Shown here piece by piece: positions 1 to 64,000 of a stretch of 64,000 nucleotides of DNA (positions within the stretch are counted from its first letter, which is position 1; every line of letters starts with the position of its first letter). The position numbers and the translations under genes are program-made. Source of the stretch: Pristiophorus japonicus (Eukaryota); the NCBI RefSeq assembly GCF_044704955.1, contig NC_092002.1, positions 4,836,001-4,900,000 of the forward strand. The letters are read 5' to 3'. The notes beneath the pieces were generated by a model. It was not told the origin of the DNA and made no database searches. It saw only the letters and a program-made list of their open reading frames with translations.

Positions 1-73
1 GACCTGCATTTCTATAGCGCCTTTCACGCCCACCGGAAAACTGAAAGCGCTTGACAACCAATGAGGTGCTTAC

Positions 74-242
74 GGGTTTAGCACAGCAGACAATCGATCC
101 TTTCTCCAGCAACTTCTTCAGGAATTTCCAAAGGTCCTTCGGCATTTCATCGACCAGAAACGATTCTGGGGCCCCCCCGGTGAGGTCCACCATTGCTTCC
201 AGCGGATAACCGATGTACAGAGCCTCATAGCAGCCCTTCAGC
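74..242 (-). CDS. Calpain coding exon 5 (LKGCYEALYIGYPLEAMVDLTGGAPESF...GSIVCCAKP); gene continues beyond the left edge
   Basis: 169 nt, cag/ and /gtaagc; YEAL..E...DLTGG motif; the 70/119/134/169 exon series matches classical calpain gene structure. Confidence 0.92.
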
Positions 243-498
243 CTGAGGCACAATGGAAGCAGGAAAAGCAAAGGCTCATTACACAAGGTCACGTTGGAAC
301 ATACAGCAGGTCCTGGATACAGTGAGGCTTCAACGCCCACGTGCCCCCGCCCCCCCCCCCCACCCCGGGCCCCTGTCCGCTCTCCCAGCTTACCTGAAGG
401 TACTGACTCTTCCGTGGGCACTGAACCGCGATACCAACTGCCTTGGGCTACCTCGTTCATGTGGCCGATCTTCACCCATCAGCCTTGAGACACTCCTT

Positions 499-1885
499 CA
501 GTACTGCCCCTCCGACAGTGCGGCGCTCCCTCAGTACTGCCCCTCCGACAGTGCGGCGCTCCCTCAGCACTGCCCCTCCGACAGTGCGGCGCTCCCTCAG
601 TACTGCCCCTCCGACAGTGCGGCGCTCCCTCAGTACTGCCCCTCCGACAGTGCGGCGCTCCCTCGGCACTGCCCCTCCGACAGTGCGGCGCTCCCTCGGC
701 ACTGCCCCTCCGACCGTGCGGCGCTCCCTCAGTACTGCCCCTCCGACAATGCGGCGCTCCTTCAGTACCTCCCCTCCGACAGTGCGGCGCTCCCTCAGTA
801 CTGCCCCTCCGACAGTGCGGCGCTCCCTCAGTACTGCCCCTCCAACAGTGCGGCGCTCCCTCAGTACTGCCCCTCCGACAGTGCGGCGCTCCCTCGGCAC
901 TGCCCCTCCGACAGTGCGGCGCTCCCTCAGTACTGCCCCTCCGACAATGCGGCGCTCCTTCAGTACCTCCCCTCCGACAGTGCGGCGCTCCCTCAGTACT
1001 GCCCCTCCGACAGTGCGGCGCTCCCTCAGTACTGCCCCTCCGACAGTGCGGCGCTCCCTCAGTACTGCCCCTCCGACAGTGCGGCGCTCCCTCAGTACTG
1101 CTCCTCCCACAGTGCGGCGCTCCCTCAGTACTGCCCCTCCAACAGTGCGACGCTCCCTCAGTACTGCCCCTCCGACAGTGCGGCGCTCCCTCAGTACCGT
1201 CCCTCCGACAGTGCGGCGCTCCCTCAGTACTGCCCCTCCGACAATGCGGCGCTCACTCAGTACTGCCCCTCCAACAGTGCGGCGCTCCCTCAGTACCGTC
1301 CCTCCGACAGTGCGGCGCTCCCTCAGTACTGCCCCTCCGACGGTGCACTGCTCCCTCAGTACTGCCCCTCCGACACTCCCTCAGTATTGCCCCTCCGACG
1401 GTGCACCGCTCCCTCAGTACTGCCCCTCCGACAGTGCGGCACTCCCTCAGTACCGCCTCTCCGACAGTGCGGCACTCCCTCAGTACTGCCCCTCCGACAG
1501 TGCGGCGCTCCCTCAGTACTGCCCCTCCGACAGTGCACCGCTCCCTCAGTACTGCCCCTCCGACAGTGCGGCACTCCCTCAGTACTGCCCCTCCGACAGT
1601 GCAGCACTCCCTCAGTACTGCCCCTCCGACAGTGCAGCACTCCCTCAGCACTGCCCCTCCGACAGTGCGGCACTCCCTCAGTACTGCCCCTCCGACAGTG
1701 CAGCACTCCCTCATTACTGCCCCTCCGACAGTGCAGCACTCCCTCAGTACTGCCCCTCCGACAGTGCGGCGCTCCCTCAGCACTGCACTGGGAGTGTCAG
1801 CCTAGAATTTGTACTGAAGTCTCTGAAGTGGGACTTGAACTGATGACCCTTTTACTCGGAGGTGAGAGTGCTACCCCCTGAGCCA
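499..1885 (-). repeat. 33-bp minisatellite (~39 units) within a DeuSINE-like element; tRNA-like head at ~1790-1885
   Basis: Tandem CAGTACTGCCCCTCCGACAGTGCGGCGCTCCCT followed by the reverse-strand SINE head. Confidence 0.93.
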
Positions 1886-1909
1886 AAAGTTGAGATAAAT
1901 TAACTCGGA

Positions 1910-2530
1910 AAACAACAACTTGTATTTATATAGCGCCTTTAACGTTGTAAAACGTACCACGGCGCTTCACAGGAGTGTTTTAATGCAAAATAAATAAATT
2001 TGACACCAAGCCACATAAGAAGAAATGAGCGCAGGTGACCAAAAGCTTGGTCAAAGAGGTTTTAAGGAGCGTCTTGAAGGAGGAAAGAGAGGTAGAGAGG
2101 CGAAGAGGTTTAGGGAGGGAGTTCCAGAGCTTGGGGCCCAGGCAACAGAAGGCATGGCCACCGATGGTGGAGCGATTATAATCAGGGATGCTCAGGAGGG
2201 CAGAATTAGAGGAGCACAGACATCTCGGTGGGTTGTGGGACTGGAGGAGATTACAGAGATAGGGAGGGGCGAGGGCCATGGAGGGATTTGTAAACAAGGA
2301 TGGGAATTTTGAAATCAAGGCGTTGCTTAACCGGGAGCCAATGTAGGTCAGCGAGCACAGGGGGTGATGGGTGAGCGGGATTAGGTCCACGGGCAGCCAA
2401 GTTTTGGATGACCTCAAGTTTACGTAGGGCAGAATGTGGAAGGCCAGCTGGGATTGCGTCGGAGTAGTTAAGTGTCGAGGTAAAAGAGGCATGGATGAGG
2501 GTTTCAGCAGCGGATGAGCTGAGGCCAAAG
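1910..2530 (-). mobile_element. L2-clade LINE 3' fragment with (TTG)n tail
   Basis: LHWLPVKQRLDFKI..L.YKSLHG-type C-terminal ORF2 remnants; tail aaggcgctatataaatacaagttgttg. Confidence 0.8.
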
Positions 2531-2622
2531 GTCAGGGCATAGACCAAGTACCAAACTGGCGCTCTTTCTGGCTCAGCCACTTTTTAGATAAACACATTAA
2601 GAACATAAGAAATAGGAGCAGG

Positions 2623-2999
2623 AGTGGCTGAGCCAGAAAGAGCGCCAGTTTGGTACTTGGTCTTTGCCCTGACCTTTGGCCTCAGCTCATCCACTGCTGA
2701 AACCCTCATCCATGCCTCTTTTACCTCGACACTTAACTACTCCGACGCAATCCCAGCTGGCCTTCCACATTCTGCCCTACGTAAACTTGAGGTCATCCAA
2801 AACTTGGCTGCCCATGGACCTAATCCCGCTCACCCATCACCCCCTGTGCTCGCTGACCTACATTGGCTCCCGGTTAAGCAACACCTTGATTTCAAAATTC
2901 CCATCCTTGTTTACAAATCCCTCCATGGCCCTCGCCCCTCCCTATCTCTGTAATCTCCTCCAGTCCCACAACCCCCCGAGATGTCTGTGCTCCTCTAAT
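2623..2999 (+). repeat. Inverted duplicate of 2205-2581 (377-bp arms, 41-bp spacer)
   Basis: Near-identical ORFs on opposite strands; about 5 substitutions between the arms. Confidence 0.93.
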
Positions 3000-3480
3000 A
3001 GGAGCAGGAGTAGGCCATATGGCCCCTCAAGCCTGCTCCACCATTCAATACTATCATGGCTGATCCGATCATGGACTCAGGTCCACTTCCCCGCCCGCTC
3101 CCCATAACCCCTTAATCCCTTCATTGTGCCTTCAGCACAGCTATCCACCATTTGGTTACAGTACTACCCCAGTACTGCCCACAGCAGCACTGCACACCGA
3201 AACATAGAAATCTACAGGGCAGAAGGAGGCCATTCCGGCCCATCGTGTCTGCTCCGGCCGACAAAGAGCCGCACGGCCCTCGGTCAGCAGCCCTGAAGGT
3301 TACATATAAACCTATGAACAATGACGGAAAGGCAAAGAGCACGCAGCCCAACCAGTCCGCCTCACACACCTGCGACACCCCTCACACTGAAACATTCTAC
3401 ACTCCACCCCTGGGAGAGGCAAAAACCCAGATAAAAACCCAGGCCAATTGGAGAAATTAATCTGCTGAGAACATACTTAC

Positions 3481-3614
3481 TTGGCATAGGCTTTCTCTAG
3501 GAGTGGGCTCCAGAACTCATTGTTGTCTTTGGAGTACAGGAACGCCAACTTGCCGTCGATTGTGGGCAGCCGATCGTCCACCATTACCTCCACCCACTGG
3601 CCGTACTGCCAGAA
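3481..3614 (-). CDS. Calpain coding exon 4 ([18 protein letters not shown]...[14 protein letters not shown])
   Basis: 134 nt, aag/ acceptor and /gtaagt donor; hallmark VDDRLP and LLEKAYAK motifs. Confidence 0.95.
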
Positions 3615-3697
3615 CTTGGGAAAGGACAAGGCAGACAAAACATTAGGAACATCGGCAGAAACCAACCCAATTCTCGCTTACTAAGGGTCGCTATTAA

Positions 3698-4268
3698 TCA
3701 TCATCATCATAGGCAGATTCATCAGAGGCAGTCCCTCGCAATCGAGGAAGACATGCTTCCAATCTAAAAGTGAGTTCTCAGGTGACTGTACAGTCAAATA
3801 CGAGGAGTACAGTCTCTGTCACAGGTAGGACAGACAGTGGTTGAGGGAAGGGGAGGGTGGGACTGGTTTGCCGCACGCTCCTTCCGCTGCCTGCGCTTGG
3901 TTTCTGCACGCTCTCGGCGACGAGACTCGAGGTGCTCAGCGCCCTCCCGGATGCACTTCCTCCACTTAGGGCGGACTGGTCTTTGGCCAGGGACTCCCAG
4001 GTGTCGGTGGGGATGTGGCACTTTATCAGGGAGGCTTTGAGGGTGTCCTTTGAAATGATTCCTCTGCCCACCTGGGGCTCGCTTGCCGTGTAGGAGTTCC
4101 GAGTAGAGCGCTTGCTTTTGGAGTCTCGTGTCTGGGGCATGCGGACAATGTGGCCCTGCCCAGCGGAGCTGGTCGAGTGTGGTCAGTGCTTCGATGCTGG
4201 GGATGTTGGCCTGGTTGAGAACGCTAACGTTGGTGCGTCTGTCCTCCCAGGGGATTTGCAGGATCTTA
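3698..4268 (-). mobile_element. RTE-clade LINE 3' fragment with (GAT)n tail
   Basis: KDTLKASLIKC.IPTDTWESLA and CPTCDRDC remnants; frameshifted. Confidence 0.8.
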
Positions 4269-4458
4269 CACCGGGGGTGTCAGCCTAGATTTTTGTGCTC
4301 AGCTCTCTGGAGTGGGGCTTGAACCCACAACCTTCTGATTCAGGAGGCGCGAGTGCTGCCCACTGAGCCACGGCTGACACATGGCACCCAGCAAGAGAAT
4401 ACTGGCATTCGGTGCTGGCACATCAGAGACAGCGGCAGGATAAACAACAGAGACATAC

Positions 4459-4577
4459 CTTAAAGCGGAAACACCCCGTGTAACCTTTCCTGAATCCCTG
4501 GTTCGGGGGAATGACCTGTTCCATCACACGCTTGTTGAGACTGAGGCACGCAATGACAGAGAGAAACCAGCAGTCAC
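4459..4577 (-). CDS. Calpain coding exon 3 with catalytic Cys (GDCWFLSVIACLSLNKRVMEQVIPPNQGFRKGYTGCFRFK)
   Basis: 119 nt, cag/ and /gtatgt; GDCW active-site motif; phase matches exon 2. Confidence 0.95.
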
Positions 4578-6328
4578 CTGACAACAAGGATAGGAGCGTG
4601 TTAAAGTTACACAGAGTGTACAGCACAGAAACAGACCATTCAGCCCAACGGGTCGGTGCCGGTATCATATCAGGTTGACATATTGGGAAAGGATGAACAG
4701 GCTGGGTCTCTTTCTCTTGAAAAAATAAGGCTGAGGGGTGACCTAATAGAGGTCTTTAAAATGATGAAAAGTTTTGATCGAGTGGATACAGAGAGAGTGT
4801 TTCCACTTGTGGGGAAAGAGCATAACTAGAGGCCATCAATATAAGACAGTCAACAAGAAATCCAATCGGGAATTCAGGAGAAACTCCTTTACCCAGAGAG
4901 CGGTGAGAATGTGGAACTCGCTGCCACAGGGAGGGGTTGAGGCGAATAGTATCGATGCATTTAAGAGGAGGCTGGACAAGTATATGAGGGAGAAGGGAAT
5001 AGAGGGTTATGCTGATAGATTTAAATGAGGAAAGACAGGAGGAGGCTCGAGTGGAGCATAAACGCCGGCATGGACTGGTTGGGCCGAATGGCCTGTTTCT
5101 GTGCCGAAGATCCGATGTAATCCCATGTAACCGAGCATCGCCTGCTAGACCAGTGAGGGCCGTTAAGACCAGGTTCTGTGGGTCTGGAGTCACATATCGG
5201 CCCAGACCGGGTAAGGACGGCAGTTTCCTTCCCTGAAGGGCATTAGTGAACCCATTGGGGTTTTAACGACAATCTGACAGCTTCATGGTCACTTTTATTT
5301 TCTAAATGGTAGCTCTATATGCCCTGGAGAAGTGCGGAGAAATGGGGGAGCAGAGGGTAAGGGGAGGGAGGAACAAGAATTGTTCGATAGCTTATACGTG
5401 AGCTTACAGAGTCAAGAAAACACTACATTTGGCTGCAAGTTCCTCCCTTTTCAGCTCAATTTGTGTATCATATCTGCACACAAGAGGCAACCCACGTATA
5501 CATAAGAAATAGGGGCAGGAGTCGGCCATTCGGCCCCTCGAGCCTGCTCCGCCATTCAATAAGATCATGCTGGTCTGATCATGGACTCAGCTCCACTTCC
5601 CCACCCGCTCCCCATAACCCTTCACCCGCTTATCGTTCAATAATCTGTCTATCTCCATCTTAAATATATTCAATGACCCAGCCTCCACAGCTCTCTGGGG
5701 CAGAGAATTCCACAGATTTACAACCCCCTGAGAGAAAAAATTTCTCCTCATCTCAATTTTAAATGGGCGACCCCTTATTCTGAGACTATGTCCCCTAGTT
5801 TTAGTTTCCCCAATGAGTGGAAATATCCTTGGTCGAGCCCCCTACATTATCTTATATGCTTCGATAAGATCCTCTCTCATTCTTCTAGGCCTCCACCTTC
5901 ACCATTCCTTTATTCCTCTCTTTATGCTGGCTATTTGACTGCAGAGGACCTCGCAGTCCAACTCAATTCTGTTGCTGGACGTTGATCAGGAGTGGGAACC
6001 GTGTCTGATTTTCCTCTCGTTGCCCCAGGAAGTTGTGGACACGTGTTACGCCCCGACACTGCAGTCAACTAACCCCGGCACAGATGGACACTCGGAGTTA
6101 GGCCTTCCCAGTCTGCAGCTGACAGAAAGTTTGCGAGGGATGATCAGAGCCAACCCAGCTTCCATTTCACAGTCACACCTCCCTTTGGGGAAAGAGCCTG
6201 GTCCACATTTTCCAGCATCGTTTCAACTGTTTTCCCAGAGCTCATTCTCCAAACACTATCTCTCTCATCACTGTCTATCCCCGCATGAGGAACTCTATTT
6301 GATTCTAACCCAGATCATCAGTTCTCAC

Positions 6329-6398
6329 CCAAGGCTCCCTGGCAGATGTCTGTTCTGGTGGTTCCATCGACAATGAACTCAGGATTGGCGCAAATTTC
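6329..6398 (-). CDS. Calpain coding exon 2 ([24 protein letters not shown])
   Basis: 70 nt, cag/ acceptor and /gtgaga donor; conserved [10 protein letters not shown] motif; not present in the ORF track. Confidence 0.95.
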
Positions 6399-6443
6399 CT
6401 GTTGGGAAGAAAACAATCGTCAGGAAATAGTTTGTGGCAACTT

Positions 6444-6943
6444 ATAGAAACATAGAAAATAGGTGCAGGAGTAGGCCATTCGGCCCTTCTAGCCTGCACC
6501 GCCATTCAATGAGTTCATGGCTGAACATGCAACTTCAGTACCCTATTCCTGCTTTCTCGCCATACTCCTTGATCCCGCTAGTAGTAAGGACTTCATCTAA
6601 CTCCTTTTTGAATATATTTAGTGAATTGGCATCAACTACTTTCTGTGGTAGAGAATTCCACAGGTTCACCACTCTCTGGGTGAAGAAGTTTCTCCTCATC
6701 TCGGTCCTAAATGGCTTACCCCTTATCCTTAGACTGTGACCCCTGGTTCTGGACTTCCCCAACATTGGGAACATTCTTCCTGCATCTAACCTGTCTAAAC
6801 CCATCAGAATTTTAAACGTTTCTATGAGGTCCCCTCTCATTCTTCTGAACTCCAGTGAATACAATCCCAGTTGATCCAGTCTTTCTTGATAGTTCAGTCC
6901 CACCATCCCGGGAATCAGTCTGGTGAACCTTCGCTGCACTCCC
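6444..6943 (-). mobile_element. CR1-clade LINE 3' fragment
   Basis: GVQRRFTRLIPGM...LEFRRMRGDLIE...FFTQRVVNLWNSLP; tail (tttctatg)n. Confidence 0.88.
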
Positions 6944-7077
6944 TTATAGCTGTGCGAATGTAGAATCTCAAAACCTTCATTGATCACGTTGATGGGGCCG
7001 CTCACACGGACTGGAAGCTACGAAAGGGCTTTCATCTCATTACAAAATCAACTTTCAAGCCAACATTTTAACCCCCG

Positions 7078-7342
7078 GTGCTCCCTCAGCACTGCCCCTC
7101 CGACAGTGCGGCGCTCCCTCAGCACTGTCCCTACGACTGTGCGGCGCTCCCTCAGCACTGCCCCTCCGACAGTGCGCCGCTCCCTCATTACTGCCCCTCC
7201 GACAGTGCGGGGCTCCCTCAGCACTGCCCCTCCGACAGTGCGGAGCTCCCTCAGCACTGCCCCTCCAACACTGGGAGTGTCGACCTGGATTTTTGTATTC
7301 AAATCTCTGGAGTGGGACTCGAACCCACAACCTTCTGACTCA
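7078..7342 (-). repeat. 33-bp minisatellite (~6 units) plus SINE head
   Basis: Same unit; head gtgggactcgaacccacaaccttctgactcag. Confidence 0.9.
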
Positions 7343-7460
7343 GCAAATGGTTGCAGCAAATACACAATATTTTGCAAGGAATCAGGTTTGGCTGCATTTC
7401 CCCCAGCTGTTCATTGACTAGTTCCCCACCCACCCCATGTCCTTGAGGGTCTGCTCTCAC

Positions 7461-7697
7461 CTGTGGTCTCTTCCACTGTGAGATGACAATGTTGAATTGA
7501 GAGGCCGCTCCCGGGCCATGCAGGGAGGTGTTGCCTGCGGGGAATTGCAGGTCCTGGAAAAGCCCGGGGACCGGCCTGAGATCCCGGCCCGGGGCGGTGC
7601 CGGGACTCGGGTACAGGGCCGAGTTCCTCAGCAGCACCGAGCGGCTGTTGTAGAAGCCAGGATTGCGATCCCCTCCGCTCCAAGGCACCGGGTACAT
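7461..7697 (-). CDS. Classical-type calpain large subunit, coding exon 1 (MYPVPWSGG...LFQDLQFPAGNTSL...WKRPQ)
   Basis: ATG in GCACCATG context; 237 nt ending CAG/gtgaga; LFxDxxFP and WKRP motifs of calpain domain I/IIa; candidate upstream acceptor at ~7745. Confidence 0.82.
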
Positions 7698-7989
7698 GGT
7701 GCAAAAAAACAGCCGGGGCAGCGGGAGGGCAGCGTATTCTCTGGCTGCAGTTTGTTACACAGGAAAAGCAACACAGCGTCATGGGGAAGGTGGAGCAACT
7801 ACAGTCCAACAGGCCCCGAGCTGGGCAAAGGCAAACTTGTCTTGGCAACCAATTGGTTCAAAACTGCGCCAACATTTGCAATCCATCAAGTGGACAGGTT
7901 GCATGGCTCAGCGGTCATGTGGAATGATACAGCACAGCTCACTTGGTCCAATTAATCCTCCTTCCCTGCTCTTTCCCCATAGTACATAC

Positions 7990-8662
7990 TCCAGTGCAGT
8001 GCTGAGGGAGCGCCGCACTGTCGGAGGGGCAGTGCTGAGGGAGTGCCGCGCTGTTAGAGGGGCAGTACTGAGGGAGCGCCGTGCTGTCGGAGGGGCGGTG
8101 CTGAGGGAGCGCCGCACTGTCGGAGGGGTGGTGCTGAGGGAGTGCCGCGCTGTTAGAGGGGCAGTACTGAGGGAGCGCCGTGCTGTCGGAGGGGCGGTGC
8201 TGAGGGAGCGCCGCACTGTCGGAGGGGCGGTGCTGAGGGAGTGCCGCGTTGTTGGAGGGGCAGTACTGAGGGAGCGCTGTGCTGTCGGAGGGGCAGTGCT
8301 GAGGGAGTGCCGCACTGTCGGAGGGGCGGTGCTGAGGGAGTGCCGCACTGTCGGAGGGGCGGTGCTGAGGGAGTGCCGCACTGTCGGAGCGGCAGTGCTG
8401 AGGGAAAACTGCATTTTCAGAGGTGCTGTCTTTTGGATGAGACGTTAAACCGAGGCCCTGTCTGCTCTCAGGTGGATGTAAAAGATCCCACGGCACTATT
8501 TTGAAGAAGAGCAGGGGAGTTCTCCCCGGTGTCCTGGCGCCAATATTTATCCTTCAATCACAGATGATCTGGTCATTATCACATTGCTGTTTGTGGGAGC
8601 TTGCTGTGCACAAATTAGCTGCCACATTTCCCACATTACAACAGTGACTACACTCCAAAAGT
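7990..8662 (+). repeat. 33-bp minisatellite (~12 units) plus SINE body
   Basis: Reverse-complement unit followed by the gatgagacgttaaaccgaggccc... body. Confidence 0.9.
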
Positions 8663-8667
8663 CTCTG

Positions 8668-9413
8668 AGGCAGTCCCTCGGGGTCGAGGATGACTTGCTT
8701 CCACACTGATGAGTTCTCAGGTGACTGAAGAGTCCAATGCGGGACCTACAGTCTCTGTCACAGGTGGGGTGCTTGGGTTGTTGTGCGCTGCTTCCACTGT
8801 TTGCGTTTGGCTTTCGTATGCTTCCGGTGAAGAGACTCGAGGTGTTCGGCACCTTCCCGGATGCTTCTCCTCCATTTTGAGGGATTCCCAGGTGTCGGTG
8901 GGGATGTTGCATTTTATCAAGGAGGCTTTGAGGGTGTCCTTGAAGCGTTTTCTCTGCCCACCTGCGGCTCGCTTGCCGTGTTGGAGCTCGGAGTAGAGCG
9001 CTTGCTTTGGGAGTCTTCTATCGGGCATGCGGACAATGTGGCATTGGAGCTGATCGAGTGTGGTCAATGCCTCGATGCTATGGATTTAGACTGAGCAAGA
9101 ACATTGACGTTGGTGTGCTTATCCTGCCAATGGATTTGCAGGATCTTGCGGAGGTAATGTTGGTGGTACCTCTCCAGTGCTTTGAGGTGCCTGCTGTACA
9201 TAGACCATGTCTCTGAAGTATATAGGAGGGCGGGTAATATTACTGCTCTGTAGACCATGAGTTTGATGCCGGGTTTGAGGTCCTGGTCTTCAAACACCCT
9301 CTTCCTCAGGCAACTGGCACACTGAAGGCGGTGTTGGACTTCGCCATTGAAGTCTGCCTTTGTTGACAATAGGCTCCCAAGGTATGGAAAATGGTCCACG
9401 TTGCTCAAGGCCA
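8668..9413 (-). mobile_element. RTE-clade LINE fragment
   Basis: VDHFPYLGS..., VYRAVILPALLY.SETW, HIVRMPDRRLPKQALYSEL motifs. Confidence 0.85.
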
Positions 9414-10093
9414 TGACTTCAAAAGTACTTCATTGGCTGTAAAGGGCTTTGAGACATCCAGTGGTCGTGAAAGGCGCTATATAAATGCAAGTCTTTTTTT
9501 TCATAGCCCTGCAATTTTTTTTTCCTTTCCTAGTATTTTTCCGATTTCTTTTGAAAGTTACTATTGAATCTGGTCCCACCGCCCTTTCAGGCAGCGCGTT
9601 ACAGTCATAACTCGCTGCGTAATTTATTTTTCCTTATGTTACCTCTGGTTCTTTTGCCAATTACCTTAAATGTGTCCAACATTTATATATTGACATTGAC
9701 ACTGGCCTGAATCCCAAAATATTAGAGGGTTGTTAGGATGCAGCTCTCCAGGCTCCTTAGAGTTTTCCCAACCTGTTCACATTTATTTCATTTTCTCCTT
9801 CAACTGAGGAGGTATTATTCCCCTCTCTTTGATTTCCTCCTGTCCTTTAGGCAATTTATTCTTGTTTGGATCGTTTCACGAGTGTCAATCACTCTGGTGT
9901 GTAAATTGGTTGCTGCGTTTGCAAAAGTTAAGTGACTACCAATGTTCCCTGGAACTTTTGTTTTGGGTGCGTGTGATCTTTAACTGGCTGTGCAGCCCAT
10001 CCAATTTCTCGTGCATGCGCAGTTATTTCCTGTGTGAATCCGTTGAACGGCCTGCGCGTTATCTCCAGAACGGTGTGCGGGAACATTGGTGAC

Positions 10094-10515
10094 TACAACA
10101 ACAACTTGTACTTATATAGCACCTTTACCATAGTGAAATGTCCCAAGGTGCTTCACAGGAGTATTATGAGATAAAAAATTTGACACCGAGCCACATAAGG
10201 AGAAATTAGTGCAGATGACCAAAAGCTTGGTCAAAGAGGTAGGTTTTAAGGAGGGTCTTTAAGGTGAGAGAGGTAGAGAGGCGGAGAGGTTTAGGGAGGG
10301 AGTTCCAGAGCTTGGGGCCCAGGCAACAGAAGGCACGGCCACCGATGGTGGAGCGATTATAATCAGGGATGCTCAAGAGGGCAGAATTAGAGGAGTGCAG
10401 ATATCTCGGGGGGGGGGGGGGGGGTTGTGGGGCTGGAGGAGATTACAGAGATAGGGAGGGTGCGAGGGCCATGGAGGGATTTGAATACAAGGACCAGAAT
10501 TTTTAAATCGAGGCA
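10094..10515 (-). mobile_element. L2-clade LINE 3' fragment (others at ~11824-12095, 32970-33830, 34719-35245, and 61670-62100 on +)
   Basis: Same sequence and tail as 1910-2530. Confidence 0.75.
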
Positions 10516-12237
10516 ATCCAAGCAATTTGTTTGTTCTGGTGGAGTTTGGGACATCCCTGAGGATGTGAAAGCGCTTCATAAATGTAACTTTTTCTCTGGT
10601 CCCTCGTCTATGATCATTGAGTATAGCCAGTGGGTGGGAACTGATTCCCCTGCTGTCAGGACTAAGCCCACACTCGCCCACTGTTTCCCACGACTAATTT
10701 GTCTCCTCCAATGCAGGGAGGACGAAGCGACAACCCGCAACTGTTGCTGAAATATAAAGATATCCAACCTGAATTAAGCTGTTCCTCCCACATAGCTCTG
10801 AGCAGATTCCTGGCGTGTTGAAATACTTTCTACTCACTCTCAAGTGACAGTAAATTCCCTTATTCAGACAGACTCTACAGCTGGAGTACTGCGTGCAGTT
10901 CTGGTCACATTCCAGGAAGGATACGATTTGCACGAGAGAGGGTACAAGGATTTACGAGGATGTTGCCTGGACTGGAGAATTTTAGCTACGAGGAAAGATT
11001 GGACAGGGCTGGGTTTGTTTTCTTTGGAACAGAGGAGGCTGAACCAATAACCAGGGGGCATAGATTTACAAGTAGTTGATGGAAGGATTAGAGGGGAGAT
11101 GAGGAAAATAAATTTCACCCAGAGGGCGGTGGGGGGTCTGGAACTCGCTGCCTGGAAGGGTGGTAGAGGCAGTAACCCTGACCGCTCCGTGGTTAGCACT
11201 CTGTGCCAGCGCACAACCGGTAATGTCATCACCGTGTGCGCCGACCACCCTACTGCCCCGCGGGAGAAATTGCCCCGTGAGTCGGGGCACCCCTTAACGG
11301 GGAGGCTTTTAGCGCCCCGGGCCGCCATCTTTGATTTGCCAGCCAGCAGCCCGACGCGGCCCAGTCAATCGCGTCCCTGGTGGCCCAATGGCGGACTCCT
11401 GCAGAGTGCACAGCGGCCCTCCCCTGTAACTGAGGGGGAGACAGCGCTCCGCTTCCTTTGAGGGGCACACGGCCCAATTCTGTATTGGGGGTGGGCCTTC
11501 CAGGCCTGGCCCCGAAGGTTACTGCCCCCGATCGGGGCGGAGGGCAATTTCCAGCCCATAAGGTATCCCCAGGCTGCTCTCTCCCGATCGCTATCCAGAG
11601 TCTGCTGCTGGGGCGATCCCACGCGTGCGGGGACCACACAGTCGAATCACGGGCTGACACTCGCACCGCGCGCGGCTCACACGTAGAGAATGGCCACTTG
11701 GGGGAGGTTCCAGGAATGATTTGCCCATGTGGAGCGTTAACTTAGCGAGAGTTAGGAGAGGAAGCGAGGGGAAATGAAAAGGGAAAATAAACCTCAGTAA
11801 ATCATACAATGATTGCGTTTCAGTAACAACTTGCATTTATATAGCGCCTGTGCCTTTAATGTAGTAAGATGCCCCAGGAGCAATCAAACAATATCTGACA
11901 CAGAGTCACATAAGGATATTAAGACACGCGATGAAAAGCTTGGTCAAAGAGGTAGATTTTAAGGAGCGTCTTAAAGGAGGACGGAGGGGTTTAGGGAGGG
12001 AATTCCAGAGCTTGGGGCCCAGGCAGCTGAAGGCACGGCCACTAATGGTGGAGCGATGGGAATCGGCGCTGCGCAAGAGGCCAGAATTGGCGATGTGCTT
12101 GAAACAATACTTTAGGTTATGAAAAAGCAAGGCTGCCGTTTCAGAGGAGCAGAAGGAAGGTGTCTGCTCCTGTGCATGAAACGGCTTCTTGACTCGTCAA
12201 TTAAATCTGATGCTGCAACGCAAGCAATTTCAGTCAT

Positions 12238-12243
12238 TTTATT
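12238..12243 (-). terminator. Putative EIF3K polyadenylation signal AATAAA
   Basis: AATAAA about 80 nt downstream of the stop codon on the - strand. Confidence 0.65.
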
Positions 12244-12321
12244 GTCAATAAAGAATTACAGGAAGAGCGTTTTGGTCAGACAACATAAAAAAAAGGCCTG
12301 GGAGTTCGCCATAGCGGGAGC

Positions 12322-12353
12322 TCACTGCGAAGACGCCATGATGCTAGCCACAC
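12322..12353 (-). CDS. EIF3K: eIF3k exon 8 coding part (SVASIMASSQ*)
   Basis: 32 nt, tttccag/ acceptor, TGA stop; the eight exons sum to 657 nt = 218 aa + stop. Confidence 0.95.
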
Positions 12354-12587
12354 CTGGAAACGAAAGACAAACACTCGTCAGCACCACAATCTCTTTCAAT
12401 ATGCAAACATTGTATCGCCCGTCTTTACTTAGGGCGAGACTCAAAGTAATTTACAATTTAACTGTGTATTTCTAAAAATAAAACTGCAGAGTGTGACACC
12501 CAGGACTGAGCGAAATATTCTGTATAAGTCGGTTTGATCAGCAGAATAATAATTAGTAGATCTTAGCCAGACCAGTAGTGGGGGCAC

Positions 12588-13335
12588 TACAACTACCTTG
12601 CATTTATATAGCGCCTTTAACGGCCAGAATAGAGGAGCACAGACATCTTGGAGGGTAGTAGGGCTGGAGGAGGTCACAGAGATAGGGAGGGGCGAGGACA
12701 TGGAGATTTTGAAAACAAGGATGAGAATTTTGAAATCGAGGTGTTGCTGGACCGGGAGCCAATGTAGGTCAGCGTGCACGGGGGGTGATGGGTGAGCGGG
12801 ACTCGGTGCGAGTTAGGACACGGGGTCAGTGAGCACAGGGGGGTGATGGGTGAGCGGGACTTGGTGCGAGTTAGGACACGGGGCAGCGAGCACAGGGGGT
12901 GATGGGTGAGTGGGACTGGGTGCGAGTTAGGACACGGGGCAGTGAGCACCGGGGGTGATGGGTGAGCGGGACTCGGTGCGAGTTAGGACACGGGGCAGCG
13001 AGCACAGAGGGTGATGGGTGAGCAGGACTCGGTGCGAGTTAGGACACGGGGCAGCGAGCACAGAGGGTGATGGGTGAGCGGGACTCGGTGCGAGTTAGGA
13101 CACGGGGCAGCAGAGTTTTGGATCACCTCAAGTTTACGTAGGGTAGAATGTGGGAGGCAGGCCAGGAGTGCGTGGAATAGTCGAGTCTAGAGTGCGTGGA
13201 TGAGGGTTTCAGCGACAAATGAGCTGAGGCAGGGGTGGGGTCGGGCGATGTTACGGAGGTGGAAATAGGCAGTCGTAGTGATGGTCCGGATATGGGGTCG
13301 CAAGTTCATCTCGGGGTCAAACATGACACCAGGTG
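12588..13335 (-). mobile_element. L2-clade LINE fragment containing a ~56-bp x ~6 tandem repeat (12770-13110)
   Basis: Repeated gagcacagggggtgatgggtgagcgggactcggtgcgagttaggacacggggcagc within L2 sequence. Confidence 0.82.
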
Positions 13336-13553
13336 AGGTCGGGATCAGGCAGAGCCGTGATGCCCCCCACGACCCAATAGGCTGCTGGTGTTCACTGTCC
13401 AGGCTCACATCAGAACAGTGGGCAAGCGGGTAATGGGCCATTAAGAGCCCGAACCCTAGTGAGTCACCATCAGATCTTTTATTAGTGCAAGAAACAGTGT
13501 CACCGTCTAACTGCCGTCCCTAGTGAGAAGCTGCTCCAAAATATGAAACTCAC

Positions 13554-13679
13554 TGTCAAAATCTATCTTTTCCACAATGTTTTTGGGCTTGATGCTTTCT
13601 TCCTGGTTGCAGATGAAGATTTTGTCTGGTTCTGACTCAGTCCAGCCGTACTTGCTCATCCAAACCTGCAACTGCATAT
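13554..13679 (-). CDS. EIF3K: eIF3k exon 7 (DMQLQVWMSKYGWTESEPDKIFICNQEESIKPKNIVEKIDFD)
   Basis: 126 nt, ttttcag/ and /gtgagt. Confidence 0.97.
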
Positions 13680-13969
13680 CTGAAAAATAAACGTGTCACC
13701 ACATTATTGAGAGTTGAGAGACACTGCAGACCATTCACTTAAAAAAAAGCACTTCCCCAGGAAAACTGAGCCCACCCATCCACTCTCAGGGATTGTGTGG
13801 AATAACGGAGCACCACGGTTGTGTTGTGGGTTCACAACCCGGAGCTACCTCTGGCTCCCAACCATGACCCCCCCCCCCCCCATGGGGAGGAGCTGAATGA
13901 AGGTCAGCTACACCTCTGGGCATTCCCCAGCATGTCTGCTGACCAGTTTCAGAACAAGCAGCTCACCCT

Positions 13970-14699
13970 CTGAAAGATGGCACCTCCGTCGGTGTGGCAC
14001 TCCCTCAGTACTGTCCCTCTGACAGTGCGGTGCTCCCTCAGTACTGTCCCTCCGACAGTGCGGTGCTCCCTCAGTACTGTCCCTCCGACAGTGCGGCGCT
14101 CCCTCAGTACTGTCCCTCCGACAGTGCGGTGCTCCCTCAGTACTGCCCCTTCGACAGTGCGGCGCTCCCTCAGTACTGCCCCTCCGACAGTGCGGTGCTC
14201 CCTCAGTACTGCCCCTCCGACAGTGCGGCGCTCCCACAGTACTGCCCCTCCGACAGTGCGGCGCTCCCTCAGTACTGCCCCTCCGACAGTGCGGCACTCT
14301 CTCAGCACTGCCCCTCCGACAGTGCGGCGCTCCCACAGTACTGCCCCTCCGACAGTGCGGCACTCCCACAGTACTGCCCCTCCGACAGTGCGGCGCTCCC
14401 TCAGTACTGCCCCTCCGACAGTGCGGCGCTCCCTCAATACTGCCCCTCCGACAGTGCGGCGCTCCCACAGTACTGCCCCTCCGACAGTGCGGCACTCCCT
14501 CAGCACTGCCCCTCCGACAGTGCGGCACTCCCACAGTACTGCCCCTCCGACAGTGCGGCACTCCCTCAGTACTGCCCCTCAAGCACTCCCTCAGCACTGC
14601 ACGGATTGTCAGCCTGGATTTTTGTGCTCAAGTCTCTGGAGTGGGACTTGAAGCCTTAATCTGCTGACTTAAGAGGTGAGAGTGAGTCACGGCTGACAC
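13970..14699 (-). repeat. 33-bp minisatellite (~18 units) plus SINE head, in EIF3K intron 6
   Basis: Same unit and head. Confidence 0.9.
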
Positions 14700-15343
14700 G
14701 AGACATTGGCTAAATCCACCACCGTTAATCTCACATCTGTCCTCAGTTAGTTGATCTCTGATTGGGCAAGAATTTAAATGCCGACCACAATAGCCTTGGA
14801 CTGGGGACAAAATATACACAAGGTTCAATAAGCATTTCCATTCCTGATTGCTATGCAGAGCGAGGAGACGATCGTGTTCAGCCCTATTGAGATCCCAACC
14901 CCACCACAAAACGGAATAGTGTTAAAAAATTCATTGGGGGAATGTTGCTGTGCTGGAAAGGCCAGGATTTATTTCCCATCCCTCGCTGCCCCGGGAAAGT
15001 TTGATGCTACCGAGCGGCTTCTGAGGGCAGTTAAGAATTAATCGTTGCTGTGGGTCTGGAATCACATATCAGATAAGGGCGGCAGATTTCCTTCACTGAA
15101 GGGCATTTATGAACCAGTTGGGCTTTTTACGACAATCCGACAGCTTCATGGTCACTTCTACTGAGACCAGCTTTTACAAAAAGTGAATGTAAATTCTTAA
15201 ACTGCCCTAGTGAGATTGGAACTCGCATTCTCTGGATTACGGGTCCACTACACTGCCGTACTCTGGTATACTCTCCTCTGATATTCAGTGGACTCACAGG
15301 AAGGAGGAGAAAACACACCCTATTCATTACAAACAGACTGGTA

Positions 15344-15642
15344 CAGATTGAACCTCCCTTATCCCGAACCCTGGGGACCTGGCCTGTTCTGGATAAGGGA
15401 TTTTTCCGGACGAGGGGTGGTCACGTTAAATTGGACGGTACAGTTACTGAGCAAGGGGATATTGGGGCTGGCTGGCTTGAGGCTGGAAGTGCGACAGAGA
15501 GATAGTGGGGGGGGGGGGCGGTGGATCGCGGGGTCAGGCCAGCGATTGCGGGAGCCGGCAGCGAGGAAGGACTTCCATTTGTTCATGTCGGAGTTCTGCG
15601 CATGCGCCACCTGGTGGCCGGGAATGGTTCTGGATAAGGGAG
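15344..15642. mobile_element. Tigger/pogo-like MITE
   Basis: TA|CAG start; inverted ctcccttatcccgaacc / ggttctggataagggag; right end truncated. Confidence 0.6.
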
Positions 15643-16053
15643 TACCATTAAACTGGCTCAGTCTCACTTTAAGTACAAGCAGTTTGTTAGCCTGCATTTG
15701 AAGTTATATTTTTGCAGGGAGTCAGTGTTTCATGAGGCACAGTGGTTTGGCAAAAGTGCCGTCAACACACTATGTTGAATGTGGAGCTGTGAGGGGTGCA
15801 TCATGTGATGAAGGATATGGACAGGAAAGATATCACCTTTAACTACCACAGTTGACGGTTTATTTATACACGAAAGCCCAGATCATTCACATGGACTGTT
15901 CTACATGTTGCAATAGGATATCCTCAATGGCTCAACAGAAACTACAGTACCAAGGCTGTTTACAGGGGAACACAAGGGCAAATTTTAATTGAGGCCAGGT
16001 TTCAAACTTTGGAGAATTTAACTGTCTGCTATTGCAGCTGGCAACACACCCCT

Positions 16054-16536
16054 TGCCAGGGGCGCGCCTGGGGGGGGGGCACAGTGCCAGGGGCGCGCCG
16101 GGGGGGGGCACAGTGCCGGGGGCACAGCGCAGGGGCGCGCCGGGGGGGGCACAGAGTCAGGGGCGCGCCGGGGGGGGGGGGGGCACAGTGCCAGGGGCGC
16201 GCCGGGGGGGGGGCACAGAGTCAGGGGCGCGCCGGGGGGGGGGGGCACAGTGCCGGGGGCACAGCGCAGGGGCGCGCCAGGGGGGGCACAGAGTCAGGGG
16301 CGTGCCGGGGGGGGAGGGGGGGGGCACAGTGCCGGGGGCACAGCGCAGGGGCGCGCCAGGGGGGGGGGCACAGTGCCAGGGGCGCGCCGGGGGGGGGGCA
16401 CAGTGCCGGGGGCACATCGCAGGGGGCACAGCGCAGGGGCGCGCCAGGGGGCGCACAGTGCCAAGGGTGCGCCTGGGGGGGGCACAGAGTCAGGGGCGCG
16501 CCTGGGGGGGGGGGGGGGGGGAGCACAGCGTCAGGG
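16054..16536 (+). repeat. G-rich tandem repeat (Gn-CACAG(T/A)G(C/T)CAGGGGCGCGCC)
   Basis: Repeated GGGGCGCGCC and long G-runs. Confidence 0.9.
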
Positions 16537-16857
16537 TCACACCCCCCAAGCAGCCACTCCACACGTGAGTGCGAGTGGGCCATTCAATCAAAAAGCTACG
16601 ACATGCGTTTTTATCGCACGTGAATCATCTCACGGCGCTTTACAGAAAAACACGAGGAACGGTTGCTAAAACAGGAGAGCGTGCGAGTTAGGAAAGGTGA
16701 CTGAAGGCTCGGTTGAAAAGATGGGTTTTGAGAAGGTTTTTAAAAGGTCACGGAAGCAGTGGTTTCAGGAGGGGGAGATAAGGTGGTCCAGCCCTCTCCG
16801 GCCATCCTGAGATCCACTAATCCAGGAAAGATGGAATCAAAGCGGGGACATTCTCAT

Positions 16858-17252
16858 TTGTATGCCTTAGTCACTGGAGTTTAGAAGGATGAGAGGGGAT
16901 CTCATAGAAACTTACAAGATTCTGACAGGACTGGACAGGTTAGATGCGGGACGAATGTTCCCGATGATGGGGACACAGTCTTAGGATAAGGGATAGGACC
17001 GAGATGAGGAGAAACTTCTTCACTCAGAGTTGTTAACCTGTGGAATTCCCTACCATAGAGAGTTGTTGATGCCAGTTCATTGGATATATTCAAGAGGGTG
17101 TTAGATAAGGCCCTTACGGCTAAAGGGATCAAGGGGTATGGAGAGAAAGCAGGAAGGGGTACTGAAGGAATGATCAGTCATGATCTCATTGAATGGTGGT
17201 GCAGGCTCGAAGAGCCGAATGGCCTACTCCTGCACCTATTTTCTATGTTTCT
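16858..17252 (+). mobile_element. CR1 3' fragment (others at ~4683-5125, 5500-5885, 20969-21273, 29590-30695, 33057-33446, 50860-51147, 56505-56860)
   Basis: Shared CR1 3' sequence and tail. Confidence 0.78.
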
Positions 17253-17694
17253 AATCACATGCTGCCTTTAGCAACTAATCCAAGGGGAGCTCCACAATTC
17301 CGTATCAATGAAAACTGGGCGAAATTGAAAAGAATATAAGATCTGACGAGATCAGATCAGCCACTTAATAAGATCATGGCTGATCTGATCTTATCTTGGG
17401 CTCAGCTCCACTTCCCTGCCCACTCCCCATAACCCTGAATATAAACGAAGATTGGCTTAATCACGGGGAAGTGCTTCAGCAACGTTTTTAGAAACCGGTA
17501 GATCACGAGAGGAACAGAAGGTAAGTGAGATGTCCCACAGTTTTCAGTTCCTTGGAAATAAATGAACAGAGGACATGAGTCTGATTCCAACAGCCAGGGG
17601 AGCGGTGAGGAGGAAGGTCTTTTCCGATTGCCTGAACAATATGTCACATTTATACTTAAAAAATCTAATTTAGTTCCAAAAAGGTTTAAAAAGA

Positions 17695-18020
17695 AAGAAA
17701 AACTTGCATTTATATAGCACCTTTCACAACCACGGGACATCTCAAAGCGCTTTTTACAGCCAATGAAGTACTTTTGAAGCGTAGTCACTGTTGTAATGTG
17801 GTAAACGTGGCAGCCAATTTGTGCACAGCAAGCTCCCACACACAGCAATGTGATAATGACCAGATCATCTGTTTTTAGTGATGTTGATTGAGGGATAAAT
17901 ATTGGCCCCAGGACATCGGGGAGAACTCCCCTGCTCTTCTTCGAAATAGTGCTGTGGGATCTTTTACATCCACCTGAGAGAGCAGACGGGGCCTCGGTTT
18001 AACGTCTCTTCTGAAAGACG
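17695..18020 (-). mobile_element. DeuSINE-like 3' portion (further fragments at ~48160-48465, 57320-57690, 62545-63195)
   Basis: Same body and tail sequence. Confidence 0.75.
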
Positions 18021-18134
18021 TGACTTATCTGCTGGGAGCTTTATAATTGCCCCTCAGTGCAAATCAGCCTCGTGCAACAGTCCAGGGTCGTCACCCCCTT
18101 TCCCCACCAACAGCCAGTCGACATTAACCCTTAC

Positions 18135-18212
18135 CTGTCAGGTCTCCTAACATTTCAGCCAGCAGCCATTTCTCAATCGTCTGATAAGTGATTCCAACGA
18201 CATGACAGATAA
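18135..18212 (-). CDS. EIF3K: eIF3k exon 6 (FICHVVGITYQTIEKWLLAEMLGDLT)
   Basis: 78 nt, cag/ and /gtaagg. Confidence 0.96.
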
Positions 18213-18424
18213 CTGTGGGGAGAATTGTAACAAGTTAGGACCCATCTCAGATATCCCAGAGACAACTTGTTCCACCTCAGACTGCTGGCCGCGCCTATAA
18301 GGGAAGCACAGAGTGACAAAGGACATGCTGGCAATTCAGCCAAACAGGAGTGTTTGTTTGCTTCATGTATCTATTTTATGCAAAACCCATCGTACGCTGC
18401 GTGACAACAAACAGCATCCACCCA

Positions 18425-18901
18425 AAAAGACTTGCATTTCTATAGCGCCTTTCACGACCACTTGACATCTCAAAGCGCTTTACAGCCAACGAAGGACTTT
18501 TTAAAATAAAAAGTGTGGTCACTGTTGTAATGTAGGAAAGGCAGCAGCCAATTTGCGCACAGCAAGCTCCCACAAACACCAATGTCACAACGACCAGATA
18601 ATCTGTTTTGTTGTGTTGATAGAGGGATAAATATTAGCCCAGCCAGGACACCGGGGATAACTCCCCTGCTCTTCTTCGAAATAATGCCGTGGGATTTTTT
18701 TTACATCCATCCGAGGGGACAGACGGGGCCTCGGTTTAACGCCTCATCTGAAAGATGGCACCTCCGACAGTGCGGCGCTCCCTCAGTACTGCACTGGGAG
18801 TGTCAGCCTAGATTTTTGCGCTCATGTCCCTGGAGTGGGACTTGAACCCACAACCTTCTGACTCCGAGGCGAGAGTGCTGCCCACTGAGCCACAGCTGAC
18901 A
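18425..18901 (-). mobile_element. DeuSINE-like element, unexpanded single-unit form
   Basis: Complete head-body-tail with one copy of the 33-bp unit. Confidence 0.85.
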
Positions 18902-19249
18902 GTGTGATGTGACCAAAGACGCAACCTTCTTTTTAGGACTCCCGCAAGTGATGCAAACACAGCCCAGATATCTGCTCCTCAGGTGGGAAGTTCGCACTGG
19001 GCTATTGGTGTTCCCGAGAAAGGGTAATTACAACTCCGCCCCCCCCATCCTTCTCGGGTTGATTCTGGCAAGGCCTCAGTTATCGCCCATCTCTAGTTAC
19101 CGCGAAGGTGGTGGTGGAACGACTATTTGAACCACTGGGTGATGGTTTGATCTGGGTAGCTTGCTGGGCCACTTCAGACTGTACTGAGTCAACCACGTAG
19201 AGTGGGACTGGAGTTCCTGGCTACAGGAGTGGTGCCAGAGCATTGGAGA

Positions 19250-20640
19250 ACTGCTAACGTTGTACCATTGTTCAAAAAGGGAGGAAGGGATAAACCGAGT
19301 AATTACAGGCCAGTTTAACCTCGGTGGTGGGAAAATTATTGGAATCAATTCTGAGGGACAGTATAAGCCTTCATTTGGAAAGACACAGATTAATCAAAGT
19401 CAGTCAGCATGGATTTATTAAGGGAAGGTTGTGTCTGACTAACTTGATTTAAGTTGTTTGAGGAGATAACAAGATGGGTCAATGAGGGCAGTGTGTTTGA
19501 TGTAGTCTACATGGATTGTAGCAAGGCTGTTGACAAGGTCCCACATGACAGGCTGATCAAAATAATAAAAGCCCCTGGGATCCAAGGGAGAGGGGCAAAT
19601 TGGATCCAAAATTGGCTCAGTGGCAGGTCCAAAGGGTAATGGTTGATGGGTGTTTTTGTGACTGGAAGGCTGTTTCCAGTACAGTTCCGCAGGGTCTGTC
19701 CCTTGTCTTTTGTAGTATATATTAATAATTTAGACTTAAATGTAGGGGGCCTGATAAAGAAGTTTGCAGACGATATAAAGATTAGCCGTGTGTTTGACAG
19801 TGAGGAGGAAAGCTCAAGTCTGCAGGAAGATATCGACGAACTGGTCAGGTGGGCAGAACAGTGGCAAATGGAATTCACTTCGGAGAAGTGTGAGGTAATG
19901 CATTTGGGGAGGGGCAACAAGGCAAAGGAACACACAATAAATGGAAGAACACTGAGGTGTGGAGGAACAGAGAGACCTTGGAGTGTATGTCCACAGATCC
20001 TTAAAGGTAGCAGGACAGGTCGATAAGCTGGTTAAAAAGGCTACGGAATGTTTGCCTTTATTAGCCGAGGCATAGAATACAAGAGCAGGGGGGGGGTTAT
20101 GCTAGGACTGTATACAACATTAGTTAGGCCACAGCTAGAGTATTGCGTGCAGTTCTGGTCACCGCATTACAGGAAAGATGTGATTGCACTGCAGAGGGTG
20201 CAGAGGAGATTTACGAAAATGTTGCCAGGACTGGAAAATTCTAGCTATGAGGAAAGATTGGATAGGCTGTGATTGATTTCTTTGGAACAGAGGAGGCTGA
20301 GGGAAGATTTAATTGAGGTGTATAAAATTATGAGAGGCCTAGACAGGGTATATAGGAAGGACCGATTTCCCTCAGGGTGCAATAAATTTTAAGTAATTAG
20401 TAGAAGATTTAGAGGGAATTTGAGGAGAATTGTTTCACCCAGAGGGTGTGGAGGGGGGGGTCTGGAACTCACTGCCTGAAAGGGTGGTAGATGCAGAAAC
20501 CCTCGCCACATTTAAAAAGTACATGGATGTGCACCTGAAGTGCCGTAACCTACAGGGCTACGGACCGAGAGCTGGAAAGTGGGATTAGGCTGGGTGGTTC
20601 TTGGTCGGCCGGCGCCGATACGATGGGCCGAATGGCCTCC
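19250..20640 (+). mobile_element. CR1-clade LINE, degenerate RT and C-terminal region
   Basis: NYRPV, DVVYMD.SKA.DKVPH, KFADD, RPQLEYCVQFWSP motifs with frameshifts. Confidence 0.9.
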
Positions 20641-20704
20641 TTCGGTTCCCTTCTCCATTTACAGGAAAATCTAAGCAGCTTTTGGATCACGACCCTGTAC
20701 TTAC

Positions 20705-20771
20705 ATTTTCGCACCGAATCTTCAAAGCTTGTGATCCCATCAATCAGCTCAGAGTTTTCCTCCAGATTGCG
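20705..20771 (-). CDS. EIF3K: eIF3k exon 5 (RNLEENSELIDGITSFEDSVRK)
   Basis: 67 nt, cag/ and /gtaagt. Confidence 0.96.
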
Positions 20772-21274
20772 CTGGACAGAGAAGTACATTGAAATCAAAA
20801 TACCGCACAACCAAGAGTATAACTCGCGTCCCACGGCAGAGTGTAGCAGGCTATCACACCACCCCCTTATACTGACCAAGTTAATCTCCCGAAACCCACT
20901 GTTCCAATCAGTCAGGCTGTGTGCGCTTCACTGGGGGAGGAAGGCTTTGATACAAATATATTAACAAAAGAACGTAAGAAATAGGAGCAGGAGTCGGCCA
21001 TTCGGCCCCTCAAGCCTGCTCCGCCACTTAATAAGATCATGGCTGATCTGATCATGGACTCAACTCCACTTCCCCGCCCACTCCCTATAACCCTCGACTC
21101 CCTTATCGTTCAAAAATCTGTATATCTCCACCTTAAATATATTTAATGACCCAGCCTCCACAGCTCTCTGGGGCAGAGAATTCCAGATTCACGACCCTGA
21201 GAGAAGAAATTTCTCCTCATCTCCCTTATAAATGGGTGACTCCTTATTCTGAGACTGTGCCCCCTAGTTCTAGA

Positions 21275-21848
21275 TCATCGTCATAGGCAGTCCCTCGGAA
21301 TCGAGGAAGACTTGCTTCCACTCTAAAAATGTGTCCTTAGGTGGCTGAACAGTCCAATACGAGAGCCACAGTCCCTGTCACAGGTGGGACAGATAGTCGT
21401 TGAGGATAAGGGAGGGTGGGACAGGTTTGCTACATGCTCTTTCCTTGATTTCTGCATGTTCTCAGCGATGAGACTCGAGGTGCTCAGCACCCTCCCGGAT
21501 GCACTTCCTCCACTTAGGGCGGTCTTTGGCCAGGGACTCTCAGGTGTCAGTGGGGATGTTGCACTTTATCAGGGAGGCTTTGAGGGTATCCATGTAACGT
21601 ATCTGCTGTCCACCTTTGGTTCGTTTGCTGTGAAGGAGTTCCAAGTAGAGCGCTTGCTTTGAGAGTCTCGTGTCAGGTATGCGAACAATGTGACCTGCCC
21701 AGCGGAGCTGATCAAGTGTAGTCAGTGCTTCGATGCTGGGGATGTTGGCCTGGTCGAGGACGCTAACGTTGGTGCGTCTGTCCTCCCAGGGGATTTGTAG
21801 GATCTTGTGGAGACATTGTTGGTGGTATTTCTCAAACGACTTGAGGTC
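21275..21848 (-). mobile_element. RTE-clade LINE fragment
   Basis: Similar to the other RTE copies. Confidence 0.78.
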
Positions 21849-22334
21849 ATTTTAACCAATAAGGGAATTAAGGGTTATAGGGAGCGGGCGGGTAAGTGGA
21901 GCTGAGTCCACGGCCAGATCAGCCATGATCTTGTTGAATGGCGGAGCAGGCTCGAGGGGCTAGATGGTCTCCTCCTGTTCCTAATTCTTATGGTCTTATG
22001 TGTCTACTGTACATGGTCCATGTCACTGAGCCATACAGGAGGGTGGGTATTACTACAACCCAAGGAGAACCGGCATGCAGGGGAACCGGCAGTCACAAAA
22101 GCCCTGCCGTACCACGGTGCAGCGCGGTGAAGCCCGTTAATGCTGCAGCACTGTGCCCCCCCCACAACCCCCCCATGCACGAGGCCAAACTAAGCAGAAT
22201 GCAACGTGTAAATCGCGCATTAACTCGCCACAGGTCCGCGGGATTCTTGTGCCTTGTGCACTCAGCAGTAAGGTGCATTTACGCGTACGCCTCTAACACG
22301 ACAACAACAACACGGCCCAAGGCGCTCCACTCAC

Positions 22335-22409
22335 CCAGAAATCCTGGAAGTGGCAGGTTTCCAGCAGGTCGCCGAGATTCAGGATCTGTTGGATCGGCCG
22401 CTCCTCCTG
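22335..22409 (-). CDS. EIF3K: eIF3k exon 4 (QEERPIQQILNLGDLLETCHFQDFW)
   Basis: 75 nt, U12 acceptor and /gtgagt donor. Confidence 0.96.
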
Positions 22410-23345
22410 CTGCGTTGGCTCGGTTAAGGAAGGTTTGGTTCAATACTTGTATCAGCGCCCTGTGCCATGCTTAAGGGGTACTATTCATAGAAATTTACAG
22501 CACTGAAGGAGGCCATTCGGACCATCGTTTCCACGCCGGCCGACAAAGAGCTACCCAGCCTAATCCCACTTTCCAGCTCTCGGTCCGTAGCCCTGTAGGT
22601 TACCGCACTTCAGGTGCACATCCAAGTACCTTTTAAATGTGGTGATTGTTTCTGCCTAATTTGGGGGGGTGGGGGGTGGGGGGAAATTGGGAAATTCCTC
22701 TCCGACCCATCTAGATGATCAAAACGAGTCCAGATCACTCTGGCCCTGAATTCCCTGCAGTACCTCCCCCTCTGTAAGGGGCGATCTCCGGCAGTGCGGC
22801 GCTCCCTCAGTACTGTTCCTCCGACAGTGCGGCTCTCCCTCAGTACTGCCCCTCCGACAGTGCAGCGCTCTCTCAGTACTGTTCCTCCGACAGTGCGGCG
22901 CTCCCTCAGCACCGCCCCTCCGACAGTGTGGCACTCCCTCAGCACTGCCCCTCCAACAGTGCGGCACTCCCTCAGCACTGCCCCTCCAACAGTGCGGCAC
23001 TCCCTCAGCACTGCACTGGGAGTGTCAGCCTAGATTTTTGTGCTCAAGTCCCTGGACTGGGACTTGAACCCACAACCTTCTGACTCAGAGGCGAGTGTGC
23101 TGCCCACTGAGCCACAGCTGACACTCGAATCAGGAAGCCCAAGGGAGGTAAACAGTTCCACATTTTTGAGATTGGCTGGGAAATAATACATGAAAGATCA
23201 GGTCATTACCCCAGTCGCAGTTTTTTCCCCCTCAGTTGTGAGATGAAAACCTGAGTGCACGGACACGTTAGTTGTATCCCTTTCTCAATGAAAAGCAGAA
23301 TCGGTCAGCCCAGAGGTGAGGCGGCAGCCTCTTTGGAAAGGATAC
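22410..23345 (-). other. EIF3K: U12-type (minor spliceosome) GT-AG intron 3 of EIF3K
   Basis: 5' site GTATCCTTT (23337-23345); branch site TTCCTTAAC (22423-22431) close to the AG; no polypyrimidine tract. Confidence 0.93.
22786..23124 (-). repeat. 33-bp minisatellite (~7 units) plus SINE head, inside the U12 intron
   Basis: Same unit and head. Confidence 0.9.
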
Positions 23346-23466
23346 ATGCGTCTGGTCGATCATACATTTGCAGAGCGTGAAGTCTGTATGTGGCAGGTTC
23401 GTTAGTGCCTTCAGCAAGATCTGCGCGGTTACAGTGGTCTGAAAGAAGGCGGGATTGAACTGATAC
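23346..23466 (-). CDS. EIF3K: eIF3k exon 3 ([40 protein letters not shown])
   Basis: 121 nt, cag/ acceptor and /GTATCCTTT (U12) donor. Confidence 0.97.
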
Positions 23467-23639
23467 CTGCAAGGAAGAAGCGAATGGATCACTGCAACAG
23501 CCACTTCAGCACGGTTTTAAATTTGGAGCAAACTCCCTTTCTCCTCTTTCAGTCCGTCTCCCTACATCACGCACATCATTGGTCGCGAGGAAGGGCAGTC
23601 AGATTGCTCCCGGCTCTCGGTCAATGCTACAACCTACGC

Positions 23640-24552
23640 AAATGTAACGCCCCTATTAAAAAAGGAGGCAGACAGAAAGCAGGAAGCCATAGACCACTTA
23701 GCCTAGCATCTGTGGTTGGGAAAATGCTGGAGTCCATTATTAAGGAAGCAGTAGCGGGACATTTGGAAAAGCATATTACAGTCAGGCATGGTTTTATGAA
23801 AAGGAAATCATGTTTGACAAATTTGCTGGAATTCTTTGAGGATGTAACGAACAGGGTGGATAAAGGGGAACCAGTGGATGTGGTGTATTTGGATTTCCAA
23901 GAGGCATTCGATAAGGTGCCACATAAAAGGTCACTGCACAAGATAAGATCTTAAGGGGTCAGGGGTAATATATTAGCATGGATGGGGGATTGGCTAACTA
24001 ACAGAAAACAGAGAGTCGGGATAAATAGGTCATTTTCCAGTTAGCAAATGGTAACTAGTGGGGTGCCACAGGGATCGGTGCTGGGGCATCAACTATTTAC
24101 AATCTATATTAATGACTTGGATGAAGGGACTTAGTGTAATGTAGCCAAGTTTGCTGATGATACAAAGATGGGTGGGAAAGCAAGTTGTGAGGAGGACACA
24201 ATGAATCTGCAAAGGGTTATAGACAGGCTAAGTGAGTGGGCAAACATTTGGCAGATGGAGTTTAATGTGGAGAAAGTGAGGTTATCCACTTTGGCAGGAA
24301 AAATAAAAAAGCAAATTATTATTTAAATAGAGAAGTTACAAAATGCTGCAGTACAGAGGGACCTGGGGGTCCTTGTGCATGAAACACAAAACGTTAGTAT
24401 GCAGGTACAACAAGTAATCAGGAAAGCAAATGCAATGTTGGCCTTTATTGCAAGGTGGGGTGGAGTACAAAAGCAGTATAAAAGTCCTGCTACAACTGTT
24501 CAGGGTATTGGTGAGACCCACACCTAGAGAACTGCGTACAGTTTTGGTCTCC
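23640..24552 (+). mobile_element. CR1-clade LINE RT fragment
   Basis: HGFMKRKSCLTNLLEFFE..VDVVYLDFQEAFDKVPH, GVPQGSVLG, KFADD. Confidence 0.9.
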
Positions 24553-24959
24553 TAAGATGAATAATTCCCCCGGCTACCCGTGGTGGGATTTGAACTTGTG
24601 ACCCCGGATCATTAGTCCAGGTCCCTGGATTACTAGACCAGTGACATAACCACTATGCTACCGACTCCACAGAAAAATACCTTGCTCGTACATGAATAAT
24701 GGTGAGGTACCAGAGAGTGTCGAACACCTGTGAAACTGTACTCCAACAATGGATAAATACCTTCAGGAAAGGAGAGGAGAAAACTGGAATGGGAACACAA
24801 TATTCAAACTTCTCAAAGTTAAATAACATCCAATTGAAGAGGTGTAGGAAATTTAAAAAAAACAGAAAATGGTGGAAGCACTCAGGTCAGACAGCCTCTG
24901 TGGAGAAACACAGTTCATGTTTTAGGTCAACAACCTTGCGTCAGAAGAGGTATACTTAC

Positions 24960-25058
24960 AGTTTAAGAACAGCCAGATTGGCTTCCAGATCGTACGCATT
25001 CTCCCTGGCCTGAGTCTCCACGTACCGTTCCAATGTTGAGAGATTCTCAGGGTTATAC
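24960..25058 (-). CDS. EIF3K: eIF3k exon 2 ([33 protein letters not shown])
   Basis: 99 nt, cag/ and /gtaagt. Confidence 0.97.
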
Positions 25059-25536
25059 CTGTGGGAGAAGGGGACACAGAATTGGAGCCAACTTTGTCTC
25101 CCAGTAACCCAGAGGTCTGAGGCTTAATAATCCAGCGAATGCAATTAAATCCCACTGCTGCAGTCTGAGAATTTGAATTCAGTTTAAATCATCTAAAATG
25201 TAAAAATCGGGTGGCAGTATAAGTGCCCACGAAGCTGTTGGATTGTCATAAAAACCATAAACGGTCTTACCCATGGCTGACTCTTAACTACCCTCAGCTG
25301 TATCAGAAGAGCCACCTCAGGATGGGAAATAAATACTGGCCTTCCAGCGACACCCAAAATCAGCAATGAGACAACACCAGATAACCTGGTTTTTGAGATG
25401 TATATTGAGGAGCACTCCACTATTTTTTTTTCCAATAGCACCACAAGATCTTTTACATCCACCTGAACGGGCAGACAGTGCCGCAGTTTGACATCTCACT
25501 GTAAGCACTCCCTCAGTACTGATGTGTCAGCCTACA

Positions 25537-26631
25537 AGGTCCAAGTTTCCCCAGGAGTTGCTCCGTTTATTTGGGAGCAACCAGATTTTTTTTGGAGTAA
25601 CTTAAAAATCGCAATTCTCCCCATTTAAATTGCTCCAGTGTAAGTGAGTTAGTTAGGTTTTTTTAGTTCAGTTTTTTTTCCAAAAGGGGGCGTAACCAGC
25701 CACTTACACTTTTGGCCATTTAAGCAAGTTTAGCCAGCTAAAACTTACCCCAAACTAAGTTAGGCCAGAGTAAGTGGCCACTTTTGGACGTTCTGAAAAA
25801 CCCTGTGGTGAATTAAGAGATCAGCGCAGATAGCCTCCACATGACAGTGTTATGATAGGAATGCTAGTTTTTTTTAAATCCCAAGCAGCGAGACTGGACA
25901 GGGTGTAGGTGCTATCAGCCTGATTAAACTGAGTATATTTTTAGTAAAGATAGCTAGATATTATTCCAACCCCCCTCTCTCCCCATCAAAACTCTTCCCC
26001 CCCACCAACCTGTCTCTTGTAGCCCTCGTGCGGCAGGCCACTCAGCCCGGGATAGGGACATAAGAACATAAGAATTAGGAACAGGAGTAGGCCATCTAGA
26101 CCCTCAAGCCTGCTCCGCCATTCAAAAAGATCATGACTGATCTGGCCGTGGACTCAGTTCTACTTACCCGCCCGCTCCCCGTAACCCTTAATTCCCTTAT
26201 TGGTTAAAAATCTATCTATCTGTGACTTGAATACATTCAATGAGCTAGCCTCAACTGCTTCCTTGGGCAGAGAATTTCACAGATTCACAACCCTCTGGGA
26301 GAAGAAATTCCTTCTCAACTCGGTTTTAAATTGGCTCCCCTGTATTTTGAGGCTGATAGCGCGCGTCGGCCCCTCCTACACAGCCTGCAACACACGCTCT
26401 CAGATTCTGGGGGCTAGGAGCTACTGCACATGCGTTCACACTCTAGCACGCATTGTGCAGAGATCCTGGCACTGTTTTCAGCGCTGGGACCCGGCTCCGC
26501 ACCCGAATCCAGTTGCCACGCTATGCCACCAGAGGAGAGGCTGGGGAGTGGCCAAACTCAGCCCGAAGATTTCTGGCGCCCTTGGAGTGCCACAACAGCA
26601 CCAGAAATCTGTACTGGCCAAATTTCGGCCC
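25537..26631. mobile_element. Probable related TIR element with a nested CR1 tail
   Basis: Starts aggtccaagtttcc, ends aaatttcggccc; CR1 3' end at ~26058-26352. Confidence 0.45.
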
Positions 26632-26789
26632 ATAGTGTGGACTTTAACCCACGACACACCAGTTACCCATAATCCAATCACAGATATAAATCGATACTCC
26701 AGTCACTGATATTAGAGTATCAATTAGCATCGGTGACTGATCAATGTTCCAGTCACTGATACTCTAGTGTCTGTGTGGCTCAGTCAGCA

Positions 26790-28073
26790 GCACTGTCGGA
26801 GGGGCAGTGCTGAGGGAGCGCCGCACTGTCGGAGGGGCAGTACTGAGAGAGCGCCTCACTGTCGGAGGGGCAGTACTGAGGGAGCGCCGCACTGTCGGAG
26901 GTGCAGTACTGAGGGAGTGCCGCACTGTCGGAGGGGCAGTACTGAGGGAGCGCCGAACTGTCGGCGGGGCAGTACTGAGGGAGCACCGCACTGTCGGAGG
27001 GGCAGTGCTGAGGGAGTGCCGCACTGTCGGAGGGGCGGTACTGAGGGAGCGCCGCACTGTCGGAGGGGCAGTACTGAGGGAGCACCGCACTGTCGGAGGG
27101 GCAGTACTGAGGGAGCGCCGCACTGTCGGAGGGGCAGTACTGAGGGAGCGCCGCACTGTTGGAGGGGCGGTACTGAGGGAGCGCCGCACTGTCGGAGGGG
27201 CGGTACTGAGGGAGCGCCGCACTGTCGGAGGGGCGGTAGTGAGGGAGCGCCGCACTGTCGGAGGGGCAGTGCTGAGGGAGTGCCGCACTGTCGGAGGGGC
27301 AGTACTGAGGGAGCGCCGCACTGTCGGAGGGGCAGTACTGAGGGAGCGCCGCACTGTCGGAGGGGCAGTACTGAGGGAGCACCGCACTTTCGGAGGGGCA
27401 GTACTGAGGGAGCACCGCACTGTCGGAGGGGCAGTGCTGAGGGAGCGCCGCACTGTCGGAGGGGCAGTACTGAGGGAGCACCGCACTGTCGGAGGGGCAG
27501 TACTGAGGGAGTGCCGCACTGTCGGAGGGGCAGTGCTGAGGGAGCGCCGCACTGTCGGAGGGGCAGTACTGAGGGAGCGCCGCACTGTCGGAGGGGCAGT
27601 ACTGAGGGAGCACCGCACTTTCGGAGGGGCAGTACTGAGGGAGCACCGCACTGTCGGAGGGGCAGTGCTGAGGGAGCGCCGCACTGTCGGAGGGGCAGTA
27701 CTGAGGGAGTGCTGCACTGTCGGAGGGGCAGTACTGAGGGAGCGCCGCACTGTCGGAGATGCCGTCTTTCGGATGAGACGTTAAACCGAGGCCCCGTCTG
27801 CTCCCTCTCAGGTGGACGTAAAAGATCCCAGGCCCACAATTTCGAAGAAGAGCAGGGGAGGTGTCCTGGGGCCAATATTTATCCCTCGACCAACATCACA
27901 AAAACAGATTATCTGGGACATTATCACATTGCTGTGTGTGGGAGCTTGCTGTGCACAAACTGGCTGCTGCGTTTCCCACAGTACAACAGTGACTACACTC
28001 CAAAACTACTCCATTGGCTGTAAAGCGCCTTGGGAACGTGCTGAGGAGGGTGAAAGGCGCTATAGAAATGCAG
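26790..28073 (+). repeat. 33-bp minisatellite (~29 units) plus SINE body and tail, in EIF3K intron 1
   Basis: Array 26790-27758, then body ending gaaaggcgctatagaaatgcag. Confidence 0.92.
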
Positions 28074-28074
28074 G

Positions 28075-28460
28075 TCGCGGCCTCTCACCGGTCGATGCCT
28101 TTCAGCAGCTTCCCCACGTTGGCCCTCATCTGCTCGATGGCGCTCATGGCTGCCGCTGCCCCTGCCCCTGCCGCTGCCCCTGCCGCTGCCGCTGTGTCTG
28201 ACTGTCTGCGCTCCGGGTGCCAGGCGAGTTGCCGAGTTTACGGGAGCCCCGGGCCTGCAGCAACCGGCGAAACCTCAACACACGCGGCTTCCGTCACACA
28301 CGGCGGGGAGAGGTCAAAGGGGGAGAGCAGCGGCTGAGCATGCGCGGCTCAGGCAGGCCGGCCGGACGGCCGCCGGTACGGCGCACGCGCAACCCCGGTC
28401 ACCGCGCCTGCGCGGCAGTCCCAATCTGGAACAAGTTGTGACGCATGCGCGTTTCTAATT
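28075..28460 (-). promoter_or_regulatory. EIF3K CpG-island promoter/5'UTR with TOP/TCT-like pyrimidine tract and ETS- and NRF1-like sites
   Basis: CpG-dense; - strand CTCTCCCCCTTTGACCTCTCCCC (28305-28327), CGGAAG (~28288-28293), GCATGCGC motifs (~28338, ~28443), CCAAT (28421). Confidence 0.75.
28089..28147 (-). CDS. EIF3K: eIF3 subunit K, exon 1 (MSAIEQMRANVGKLLKGIDR)
   Basis: GCAGCCATG start, 59 nt, /gtgaga donor; recognisable eIF3k N-terminus. Confidence 0.96.
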
Positions 28461-29084
28461 GTTCCCCCTGCTTCTATTAGTTGCTGGGCATTTGTAGAAT
28501 TTTACAATTCATCTTCCTCAAAGATGTCGACTTCTGTTAACTAGATTTCCTACATTACAACAGTGACTACACTCCAAAAGTACCTCATTGGCTGTAAAGC
28601 GCTTTGAGACGTCTAGTTGTCATGAAAGGCGCTATACAAATCCAAGTTCGTTGGCAGTTCATTTGATATATTCAAGAGGGAGTTAGATGTGGCCCTTACG
28701 GCTAAAGGGATCAAGGGGTATGGAGAGAAAGCAGAAAAGGGGTACTGAGGGAATGATCAGCCATGATCTTATTGAATGGTGGTGCAGGCTCAAAGGGCCG
28801 AATGGCCTACTCTGCACCTATTTTCTATGTTTCTAAGTCTTTCTTTCTTTAGCTTATTGTTGTACAGACTGTCAACCTTACTCCTGATAATCAGTTCCAT
28901 TATTTTACCTGCAATGGAAGTGAGTCTGTAGTTAAGAACATAGGTACAGGAGGGGGTCATGCAGCCACTCGAGTCGATCCCCTCCCCCCCCTCCTCACCC
29001 CATTCAATGAGATCATGGCTGTTCTGTGACCTGACTCCATATAACACGCCTTTGCTTCATATCCATAGTTAGATGCTTGTGAGG

Positions 29085-29585
29085 TCAGGTCGCACTCCAG
29101 GGACTTGAGCACAGAATCTAGGCTGACACTTCAGTGCAGTGCTGAGGGAGTGCTGCACTGTTGGAGGTGCCGTCTTTCGGATGAGATATTAAACCCAGGC
29201 CCCGCCTATCCTCTCACGTGGATTTAAAAGATCCCATGCCACTATTTCAAAGAAGAGCAGGGAAACATAGAAACATAGAAAACATAGAAAATAGGTGCAG
29301 GAGTAGGCCATTCGGCCCTTCGAACCTGCACCACCATTCAATAAGATCATGGCTGATCCGAAGTTCTCCCCGGTGTCCTTGGGGCCAATATTTATCCCTC
29401 AATCAACATAACAAAAACAGACGATCTTGTCATTATCACATTGCTGGTTGTGGGAGCTTGCTGTGCACATATTGGCTGCCGTGTTTCCCACATTACAACA
29501 GTGACTGCACTCCAAAAGTACTTCATTGGCTGTAAAGCGTTTTGGGGTGCTTTTTAAGTCATGAAAGGCGCTACATGTAAGTCTT
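29085..29585 (+). mobile_element. DeuSINE-like element (single unit) interrupted by a short antisense CR1 3' tail (~29263-29360)
   Basis: SINE body split at gaagagcagg|...|agttctcccc by an aaacatag-repeat CR1 tail. Confidence 0.8.
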
Positions 29586-29892
29586 TATCCCTTAATAATT
29601 TTGGTTAACAAAAATCTATCAATCTCAGATTTAAAATTAACAATTGACCCAGCATCAACTGCCATTTGTGGAAGAGCACTCCAAATTCCTACCATCCTTT
29701 GCTTCCTAACTTTACTCCTGAAAGGCCTGACTCTAACATCTAGGTTATGTCCCCAGTCCTAAAAACCCCAACCAGTGAAATCGTTTCTCTCTATCTACTC
29801 TATCAGTTCCCCTTAATATCTTGAAAACTCAACCTGTAACCTTGTAGTTTCGAGGGAATACAACTCTAGATTGTGTAATCTCTCCTTGTAAT

Positions 29893-30171
29893 TGTTGTGT
29901 ATGCAGACTCTTTGTATAGTCACTGTGTGGTTGTTTACCTGATGTACCATGAATAAGGTTTCACCGTGTACATACTATGCTGGCACCACTAGAGGGTGCA
30001 ACTGGTGGAGACCGGGAGTTTCCTGCCCTGGTGGCAGGGCCCAGTATAAAAGGCTGCCCACCATGCCTCAATGCCTCACTCTGGAGTTTGGAATAAAGGA
30101 CCAAGGTCCCTACACATGAGTTCAACACATTGCCTCTTGGAGTCCTTCATAAGTTCATTATGGACATAATA
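29893..30171 (+). mobile_element. Solo LTR (TG...TA) with 5-bp TSD GTAAT, TATA box and AATAAA
   Basis: GTAAT at 29888-29892 and 30172-30176; TATAAAA ~30045; AATAAA ~30092; interrupts a CR1. Confidence 0.8.
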
Positions 30172-31337
30172 GTAATTTAATCCTTTGAGTCCAAGTTTCA
30201 TTCTGGTAAACCTATGCTGCACTCCATCCAAGACTAATATATCCTTCCTAAGTTCTGCCGAAGGGTCACCGACCCAAAATGTTCACTCTGCTTTCTCTCC
30301 ACAGATGTTGCCTGACCCGCTGAGATTTCCAGCATTTTCTGTTTTTATATCCTCCCTAAGGTGTGGTGCCCAGAACTGCTCACAGTGCTCCAGGTGTGGG
30401 CTAACCAGGGCTTTGTACAGCTGCTGCATAACTTTTACCCCCTTGTATTCGAGTCCTCGAGATATAAAGGCCAGCATCTCATTAGGCTTTTTAATTAGTT
30501 TTGATACCTTTAGTCTTTGGACCTCACTGTTTCTCGCTTTTAAACCATTTAGAAAGTACTCTAAACTATCCTTTTTAGGTCCAAAGTGGATGACCTCACA
30601 CTTGCCTATATTGAAATCCATTTGCCAGTTATGCCCATTCACTTAATCTATTATTATCTATTTGTAATGTTATGCTTCCAACTACACTGCTTACAATAAA
30701 AGCAGGAATGAGCCATACCGCCCCTCGAGCCTGCTCCGCCATTCAATAAGATCATGGTTGATCTTCAACCTCAGCTCCCCTTCCCCGCCCGATCCCCTTA
30801 TCCCGTAGTTACCCGTGTCTCCTCTTTTTGAATTTGGGCACCACATTAGCCTGTGACCAATTGATTGGTACCTCGCCAGTTTCCAGTGATTTCCTCATAA
30901 TGATTGGCAGTGCCTCACAAATTTCCTCCCTAGTCTCTCCCAGCACTGTGGGGAAAAAGATCATATATCGCTGGAGATATATTGAGCTCATTTTGCCTAA
31001 CTAGAGCTTCCATTTCTATACAGTGAAGTGTTGGTTTTACTTGGGATATCCTTGTTTATAGAGGGCGTGTTGCTCATTTCTTCCTTTGTGAATACTTGGA
31101 GGAAGTAATTATTCAGAATATTTACTATTTTTTGCTCATCCTCAGTTCAAAGCTTATTTGACATTTTTTATGGGTTTCAGTTCTCTCTGACTGACCTGTT
31201 ACTGTTGTGGTACTAACATTATTGATGTAAAAGCATAACAACAAGACATGCCTGCATATATAATATTCTTAGCAATTCGTTAGCTCTTTGAAAGAGCCGG
31301 CACAGGCACGATGGGCTGAAAAACCTCCGACTTGCGT

Positions 31338-32230
31338 GGCAGCCGTGGCTCAGTGAGTAGCATCTTGCCTCTGAGTCAGAAGGTTGTGGGTTGAAGTGCT
31401 TTTCTAGAGACTTGAGCACAAAAAAATCCAGGCTGACACTTCCAGTGCAGTACTGAGGGGGCGCTGCACTGTCGGAGGGGCAGTACTGAGGGAGCGCCGC
31501 ACTGTCGGAGGGGCAGTACTGAGGGAGCGCCGCACTGTCGGAGGGGCAGTACTGAGGGAGCACCGCACTGTCGGAGGGGCAGTACTGAGGGAGCGCAGCA
31601 CTGTCGGAGGGGCAGTACTGAGGGAGCGCCGCACTGTCGGAGGGGCAGTACTGAGGGAGTGCCGCACTGTCGGAGGGGCAGTACTGAGGGAGCGCCGCAC
31701 TGTCGGAGGGGCAGTACTGAGGGAGCGCCGCACTGTCGGAGGGGCAGTACTGAGGGAGCACCGCACTGTCGGAGGGGCAGTACTGAGGGAGCGCAGCACT
31801 GTCGGAGGGGCAGTACTGAGGGAGCGCCGCACTGTCGGAGGGGCAGTACTGAGGGAGTGCCGCACTGTCGGAGGGGCAGTACTGAGGGAGTGTTGCACTG
31901 TCGAAGGTGCCGTCTTTCGGGTGAGACGTTAAACCGAGGCCCCGTCTGCCCTCTCAGGTGGACGTAAAAGATCTCACAGCCACTATTTCGAAGAAGAGCA
32001 GGGGAGTTATCTCCGGTGTCCTGGGTTCAATATTTATTCCTCAATCAACATACCAAAAAAACAGATGATGTGGGTCATTATCACATTGCTGTGTGTGGGA
32101 GCTTGCTGTGTGCAATTGGCTGTCGCGTTTCCCACATTACAACAGTGAATACACTCCAAAAGTACTTCATTGGCTGAGTTTGGGATGTCTGAATGGATGT
32201 GACAGGCATTATATAAATGCAAGTCTTTCT
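31338..32230 (+). mobile_element. Full-length tRNA-derived DeuSINE-like element (SacSINE1/AmnSINE1-like) with ~14-unit internal minisatellite
   Basis: A-box tggctcagtgag, B-box-like ggttgaagt, array 31445-31905, conserved central body, tail tatataaatgcaagtctttctt. Confidence 0.85.
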
Positions 32231-35200
32231 TCCTGCGCTGCATCATTCTATAATAGTGGAAACGGCAGATAAAATAATGATTACACAATAAATTCAGTTT
32301 AATGAGCCAGGTTAAGTTTTAAGTAAATATATATATAGAGAGAGTATTGTTCCTGTATAGTGCAGCAGGAAGCATATGTCGCGCATGCGCAGATTGCCCA
32401 GCGGAGGGCGGTCTCCTGGCAGCCAGCCAATGGGGCTGTGGGGATTGATCCCCAGTCATTGGCCCTTCCAAATCACTCCCTGTCACAATTGTCCCTTTTG
32501 CACTGGGCTGGGCAATCGCCGGACTGATTTCGGATTTGTTTGGTGCGATACCCTGCAGCTAAAATATAAAAGTGAATCGCAATTGGCTGAGACGACGCAT
32601 AAATTAGCATAATTAGGCACCCGCTTCACAACTTGGTGAGAAAGACGGAATTATTGCTCCTTTCGATACAAAGTATGTGTTTCCAATATTGCGTTACAGT
32701 CCAAAATTGAAATAATATGCACAGAAATAAATCTTATGTGTGCCACCCTCACAAGGATAAGTATTAGTATTTCAAGTTATAAATACTGTTAGCTGCATAA
32801 TTGGTGCTTGTGTTGTATGAAAGGAGAGAAGGTTAGCACTCCCCTTGATAAGGATGGAAGGGGCCCTAGTGGCCTTACAACACACAAATGGTTAAGGCAT
32901 TGCCATCTACTTAGTGGCATCTAACCATGTTTTGCTTTTCTTTGCACCTGCTGTTCAGAGACTAGTACCAACACCGAGCCACATAAGAAGAAATTATGGC
33001 AGACAACCAAAACTTTGGTCTAAGAGGTAGGTTTTAAGGAGCGTCTTAAAGGAGGAAACATAGAAGTTAGGAGCAGTAGTAGACCATTTGGCCCTTCGAG
33101 TCTGCACCAACATTCAATATGATCATGGCTGATCCTCTATCTCAACACCATATTCCCGCTTTTTCCCCATACCCCTTGATGCCTTTTGTGTCTAGAAATC
33201 TATCTATTTCCCTCTTATTCAGTGACTCGGCCTCCACAGCCTTCTGTGGTAGAGAATTCCACAGGTTCACCACCCTCTGAGTGAGAACATTTCTCCTCGT
33301 CTCGTCCTAAATTTCCTACCCCATATCCCGAGACTGTGACCCCTTGTTCTAGACTTCCCAGCCAGGGGAAACATTCTCCCTGCATGCAGTCTATCCAACC
33401 CAGTCAGAATTTTATACCTTTCAATGAGATCCCCTCTCATTCTTCTCGGCATAACGGTGGTAACAAGAGACAAGACTACCGCCAAATCCTCAACAACCAC
33501 GTCACAGGCAGCTGAACTAGATACACCGTCATTGCCAGAGTTCAGTGCCCAGAACACACACCTGGGTCACAAAATGGATTAGTGTTAGTAAAACGTGAAG
33601 AGATATATGATAATGTACACCGTGGGTAGGTACCCTTTGTGTTAAAATAGAGGTAGAGAGGTGGAGAGGTTTAGGGAGGGAGTTCCAGAGCTTGGGGGCC
33701 TAGGCAGCTGAAGGCATGGTCACCAATGGTTGTGCAGTTATAATCAGGAATGCCCAGGAGGGCAGAATTTGAGGAGCGCAGAGATCTGGGGTGGGTTGTG
33801 AGGCTGAAGGAGATTACAGAGAGGGAGAAACTGCAGGAGTAAAGTAAGGCACAGAGAAAAGAAAACATGGTTAGATGGCAGTGGGTTCAATACAGTCTCT
33901 GAACTGCAAAAAGGGACAATTGCCACAGGGAGTGATTTGGAAGGGCCAATGACTGTGGACAAGTGGGTGGCTTCAGTGTACAAAGCATGGCCCTGACAAA
34001 ACAGCCTCAGTGACAGAACCATGATCATATTGAATGGTGGTGCAGGCTCGAAGGGCCGAATGGCTTACTCCTGTGCCTATTTTCTATGTTTCTATATTTC
34101 TAACCACGTTTCCAGGAAACATTAGACGATGCCCATAATGAGGATGCCACGATAAGCCTTTTTTTTTAATCAACATTCTACCTTTTCACTGATTACCATT
34201 CCCTTTTGCATTTCACCATCTCTTTTGTCATTGAATCAGTCGTGCCCTCCACCCTATCACAGACCTTTCCCATTAACCTTCCCCTCCCCATCACCGCCAA
34301 CCCTATCCCTGGCTCAGTACTTGCTTATAAACCATTACATTTCTAACATCTTCCACTTCTGACGCAGGGTCATCAACCTGAAACGTTAACTCTGTTTCTC
34401 GCTCCACAAATGCTGCCTGACCCGCTGAGTGTTTCCAGAATTTCCTGTTTTTATCTAAAGTTCAATCCCTGATCTCAGCCAAGGTAACAATTGTGTCGCT
34501 GCCGTTTGGTTCAAAGGTCTGAGTTAGTGAGGTTCAATAGCAGCCAGGGTCCTGCTCTTGACCCCCAGAACTTTCTGCTGGATAATGTGTGGATATAGAG
34601 AGGACAGAATTGGAGTGATTCAAAGAGCCTGGACACACTCGAGTGTCTTGACTCGCGGATGAAGAATGATAACTTAGGTTAAGTATCAGGAGGCAGACTT
34701 CAGACAAGTCACTCCCTCCAACAACAACAACAACTTATATTTATATAACACCTTTAAAGTAGTAAAACGTCCCAAGGTGCTTCACAGGGGGGTTATAAGA
34801 CAAACCAAATAAATTTGACACTGAGCCAAATGAGAAGAAATTATGGCAATGACCAAAAGCTTGGTCAAAGAGGCCGATTTTAAGGAGCGTCTTACATAAG
34901 AACATAAGAACATAAGAATTAGGAACAGGAGTAGGCCATCTAGCCCCTCGAGCCTGCTCCACTATTCAACAAGATCATGGCTGATCTGGCCGTGGACTCA
35001 GCTCCACTTACCCGCCCGCTCCCCGTAACCCTTAATTCCCTTATTGGTTAAAAATACAGGAGGTAAGAGAGGCGGAGAGGTTTAGGGAGGGAGTTGCAGA
35101 GCTTGGGGCCCAGGCAGCTGAAGGCACGGCCACTGATGGTTGGGCAGTTATAATCAGGGATGGTCAAGAGGGCAGAATTTGAGGAGCGCAGACATCTCGG

Positions 35201-35639
35201 GGGAGGAGGGGGGCGGGCAGTTGTGAGGCTGAAGGAGATTACAGAAATTCAGGACATAGAACTGGGGGAAATATGGAAACTTTCTTGTCAAAAAGAAGAT
35301 AACTATTGATTGATTGTTCATTTAATTTGCAGTGATTGCATCACAATCATTAACATTCACTGCAGGCTCTCCATCCATTTCCAGCTTAGAGTGTACCATC
35401 TGTTTCCATTCTGCCTGATAATCACAGTCTCAAGACACAGACCCAATACCAAAGAACCTCTCTGTGCACTTCATAGCATCCATTAAATATTATTCAAAAT
35501 CTCATGTAGGGCAGACATATCCACAAACCTTATTTCCTATAGTTTGGTCACACTTTTCCGTCAGTTACCATTGTAAACTGCAATATCAAAATCTTGCATT
35601 TAATTTTGCTATGTCAACTGTCACGCTATAGTTTCAGGC

Positions 35640-36105
35640 TCCATGTATACAGTCTGTTACAGTCAGATAATCAATTATTTCATATACTGGACCAAGACCT
35701 CGCTCTGTTAAGCCCGTGTGGTGGCTGGTGTGCAATGGTCACCCCACATTAAAAAAATCCACGCACAGGCATCTTCCACCCTTTACGATGTAACTCATTG
35801 TAACACCTGTGAGCCCATCATTTTTTGGTGCGAAGAGGGACATCCTCGTCACGTGGGACTGCCTAGTAGTAGTATTTCATATTTACAGTAAGTTATAGAC
35901 AATGAATTATTCCATATTTAGCCTGTTGCAGTTAATGAATGATTCCATATTTACAGTCTTATAGTTACTGAATTATGCAATTTTTCTGTTACAGTCTGTT
36001 ACAATTAGATAATGAAATATACAATAATTTATAGTCTGTTGCAGTCAGATAATCAATTATTTTGTATTTGCAATCTGTTACAGTTAATTAATTATTCTGT
36101 ATTTA
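35640..36105 (+). repeat. Degenerate AT-rich ~35-45-bp tandem array (atatttacagtctgttacagtcagataatcaattatt)
   Basis: Recurrent agtctgttacag...aattatt units, interrupted by the 35686-35872 insertion. Confidence 0.65.
35686..35872 (+). mobile_element. Short retroposon with RTE-like 3' end and a 10-bp TSD
   Basis: Ends gggactgcctagtagtag; flanked by TATTTCATAT at 35676-35685 and 35873-35882. Confidence 0.7.
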
Positions 36106-36106
36106 G

Positions 36107-37130
36107 AACAACTTGCATTTCTATAATGTCTTCAACATAGTAAAACATCCCAAGACGCTTCACAGAAACATTATCAGACAAAATGTGTCCCCGACACAAA
36201 AGGAGATATTAGGACAGGTGACCTAAATAAAGCTTGATCAAAAAGGTAGGTTTTAAGGATCGTCTTAAAGGAGGAAAGAGAGGTGGTGAGGCGGAGAGGT
36301 TTAGGGAGGGAATTCTAGACTTAGGGCCGAGATGGCTGATGGTGGGGCTGCCAATGGTGGGACGAAGGAAATGGGGGTAGCACAAGGCGCCAGAATTGGT
36401 GGAAAAAGTGTTCTCGGAGAGTTGTAGGACTGGAGCTAGGGAGGGGCGAGGCCATGGAGAGATTTGAACACAAGGATGAGAATTGCTAGACCAGGAACCA
36501 ATGTGGGTCAGTGAGCACAGGGGTGAAGGGTGAACGGGACTTGGTGCCAGTCAGAATACGGGCAGTAGATCTTTAGATGAGCTGAAGTTTATGGAGGGTG
36601 GAAGTTGGGAGGCTGGTCAGGAGCGCTTTGGACTATTCAAGTCTGGAGGTAACAAAAGGTTGGATGAGGGTTTCAGTAGCAGTTGAGCTGAGGCAGAGCA
36701 GAGACGAGCGATGTTATGGAGGTGAAATTAGGCGGTCTCGGTGACGGAGCGGAGATGAGGTTGGAAGCTTAGCTCGGTGCCAAATAGGAAACCAAGGTTG
36801 CAAACAGTGTGGTTCCTCCTCAGACAGTGGCCAAGGAGAGAGATGGAATTGGTGCCTAGGGATCGGAGTTTGTGGTAGGGACCAAAGACAATGGCTTCAG
36901 TCTTCCTAATATATAATTGGACTAAATTTTTGCTCATCCAGTACACAATGTCGGATAAGCAGCGTGACAAATCAGGTGCAGTGGAGGGGTCGAGAGACGT
37001 AGTAATAAAGTAATATTGGGCGTCGCCAGTGTACATGTAGAACCTGACATGTTTTGGATGATGTCGCCGAGGGGTAGCATGTAGATGAGAATTATGTGGG
37101 GGCCAAGGTCAGATCCTTTGGGGATTTTAG
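36107..37130 (-). mobile_element. Older L2-clade LINE fragment extending into the RT domain
   Basis: Degenerate GS.LGP..F.IYMLPLGDII and CLSDI..WMS.N..L...KTEAIVFG motifs. Confidence 0.78.
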
Positions 37131-37136
37131 AGGTAA

Positions 37137-37824
37137 TGAGGAAAGCAAACATGCAGGTGCAGCAAGCAGCAAGGAAGGCAAATGGTATGTTGGCCTTCAT
37201 TGCAAGAGGATTTGAGTACAGGAGCAAAGATGTCTTACTACAGTTATACAGGGCCTTGGTGAGACCACACCTGGAGTATTGTGTGCAGTTTTGGTCTCCT
37301 TACCTAAGAAAGGATATACTTGCCACAGAGGGAGTGCAGAAAAAGTTCACCAGACTGATTCCTGGGATGGCAGGACTGTCGTATGAGGAGAGATTGGGTC
37401 GACTAGGCCTGTATTCACTAGAGTTTAGAAGAATGAGAGGGGATATCATTGAAAGGTATAAAATTCTGATGGGGTTGGACAGACTGGATGCAGGGAGGAT
37501 GTTTCCCCTGGGCTGGGAAGTCTAGAACAAGGGGTCACAGTCTCAGGATACGGGGTAGGAAATTTAGGACCGAGATGAGGAGAAATGTTTTCACTCAGAG
37601 GGTGGTGAACCTGTGGAATTCTCTACCACAGAAGGCTGTGGAGGCCAAGTCACTGAATATATTTGGGAGATAGATAGATTTCTAGAAACAAAAGGCATCG
37701 ATGGGTATGGGGAAAAAACAGGAATATGGTGTGGAGATAGAGGATCAGCCATGATCATATTGAATGGCGGTGCAGACTCGAAGGGCCAAATGGCCTACTA
37801 CTGCTCCTATTTTCTATGTTTCTA
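37137..37824 (+). mobile_element. CR1-clade LINE 3' fragment
   Basis: KANGMLAFIARG...RPHLEYCVQFWSP; CR1 tail. Confidence 0.88.
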
Positions 37825-37940
37825 AGGTGCTGGAGGGGTGGGGAGAGGTGGGAAGGGAAGCTATTGCTGGAGTTGTTCTGGCTATGATTGGAAAGGTAAG
37901 TGTGGAACTAGCCGAGGGTAGTCCCATTCAGCGGGATAAT

Positions 37941-38466
37941 GGATGTCTCCGCAAGATCCTGCAAATCCCCTGGGAGGACAGACGCACCAACGTTAGTGTC
38001 CTCGATCAGGCCAACATCCCCAGCATCGAAGCACTGACCACACTTGAGCAGTTCTGTTGGGCGGGTCACATTGTTCACATGCCTGACACAAGACTCCCAA
38101 AGCAAGCGCTCTACTCGGAACTCCTACATGGTAAGCGAGCTCAAGGTGGGCAGAGGAAATGTTTCAAGGACACCCTCAAAGCCTTCCTGATAAAATGCAA
38201 CATCCCCACTGACACTTGGGAGTCCCTGGCCAAAGGAAGTGAATCCGGGAGGGCGCTGAGCACCTCTCGTCGCCGAGAGCATGCAGAAACCAATAGCATG
38301 CAGAAAACTCCCCACCCACCCCTTCCCTCAAAGACTATCTGCTCCACCTGTGACAGAGACTGTAATTCCCACATTGGACTGTACAATCACCTGAGAACTC
38401 ACTTTTAGAGTGGAAGCAAGTCTTCCTCGATTCCGAGGGACTGCCTATGATGATGATGATGATGAT
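37941..38466 (+). mobile_element. RTE-clade LINE 3' fragment
   Basis: CLRKILQIPWEDRRTN...; ends gggactgcctatgatgatgat. Confidence 0.82.
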
Positions 38467-40699
38467 AATGGAGGAAAGTCATTGGAGGAGGATGCTGGGG
38501 TCTCGCTGCAGACAGGTCGAGAGGGGTGAGGAGGGATAGTGCGTCGTGGTCACGGTCACATCGGATGTGACTTTGATTCAGGCTGGTTCAATCCTGTTGT
38601 AGGGGCGGAAACCTATTTTGTGAGGTTCAAACATGGAGTTGCGCGAAAGGTGAGCACAGATTTGAGAGGTGGCAACACGTTCAAGGACTTTGGAGAGGAA
38701 AGGTCGGTAGGAGATGGGGTGATTTTTTTTTGAAAGGATTGAGGGGGTCAAAGGTGAATTTTTCGACGAGCTGGCTGATGTTGGTGGTAGTTCTGAATGG
38801 CCACATATATGAGTAACAGGTACTGCAGGTACTTATAATACATTTACAATGAAATGCCAACCCAAGGTACCACATGTAATATTTAATGGATGTAGATATA
38901 TAGATTTATGACTCTGGGAACATGCTTTTAAAGGGATCTTTTTCCTTTTGAGTGCATGGGAAAATCAGTTAAAAGCTGTACCATAAAAACTATTCTTTTG
39001 TAACAAAATATGTTTGTGATTTGCATAGACTTATTATCGAGCAGGGAATACTGTATTCAATTTAACAACATGTATTGCCTGGGTTTGGGGTATTTAACAG
39101 CTGGGACTTTGTCCCCATTGCAGTCAGCACCACCTGAATGGAATTGCTTTTTCTAGAATTTCAAGCCAGCGGGTGTTGCTCACATCACTGATCAATTGAA
39201 CGAGTCTTTGAGCCCAGACTGACGCAGGCGGTGACGGAACAGCCAGATCTTAGGGGGGCGCTGAATGACTTAGAAAGCAACAGAAGGGATCGGCACAGAC
39301 AGACGCGGAGCGGATCCACTCTGGTAGGATTGCAATGGTGGAAATGTCTATTGCTCAAATCGTTTGGTGTTTGTGTTAATTTTTGTTGTAGCAATGGGTC
39401 CGCATTGCAACATTGAGGAAATTGCAACACATGCAATGTTACAGCCGCTTTGCTGGTTACCCCGCAATTGACACGTTTGGAAAGGAGAAGATGGTGTTTT
39501 GACAGCAGCACGGTCGCTGCTTTAATTGTGGTTTTCTTCCAAGCTTAAAAAAAAAGCCAGAATCTAAAAGGAGTGGCATTTTCTGCTCCGTGCCAGGGAT
39601 GTGGGGCTGGCTGGTGCTTTCTTTCCGCCGCCACTTGTGTTATTTCAGTGACGCAGATTGCAATCCATGCAAGGCTGCTTGCTGATGTTGGTTCTTCCCA
39701 TTGTTCAGCATCCTGGGCTGAGTCAGAGCTCGGCTCGAAACAAGATCACAGCAAAACAAGGCAGCAAGCTGATTAATAATGCATGTTGGATAGCCTAGCA
39801 TTTTTCCCGAGGTATTTATGTATATTCATTGTCGCACAGCTAAACTGGGCTTTTCATGTTTTATATTGTGAGGATACTTCCAATGCCTATTCATTATTTT
39901 TTTTCCAGAATTGATCCTTATTTAAAAAAAAGCATTTCATATATTAAAGATGAATTTGAGTTAAGCTTTCTGGCACCGTGTATATAGATGTGATGTTTTC
40001 TGGAGATCACATCAGGGCTCTGGACTGAGATTGAGTCTGTGTTGTGAAGATGGATAGATTATACAGATTGATTTTGCAACATACACAGGAAGGTTTTTTC
40101 CAAGTTAAGTACATGCTGAAAGGGTTAGCATCCCCCAGAGAATTTCACTTACTATTAAACTAAACCAGGGTTAATTTTCAATTTTATACACAGTAAATAT
40201 TTGGAATACCTGGTTACATCTCTAATTAAATGTATTGTCCAGTCAGTGTAGGGAAGAGTGTAATATCTTACAATATAGGGAATAGATTTTATGATTTTAA
40301 TGTTAAATATAGGTGACTTGAGCTGAGCGTTTTGTATTTCAATATAATATACAACTGCCAGGAGAATTTAAAGGACCCCTGCACAGTGAAATCAAATGGT
40401 TTCAATGCTTTTCTTTTCTATTGAAATCTTCTGAAAGGTCCCTGAATTTGTATAGCGTCACGGTGTAATTTGGATAGTCCATTTTGACTAAGTCATCAAA
40501 AGGCCATGGATTTGAAATGGTTAACTCTATTCCCCATGAAACTGGCCGTGTGTTACGGTACGTTGCTCCAGTAAAGGTTAAACATGTTCGCTTCTTCTCC
40601 AGCTACCAGAATTATTGCAGCACATATATGCTGCGTACATTTAAAATAATAAAGCTTTTTAATTTTGGGGGAGGTTACTTTTCCATTTTCTACATTCGC

Positions 40700-42397
40700 C
40701 TTCCCTCCCCTTTTCCTTCCCTCCCCTTTTCCTTCCCTCCCTCCCTCCCCTTTTCCTTCCCTCCTTCCCTCCCCTTTTCCTTCCCTCCCTCCCTCCCTCC
40801 CCTTTTCCTTCCCTCCCCTTTTCCTTCCCTCCCCTTTTCCTTCCCTCCCCTTTTCCTTCCCTCCCCTTTTCCTTCCCTCCCCTTTTCCTTCCCTCCCCTT
40901 TTCCTTCCCTCCCCTTTTCCTTCCCTCCCCTTTTCNNNNNNNNNNNNNNNNNNNNNNNNNNNNNNNNNNNNNNNNNNNNNNNNNNNNNNNNNNNNNNNNN
41001 NNNNNNNNNNNNNNNNNNNNNNNNNNNNNNNNNNNNNNNNNNNNNNNNNNNNNNNNNNNNNNNNNNNNNNNNNNNNNNNNNNNNNNNNNNNNNNNNNNNN
41101 NNNNNNNNNNNNNNNNNNNNNNNNNNNNNNNNNNNNNNNNNNNNNNNNNNNNNNNNNNNNNNNNNNNNNNNNNNNNNNTTCCTTCCCTCCCCTTTTCCTT
41201 CCCTCCCCTTTTNNNNNNNNNNNNNNNNNNNNNNNNNNNNNNNNNNNNNNNNNNNNNNNNNNNNNNNNNNNNNNNNNNNNNNNNNNNNNNNNNNNNNNNN
41301 NNNNNNNNNNNNNNNNNNNNNNNNNNNNNNNNNNNNNNNNNNNNNNNNNNNNNNNNNNNNNNNNNNNNNNNNNNNNNNNNNNNNNNNNNNNNNNNNNNNN
41401 NNNNNNNNNNNNNNNNNNNNNNNNNNNNNNNNNNNNNNNNNNNNNNNNNNNNNNNNNNNNNNNNNNNNNNNNNNNNNNNNNNNNNNNNNNNNNNNNNNNN
41501 NNNNNNNNNNNNNNNNNNNNNNNNNNNNNNNNNNNNNNNNNNNNNNNNNNNNNNNNNNNNNNNNNNNNNNNNNNNNNNNNNNNNNNNNNNNNNNNNNNNN
41601 NNNNNNNNNNNNNNNNNNNNNNNNNNNNNNNNNNNNNNNNNNNNNNNNNNNNNNNNNNNNNNNNNNNNNNNNNNNNNNNNNNNNNNNNNNNNNNNNNNNN
41701 NNNNNNNNNNNNNNNNNNNNNNNNNNNNNNNNNNNNNNNNNNNNNNNNNNNNNNNNNNNNNNNNNNNNNNNNNNNNNNNNNNNNNNNNNNNNNNNNNNNN
41801 NNNNNNNNNNNNNNNNNNNNNNNNNNNNNNNNNNNNNNNNNNNNNNNNNNNNNNNNNNNNNNNNNNNNNNNNNNNNNNNNNNNNNNNNNNNNNNNNNNNN
41901 NNNNNNNNNNNNNNNNNNNNNNNNNNNNNNNNNNNNNNNNNNNNNNNNNNNNNNNNNNNNNNNNNNNNNNNNNNNNNNNNNNNNNNNNNNNNNNNNNNNN
42001 NNNNNNNNNNNNNNNNNNNNNNNNNNNNNNNNNNNNNNNNNNNNNNNNNNNNNNNNNNNNNNNNNNNNNNNNNNNNNNNNNNNNNNNNNNNNNNNNNNNN
42101 NNNNNNNNNNNNNNNNNNNNNNNNNNNNNNNNNNNNNNNNNNNNNNCTTTTCCTTCCCCGTTTATCCCTTCCCTTTTCCCCTCCTCCCTGCCTTCTTCCC
42201 CTCCCCTTCTTCCTCCCCTCCCCCCTTTACCGCCCCTCCCCCTTTACCTCCCCTCCTTTCCCTCGTCACCCTGCCTTCCTCCCCTCCCCTTTTTCCTCCC
42301 CCACCCTTTTCCTCAAACTTTCCCCCTTCTCCCTGCTTTTCTCTCCTCCCTCCTTCCCCTCCCCCTCCCCCTCCCCCTCCTCCTCCTTCCCCCTCCC
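40700..42397 (+). repeat. Polypyrimidine tandem repeat (TTTTCCTTCCCTCCCC)n spanning assembly gaps 40936-41178 and 41213-42146
   Basis: Direct inspection. Confidence 0.92.
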
Positions 42398-43322
42398 AAG
42401 CTCATGGAAATGAAGCTCTGGCATTGCCCTCAGCTGGGTTTGGCTAACTGAGCACTGAGTGGCTGAATTCCGCACTTGGCAGTGCCCTTGTTAATTAGAT
42501 CCCCCACCCCAACTTACAATGTAAATTTCTCCCCTCCGGTGTAACGCAGCATCAAGGCTTAGTGAACCTGGATGATCATCTTTCAAATGCTGCTTTTTCC
42601 GATGTTCGCTGGGAGCTACCTGCGTCACTCTACTTCTGATTTACCCCCCCCCCCCGCCCCCTCCTCTTTGGGAAAATGCTTCGTCTACACTTGGCTCTGT
42701 CATCAGTGTACATGCTGAGATCGGGAACATGCCATATGGAGAATAACAGGTGTCAATCCACCTTCCTCCTGTGAGTCCTTGGCACTGAACCAGCTTAAAA
42801 CCTTTCTTAGTATTATATGATATATATTAATATTCGCAGGTCTCCCATGGTGTTACCGACACTAAGTCAGTTGATGCCCTGTTTTGTGAGGACAGGAATA
42901 TTAAACCCTGTAATGTACAATGTATTATTCTGCTGCTAAGGTGGAATGTATTATTCTGCTGCTAATGTGGCCAGTTCTTTTTAAGGCCATAAAATTCTAA
43001 TTGGAAGTAAACACAGCCTGAGGTCCATCAGAGTTTAACTACTCCTTTTGGTGAGGGGAGGTTTGCAAATTGTATTGTTCTTGTAAATTTCGGTCTCTAG
43101 GTCCGGAAAAATAAGCATAAAATGACTGGCTTTCTTTCTCTTTTTTTTAAATAAAAAAAAATGCATTAACGGTTAAAGTGTGAAGTCTGATGTGCAACAA
43201 ATGCACTTAAACCTTATATATAATTATTGACAGTCAAAAGTGTACATTAAATACCGTGAAATTGCTGCTGATTGAAGAGCTGGAAGGTAACTGCTGTGAA
43301 ATTTTCAAATTGCATGATCCAC

Positions 43323-43589
43323 TGTAAGGTATGCACCTGTGAGCATGCTCAGAGGTTTGTTGCACTGTGAATGGCTCACCCGGTCACGTGACGTTCACAA
43401 GATTCAATAAAACCACAGTTCATTGAATTCCGGTTCTCCGCGATGAGGTGGGCTGTTGTGAGCCTGCTGGATGAACTGGTCGAGTTCAGTCTTGTTGTTA
43501 AACCTTTGCTAATAAACCAGCTAGTTCTTCACAGCAAATGTGTAGCCATGAATTCTTAAGCAAAGAACCCGTGAAGCAAATACACGACA
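43323..43589 (+). mobile_element. ~270-bp TG..CA element (probable solo LTR), copy 1
   Basis: Similar to the three other copies; internal GTCACGTGA and two AATAAA. Confidence 0.72.
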
Positions 43590-44380
43590 TCTCCACTGCT
43601 TTAGAACATTCTTGTAGCATTTGCGTTCAGAAAGGGGCTCTGAGCTCCGCCATTGGCTCAGTTTGACATGCACGGCCTTATGCGGAGCTGGGCCGCACAG
43701 AACAGGAAGCTCCCAGGCTCAATCCCGGCCCCGCTCCATGTAAGCAGCCACACAGGTGCTGCAAGTGGTCTCGTGGTGGTGGGGGAGGAGTGCCTCTGAT
43801 CTGGAGAGAGGAAATAGCGCCAGGAATTCCTGCTCCCGATCACTGTTCAGTCCACCCCATTGTGTAAAGATTGTGTGTGGAGAGATCGGTTGATAACGGT
43901 ATCGGGGTTTGGTTGTGATGCCCCTATAGTTGAACAGACTGTCAGTACTCACTGCCCAAGCTATTGTGCTCCTTTGGAAGGTAGCCTGTAACTCTAGAAC
44001 TGTATCTCAGCATGAATTGGTACATTCAGGAAAGATTTGAAAATGGGAAGATGTGTCAAAATTCATTTGGAGAATACATTTAATAAAATGGAGAGTTTAA
44101 AAAAAAAGATGCATTTTCTGTTGACGAATGCCAATGGTGGGGAAGTGGAACATGTTCCCACCCAATCTCCAAATCCCAGATCAGGTACAACACAGTTTTG
44201 AGGCTTCCTGTGACTTGTACCAACCTTAGCCTTCACCTCAATAAGACTATCTCCCAACTGTACCTGTCCTCCTTAACAGCCTCGCTGAGTGATGCTCCCA
44301 ACTGAAGGATATTTTCAGCACTGATCAAGCTTCTGACAACAAGGCGATGCTGTGGTGCAGCCCAGACATCTCCCATGGTC

Positions 44381-44612
44381 AGATTGTCGTAAAAACCCAT
44401 CTGGTTCACTAATGTCCCTTTAGGGAAGTAAATCTGCCGCCCTTACCCGGTCTGGCCGATATGTGACTCCAGACCCACAGCAATGTGGTTGACTCTTAAC
44501 TGCCCTCTGAAATGGCCCAGCGCGACACTCAGTTGTATAAGGCAGCTCACCACCACCTTCCCGAGGGCAATAAATGCAGGACTTGCCGGTGATGCCCACA
44601 TCCCGTGAATGA
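44381..44612 (+). mobile_element. HE1/V-SINE-like fragment (others on - at ~14930-15258, 52360-52515, 52850-53226, 5160-5300)
   Basis: gattgtcgtaaaaacccatctggttcactaatgtccttta... and tail gggcaataaatgc..gatgcccacatcccgtgaatga. Confidence 0.72.
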
Positions 44613-44774
44613 TTTTAAGATATCGCACGCCAGTCAGAGCAAAGGCTGTACGAGCTGTGCATGGAGATGGGAAAAGCACCGGGAGATAGGTGGCCGCTTC
44701 ACGTGCACCAATTCCCCCCACCCCGGGAGATTTGCCCCAGCACCATACGCAGCCCCGCAGGGACCCATAAAAAA

Positions 44775-45234
44775 AAGACTTGCATTTCTAAAGCGCCTTT
44801 CACAATCACTGGACGCCTCAAAATGCCTTAGCCAATGAAGTACTTTTGGAGTGTAGTCACTGTTGTAATGTGGGAAACATGGCAGCCAAATTGTGCACAG
44901 CAAGCTCCCATACACAGCAATGTGATAATGACCAGATCATCTGTTTTTGTTATGTTGAGGGATAAATATTGGCCCCAGGACACTGGGGATAACTTCCCTG
45001 CTCTTCTTTTGAAATAGTGCCATGGGATCTTTTGACGTCCACCTGTGAGGGCTGACAGTGCCTCGGTTTAACGTCTCATCTGAAAGACTGCACCTCCGAC
45101 AGTGTGGCACTCTCTCAGCACTGCACTGGACATGTCAGTCTAGATTTATGTGCTCAAGTCGCTGGAGTGGGATTTGAACGCACAACCTTCTGACTCAGAG
45201 GTGAGTGTGCTACCCACTGAGCCACAGCTGACAC
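44775..45234 (-). mobile_element. DeuSINE-like element, single-unit form
   Basis: Complete head-body-tail with one unit. Confidence 0.85.
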
Positions 45235-45343
45235 ACAAGTCACACCCTCTGCCCTCACCCTGAATGAGGTCCGCTCAATCCCGACCGAAATGGAATGACC
45301 CCCGGCTCATCCCCAGCACCCCTCGCTCTAATGTATAGAACAG

Positions 45344-45920
45344 TCATCATCATAGGCATCGAAATCGAGGAAGACTTGCTTCCACTCACTCTTAGAGTTC
45401 TCAGGTGACTGAACAGTCCAATACAGGAGTTACAGTCTCTGTCACAGGTGGGACAGACAGTGGTTGAGGGAAGGGGAGGGTGGGACTGGTTTGCCGCACA
45501 CTCCTTCCGTTGCCTGCGCTTGGTTTCTGCACGCTCTCGGCGACGAGACTCGAGGTGCTCAGCGCCCTCCCGGATACTCTTCCTCCACTTAGGGCAGTCT
45601 CTGGCCAGGGACTCCCAGGTGTCGGTGGGGATGTTGCATTTTATCAGGGAGGCTTGGAGGGTGGTCTTGAAACATTTCCTCTGCCCACCTGGGGCTCGCT
45701 TGCCGTGTAGGAGTTCCGAGTCGAGCGCTTGCTTTGGGAGTCTCGTGTCGGGCATGCGGACAATGTCCAACGGAGCTGGTCGAGTGTGGTCAGTGCTTCG
45801 ATGCTGGGGATGTTGGCCTGAGCGAGAACACTGACGTTGGTGCCTTTATCTTCCCAGTGAATTTGCGGAGGCAGTGCTGGTGATAGTTCTCCAGCGCTTT
45901 GAGGTGTCTACTGTACATGG
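45344..45920 (-). mobile_element. RTE-clade LINE fragment
   Basis: RMPDTRLPKQAL.SELLHGKR remnants. Confidence 0.8.
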
Positions 45921-46696
45921 TATAGAACAGTACAACGATATATAACGCTCATTGTTCCTCTCTCCTGTGAAACCTGTGTTATAGAACATTGTCTGATTTA
46001 AGCCGCAGTCATGAGAAAGCACCGAACCTTGTACACAATGAAATAAAGGGTCATTTTGTGCCATGTACTTGTGCCCAGTGAGTACTGAAGCTGTCAGGCT
46101 TATTTCCCTGAGAATTTGAACATTTGGCAGAGAGCGAGAGAGAGGCAGATACATGCACAAAGACGCTCTCTGGCCAGGCTGGACTCAGTCCCAGGTCTAA
46201 GAGGAGAAAGGATGACATTCTGACTGCCGGTGTCACTCAGTTCTATAGCACTGTGCGTTTCGAGTTGTCTTTACGATGATGTTGTGAATTGGAAATGAGA
46301 TGTAGATGAGATGCTGTTTCAGTTCTGGGCTTTGCCTTTTACTGAACTCGGGTCAGCCAGCATGAATGGTGGAAAGGACGATTGATTGGCATGTGTCCCT
46401 CCCTCCCCACACACATACTTTTTCGTGTATGTATTATTGCCCCTCCCATTTAAATCATAGAAAAGTCTCAAATCCCAATTCCCCCTCCCAACCCTTTACA
46501 CTAGCTGCCTCTAGTGGTACAAACCGAATATTGCAGCACTAAAATAATTCATGACACTGGTCCAACAGATCGAATTGGCAGGTTCTGGTTATTCAGACAG
46601 ACCAGGTGACCAACCCCTTCTTTGACCTCTAGCCTCCAACCTATCTCCATGTCATGCAGTTATGGCCAGTGCTTTGCTGAACCTGTATCTCTGTTC

Positions 46697-47025
46697 CTCT
46701 CTCTCTTTGTCTATCTCTCTTTGTCTATCTCTCTTTGTCTATCTCTCTCTGTCTATCTCTCTCTGTCTATCTCTNNNNNNNNNNNNNNNNNNNNNNNNNN
46801 NNNNNNNNNNNNNNNNNNNNNNNNNNNNNNNNNNNNNNNNNNNNNNNNNNNNNNNNNNNNNNNNNNNNNNNNNNNNNNNNNNNNNNNNNNNNNNNNNNNN
46901 NNNNNNNNNNNNNNNNNNNNNNNNNNNNNNNNNNNNNNNNNNNNNNNNNNNNNNNNNNNNNNNNNNNNNNNNNNNNNNNNNNNNNNNNNNNNNNNNNNNN
47001 NNNNNNNNNNNNNNNNNNNNNNNNN
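46697..47025 (+). repeat. (TCTCTCTNTGTCTA)-type microsatellite running into gap 46775-47025
   Basis: Direct inspection. Confidence 0.88.
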
Positions 47026-47877
47026 AACTGTAAATATGCCTATAAACTTTCCGACATGATGCTGAGATTGAGAGTCAATGCACCATCTCCTATAATTCGT
47101 GCTTTGTTGGACTCTCAAGGCTACAGAATCTCCTGATCATTCCCACCCAACCGAAGTCTTTAAACCCGAGCTCACATTCCCTAATCACTGCTTGCTGAAT
47201 TGCCTCCTCTCTAATTCAGCCGCTTGGTGTCTGACCATCGGATGTCACCCATCTCCTCGGCTTCTCAATTAAACAAAAAACACATTCCAAATCCTGGGAG
47301 GAGTTGGGAGATTATTTTCCGGACCACTGACCCTAATTTCTAATTCCTGAGGCAGAGACAGTAATGATGAATGACAGGATGGGGCACAGCACTCAGTAAT
47401 TGACTCGTTCCCTAATGCTCTCTCCGCGGAACAACCTTCCTTTTACATTTGGTTAATAACCTGTCGAAATGGCCTTGTGTCAGAAATCACTCCCTTTAAT
47501 TGGCTGGCCGATCAATATTTTAATTGATTTATTTTATACGATTAGTAATAATGGGGGTGGGGGGAGGGGAACAGGAATGACATTTCCCCAGAAAGGGATC
47601 AGAAGATTTATATTTATTGAAGCACCTATCTCAACCCTCAAAAGCAGTGGATCTTTTTAAAGTGCTTTGTGAGCAATTGCAGCCGCCATATTGCACAGTA
47701 AGATCCCACAAACAGTGCCACGATGAATGGCGGGTGAATCCCTTTCTCCAGTCCCTTGGCGCTGGGCCTTTCGAGGCAGTTTGGAGGCTGCATTTCTCAA
47801 TGAATGGAATCGTTGCCACTTCTTCACAGTCTGACGTGTTTAGTGCTCTTCCGCAGGAGGTGGCCCCGACTGTTTTT

Positions 47878-47990
47878 CTCCCCGAATTCCTCCCCCTCTC
47901 CCCGAATTCCCCCCCTCCCCGAATTCCCTCCTTCTCCCCCCCCCCGAATTCCCCCCCCGTCCCCGAATTCCACCCCTCTCCCCGAATTCC
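47878..47990 (+). repeat. Short C-rich tandem array of CCCGAATTC (6 EcoRI-site units)
   Basis: Direct inspection. Confidence 0.8.
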
Positions 47991-49689
47991 ACAGACAGTC
48001 CGAAAATTCAGGACTGTTCGGAGGAGTGACTGATGGGCTGAGCTTGGACCCACTTCAGACTGTGACACAAACCGGCTGATTGCAAGTCTGACTGCTTTAC
48101 AGATAATGGAACATAGTTGGCCCCAAGATTTGTTTGAGGGTCAGTGCAGAGTTAAAACTAGTCTTTCGGGTGAGACGTTAAACCGAGATCCCGTTTGCTC
48201 TCTCAGGTGGCCTTAAAAGATCCCACGGCCACTATTTCGAAGAAGAGCAGGGGGAGTTCTCCCCGGTGTCCTGGCCAATATTAATCCCTCAACCTACATC
48301 ACTATAACCAGATTATCAAACATTGCTGTGTGTGGGAGCTTGCTGTGCGTAAATTGGCTGCCGCGTTTCCCACATTACAACAGTGACTACACTCCAAAAA
48401 GTATTTCATTGGCTGTAAAGCACTCTTGGGACTTCCGCTGGTCATGAAGACGCTATATAAACACAACTTGTTAATCCCAACCTCAATGGATGGCCCTTTA
48501 ACTGCATCAGCCATCATCGCGGCCTCCCTTTGTGAGATTGCCGATTGGTGCTAGTTAGTATCAAGTTATGAGTGCTTCAGTAGTTTAGATGGGTCACCAG
48601 GAACTGGACTGAAAATGCTGGAGATCTTTGAGCCAAGAGACCCAGGGTACACCCAGCATCGAGGGCAGACTTTCAGTTCATCGGTCTGCATTGGAATCAA
48701 ACCCAGGACCCTAACGTTTCCTGCACGACAAAAGTGACTACGCTTCACAAAGTATTTCATTGGCTGTAAATAACGACAGTGAGCATTTATATAGCGCCTT
48801 TTTGTAGTAACATGTGCTTCACAGGAGCGTTATCAGACAAAATTTGACACCAATCCATATAAGGAGATATTAGGGCAGATGACCAAATGCTTGATCAAAG
48901 AGGTAGGTTTTAAGGAGCGTCTAAAAGGAGGAGAGGTAGAACGCGCTGCCTGAAAGGGCGGTGGGAGCAGATTCAATAGTGACTTTCAAAAGGGAATTGG
49001 GTAAATACTTGAAAAGGAAAAATTAGCCGGGCTACGGGGAAAGGACGGGGGAGTGGGACTGGCTGAGGTACTCCTGCAGAGAGCCGGCAAGGGCTCGACG
49101 GGCTGTGCTGTAACCGTTCTGTGATTCTAACTGATCCAAGTTCTCTTTTAATTCTAAAACCCTATTTATGAAGCAGACCATCTTCAGATTGGCGAGGAAT
49201 GTGCTGGGCTTCTGGCTCCGCGATTACCTTCATGGTTTTGTTCTTTATTCATGTCTGGCCTGCGTTAAGCCAGCAACACAGACATTAACCTGTCTGGGAA
49301 ACCACCAAACCGGATTGGGGCCTGCAATCGGGCAGATTGCTGGGTCGTATTCAGTTGATGGCGAAGGTTTCGAGAGAGGTTGCTGTGTCGCGGCCCACTC
49401 CAGTACAGTGAATCCCGCCGAAAGGCAATGGATTAACCCCTTCACTGACCAACCTGATCACGTTCTCGGGATGTTTTGATGCTGGCAAGCCCGCCTTGAA
49501 CTGTGCATTTATACGACTTGCTCGGCCACTTCAGAGGCCTTTGCATGAACCAAGGAGCGCGGGATTGGACTGGAGTCACGTATGGGCCAGACTGGGTAAG
49601 GACATAGGAGCGTGAGGAGCCCATTCAGCCCCTCAAAGAGCCATTCAAAGAGATCATGGCTGATCTGCGACCTTCCTCCAAATTCCCGC

Positions 49690-49954
49690 TGTAATTTATG
49701 CATCAGTGCGTATGCTCTCAGGTTTGTAGAGCTGTTGCATTGTGAGTGGCTTAGCCAGTCACGTGATGTTCACAAGACTCAATAAAACCCCGGCCAGTTG
49801 GGTTCAGGGGATCCACGATGGTTGTGAGCCTGGTGGATGAACTGGCAATGTATAGTGCGATTGTTAAACCTTTCCTAATAAACCAACTAGTTCTTCATTG
49901 CACTGTGTTGCTCTGAATTCTTAAGCAAAGAATCCCTGAAGCAAATACATTACA
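49690..49954 (+). mobile_element. ~270-bp TGTAA..TTACA element, copy 2
   Basis: Terminal TGTAAT/ATTACA; degenerate 5-bp TSD cccgc/cctgt. Confidence 0.75.
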
Positions 49955-51407
49955 CCTGTCTTTGGCCCATTTCCCTTTGGTTAACAGAAAGCTACCAATC
50001 TCCGATTTAAAATTAACAATTGATCTAGCATCAATTACCATTTGCGAAAGAGAGTTCCAAACTTCTACCATCCATTGTGTGTAGAAATGTTTCCTGGCTG
50101 CACTCCCCAACCAACGCAAATAGTTTCTCCCGATCTACCCTATCTGTTCCCCGTAATATCCTGAGAACCTCGCAGGTTCCCTTTGCAGAACAACATTAAT
50201 GAATCAGTTGGGTTTTTACAACAAGATTTCATGATTTTCTTTTTCTCGGGCCTGCTCCACATTTATTGAATTTAATTTCACAGTCTGCCGAACTCGTGAT
50301 GCCTGTGTTGTGAGTAGGGAGTGGAGTCTGCAGGAATCAAAGACTGAATTCCTGGACACTGCTGCAAGCATCACCCAGCGACATAAAATCATTGGGACCT
50401 TCGAAAAATGGCGTGCTTGAAAAATATATATTTTAACACTTTCTATTATTAGTTACAAAATAACATCGGAGATGTTGCGGTGGGGGGGGGGGGGGGACAG
50501 TTTGACTGCAGTTGAGAACCATTCAAACGGGTAACAAATAATCTTTTGACTTCTCAATTGGTCGTGAGAAGGCGGGGCATAATGATAGACAGGTTGGGCG
50601 ACCAATGGCCGGGGCGGTGGGAGGCGGGAGGTCATGTGTTGAAACCTCCAGGACTATGTCCAATCGGAGTTGGTAACCTTAGCGCTGAGTCGAATATCAT
50701 GACCTGTGACCCTTCGTGCCACCAGTACCGTTCCCATCCAAGAGGCTGCAATGGAGTTCCGGAATCGAAAGCTGGACTTCCCTCACATCAAGTAAATAAA
50801 AACATATCAACATTTTTTTTAAGGGAGTTACTTATACACTGACGTGACTTACTCACTTATCTAGAACTAGGGGGCATAGTTTCAGAATAAAAGGTCGCCC
50901 ATTTAAGACAGATGGAGGAGTCTCTGAGTCGTGAATCTGTGGAATTCTCTCCCCTAGAGAGCTGTGGAGGCTGGGTCACTGAATATGTTTAAGGTGGAGA
51001 TTTTTGAACGATAGGGGAGTTCAAGGGTTATGGGGAGCGGGCAGGGAAGTGGAGCTGAGCCCAAGATCAGATCAGCCACGATCTTATTGAATGGCGGAGC
51101 AGGCTCGAGGGGCCTTATGGCCGACTCCTGCTCCTATTTCTTATGTTCATGTAATGGCCAGTTTTGATGGTATTTTAAAGGGCCGGTGTGCTCCTATTGG
51201 TGAAGCCTTTGAGCCATGTCACTTTTCCCATGGCGGCATTGTAAAAGGGACATTATGGTGAGACTAGCTCATCACATCTTGTGTTTCCAATTATAAATAT
51301 TTGCCAGACTCTCACGTAGTTTCGCTCCTTCAACGATTTGTTTTCTGGACCGGTGGTAATAAATTTTAATACTGCGCCATCGGAATGTTTTTCAGATATA
51401 ACTGAAA

Positions 51408-51561
51408 ATGACAAAAGAAAATGTGACGGATGTTGCTTCAGAGGAGGAGCCCCAGGAGCCCCAGGACCACCAGCCGGCAGATTACCCCAGCCCGGTGTTG
51501 GAGAGGCGCAAGAGGCCGATCGTTCATCCCTCTGCCCCAGCACCGCTGCCCAAGGACTATG
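51408..51561 (+). CDS. CLIP3: CAP-Gly domain linker protein 3 (CLIPR-59), first coding exon (MTKENVT...IVHPSAPAPLPKDY)
   Basis: Acceptor ttttcag at 51395, ATG at 51408, /gtaatt donor; HPSAPAPLPKDY as in vertebrate CLIP3. Confidence 0.92.
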
Positions 51562-51613
51562 GTAATTGTCCTGAACTGTAACCAGAGCTGAGCTTAAAAC
51601 CCCACACCTTCCC

Positions 51614-52154
51614 TGTAATGTATACATCTGTGAGCATGTTCACAGGCTTGTAGAGCTGCTGAAACAAAAAAAAAAAGAGGGCAGTTATAAGTGTCTGGAG
51701 TGTCCCCCAAATCGGGGGGGCACTCGATCTAATGTTTATTTTGTACTCCCCCCAAAAGAGTTCCGCAAGAGGTGGGCGCCGGAGGGACTGGGGTGCATCA
51801 TCACCCCCGGCAACCAAATTTTAAGTTCATTCTTCAATGCTAAAAGTTTAATTTGATTAATTTGTCGGTTTTAGTGCCCCTTTATTAAGGAGGCACTTGA
51901 TTTATAGTTTAAACCAAAATAGTTGTAGAGCTGCTGAATTGGGATTGGCTTAGCCAGTCATGTGATGTTCACAAGACTCAATAAAACCCCAGCCAGTTGG
52001 GTTCAGGGGATCCACGATGAGGTATGCAGTTGTGAGCCTGGTGGATGAACTGGTTAAGTGTCGTGCGATTGTTAAACCTTTGCTCATAAACCAACTAGTT
52101 CTTAATAGCAATGTGTTGCTGTGAATTCTTAAGCAAAGAAGCAAATACATTGCA
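51614..52154 (+). mobile_element. Same element, copy 3, carrying a 259-bp insertion (51664-51922)
   Basis: 5-bp TSD ttccc/ctccc; internal 16-bp duplication TTGTAGAGCTGCTGAA. Confidence 0.78.
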
Positions 52155-53276
52155 CTCCCCATCACCGAGGTCACTGATGTCTGCCTCTGCAACATTGCCC
52201 ACCTGCGACCTGAACGCACCCATTCTGCTGTCGATAACCCTGATACAAACTCCTCCCAATCGACACACAAAACATGACAAAATATCTCCAGCAACTGCCC
52301 AACTGGTCCACACGAGCCTCCTCCCACCCCTCTTCATCTCACTCCATCAGAATTGTTTTCTTTTATTCATTCACGGAATGTGGGCGTCGCTGGCAAGGCC
52401 GGCATTTATTGCCCATCCCTAATTGCCCCTCGACAAGATGGTGGTGAGCCGCCGCCTTGAATACAACTGAGTACTGTATTGGGCCACTTCAGAGGGGCAG
52501 TTAAGAGTCAGCCACAACCACAAGAGACCCCTGTGCCAAGGGAAGGTGTGATTGAAGTGCTCGACTCCAGCTGCTGCTACAGGACCTTTTACTGGATTCC
52601 CACTTGCTCAAGCTCCCTTTTCATGGCTTGTTTGCTGCAAAAAAAAGATTTTTAAAAATGAACATTTTAGAGAACTTATTTTACTTTACTATTTACTGCA
52701 GCAGCTAACCTCTCGGGCATCAAACAGCCTGCCTCTTGGCCAGTGATTGGCAGGTCCATTAGAAGTGACTGGTCTCTTTCTCCATACAGAGAAATGCCTT
52801 GCAATCGACTTGTAGATAAATAGACACACTTCCCATTCACTTAAAAAAAATATTGTTCACGGGATATGGGTGTCGCTGGCAAGTCCGGCATTTATTGCCC
52901 ATCCCTAATTGCCCTCGAGTGTCTCGCTGGGCCATTTCAGGGGGCAGTTAAGAGCCAACCACGTTGCTGTGGGTCTAAAGTCACATATCGGCCAGACCGG
53001 GTAAGGGCGGCAGATTTCCTTCCCTAAAGGGGCATCAGTGAACCCGATGGGTTTTTACGACAATCCGGTAGTTTCATGCTCACCATTACTGACACTGGCT
53101 TTTTAATTCCAGATTTATTTAATTAACAGAATTTAAATTCCCCAGCTGCCCGGGGTGGGATTTGAACTCCAGGATCGTTCGTCTAGGCCTCGGGATTACG
53201 GGGCCGGCAACATTACCACTGTGCTACTTTACCCTTGCAATACTGACCACGCACTCTTCTCTGCTGTTCCCTGCAG

Positions 53277-53416
53277 CGTTCACCTTCTTCGACCCGAATG
53301 ACCCGGCCTGCCAGGAAATCCTGTTCGACCCTCAGACGACCGTTGCCGAACTCTTCGCCATCATCAGGCAGTGGGTACCCCAGGTGCAGCATAAAATCGA
53401 CACCATCGGAAACGAG
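53277..53416 (+). CDS. CLIP3: CLIP3 second coding exon (AFTFFDPNDPACQEILFDPQTTVAELFAIIRQWVPQVQHKIDTIGNE)
   Basis: 140 nt, ctgcag/ and /gtgagt; close match to CLIP3. Confidence 0.96.
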
Positions 53417-53721
53417 GTGAGTCGAGGCACCTGGCCTTCCTCGAGCTTGTCCCATTTCAGTCGGACTTGGCTCACGATCGGCAACAAAGGAAATATTACA
53501 TTACCTCCGGAGGATTTAGAAACAAAAGACTCGATGAGAGTATCGGTGGAAACATCCTGATTTTAAAAGCCGAGACTGTCATTCGATAATGTGGCAGCCG
53601 AATTTCTTGAATCGCTTAATTTCGATGAAACACATTTAAAATGGACAATCTCCAGTCCCTCACACAATTCGCTATTTTGATCCGGTTTGCGTTCAGCAAT
53701 CTCATGGGATCAAGTAACCTC

Positions 53722-54490
53722 GAGGCCGAAATCGTCCCGTTCTGTCAGGCCTCGGTGCGGACTGGCCGGCGAGTCGCTGTGCAGGGGCCGCCATTTTATA
53801 AACTGCCCTTGCCCGGGTTTGGAGCGGCGCAGGGGCGCGGACCCGCCCGTATCCCCGCCGCACCGCGCACGCGCACCCCCTTACCAACCGGCGGCAATCC
53901 CCTTCCCGGAATTGCCTCGCGGGAAATTTCCCCTTTGTAAAACTGCCCGCGGGAGCGGCGCTGCCAATCGGTGCCCCCGACAGCGCTTGCCGTCGGTACG
54001 CTCTCTGTGACTTGGCGACATAGCCGCCCTTAAAGGGGAGGGCGCACTGCCGGCGACTCCATGCTTTTTATTTTTGTCGGCCGACTGCTGGGTGGGTTGA
54101 ACCGACAGTTTTGCCCCCCCCGGGTTCGGCCGGGACGCCCCTCCTCCCCGGCCCTGTTGGGGTGCCAGGCCACTGGCCCGGCTGAGACCCTCCCTGGTGG
54201 CCCAGTGTTTGCCACTGAAGTGGCTGCAGAGTTCGCAGCGACCTCTCCCCTTTAACTGAAGGGGCGGGACCGTTTGTGACGCGCCAGCGCGATGATGTCA
54301 TCAGCACGGCGCTGAGGCCTTGGAGCGTCGGTCACTCTGACCCGCCCCCATTTCCGCCCCGCTCCAAAAAAATCCCACAAAGTGCTGAATTTCTCCGCTT
54401 TGACCGTCCCGTCCCGTGCATTCTGGGGGACGGGACGCTTCAAGAGCACTCGGTGCGACTCGTTTCAGGCGATGGGCAATTTCGGCCCCC
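53722..54490. mobile_element. GC-rich non-autonomous DNA transposon with ~16-bp TIRs (possibly PIF/Harbinger); related fragment at ~11180-11557
   Basis: gaggccgaaatcgtcc ... gggcaatttcggcccc; possible 3-bp TSD ctc. Confidence 0.62.
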
Positions 54491-54544
54491 CTCAAGTCTG
54501 CTATTTTGTTAAAATTAGGATGACAGGCATTTTGACCTTACTGT

Positions 54545-55520
54545 TAGCTGTGCTCAGTGGGCACGGTCGCCTTGGAGTCAGATGGTTGTGGGTTCAAAAA
54601 TCCAGGCTGACGCTCCCAGTGCAGTGCTGAGGGAGCGCCGCACTGTCGGAGGGGCAGTACTGAGGGAGAGCCGCACTGTCGGAGGGGAAGTGCTGAGGGA
54701 GCGCAGTACTGAGGGAGCGCCGCACTGTCGGAGGGGCAGCGCTGAGGGAGTGCCGCACTGTCGGAGGGGCAGCGCTGAGGGAGCGCCGCACTGTCGGAGG
54801 GGAAGTGCTGAGGGAGCGCAGTACTGAGGGAGCGCCGCACTGTCGGAGGGGCAGCGCTGAGGGAGTGCCGCACTGTCGGAGGGGCAGTGCTGAGGGAGCG
54901 CCGCACTGTCGGAGGGGCAGCAGTGAGGGAGCGCCGCACTGTCGGAGGGGCAGCACTGAGGGAGCGCCGCACTGTCGGAGGGGCAGTACTGAGGGAGCGC
55001 CGCACTGTCGGAGGGGCAGTACTGAGGGAGCGCCGCACTGTCGGAGGGGCAGTACTGAGGGAGCGCCGCACTGTCGGAGGGACAGTACTGAGGGAGCGCC
55101 GCACTGTCGGAGGGGCAGTACTGAGGGAGCGCCGCACTGTCGGAGGGGCAGTACTGAGGGAGCGCCGCACTGTCGGAGGGGCAGTACTGAGGGAGCGCCG
55201 CACTGTCGGAGGGGCAGTACTGAGGGAGCGCCGCACTGTCGGAGGGGCAGTACTGAGGGAGCGCCGCACTGTCGGAGGGGCAGTACTGAGGGAGCGCCGC
55301 ACTGTCGGAGGGGCAGTACTGAGGGAGCGCCGCACTGTCGGAGGGACAGTACTGAGGGAGCGCCGCACTGTCGGAGGGGCAGTACTGAGGGAGTGCCGCA
55401 CCGCCGAAGGTGCCGATTTCAGATGAGACATTAAACCGAGGCCCCGTCTGCTCTCTGAGGTGAACGTAAAAGATCCCATTTCACTATTTCTAAGAAGAGC
55501 AGGGGAGTTATCCCCAGAGT
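54545..55520 (+). mobile_element. DeuSINE-like element with ~24-unit minisatellite
   Basis: Head, array 54620-55405, partial body. Confidence 0.87.
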
Positions 55521-58129
55521 CCTTGTCTCGGTTTAATGTCTCATCCGAAAGACGGCACCTCTGACAGTGCAGCACTCTCTCAGCACTGCACTGGAGTGTC
55601 AGCCTGGATTTAAGGACCAAGAGGCCGATCCCTGGGGTCAGAGGTCTGAGCTATTACTGGAGAATCTTGGCTTGCCAGCCCTGAAATAGGGCCTCCGGGA
55701 AGATATAAAAGACCGTGTATGGTATAGAAAATCTGTCCGGCACAGGCACGATGGGCCGAATGGCCTCATTCCGTGCTGCGTTTTTCTGATTGACTGAACA
55801 CTACGTCAGGTTAAACAGTGGCATTAGGACAAGGAAGCACTGGGCCAAACCTAAAAGGTAAATTTAAGTCTGATACATATTTGAAAAGGAAAGATTTGCA
55901 GTGTATGGGGAAAGAGCAGCGTGGGGATAATGGGGTTATTGGATAATTGGCAGAGAGCCGGCACAGACACGATGGGCCAAATGGCCTCCTTCTGTGCCAT
56001 TCTACGCCAGGAACTTCTTTCTCTCACAGTGATTGACTCGTGAAATGGACTTCAGAGCAGGGAGCTGGAGCCAAAGGTTTGGGAAATTTCTGGCTGTTGT
56101 GTGGGGGGTGGGGGCGGGGGCAGGGGCAGTGGGTGTGATTGGCCGGACGGGGTGAATGGCCTCCCTCAGCCCGATCGGCCTTGTGATGATTGCGACCCTC
56201 GTCGCAGATGTGGAGAGGGAAATTGACCGAACGGAATGCTAGGCGGTTATTTCCGTGACTTGGTCATTCGAGATTCTCATCTCTTGTTGTGCGCAGACCA
56301 CAGGCCTCAAACTAGCTCGATCTCTGGATTTATGAGACACTGCCCTCTCCCGATGATTCATTACCACTTGGTTAGAGTAGTGCTGGCTGCAGCAGCACAC
56401 AGCCTCTAACCAGCAGCACCGATCTGAACCAGTAACTCAAGGGCAGTGAGACAGCCACAGCCTGAGATATGCTTTTCATCTAATACAGGGTGACGTCGAG
56501 GTTAGAATCACAGAGCGGTTACAGCACAGAAGGAGGCCATTCGGCCCGAGAGCCCGTGCCGGCTCTCTGCGGGAGCACCTCAGCCAGTCCCACTCCCCCC
56601 ATCCTTTCCCCGTAGCCCTGCAAATTTTTCCTTCCGGTATTTATCCAAAGTCCTTCTGAAAGCCGCGATTGAGTCTGCCTCCACCACCCTCTCAGGCAGC
56701 GCATTCCAGATCCTAACCACCCGCTGCGTAAAAAGGTTTCCCCTCCATGTCGCCTTTCTGCCACTCGCCTTAAATCAGTGTCCCTCTGGTTCTCGACCCT
56801 TCCACCAATGGGAACAGTTTCTCTCTGTCTACTCTGTCCAAACCCCTCATGATTTTGCACCTTTGGTTCCCTTTGGTAACATCATCCTGAAGCATGCCAT
56901 CAAGTTCCATGTGTGTGTAGATCGTACCCAGCTTTACCGTTCCATCTCCCAGCTTGATTCCATGGCTCTTGCTCAACTCTCCAACTACCTGCCTGATGTT
57001 AAGTCTTAGACGAGTCAAAACTTCCCCCAGCTTTCTATAAGCTCTCCTTGGGTGATGTTCCACAGTCTGGAGTGTATTCCGTACCGGATAAGGTGGAGTG
57101 CATTCCACGCAGGATAACGTGGAGAGTATTAACAAACCCATCTCAAAATCAATCTACTTCTATTAACAAAAGCCTTTCTCAAAGGCCATCTTTATAACAA
57201 TGCTTTCACTCACGACTCCTAACCCTCCCACAATGGCCCAGCATTCATTCCTTTGTCTACTTTATTTCTTTCCTCCCCCTTCCGTGAAATGCCTTGGGAC
57301 AATTTTCCTAAAAAAAAACCAGATTAAAAGGTCATTATCGCATTGCTGTGTGTGGGAGCTTGCTGTACGCAAATTGGCTGCCGCGTTTCCCACATTACAA
57401 CAGTGACTCCCCACCTTCCCTCTCAGGCGGATGTAAAAGATCCCATGGCACTATTTCGAAGAGCAGGGTAGTTCTCCCCGGTTTCCTGCCCAATATTTAT
57501 CCCTCAATCAACACAACGAGAAAAAAAAGGATTATCTGATCATTATCACATTGATATTTGTGGGAGCTTGCTGTGCGCAAATTGGCTGCCCCGTTTCCTA
57601 CATTACAACAGTGACTACACTCCAAAAGTACTTCATTGGCTGTAAAGCGCTTTGAGATGTCTGGTGGCCGTGAAAGGTGCTATATAAATCCATTTTAAAA
57701 AGAAATCTCATACCATTCCTGTGAAGCACCTTGGGACGTTTCACTATGTTAAAGGCGCTATATAAATACAAGTTATTGTTGTTGTGGGAGTTTTAACCTG
57801 CATCTGACCTGGGATGGGGAAGTGGAGACAGGGTGAGGGGGCATGGGCGGAGGAGGGGGCTTTACTCCATCTTACCTGTCCTGCACCTGACCCCGAAGTG
57901 TGTGGTCCCAGAGTGGGAAATGTGCACTCCCAGAGTTAGTGAGTGAAGCAGGGATCACGTCAATATTTATAAATGGGTTAGACAGGTACTTGAAGGAAAA
58001 GAGATACGGGACCAGGGGCCAGCAGTGCTCGTGCGGTCGACCGGTTGGGGTGAATGGGCTGTTTCTGTGCTGTAATTAATTTCCATGTATAAAGAGAGGG
58101 GACAAACTGTCAAATTTGCACTAAATTCG

Positions 58130-58610
58130 TTACCTGTCCCTCGAGAAGGTGGTGGTGAACCTCCTTCTTGAACCGCTGCAGTCCGTGTGGTGAAGGTGCT
58201 CCCACAGTGCTGTTAGGGAGGGAGTTCCAGGATTGGGACCCAGCGACGATGAAGGAACGGCCGATATATTTCCAAGTCAGGATGGTGTGTGACTGGGAGG
58301 GGAACGTGGAGGGGGTGGTGTTCCCATGGACCTGCTGCCCTTGTCCTTCTAGGGGGCAGAGGTCGTGGGTTTGGGAGGTGCTGCCAAAGAAGCCTTGGCG
58401 AGTTGCCGCGGTGCATCTTGTAGACGGTACACACTGCAGCCAGGGGGCGCCGGTGGTGGAGGGAGTGTGTTGAAGGTGGTGGGTAGCGTGCCGATCGAGT
58501 GGGCTGCTTTGTCCTGGATGGTGTCGAGCTTCTTGATTTGCTCAGGACAACTAGGAATGGGATAATAAATTTACCTCCACCAGTGTGGCCTACATCCAGA
58601 GAATAAATAA
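58130..58610 (-). mobile_element. HER1-like (CR1 group) LINE 3' fragment
   Basis: HSLHHRR..AAVCTVYKMH..NSPRLL.QHLPNP remnants; 3' end similar to the HE1 tail. Confidence 0.65.
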
Positions 58611-60139
58611 TTCTCCTCTCTCTGCCCTCCACCTGCCCATTCACATTGAAAAGCACAAAAAAATTGGTGTGGAACCTAATTAAATAAATAAACTGGAAGG
58701 CTGCCTCCTCATGTGGAACAGAAAGCTGAATATTTTGATTTGATTTAAACCACTGATCCAGACTCTCGCTGTCTCCGCTGAATTGCCTGGGTTGAACCTG
58801 CTGGGAATCGCTCGCCTCTCGGACTGATTTAACACAGACCCAGTTGCACTCTCCCTGTCCCGTGACCCAGACATAAATCCCACAGAACAATTTTACTCAT
58901 CATTTAATGGTCAGTCGCTTGATTGGTATTTACCACCTGACAGCCTCTGATACGATTCCCAATCAGTTCAGGACTTGGAATTACTGTACTGCTTCTGCAT
59001 TAGTTTGAAAAATAAATCAGTCCGGAAAATGCAATTAGTTTTGGGAGCGCTGGGCTGTCGTCCCTCTGAGCTGTCGTCGGAAGAACAACAGGTGGCAAGG
59101 CAGTTCAGCCCATCGTGCCCGTGCTAGCTCAATGCTTGAGCGATCCACACCTGTCCCTGCTCTCTCCCTCAAACCCTGCTTCTTTCTCGTCTCTGTGAGA
59201 GAGCGATCCAATTAATCCCACTCCCCCGTAGCCCTGAAAATTTTTCCTTTTCAAGTATTTATCCAATTCCCCGTTTGAAAGTCACTATTGAATCTGCTCC
59301 CTTTCAGGCAGCGCGTTCCCAATCACAGCAACTCGCTGCGTAAAAATAACATTCTTCTCATCAACCCTGTTATAGAATCATAGAACAATAATAACGTCCC
59401 ATCATGTCTGTGCAGTCGACAAAGAGCTACCCAGCCTAATCCCATCTTCCAGCACTAGGTCCGTAGCCCTGTGGGTTACCCTCGCTAGTGCAATCACATC
59501 TTTCCTGTAATGCGGTGACCAAAACTGCACGCAGTACTCTAGCTGTGGCCTAACTAAAGTTTTATACAGTTCACGCATAACCTTCCTGCTCTTGCATTCT
59601 ATGCCTCAGCTAATAAAGGAAAGCATTCCATATGCCTTTTTAACCATCTTATCGACCTGGTCTGCTACCTGGTTCTTGATCCTTTTGCCATTTATCTTAA
59701 ATCTGTGTCCTCTGGTTACCCCACCCTCCAGCCACTGGAAACTGTTTCTCCCGATATGCTCCATCAAAACCTTTCATAATTTTGAAAATATCAAATCTTT
59801 TCTTAAACTTCTCTGCTCTAATGATAACAACCCCAGCTTCTACGCATAACTGAAGTCCCTCATCCCAGGGACAATTCGAGTAACACTCCTCTGCACTCTC
59901 TCCAAGGCTTTGAAATCCTTGCTAAAGTGCGGTGCTCAGAATTGGACACAGTACCCCAGGTGAGGCCGGGCTAGGGGAAGGGTTCTTTCATCACAGATGC
60001 CAAACTGTGAACACTTGAGATTGTGTCTGCCTGTGCAAAGGGTCCAGGTAGATATTAACAATCCCATGGCAACAGTTTGAAGAGGAATAGAGAGTTTTTC
60101 TGAAGTCCTGTCCAACATTCTTTTCCCCAACCGACAGTT

Positions 60140-61072
60140 GTCAGCCGTGGCTCAGTGGGCAGCACTCTCGCTTCTGAGTCACAAGTTCGAGTCCCACTCC
60201 AGGGTCTTGAGCACAAAAATCTAGGCTGACAATCCCAGTGCAGTGCTGAGAGAATGCTGCACTGTCGGAGGGGCAGTACTGAGGGAGCACCGCACTGTCG
60301 GAGGGGCAGTGCTGAGAGAATGCCGCACTGTCGGAGGGGCAGTACTGAGGGAGCGCCGCACTGTCGGAGGGGCAGTGCTGAGGGAGCGCCGCACTGTCGG
60401 AGGGACAATACTGAGGGAGTGCCGCACTGTCGGAGGGGCAGTACTGAGGGAGCGCCACACTGTCGGAGGGGCAGTACTGAGGTAGCGCCGCACTGTCGGA
60501 GGGACAATACTGAGGAACGCCGCACTGTCGGAGGGGCAGTGCTGAGGGAGCGCCGCACTGTCGGAGGGGCAGTACTGAGGGAGCGCCGCACCGTCGGAGG
60601 GGCAGTACTGAGGGAGCGCCGCACTGTCGGAGGGGCAGTACTGAGGGAGCGCAGCACTGTCGGAGGGGCAGTACTGAGGGAGCGCCGCACTGTCGGAGGG
60701 GCAGTACTGAGGGAGCGCTGCACTGTCGGAGGGGCAGTACTGAGGGAGCGCCGCACTGTCGGAGGTGCCTTCTTTCCGATGAGACGTTAAACCGAGGCCC
60801 CATCTGCGCTATCAGGTGGATGTAAAAGATTCCATGGCACTACTTAGAAGAAGAGCAGGGGAGTTATTCCGGGTGTCTTGGCCAATATTTATCCCTCAAT
60901 CAACATAATGAAAATAAAAAACAGATTACCTGATCATTATCATATTGCTGCTTGTGGGAGCTTGCTGTGTGTAAAATGGCTGCCCTGTTTGACCAAAAGA
61001 ACAGCCATTGTACTTTGAAAGCAATTGATTGCGTGTGAAATACTTGTGTTGTGGTGTTATATATAAATGTAC
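60140..61072 (+). mobile_element. DeuSINE-like element with ~16-unit minisatellite
   Basis: Head gtcagccgtggctcagtggg, array 60240-60765, body and degenerate tail. Confidence 0.87.
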
Positions 61073-62636
61073 CATTTTTGCCTCTGAGTTTATCACAGAT
61101 AGTTTCTGCAGTGGGGCTGGATCATCAGCCCATCCATTACTACCTTTTTTTTGTCTCTGAAATAAAGGAACCCATAAATAAAACAGCCCTGTTATATGAG
61201 GGAAAGAAATAAAAGCCTATTTGTGAAGCATTACTGGGGTCAAGGGATGCCTTGATATGATGAACATGGCTGGATGAATGCCTGGGGGAGCATTGATTTT
61301 TCAGAGCAGTATATTTTCCTGATGTACAGTCAGTATTAAACCCGGCTGTAGCAGTGTGTTAGTGATTGGTTTTATACCGAATGCGCTGTTTCCATTCGAT
61401 TATAAGCTGAGATCATTACTGTTCCTATTTCAATCTGAAATCTGGAGCGAGATGGGGGGTTGGGGAGAGAATAATTTAACCATCAGTTTTGTAAAAGCTT
61501 TGGCCTTCAAGGTTTTTTCTCCATCCCAATCAGACTAATTTCACAGAGCAGTCTAGGATCAGGAGGTCATTCAGCTCCTCAAGCCTGCCCTGCCATTCAT
61601 TTAGATTATGGCTGATCTGCATCTTAATTCCATTTACCCACCTTGGCTCCGTAACCCTTATTATCCTTGTCTCCACCTCCGTAACATCGCCCATTTTCAC
61701 CCCTTGCCTCAGCTCATCCGTTGCTGAAGCCCTCATCGGTGCCTTTGCTACCTCGAGACTTGACTATTCCAACACACTCCTGGCCGGCCTCCCACATTCT
61801 ACCCCATGTAAACTAGAGGTGATCCAAAACTCAGCTGCCCCCGTGTCCGAACTCTCACAGCGCATTCTGTTGCCTGGGCCCCAAGCTCTGGAACTCCCTC
61901 CCTAAACCTCTCCGCCTCTCTTTCCTCCTTCAAGATGCTCCTTAAAACCAACCTCTTTGACCAAGCTTTTGGTCACCTGCGCTAATTTCTACTTATGCAG
62001 CTCGGTGTCAAATTTTTTATCATGTAACGCTCCTGTGAAGCGTCTTGGGACGTTTCACTACGTTAAAGGCGCTATATAAATACAAGTTATTGTTGTTGTA
62101 TAATAAAATTCTCTCAATCTCAATTTTGAAATTGTCAATTGACAACCCCCTCCAGCCTGAACAGCTCTTTTGGGGGGGGGGGGGGGGGGGAGAGAGAGAG
62201 TTCCAGATTTCCATTGCTAGTTGGATCAGATTGCCAGGAATGTGTTTTGGCACAGGGAGTGTATGTCCAAGCTCATGTTGGCCGAGTGCACTGCTGTATG
62301 TGCCACTGAATCTGATCCGAGACCTGCTCAGCATCCCGACACTAGCGGCATTTCCAGCAGGGACGGTCGGATAGCGATCCAGAATGGAAATGCCTCCCCC
62401 CCCCGCGCCCCCCCAAACCCAGGCCAACGTGGAGCCCTGTCTGCTGTGGCTCCAGCTGATATTGGGTAACCGAGTCCAGACTGATGATGGGCTTGGAGAT
62501 CTGCCTGCTCTCTTGCTCAGGGGGAAGTGACCCATCAGGAAAAAGAAAGAATTTGCATTTTGACACCGCCTTTCACGACCACCGGACGTCCTAAAGCGCT
62601 TTACAGCCAGTTCCTGTTGTAATGTGGGAAATACGG

Positions 62637-62910
62637 TGTAATGTATTTGCTTAATGGACTCTTCGCTGAAGAATTCATAGCAACACATTGCTATTAAGAA
62701 CTAGTTGGTTTATCAGCAAAGGTTTAACAATCACAGTACACATTACCGGTTCATCCACCAGGCTCACAACTGCATACCCCATCGTGGATCCCCCGAACCC
62801 AACTGGCCGGGGTTTTATTGAGTCTTGTGAACATCACGTGACAGGCTAAGCCACTCCAAACTCAACATCTCTACAAACCTGTGAGCATCCTCACTGATGC
62901 ATATATTACA
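62637..62910 (-). mobile_element. Same element, copy 4, inserted into a DeuSINE-like element
   Basis: TGTAATG...TATTACA ends; SINE sequence resumes on both sides. Confidence 0.78.
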
Positions 62911-63370
62911 CGCAGCAGCCAATTTATGCACAGCAAGCTCCCACAAACAGCAATGTGATAATGACCATCTTTTTAGTGATGTTGATTGAGGGATAAATAT
63001 TGGCCCCAGGACACCGGAGATAACTCCCCTGCGCTGCTTCTAAATAGTGGCCGCGGGATCTTTTACGTCAACCTGAGAAGGCAGACGGGAACTCAGTTTA
63101 ACAAATATCTGAAAGACGGCCCCTCCGACTGTGTGGCACTCCCTGGGTACAGCACTGGGAGTGTCGGCCTAGATTTATGTGCTCAAGTCTCTTGAGATCC
63201 AGACACTTGATAGCATTTACCCCATCGCCCTCCCACGCTAACCGCTGATATTCCTTTCACCAATCTGCTCGCTGACCTGCATGGGTGTCTGTTGGCGATA
63301 ACACGCGCACGGCGGTTAATGTTCGCACTGCGATACTGACGACTTCTCTCACTTCTTTTGTCAATTTCAG

Positions 63371-63464
63371 ATTCTCAAACGAGGTTGCCACGTGAACGAC
63401 CGGGATGGGCTGACGGACATGACCTTGCTGCACTACGCGTGCAAGGCGGGAGCACACGGGGTCG
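63371..63464 (+). CDS. CLIP3: CLIP3 third coding exon, start of ankyrin repeats (ILKRGCHVNDRDGLTDMTLLHYACKAGAHGVG); gene continues beyond the right edge
   Basis: 94 nt, tttcag/ and /gtaggt; ankyrin TLLHYAC motif. Confidence 0.96.
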
Positions 63465-63472
63465 GTAGGTGG

Positions 63473-64000
63473 AAACATAGAAACATAGAAAATAGGTGCA
63501 GGAGTAGGCCATTCGGCCCTTCGAGCCTGCACCACCATTCAATAAGATCATGGCTGATCATTCCCTCAGTACCCCTTTCCCGCTTTTTCTCCGTACCCCT
63601 TGATCCCCTTAGCCGTAAGGGCCATATCTAACTCTTGAATATATCCAATGAACTGGCATCAACAACTCTCTGCGGCAGGGAATTCCACAGGTTAACAACT
63701 CTCTGAGTGAAGAAGTTTCTCCTCATCTCAGTCCTAAATGGCTTAACCCTTATCCCAGGACTATGTCCCCTGGTTGTGGACTTCCCCAACATCGGGAACA
63801 TTCTTCCCGCATCTAACCTGTCCAGTCCCGTCAGAATCTTATACGTTTCTATGAGATCCCCTCTCATCCTTCTAAACTCAGGTGAATAAAGGCCCAGTTG
63901 ATCCAGTCTCACCTCATATGACAGTCCAGCCATCCCTGGAATCAGTCTGGTGAACCTTCGCTGCACTCCCTCAATAGCAAGAATGTCCTTCCTCAGATTA
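63473..64000 (-). mobile_element. CR1-clade LINE 3' end just downstream of the CLIP3 exon donor
   Basis: aaacatagaaacatagaaaatagg tail; QRRFTRLIPGM ORF remnant. Confidence 0.88.

Follow-up and report, generated by a model that had tools for sequence, protein, structure and literature searches.

The closest known system to the repeat family described here is that of the squamate SINE-derived satellites, sSat1-3 (Vassetzky, Kosushkin, Ryskov 2023, PMC10702118). In the accessible part of that report, an internal SINE segment is tandemly repeated at many dispersed loci, the terminal units pass into SINE sequence at one end of the array or at both, subvariants alternate within arrays, and the satellites are subtelomeric while their parent SINE is evenly spread. 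The unit of snake sSat3 is uniform across loci and also across species. The 33-bp arrays of the sawshark Pristiophorus japonicus resemble the squamate satellites in all of these features, including a unit that is uniform across loci, but belong to another SINE family in another vertebrate class and have a far shorter unit (33 bp versus ~70–290 nt). The squamate study invokes unequal recombination and concerted evolution; its accessible part offers neither a junction marker nor a flank mosaic analysis nor a test that would separate a master copy from an origin in place, and it leaves open how one tandem repeat enters thousands of separate SINE insertions near chromosome ends only.

Further bodies of work are relevant. 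Minisatellites derived from B1, MaLR, and Alu (Bois 1998; Kelly 1994; Jurka and Gentles 2006; as cited in PMC9659126 and PMC6947457) are, like the shark arrays, families that expand at a single site within a dispersed retroelement, with short flanking repeats proposed as the initial step. The citing articles, as far as accessible, take them as repeated in-place origins, whereas the shark junction suggests a single origin. Non-allelic gene conversion among Alu and other transposable element copies (Fawcett and Innan 2019, PMC6598467) gives mosaics of diagnostic variants among dispersed copies, as seen in the shark SINEs. In the accessible part of that article, conversion is raised at spacings below 10 kb and at hotspots; the shark SINEs show no local excess and differ from the Alu case in a gradient toward chromosome ends, in changes directed to G/C, and in a tandem array that was probably what was carried. 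In sharks, GC, simple-repeat content, and the rate of substitution increase toward chromosome ends and on small chromosomes, which is ascribed to recombination, in reports whose accessible parts name neither the present repeat nor SINE conversion (PMC10620051, PMC13100897). A DeuSINE of sharks, SacSINE1, is named in PMC4824008; it has a tRNA-type head and shares a body of ~320–350 bp and a shark host with the SINE studied here, whose head may also be of tRNA type. The accessible part of that paper mentions no internal array, and the motifs sought were not found in two of its three supplementary files. Searches of an open-access library gave no account of the present shark repeat or of conversion-driven spread.

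The window, by which we mean the whole 64,000-nucleotide stretch analyzed, contains nine 33-bp arrays in one SINE, as the preliminary description had reported, and TRF recovered all nine with scores of 320–2140. The SINE, which may resemble SacSINE1 in sequence, had been described as tRNA-headed. A- and B-box-like motifs are indeed present in the head, but ARAGORN called 0 genes and Rfam gave no tRNA match.

Head and body are both kept in only three of the nine arrays, all on the plus strand. These are a complete SINE with 14 units at 31337..32228 (TRF 31447-31907, 14.0 copies), a SINE with 24 units and a cut body at 54540..55523 (TRF 54621-55401, 23.7 copies), which includes two 16-bp half units forming a 115-bp block, and a 16-unit copy that retains the head and nearly all of the body at 60139..60983 (TRF 60240-60765, 16.0 copies). 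In two plus-strand copies, the head is wholly or mostly missing: a 5′-truncated SINE at 7996..8654 with a native left border, 12-13 units, and a body (TRF 7996-8405, 12.4 copies), with a tail-like piece resuming at 9418-9497, and a 29-unit array with a full body and most of the head deleted at 26790..28076 (TRF 26790-27758, 29.4 copies). The body is missing from the four minus-strand arrays. The first, at 493..1885, joins an array (TRF 493-1786, 39.5 copies) to a SINE head inside a calpain intron, and the second, at 7076..7341, joins 5-6 units (TRF 7076-7270, 5.9 copies) to a partial head, with a hairpin-crossing deletion shortening the first unit. The other two lie in eIF3K introns and consist of a head, 18 units, and ~15 bases of body at 13969..14684 (TRF 13983-14580, 18.1 copies) and a head with 7 units at 22786..23123 (TRF 22786-23014, 6.9 copies).

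Single-unit copies occur alongside. The three listed in the preliminary description were found again, namely full-length SINEs on the minus strand at 18425..18905 (unit at 18761-18792) and 44773..45233 and a plus-strand copy at 29067..29586 carrying an insert at ~29262-29362. Two more were absent from that list: a partial copy on the minus strand at 62912..63196 and an inverted partial piece at 55527-55611, opposite in orientation to the adjoining array copy at 54540..55523.

These arrays have the architecture of an sSat. The repeated unit is a portion of the SINE shorter than the SINE itself, and there are at least four middle monomers, with 7–39 units in eight of the nine arrays and 5-6 in the other. 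All nine join SINE sequence in register through a terminal unit on at least one side, and three do so on both; across 264 kb around the window, terminal units run into SINE in 22 of 23 arrays, and array bases make up 12,165 of the 264,000. Since the unit, at 33 bp, falls outside the squamate range, the family is a minisatellite-sized variant working like an sSat. Window arrays have a GC content of 66–70% and a CpG observed/expected ratio of 0.63–0.82, against 48% and 0.51 in the remaining window.

The unit was said to contain the palindrome CAGTACTG. This form prevails in arrays, with 1052 of 1292 internal units, but is in the minority among single-unit copies (55/134). A second difference lies at the junctions. 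The base at both SINE borders of the unit is T, yet the junction between units is G in 147 of 151 window junctions and in 1262 of 1305 junctions from 94 unselected arrays; exact junction matches genome-wide number 212,847 for G and 2,549 for T, and among the listed two-unit copies a T junction occurs in only 4 of 100. Borders of T beside junctions that are nearly all G argue for a single shared origin, and the 33-bp arrays therefore likely arose once rather than being re-invented in each SINE copy. Simple hypermutability of the site does not explain this, since the right border of the SINE, which has the same left context as the junction, is still T in 54 of 57 distal singles; against the favored reading, the right border is G in 14 of 64 arrays. 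The array cannot be read as a chain of selected hairpins, as the array form weakens the hairpin energy of three units from -21.3 to -14.3 kcal/mol, and neither quasi-palindrome repair nor half-unit templating, inspected by eye, yields the junction G.

The SINE itself spread over whole chromosomes as a single-unit element. The arrays did not share this distribution. On the largest contig (C1), with contig ends taken as chromosome ends, 93 of the 100 listed array borders lie within 22 Mb of an end, compared with 8 of 52 thinned single copies, and 27 arrays and 3 singles fall in the first 9 Mb, with 97 singles in the following 17 Mb. Sampling was pattern-targeted, and zone limits were set with the array map already known. 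Genome-wide, there are at least 4,482 array loci, and 20,541 single-unit copies were counted against 120 two-unit copies. The arrays are nearly restricted to contig-end zones plus some small or interstitial zones, which does not agree with the earlier idea of a genome-wide generator. Seven old fossil arrays with a G junction were seen in the interior of C1.

Array-bearing copies do not form one young subfamily, a pattern that would have spoken against the in-place expansion proposed in the preliminary description. Median body divergence is 7.7% in 56 arrays and 7.4% in 106 singles, and no fixed flank marker of array-bearing copies was found. In an almost star-shaped SINE tree, with good support for 2 of 188 branches, arrays require 45 changes versus 47.1 when shuffled (119 of 500 shuffles as low), whereas interior singles cluster, with 40 changes versus 49.2 (0 of 500). 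An SVA-like composite that retrotransposes with its VNTR does not fit copies that form no clade, match singles in age, and are restricted to ends. An expanded master copy is likewise unfit, as arrays are as diverged as singles, form no clade, and lie near ends where singles are depleted.

What sets distal SINE copies apart, array-bearing or not, is a group of seven raised variants, all toward G/C and rare in interiors. Variant -88 is present in 74/125 distal versus 8/82 interior copies, variant +181 in 31/133 versus 0/98, and a 2-base G insertion in 57/102 versus 2/66. The enrichment recurs in four distal groups and holds genome-wide, with 69 of 75 C1 matches near ends. The variants behave as a mosaic: -88 and the G insertion assort independently (p=0.6), six-marker variance is 1.46 versus 1.20 shuffled (p=0.11), and one of 21 marker pairs departs from this, +115 and +222 showing linkage (phi 0.27, p=0.005). 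Older subfamily haplotypes are strong in core singles (variance 2.85 versus 1.13), much retained in distal singles (2.02 versus 0.99), and faded in distal multi-unit copies (1.42 versus 1.08). Head-body linkage was computed by zone; pooling interior and distal singles partly produces linkage. A mosaic of diagnostic variants together with lost subfamily linkage is the pattern expected of non-allelic gene conversion among transposable element copies. Ordinary allelic GC bias would raise A/T-to-G/C change only 1.3–1.6-fold, and the median over 208 A/T sites shifts from 0.03 to 0.04. Several of the seven variants extend a neighboring run and could be recurrent slippage mutations.

Neighboring distal copies do not share rare variants in excess (0.67 per 1000 sites in 450 pairs under 300 kb apart versus 0.73 in 7851 pairs on different contigs), in contrast to the rate increase reported for close Alu neighbors. 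Rare variants per site are 0.037 in distal copies and 0.047 in cores. Taken together, these values indicate that any transfer was not recent, heavy, or mainly local. Furthermore, no co-conversion gradient is seen, as divergence next to arrays is not below that of distal singles, and array flanks show no extra GC bias beyond distal singles. Neither a donor-recipient pair nor a conversion tract was recognized among the SINE copies analyzed.

Array lengths, on the other hand, change in place after insertion, as shown for paralogues with 98–100% identical flanks, which carry about 24–42 units each. Locus-private unit variants and higher-order blocks agree with this. At lag 198, one exact run starts at 716 and extends for 128 bp, and another, within the 14-unit SINE, starts at 31466 and extends for 227 bp; at lag 231, an exact run of 174 bp starts at 27305. 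These periods bear out the blocks described earlier, except that a reported 114-bp period is really 115 bp (3×33+16; 103 bp exact from 54670). In-situ expansion thus stands as regards length change after insertion but not as regards seeding from each copy's own unit, given junctions of G rather than T. All 14 paralogues of the single duplicated insertion found carry arrays, so no switch from single unit to array was caught at one locus.

On balance, we favor old GC-biased non-allelic gene conversion among end-proximal SINEs as the process that spread the array, with slippage and unequal exchange altering lengths afterward. An early single duplication of the hairpin-bearing 33-bp segment would have changed the junction T to G. 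At a time when the copies had hardly diverged, breaks near chromosome ends would have been repaired from other SINE copies with a bias toward G/C, and SINE homology on both flanks would have allowed additional units to enter together with further G/C variants. Already inserted single-unit copies would receive the array from array-bearing ones in these zones, which we infer to be rich in recombination. Slippage and unequal exchange may then expand, shrink, and homogenize each array, and those in interiors would be decaying fossils. This reading implies no function of the arrays for the host. A bolder form of this proposal, which we offer tentatively, is that end-proximal SINEs constitute a genome-wide, GC-biased conversion network in which the minisatellite would spread in a homing-like manner without retrotransposition, converting up to ~90% of these copies to unstable arrays, with the junction G promoting its own spread.

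It is also conceivable, though unlikely, that many already mosaic array-bearing sources retrotransposed with a strong end preference, or survived only there, and changed length in place later. Inheritance from such sources would fit the junction and internal unit variants common to arrays, the resemblance to the SINE in the outer half of the first and of the last unit, the G-junction fossils in interiors, the rare variants without local sharing, and a 2-base insertion that is commoner in distal multi-unit (46/68) than distal single copies (11/26; p=0.03). However, arrays are neither a clade nor younger, their markers are unlinked, two-unit copies are few beside the singles, and singles are depleted at the C1 end beyond being outnumbered. 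The required end preference is also a difficulty, as we know of no case in which SINE point variants redirect LINE-driven insertion ~100-fold.

Less probable again are independent duplications at many distal copies, of which only those gaining a junction G would expand, through a second G-run that may form a G-quadruplex or promote recombination, with arrays homogenized mutually later. Fresh T-junction dimers do exist (two of four have identical units, one pair sharing a private base), the G doubles the G-runs per unit and raises a G4Hunter-type peak from 0.76 to 1.2, and 3 of 57 distal singles have a G at the right border. No pure T-junction long array was present among 16 arrays retrieved via the T junction, and all but one short case were majority G. 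But 42 of 48 two-unit copies are already G, so that T intermediates are too scarce to account for 4,482 or more array loci. Moreover, of 43 arrays whose first unit carries the SINE-majority base, 33 have internal units unlike that first unit. The G-run loops, at 9 and 17 bases, are long for a stable quadruplex, and inter-locus transfer would still be required.

The preliminary model, in which any SINE copy anywhere in the genome seeds an array from its own unit, is very improbable: a hairpin and short GCAC-type repeats do flank the unit, and a few T-junction dimers and locus-private variants fit, but it predicts T junctions, host-type units, and no end bias, against G in 97–99% of junctions, the 33 of 43 arrays whose internal units are unlike the host's, and the C1 end bias. 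Equally improbable are assembly artefacts or an all-array start with interior collapse, for although array lengths are as assembled and collapse would likewise leave T borders, short-read contigs from a run that contains this stretch pile up over the unit to 4-5 times the depth seen over the body, the same is seen in other organisms, private unit variants fall in ordered blocks, and interior arrays persist and decay instead of collapsing.

With its one-base origin marker, thousands of array loci, and more than 20,000 single-unit copies as controls, the shark family allows the question of spread to be tested directly. If the favored conversion reading is true, SINE subfamily dating in distal DNA would be misleading, ectopic GC-biased conversion would add to the GC gradients of shark chromosome ends, and the arrays would serve as recombination-zone markers and multi-locus VNTRs for sharks. 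A homing-like network, if real, would account for snake and shark SINE satellites being uniform, dispersed, and subtelomeric together, and the array map would amount to a fossil recombination map, with former chromosome ends marked as well.

Arrays around the window sit in introns of housekeeping genes. Pfam searches on 68 long ORFs returned only calpain and two reverse-transcriptase fragments. The calpain protease-domain exon is at 74..241 on the minus strand (PF00648, E 4e-10), and eIF3K, also on the minus strand, has one exon at 13564..13680 (human residues 167-205, E 4e-15) and its first coding exon, in a CpG island, at 28088..28147 (residues 1-20, E 3e-5). The placement of CpG-rich blocks beside exons and promoters, as first described, is true in the window for the calpain and eIF3K introns, but may only reflect gene-dense distal DNA. 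The SINE 3′ end of the 26790..28076 copy lies ~10 bases from the eIF3K exon-1 donor.

We found nine arrays of the 33-bp unit in the window, at the places reported in the preliminary description and with 5.9–39.5 copies each by Tandem Repeats Finder. BLAST with the single-unit copy at 18425–18905 as query showed that all nine join one SINE in register on at least one side. The SINE head and body, the parts either side of the unit, are both kept in three of the nine; the body is missing in four and most of the head in two. The family is a candidate DeuSINE resembling SacSINE1. Higher-order blocks of 198 bp and 231 bp described previously are real, as is a further periodicity, although it measures 115 bp and not 114 bp. 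The arrays have 66–70% GC and a CpG o/e of 0.63–0.82. The first units at 7226–7270 and 14575–14600 are shortened by deletions that span the hairpin of the SINE and are bounded by short matching ends. An inverted single-unit SINE piece (55527–55611) lies immediately behind the cut body of the copy at 54621, and similar fold-back pairs occur at C1:512.93 Mb and C3:195.29 Mb. The window spans 4,836,001–4,900,000 of a 27.5-Mb contig (C28) in a 5.9-Gb genome, likely that of a shark, and the surrounding 264 kb hold 23 arrays and 11 single-unit copies. Seventeen untargeted 10-kb stretches (L224–L240; C28 at 2 and 8–26 Mb, and six macro-contig interiors) held three singles and no arrays, so the zone at ~4.7–5.0 Mb is unusually dense even within C28.

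Next, we examined the base at the junction between units. The single-unit SINE has T on both sides of a 32-base core, and simple duplication would therefore always put T between units. The 151 window junctions comprise 147 G, 3 A, and 1 T. In 94 arrays unselected for T, 1,262 of 1,305 junctions are G, with G in the majority in 92 of 93 scored arrays; exact patterns genome-wide gave 212,847 G junctions vs 2,549 T junctions. Even among 16 arrays fetched via a T junction, almost all are mixed and mainly G. Two-unit copies are rare (120 vs 20,541 single-unit copies), and 4 of the 100 listed have a T junction by eye count. In two of these four dimers the units are identical, and in one of the two both units carry a private base; fresh duplication thus occurs, but rarely. 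Among the 43 arrays that carry the SINE-majority G at position 6 of their first unit, 33 have A there in most internal units. At the SINE right border, with identical left context, T is kept in 54/57 distal singles (near contig ends) and 49/64 arrays. The junction census, internal-unit differences, and T-keeping right border together argue for a common origin of the arrays.

The arrays are concentrated toward contig ends. A strict pattern found 4,482 array left borders genome-wide. The first 100 listed are all on the 546-Mb contig C1, with 43 at 0–20.2 Mb, 7 across the next 500 Mb, and 50 at 532–539.5 Mb, the position of the last of the 100. In thinned single-unit lists (one C1 copy occurs in both), 8 of 52 C1 copies lie ≤22 Mb from an end. 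The first 9 Mb of C1 carry 27 arrays, 5 of them paralogues, vs 3 singles, and 97 singles lie at 9–25.8 Mb. Interior array units are degenerate (3.6 differences from the commonest unit, six arrays), compared with 1.8–2.7 differences in arrays ≤12 Mb from an end. A place-dependent process after insertion is needed to explain this distribution. Interstitial two-unit clusters far from contig ends (C3:229–239, C6:66–67, C10:47–50, C17:28–32, and C21:31–35 Mb) may mark fusion sites where former chromosome ends met, or joins made in scaffolding.

We annotated 295 copies, then 354 once loci were added and rows dropped. Non-CpG body divergence is 7.7% in 56 arrays of at least 6 units vs 7.4% in 106 singles, which include 29 chosen for query likeness. 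No fixed flank site separating arrays from singles was found among annotated copies. On a FastTree of 191 copies, weakly resolved with 2/188 branches starred, arrays need 45 changes vs 47.1 shuffled (119/500 as low), and interior singles do cluster (40 vs 49.2, 0/500). Similar divergence, the absent fixed site, and unclustered arrays rule against an array-bearing master subfamily. One interior SINE with four units (L201, C1:116,851,480) is 24–29% diverged, mostly by sense-strand A lost to G or T, and the tree flagged its odd letter make-up; it may have undergone hyper-editing ahead of insertion, or mark a relic hotspot.

For marker, linkage, haplotype, and variable-site counts, we excluded this outlier, six paralogous duplicates, and the 29 query-like singles. 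We compared 207 distal copies, a pattern-targeted sample lumping in small contigs and interstitial array zones, with 116 core singles (C1–C4, >22 Mb from ends, C3 220–260 Mb omitted). Fourteen sites differ at p < 0.002; seven variants are commoner distally, all to G or C, and seven are rarer, six being A/T variants. For example, -88 C is found in 74/125 distal vs 8/82 core copies, +181 G in 31/133 vs 0/98, and a 2-base G insertion in 57/102 vs 2/66. Distal singles carry the raised variants too, not just arrays, and the rise recurs at both ends of C1, on C28, and on other contigs. The insertion, sought with an independent pattern across the genome, gave 4,100 matches; of the 75 on C1, 69 lie ≤22 Mb from an end. 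General GC bias is evident, with 93/108 variable sites G/C-richer distally and a G/C-to-A/T change of 0.046–0.056 vs 0.077 fitting it; the A/T-to-G/C rise it predicts, 1.3–1.6-fold, is far under the site-specific rises.

We lean toward one founding duplication followed by GC-biased non-allelic conversion. The parent SINE has a single unit; the arrays have a common junction, are restricted to ends, and form no clade; the G/C variants are unlinked; and paralogues differ in length. Conversion would have carried extra units from copy to copy. Counting against conversion, private divergence of distal copies is only modestly lower and several raised variants prolong adjoining runs. No extra rare variants common to neighboring copies were found in a sharing test, and no divergence gradient was found flanking arrays. 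End-targeted, mosaic array-bearing sources are a less likely explanation. A subfamily would carry the raised variants jointly, and this expectation is at odds with their being mostly unlinked: 20/21 marker pairs lack linkage at p < 0.01, marker counts per copy agree with independence (67 copies, p = 0.11), and 43/50 core copies have no marker. The signal of older subfamily haplotypes declines from cores, where it is strong (variance 2.85 vs 1.13), through distal singles, where it can still be seen clearly (2.02 vs 0.99), to distal multi-unit copies, where it is weak (1.42 vs 1.08). Independent duplications whose expansion depends on G are doubtful. Independent seeding from each copy's own unit, as first proposed, is very improbable, as T junctions are expected and G is observed nearly everywhere. 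An assembly artefact, or collapse of arrays, is hardly credible.

Array length has changed in place. A single SINE insertion, set in a LINE-like fragment, has 14 pattern matches: five dispersed near the C1 end (L131–L135, 0.27–3.2 Mb), eight in a tandem of ~8 kb (including L207–L208, C1:20.07–20.14 Mb), and one at C2:4.21 Mb. The five dispersed paralogues, with flanks 98–100% identical, carry 42, 39, 24.5, 28.5, and 35 units with common but rearranged unit variants, and two of the eight tandem paralogues at 20.1 Mb carry 15 degenerate units each. Half-unit steps of 16 bases in arrays demonstrate out-of-register exchange.

We aligned contigs of eight public runs, of which X1 is possibly the source sample and non-independent, to a two-unit copy. 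Summed contig depth, which is not copy number, has a unit peak in organisms A–E and H, and F and G have just a weak one. In the alignment row of the junction, one place off our own count within a C run, the share of the ancestral base is 7, 9, and 12% in organisms B, D, and E, respectively, but 75% in F. The same derived junction is common to several organisms, which makes the founding event old and fits early transfer, while copies were alike. Organisms F (run X17) and G (run X21) have the SINE with a small array signal, indicating a strong between-species difference in array load.

The kind of system is known. Published work describes SINE-derived satellites at squamate subtelomeres (PMC10702118), TE-derived minisatellites (PMC9659126, PMC6947457), gene conversion among Alu copies (PMC6598467), and shark chromosome-end gradients (PMC10620051, PMC13100897). 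In the open-access literature, we found no paper that treats this 33-bp repeat or the spread by conversion of an array inside a SINE.

The window also contains minus-strand exons of a calpain gene and eIF3K, with arrays within their introns or nearby. At 28076–28087, ~10 bases separate the 3' end of an array-bearing SINE from the splice donor of eIF3K exon 1, beside the CpG island of that gene. Repeats unrelated to the SINE array include a 56 bp x6 tandem repeat in a CpG-rich block (12770–13111), a G-rich complex array (16054–16513), and a 16-bp pyrimidine repeat (40699–41212). LINE-type reverse-transcriptase fragments (Pfam PF00078) lie at 19640–20023 and 23406–23951. The region 53300–54600 contains an exon-like stretch with an end near 53417, plus a CpG-rich block immediately upstream of the copy at 54621.
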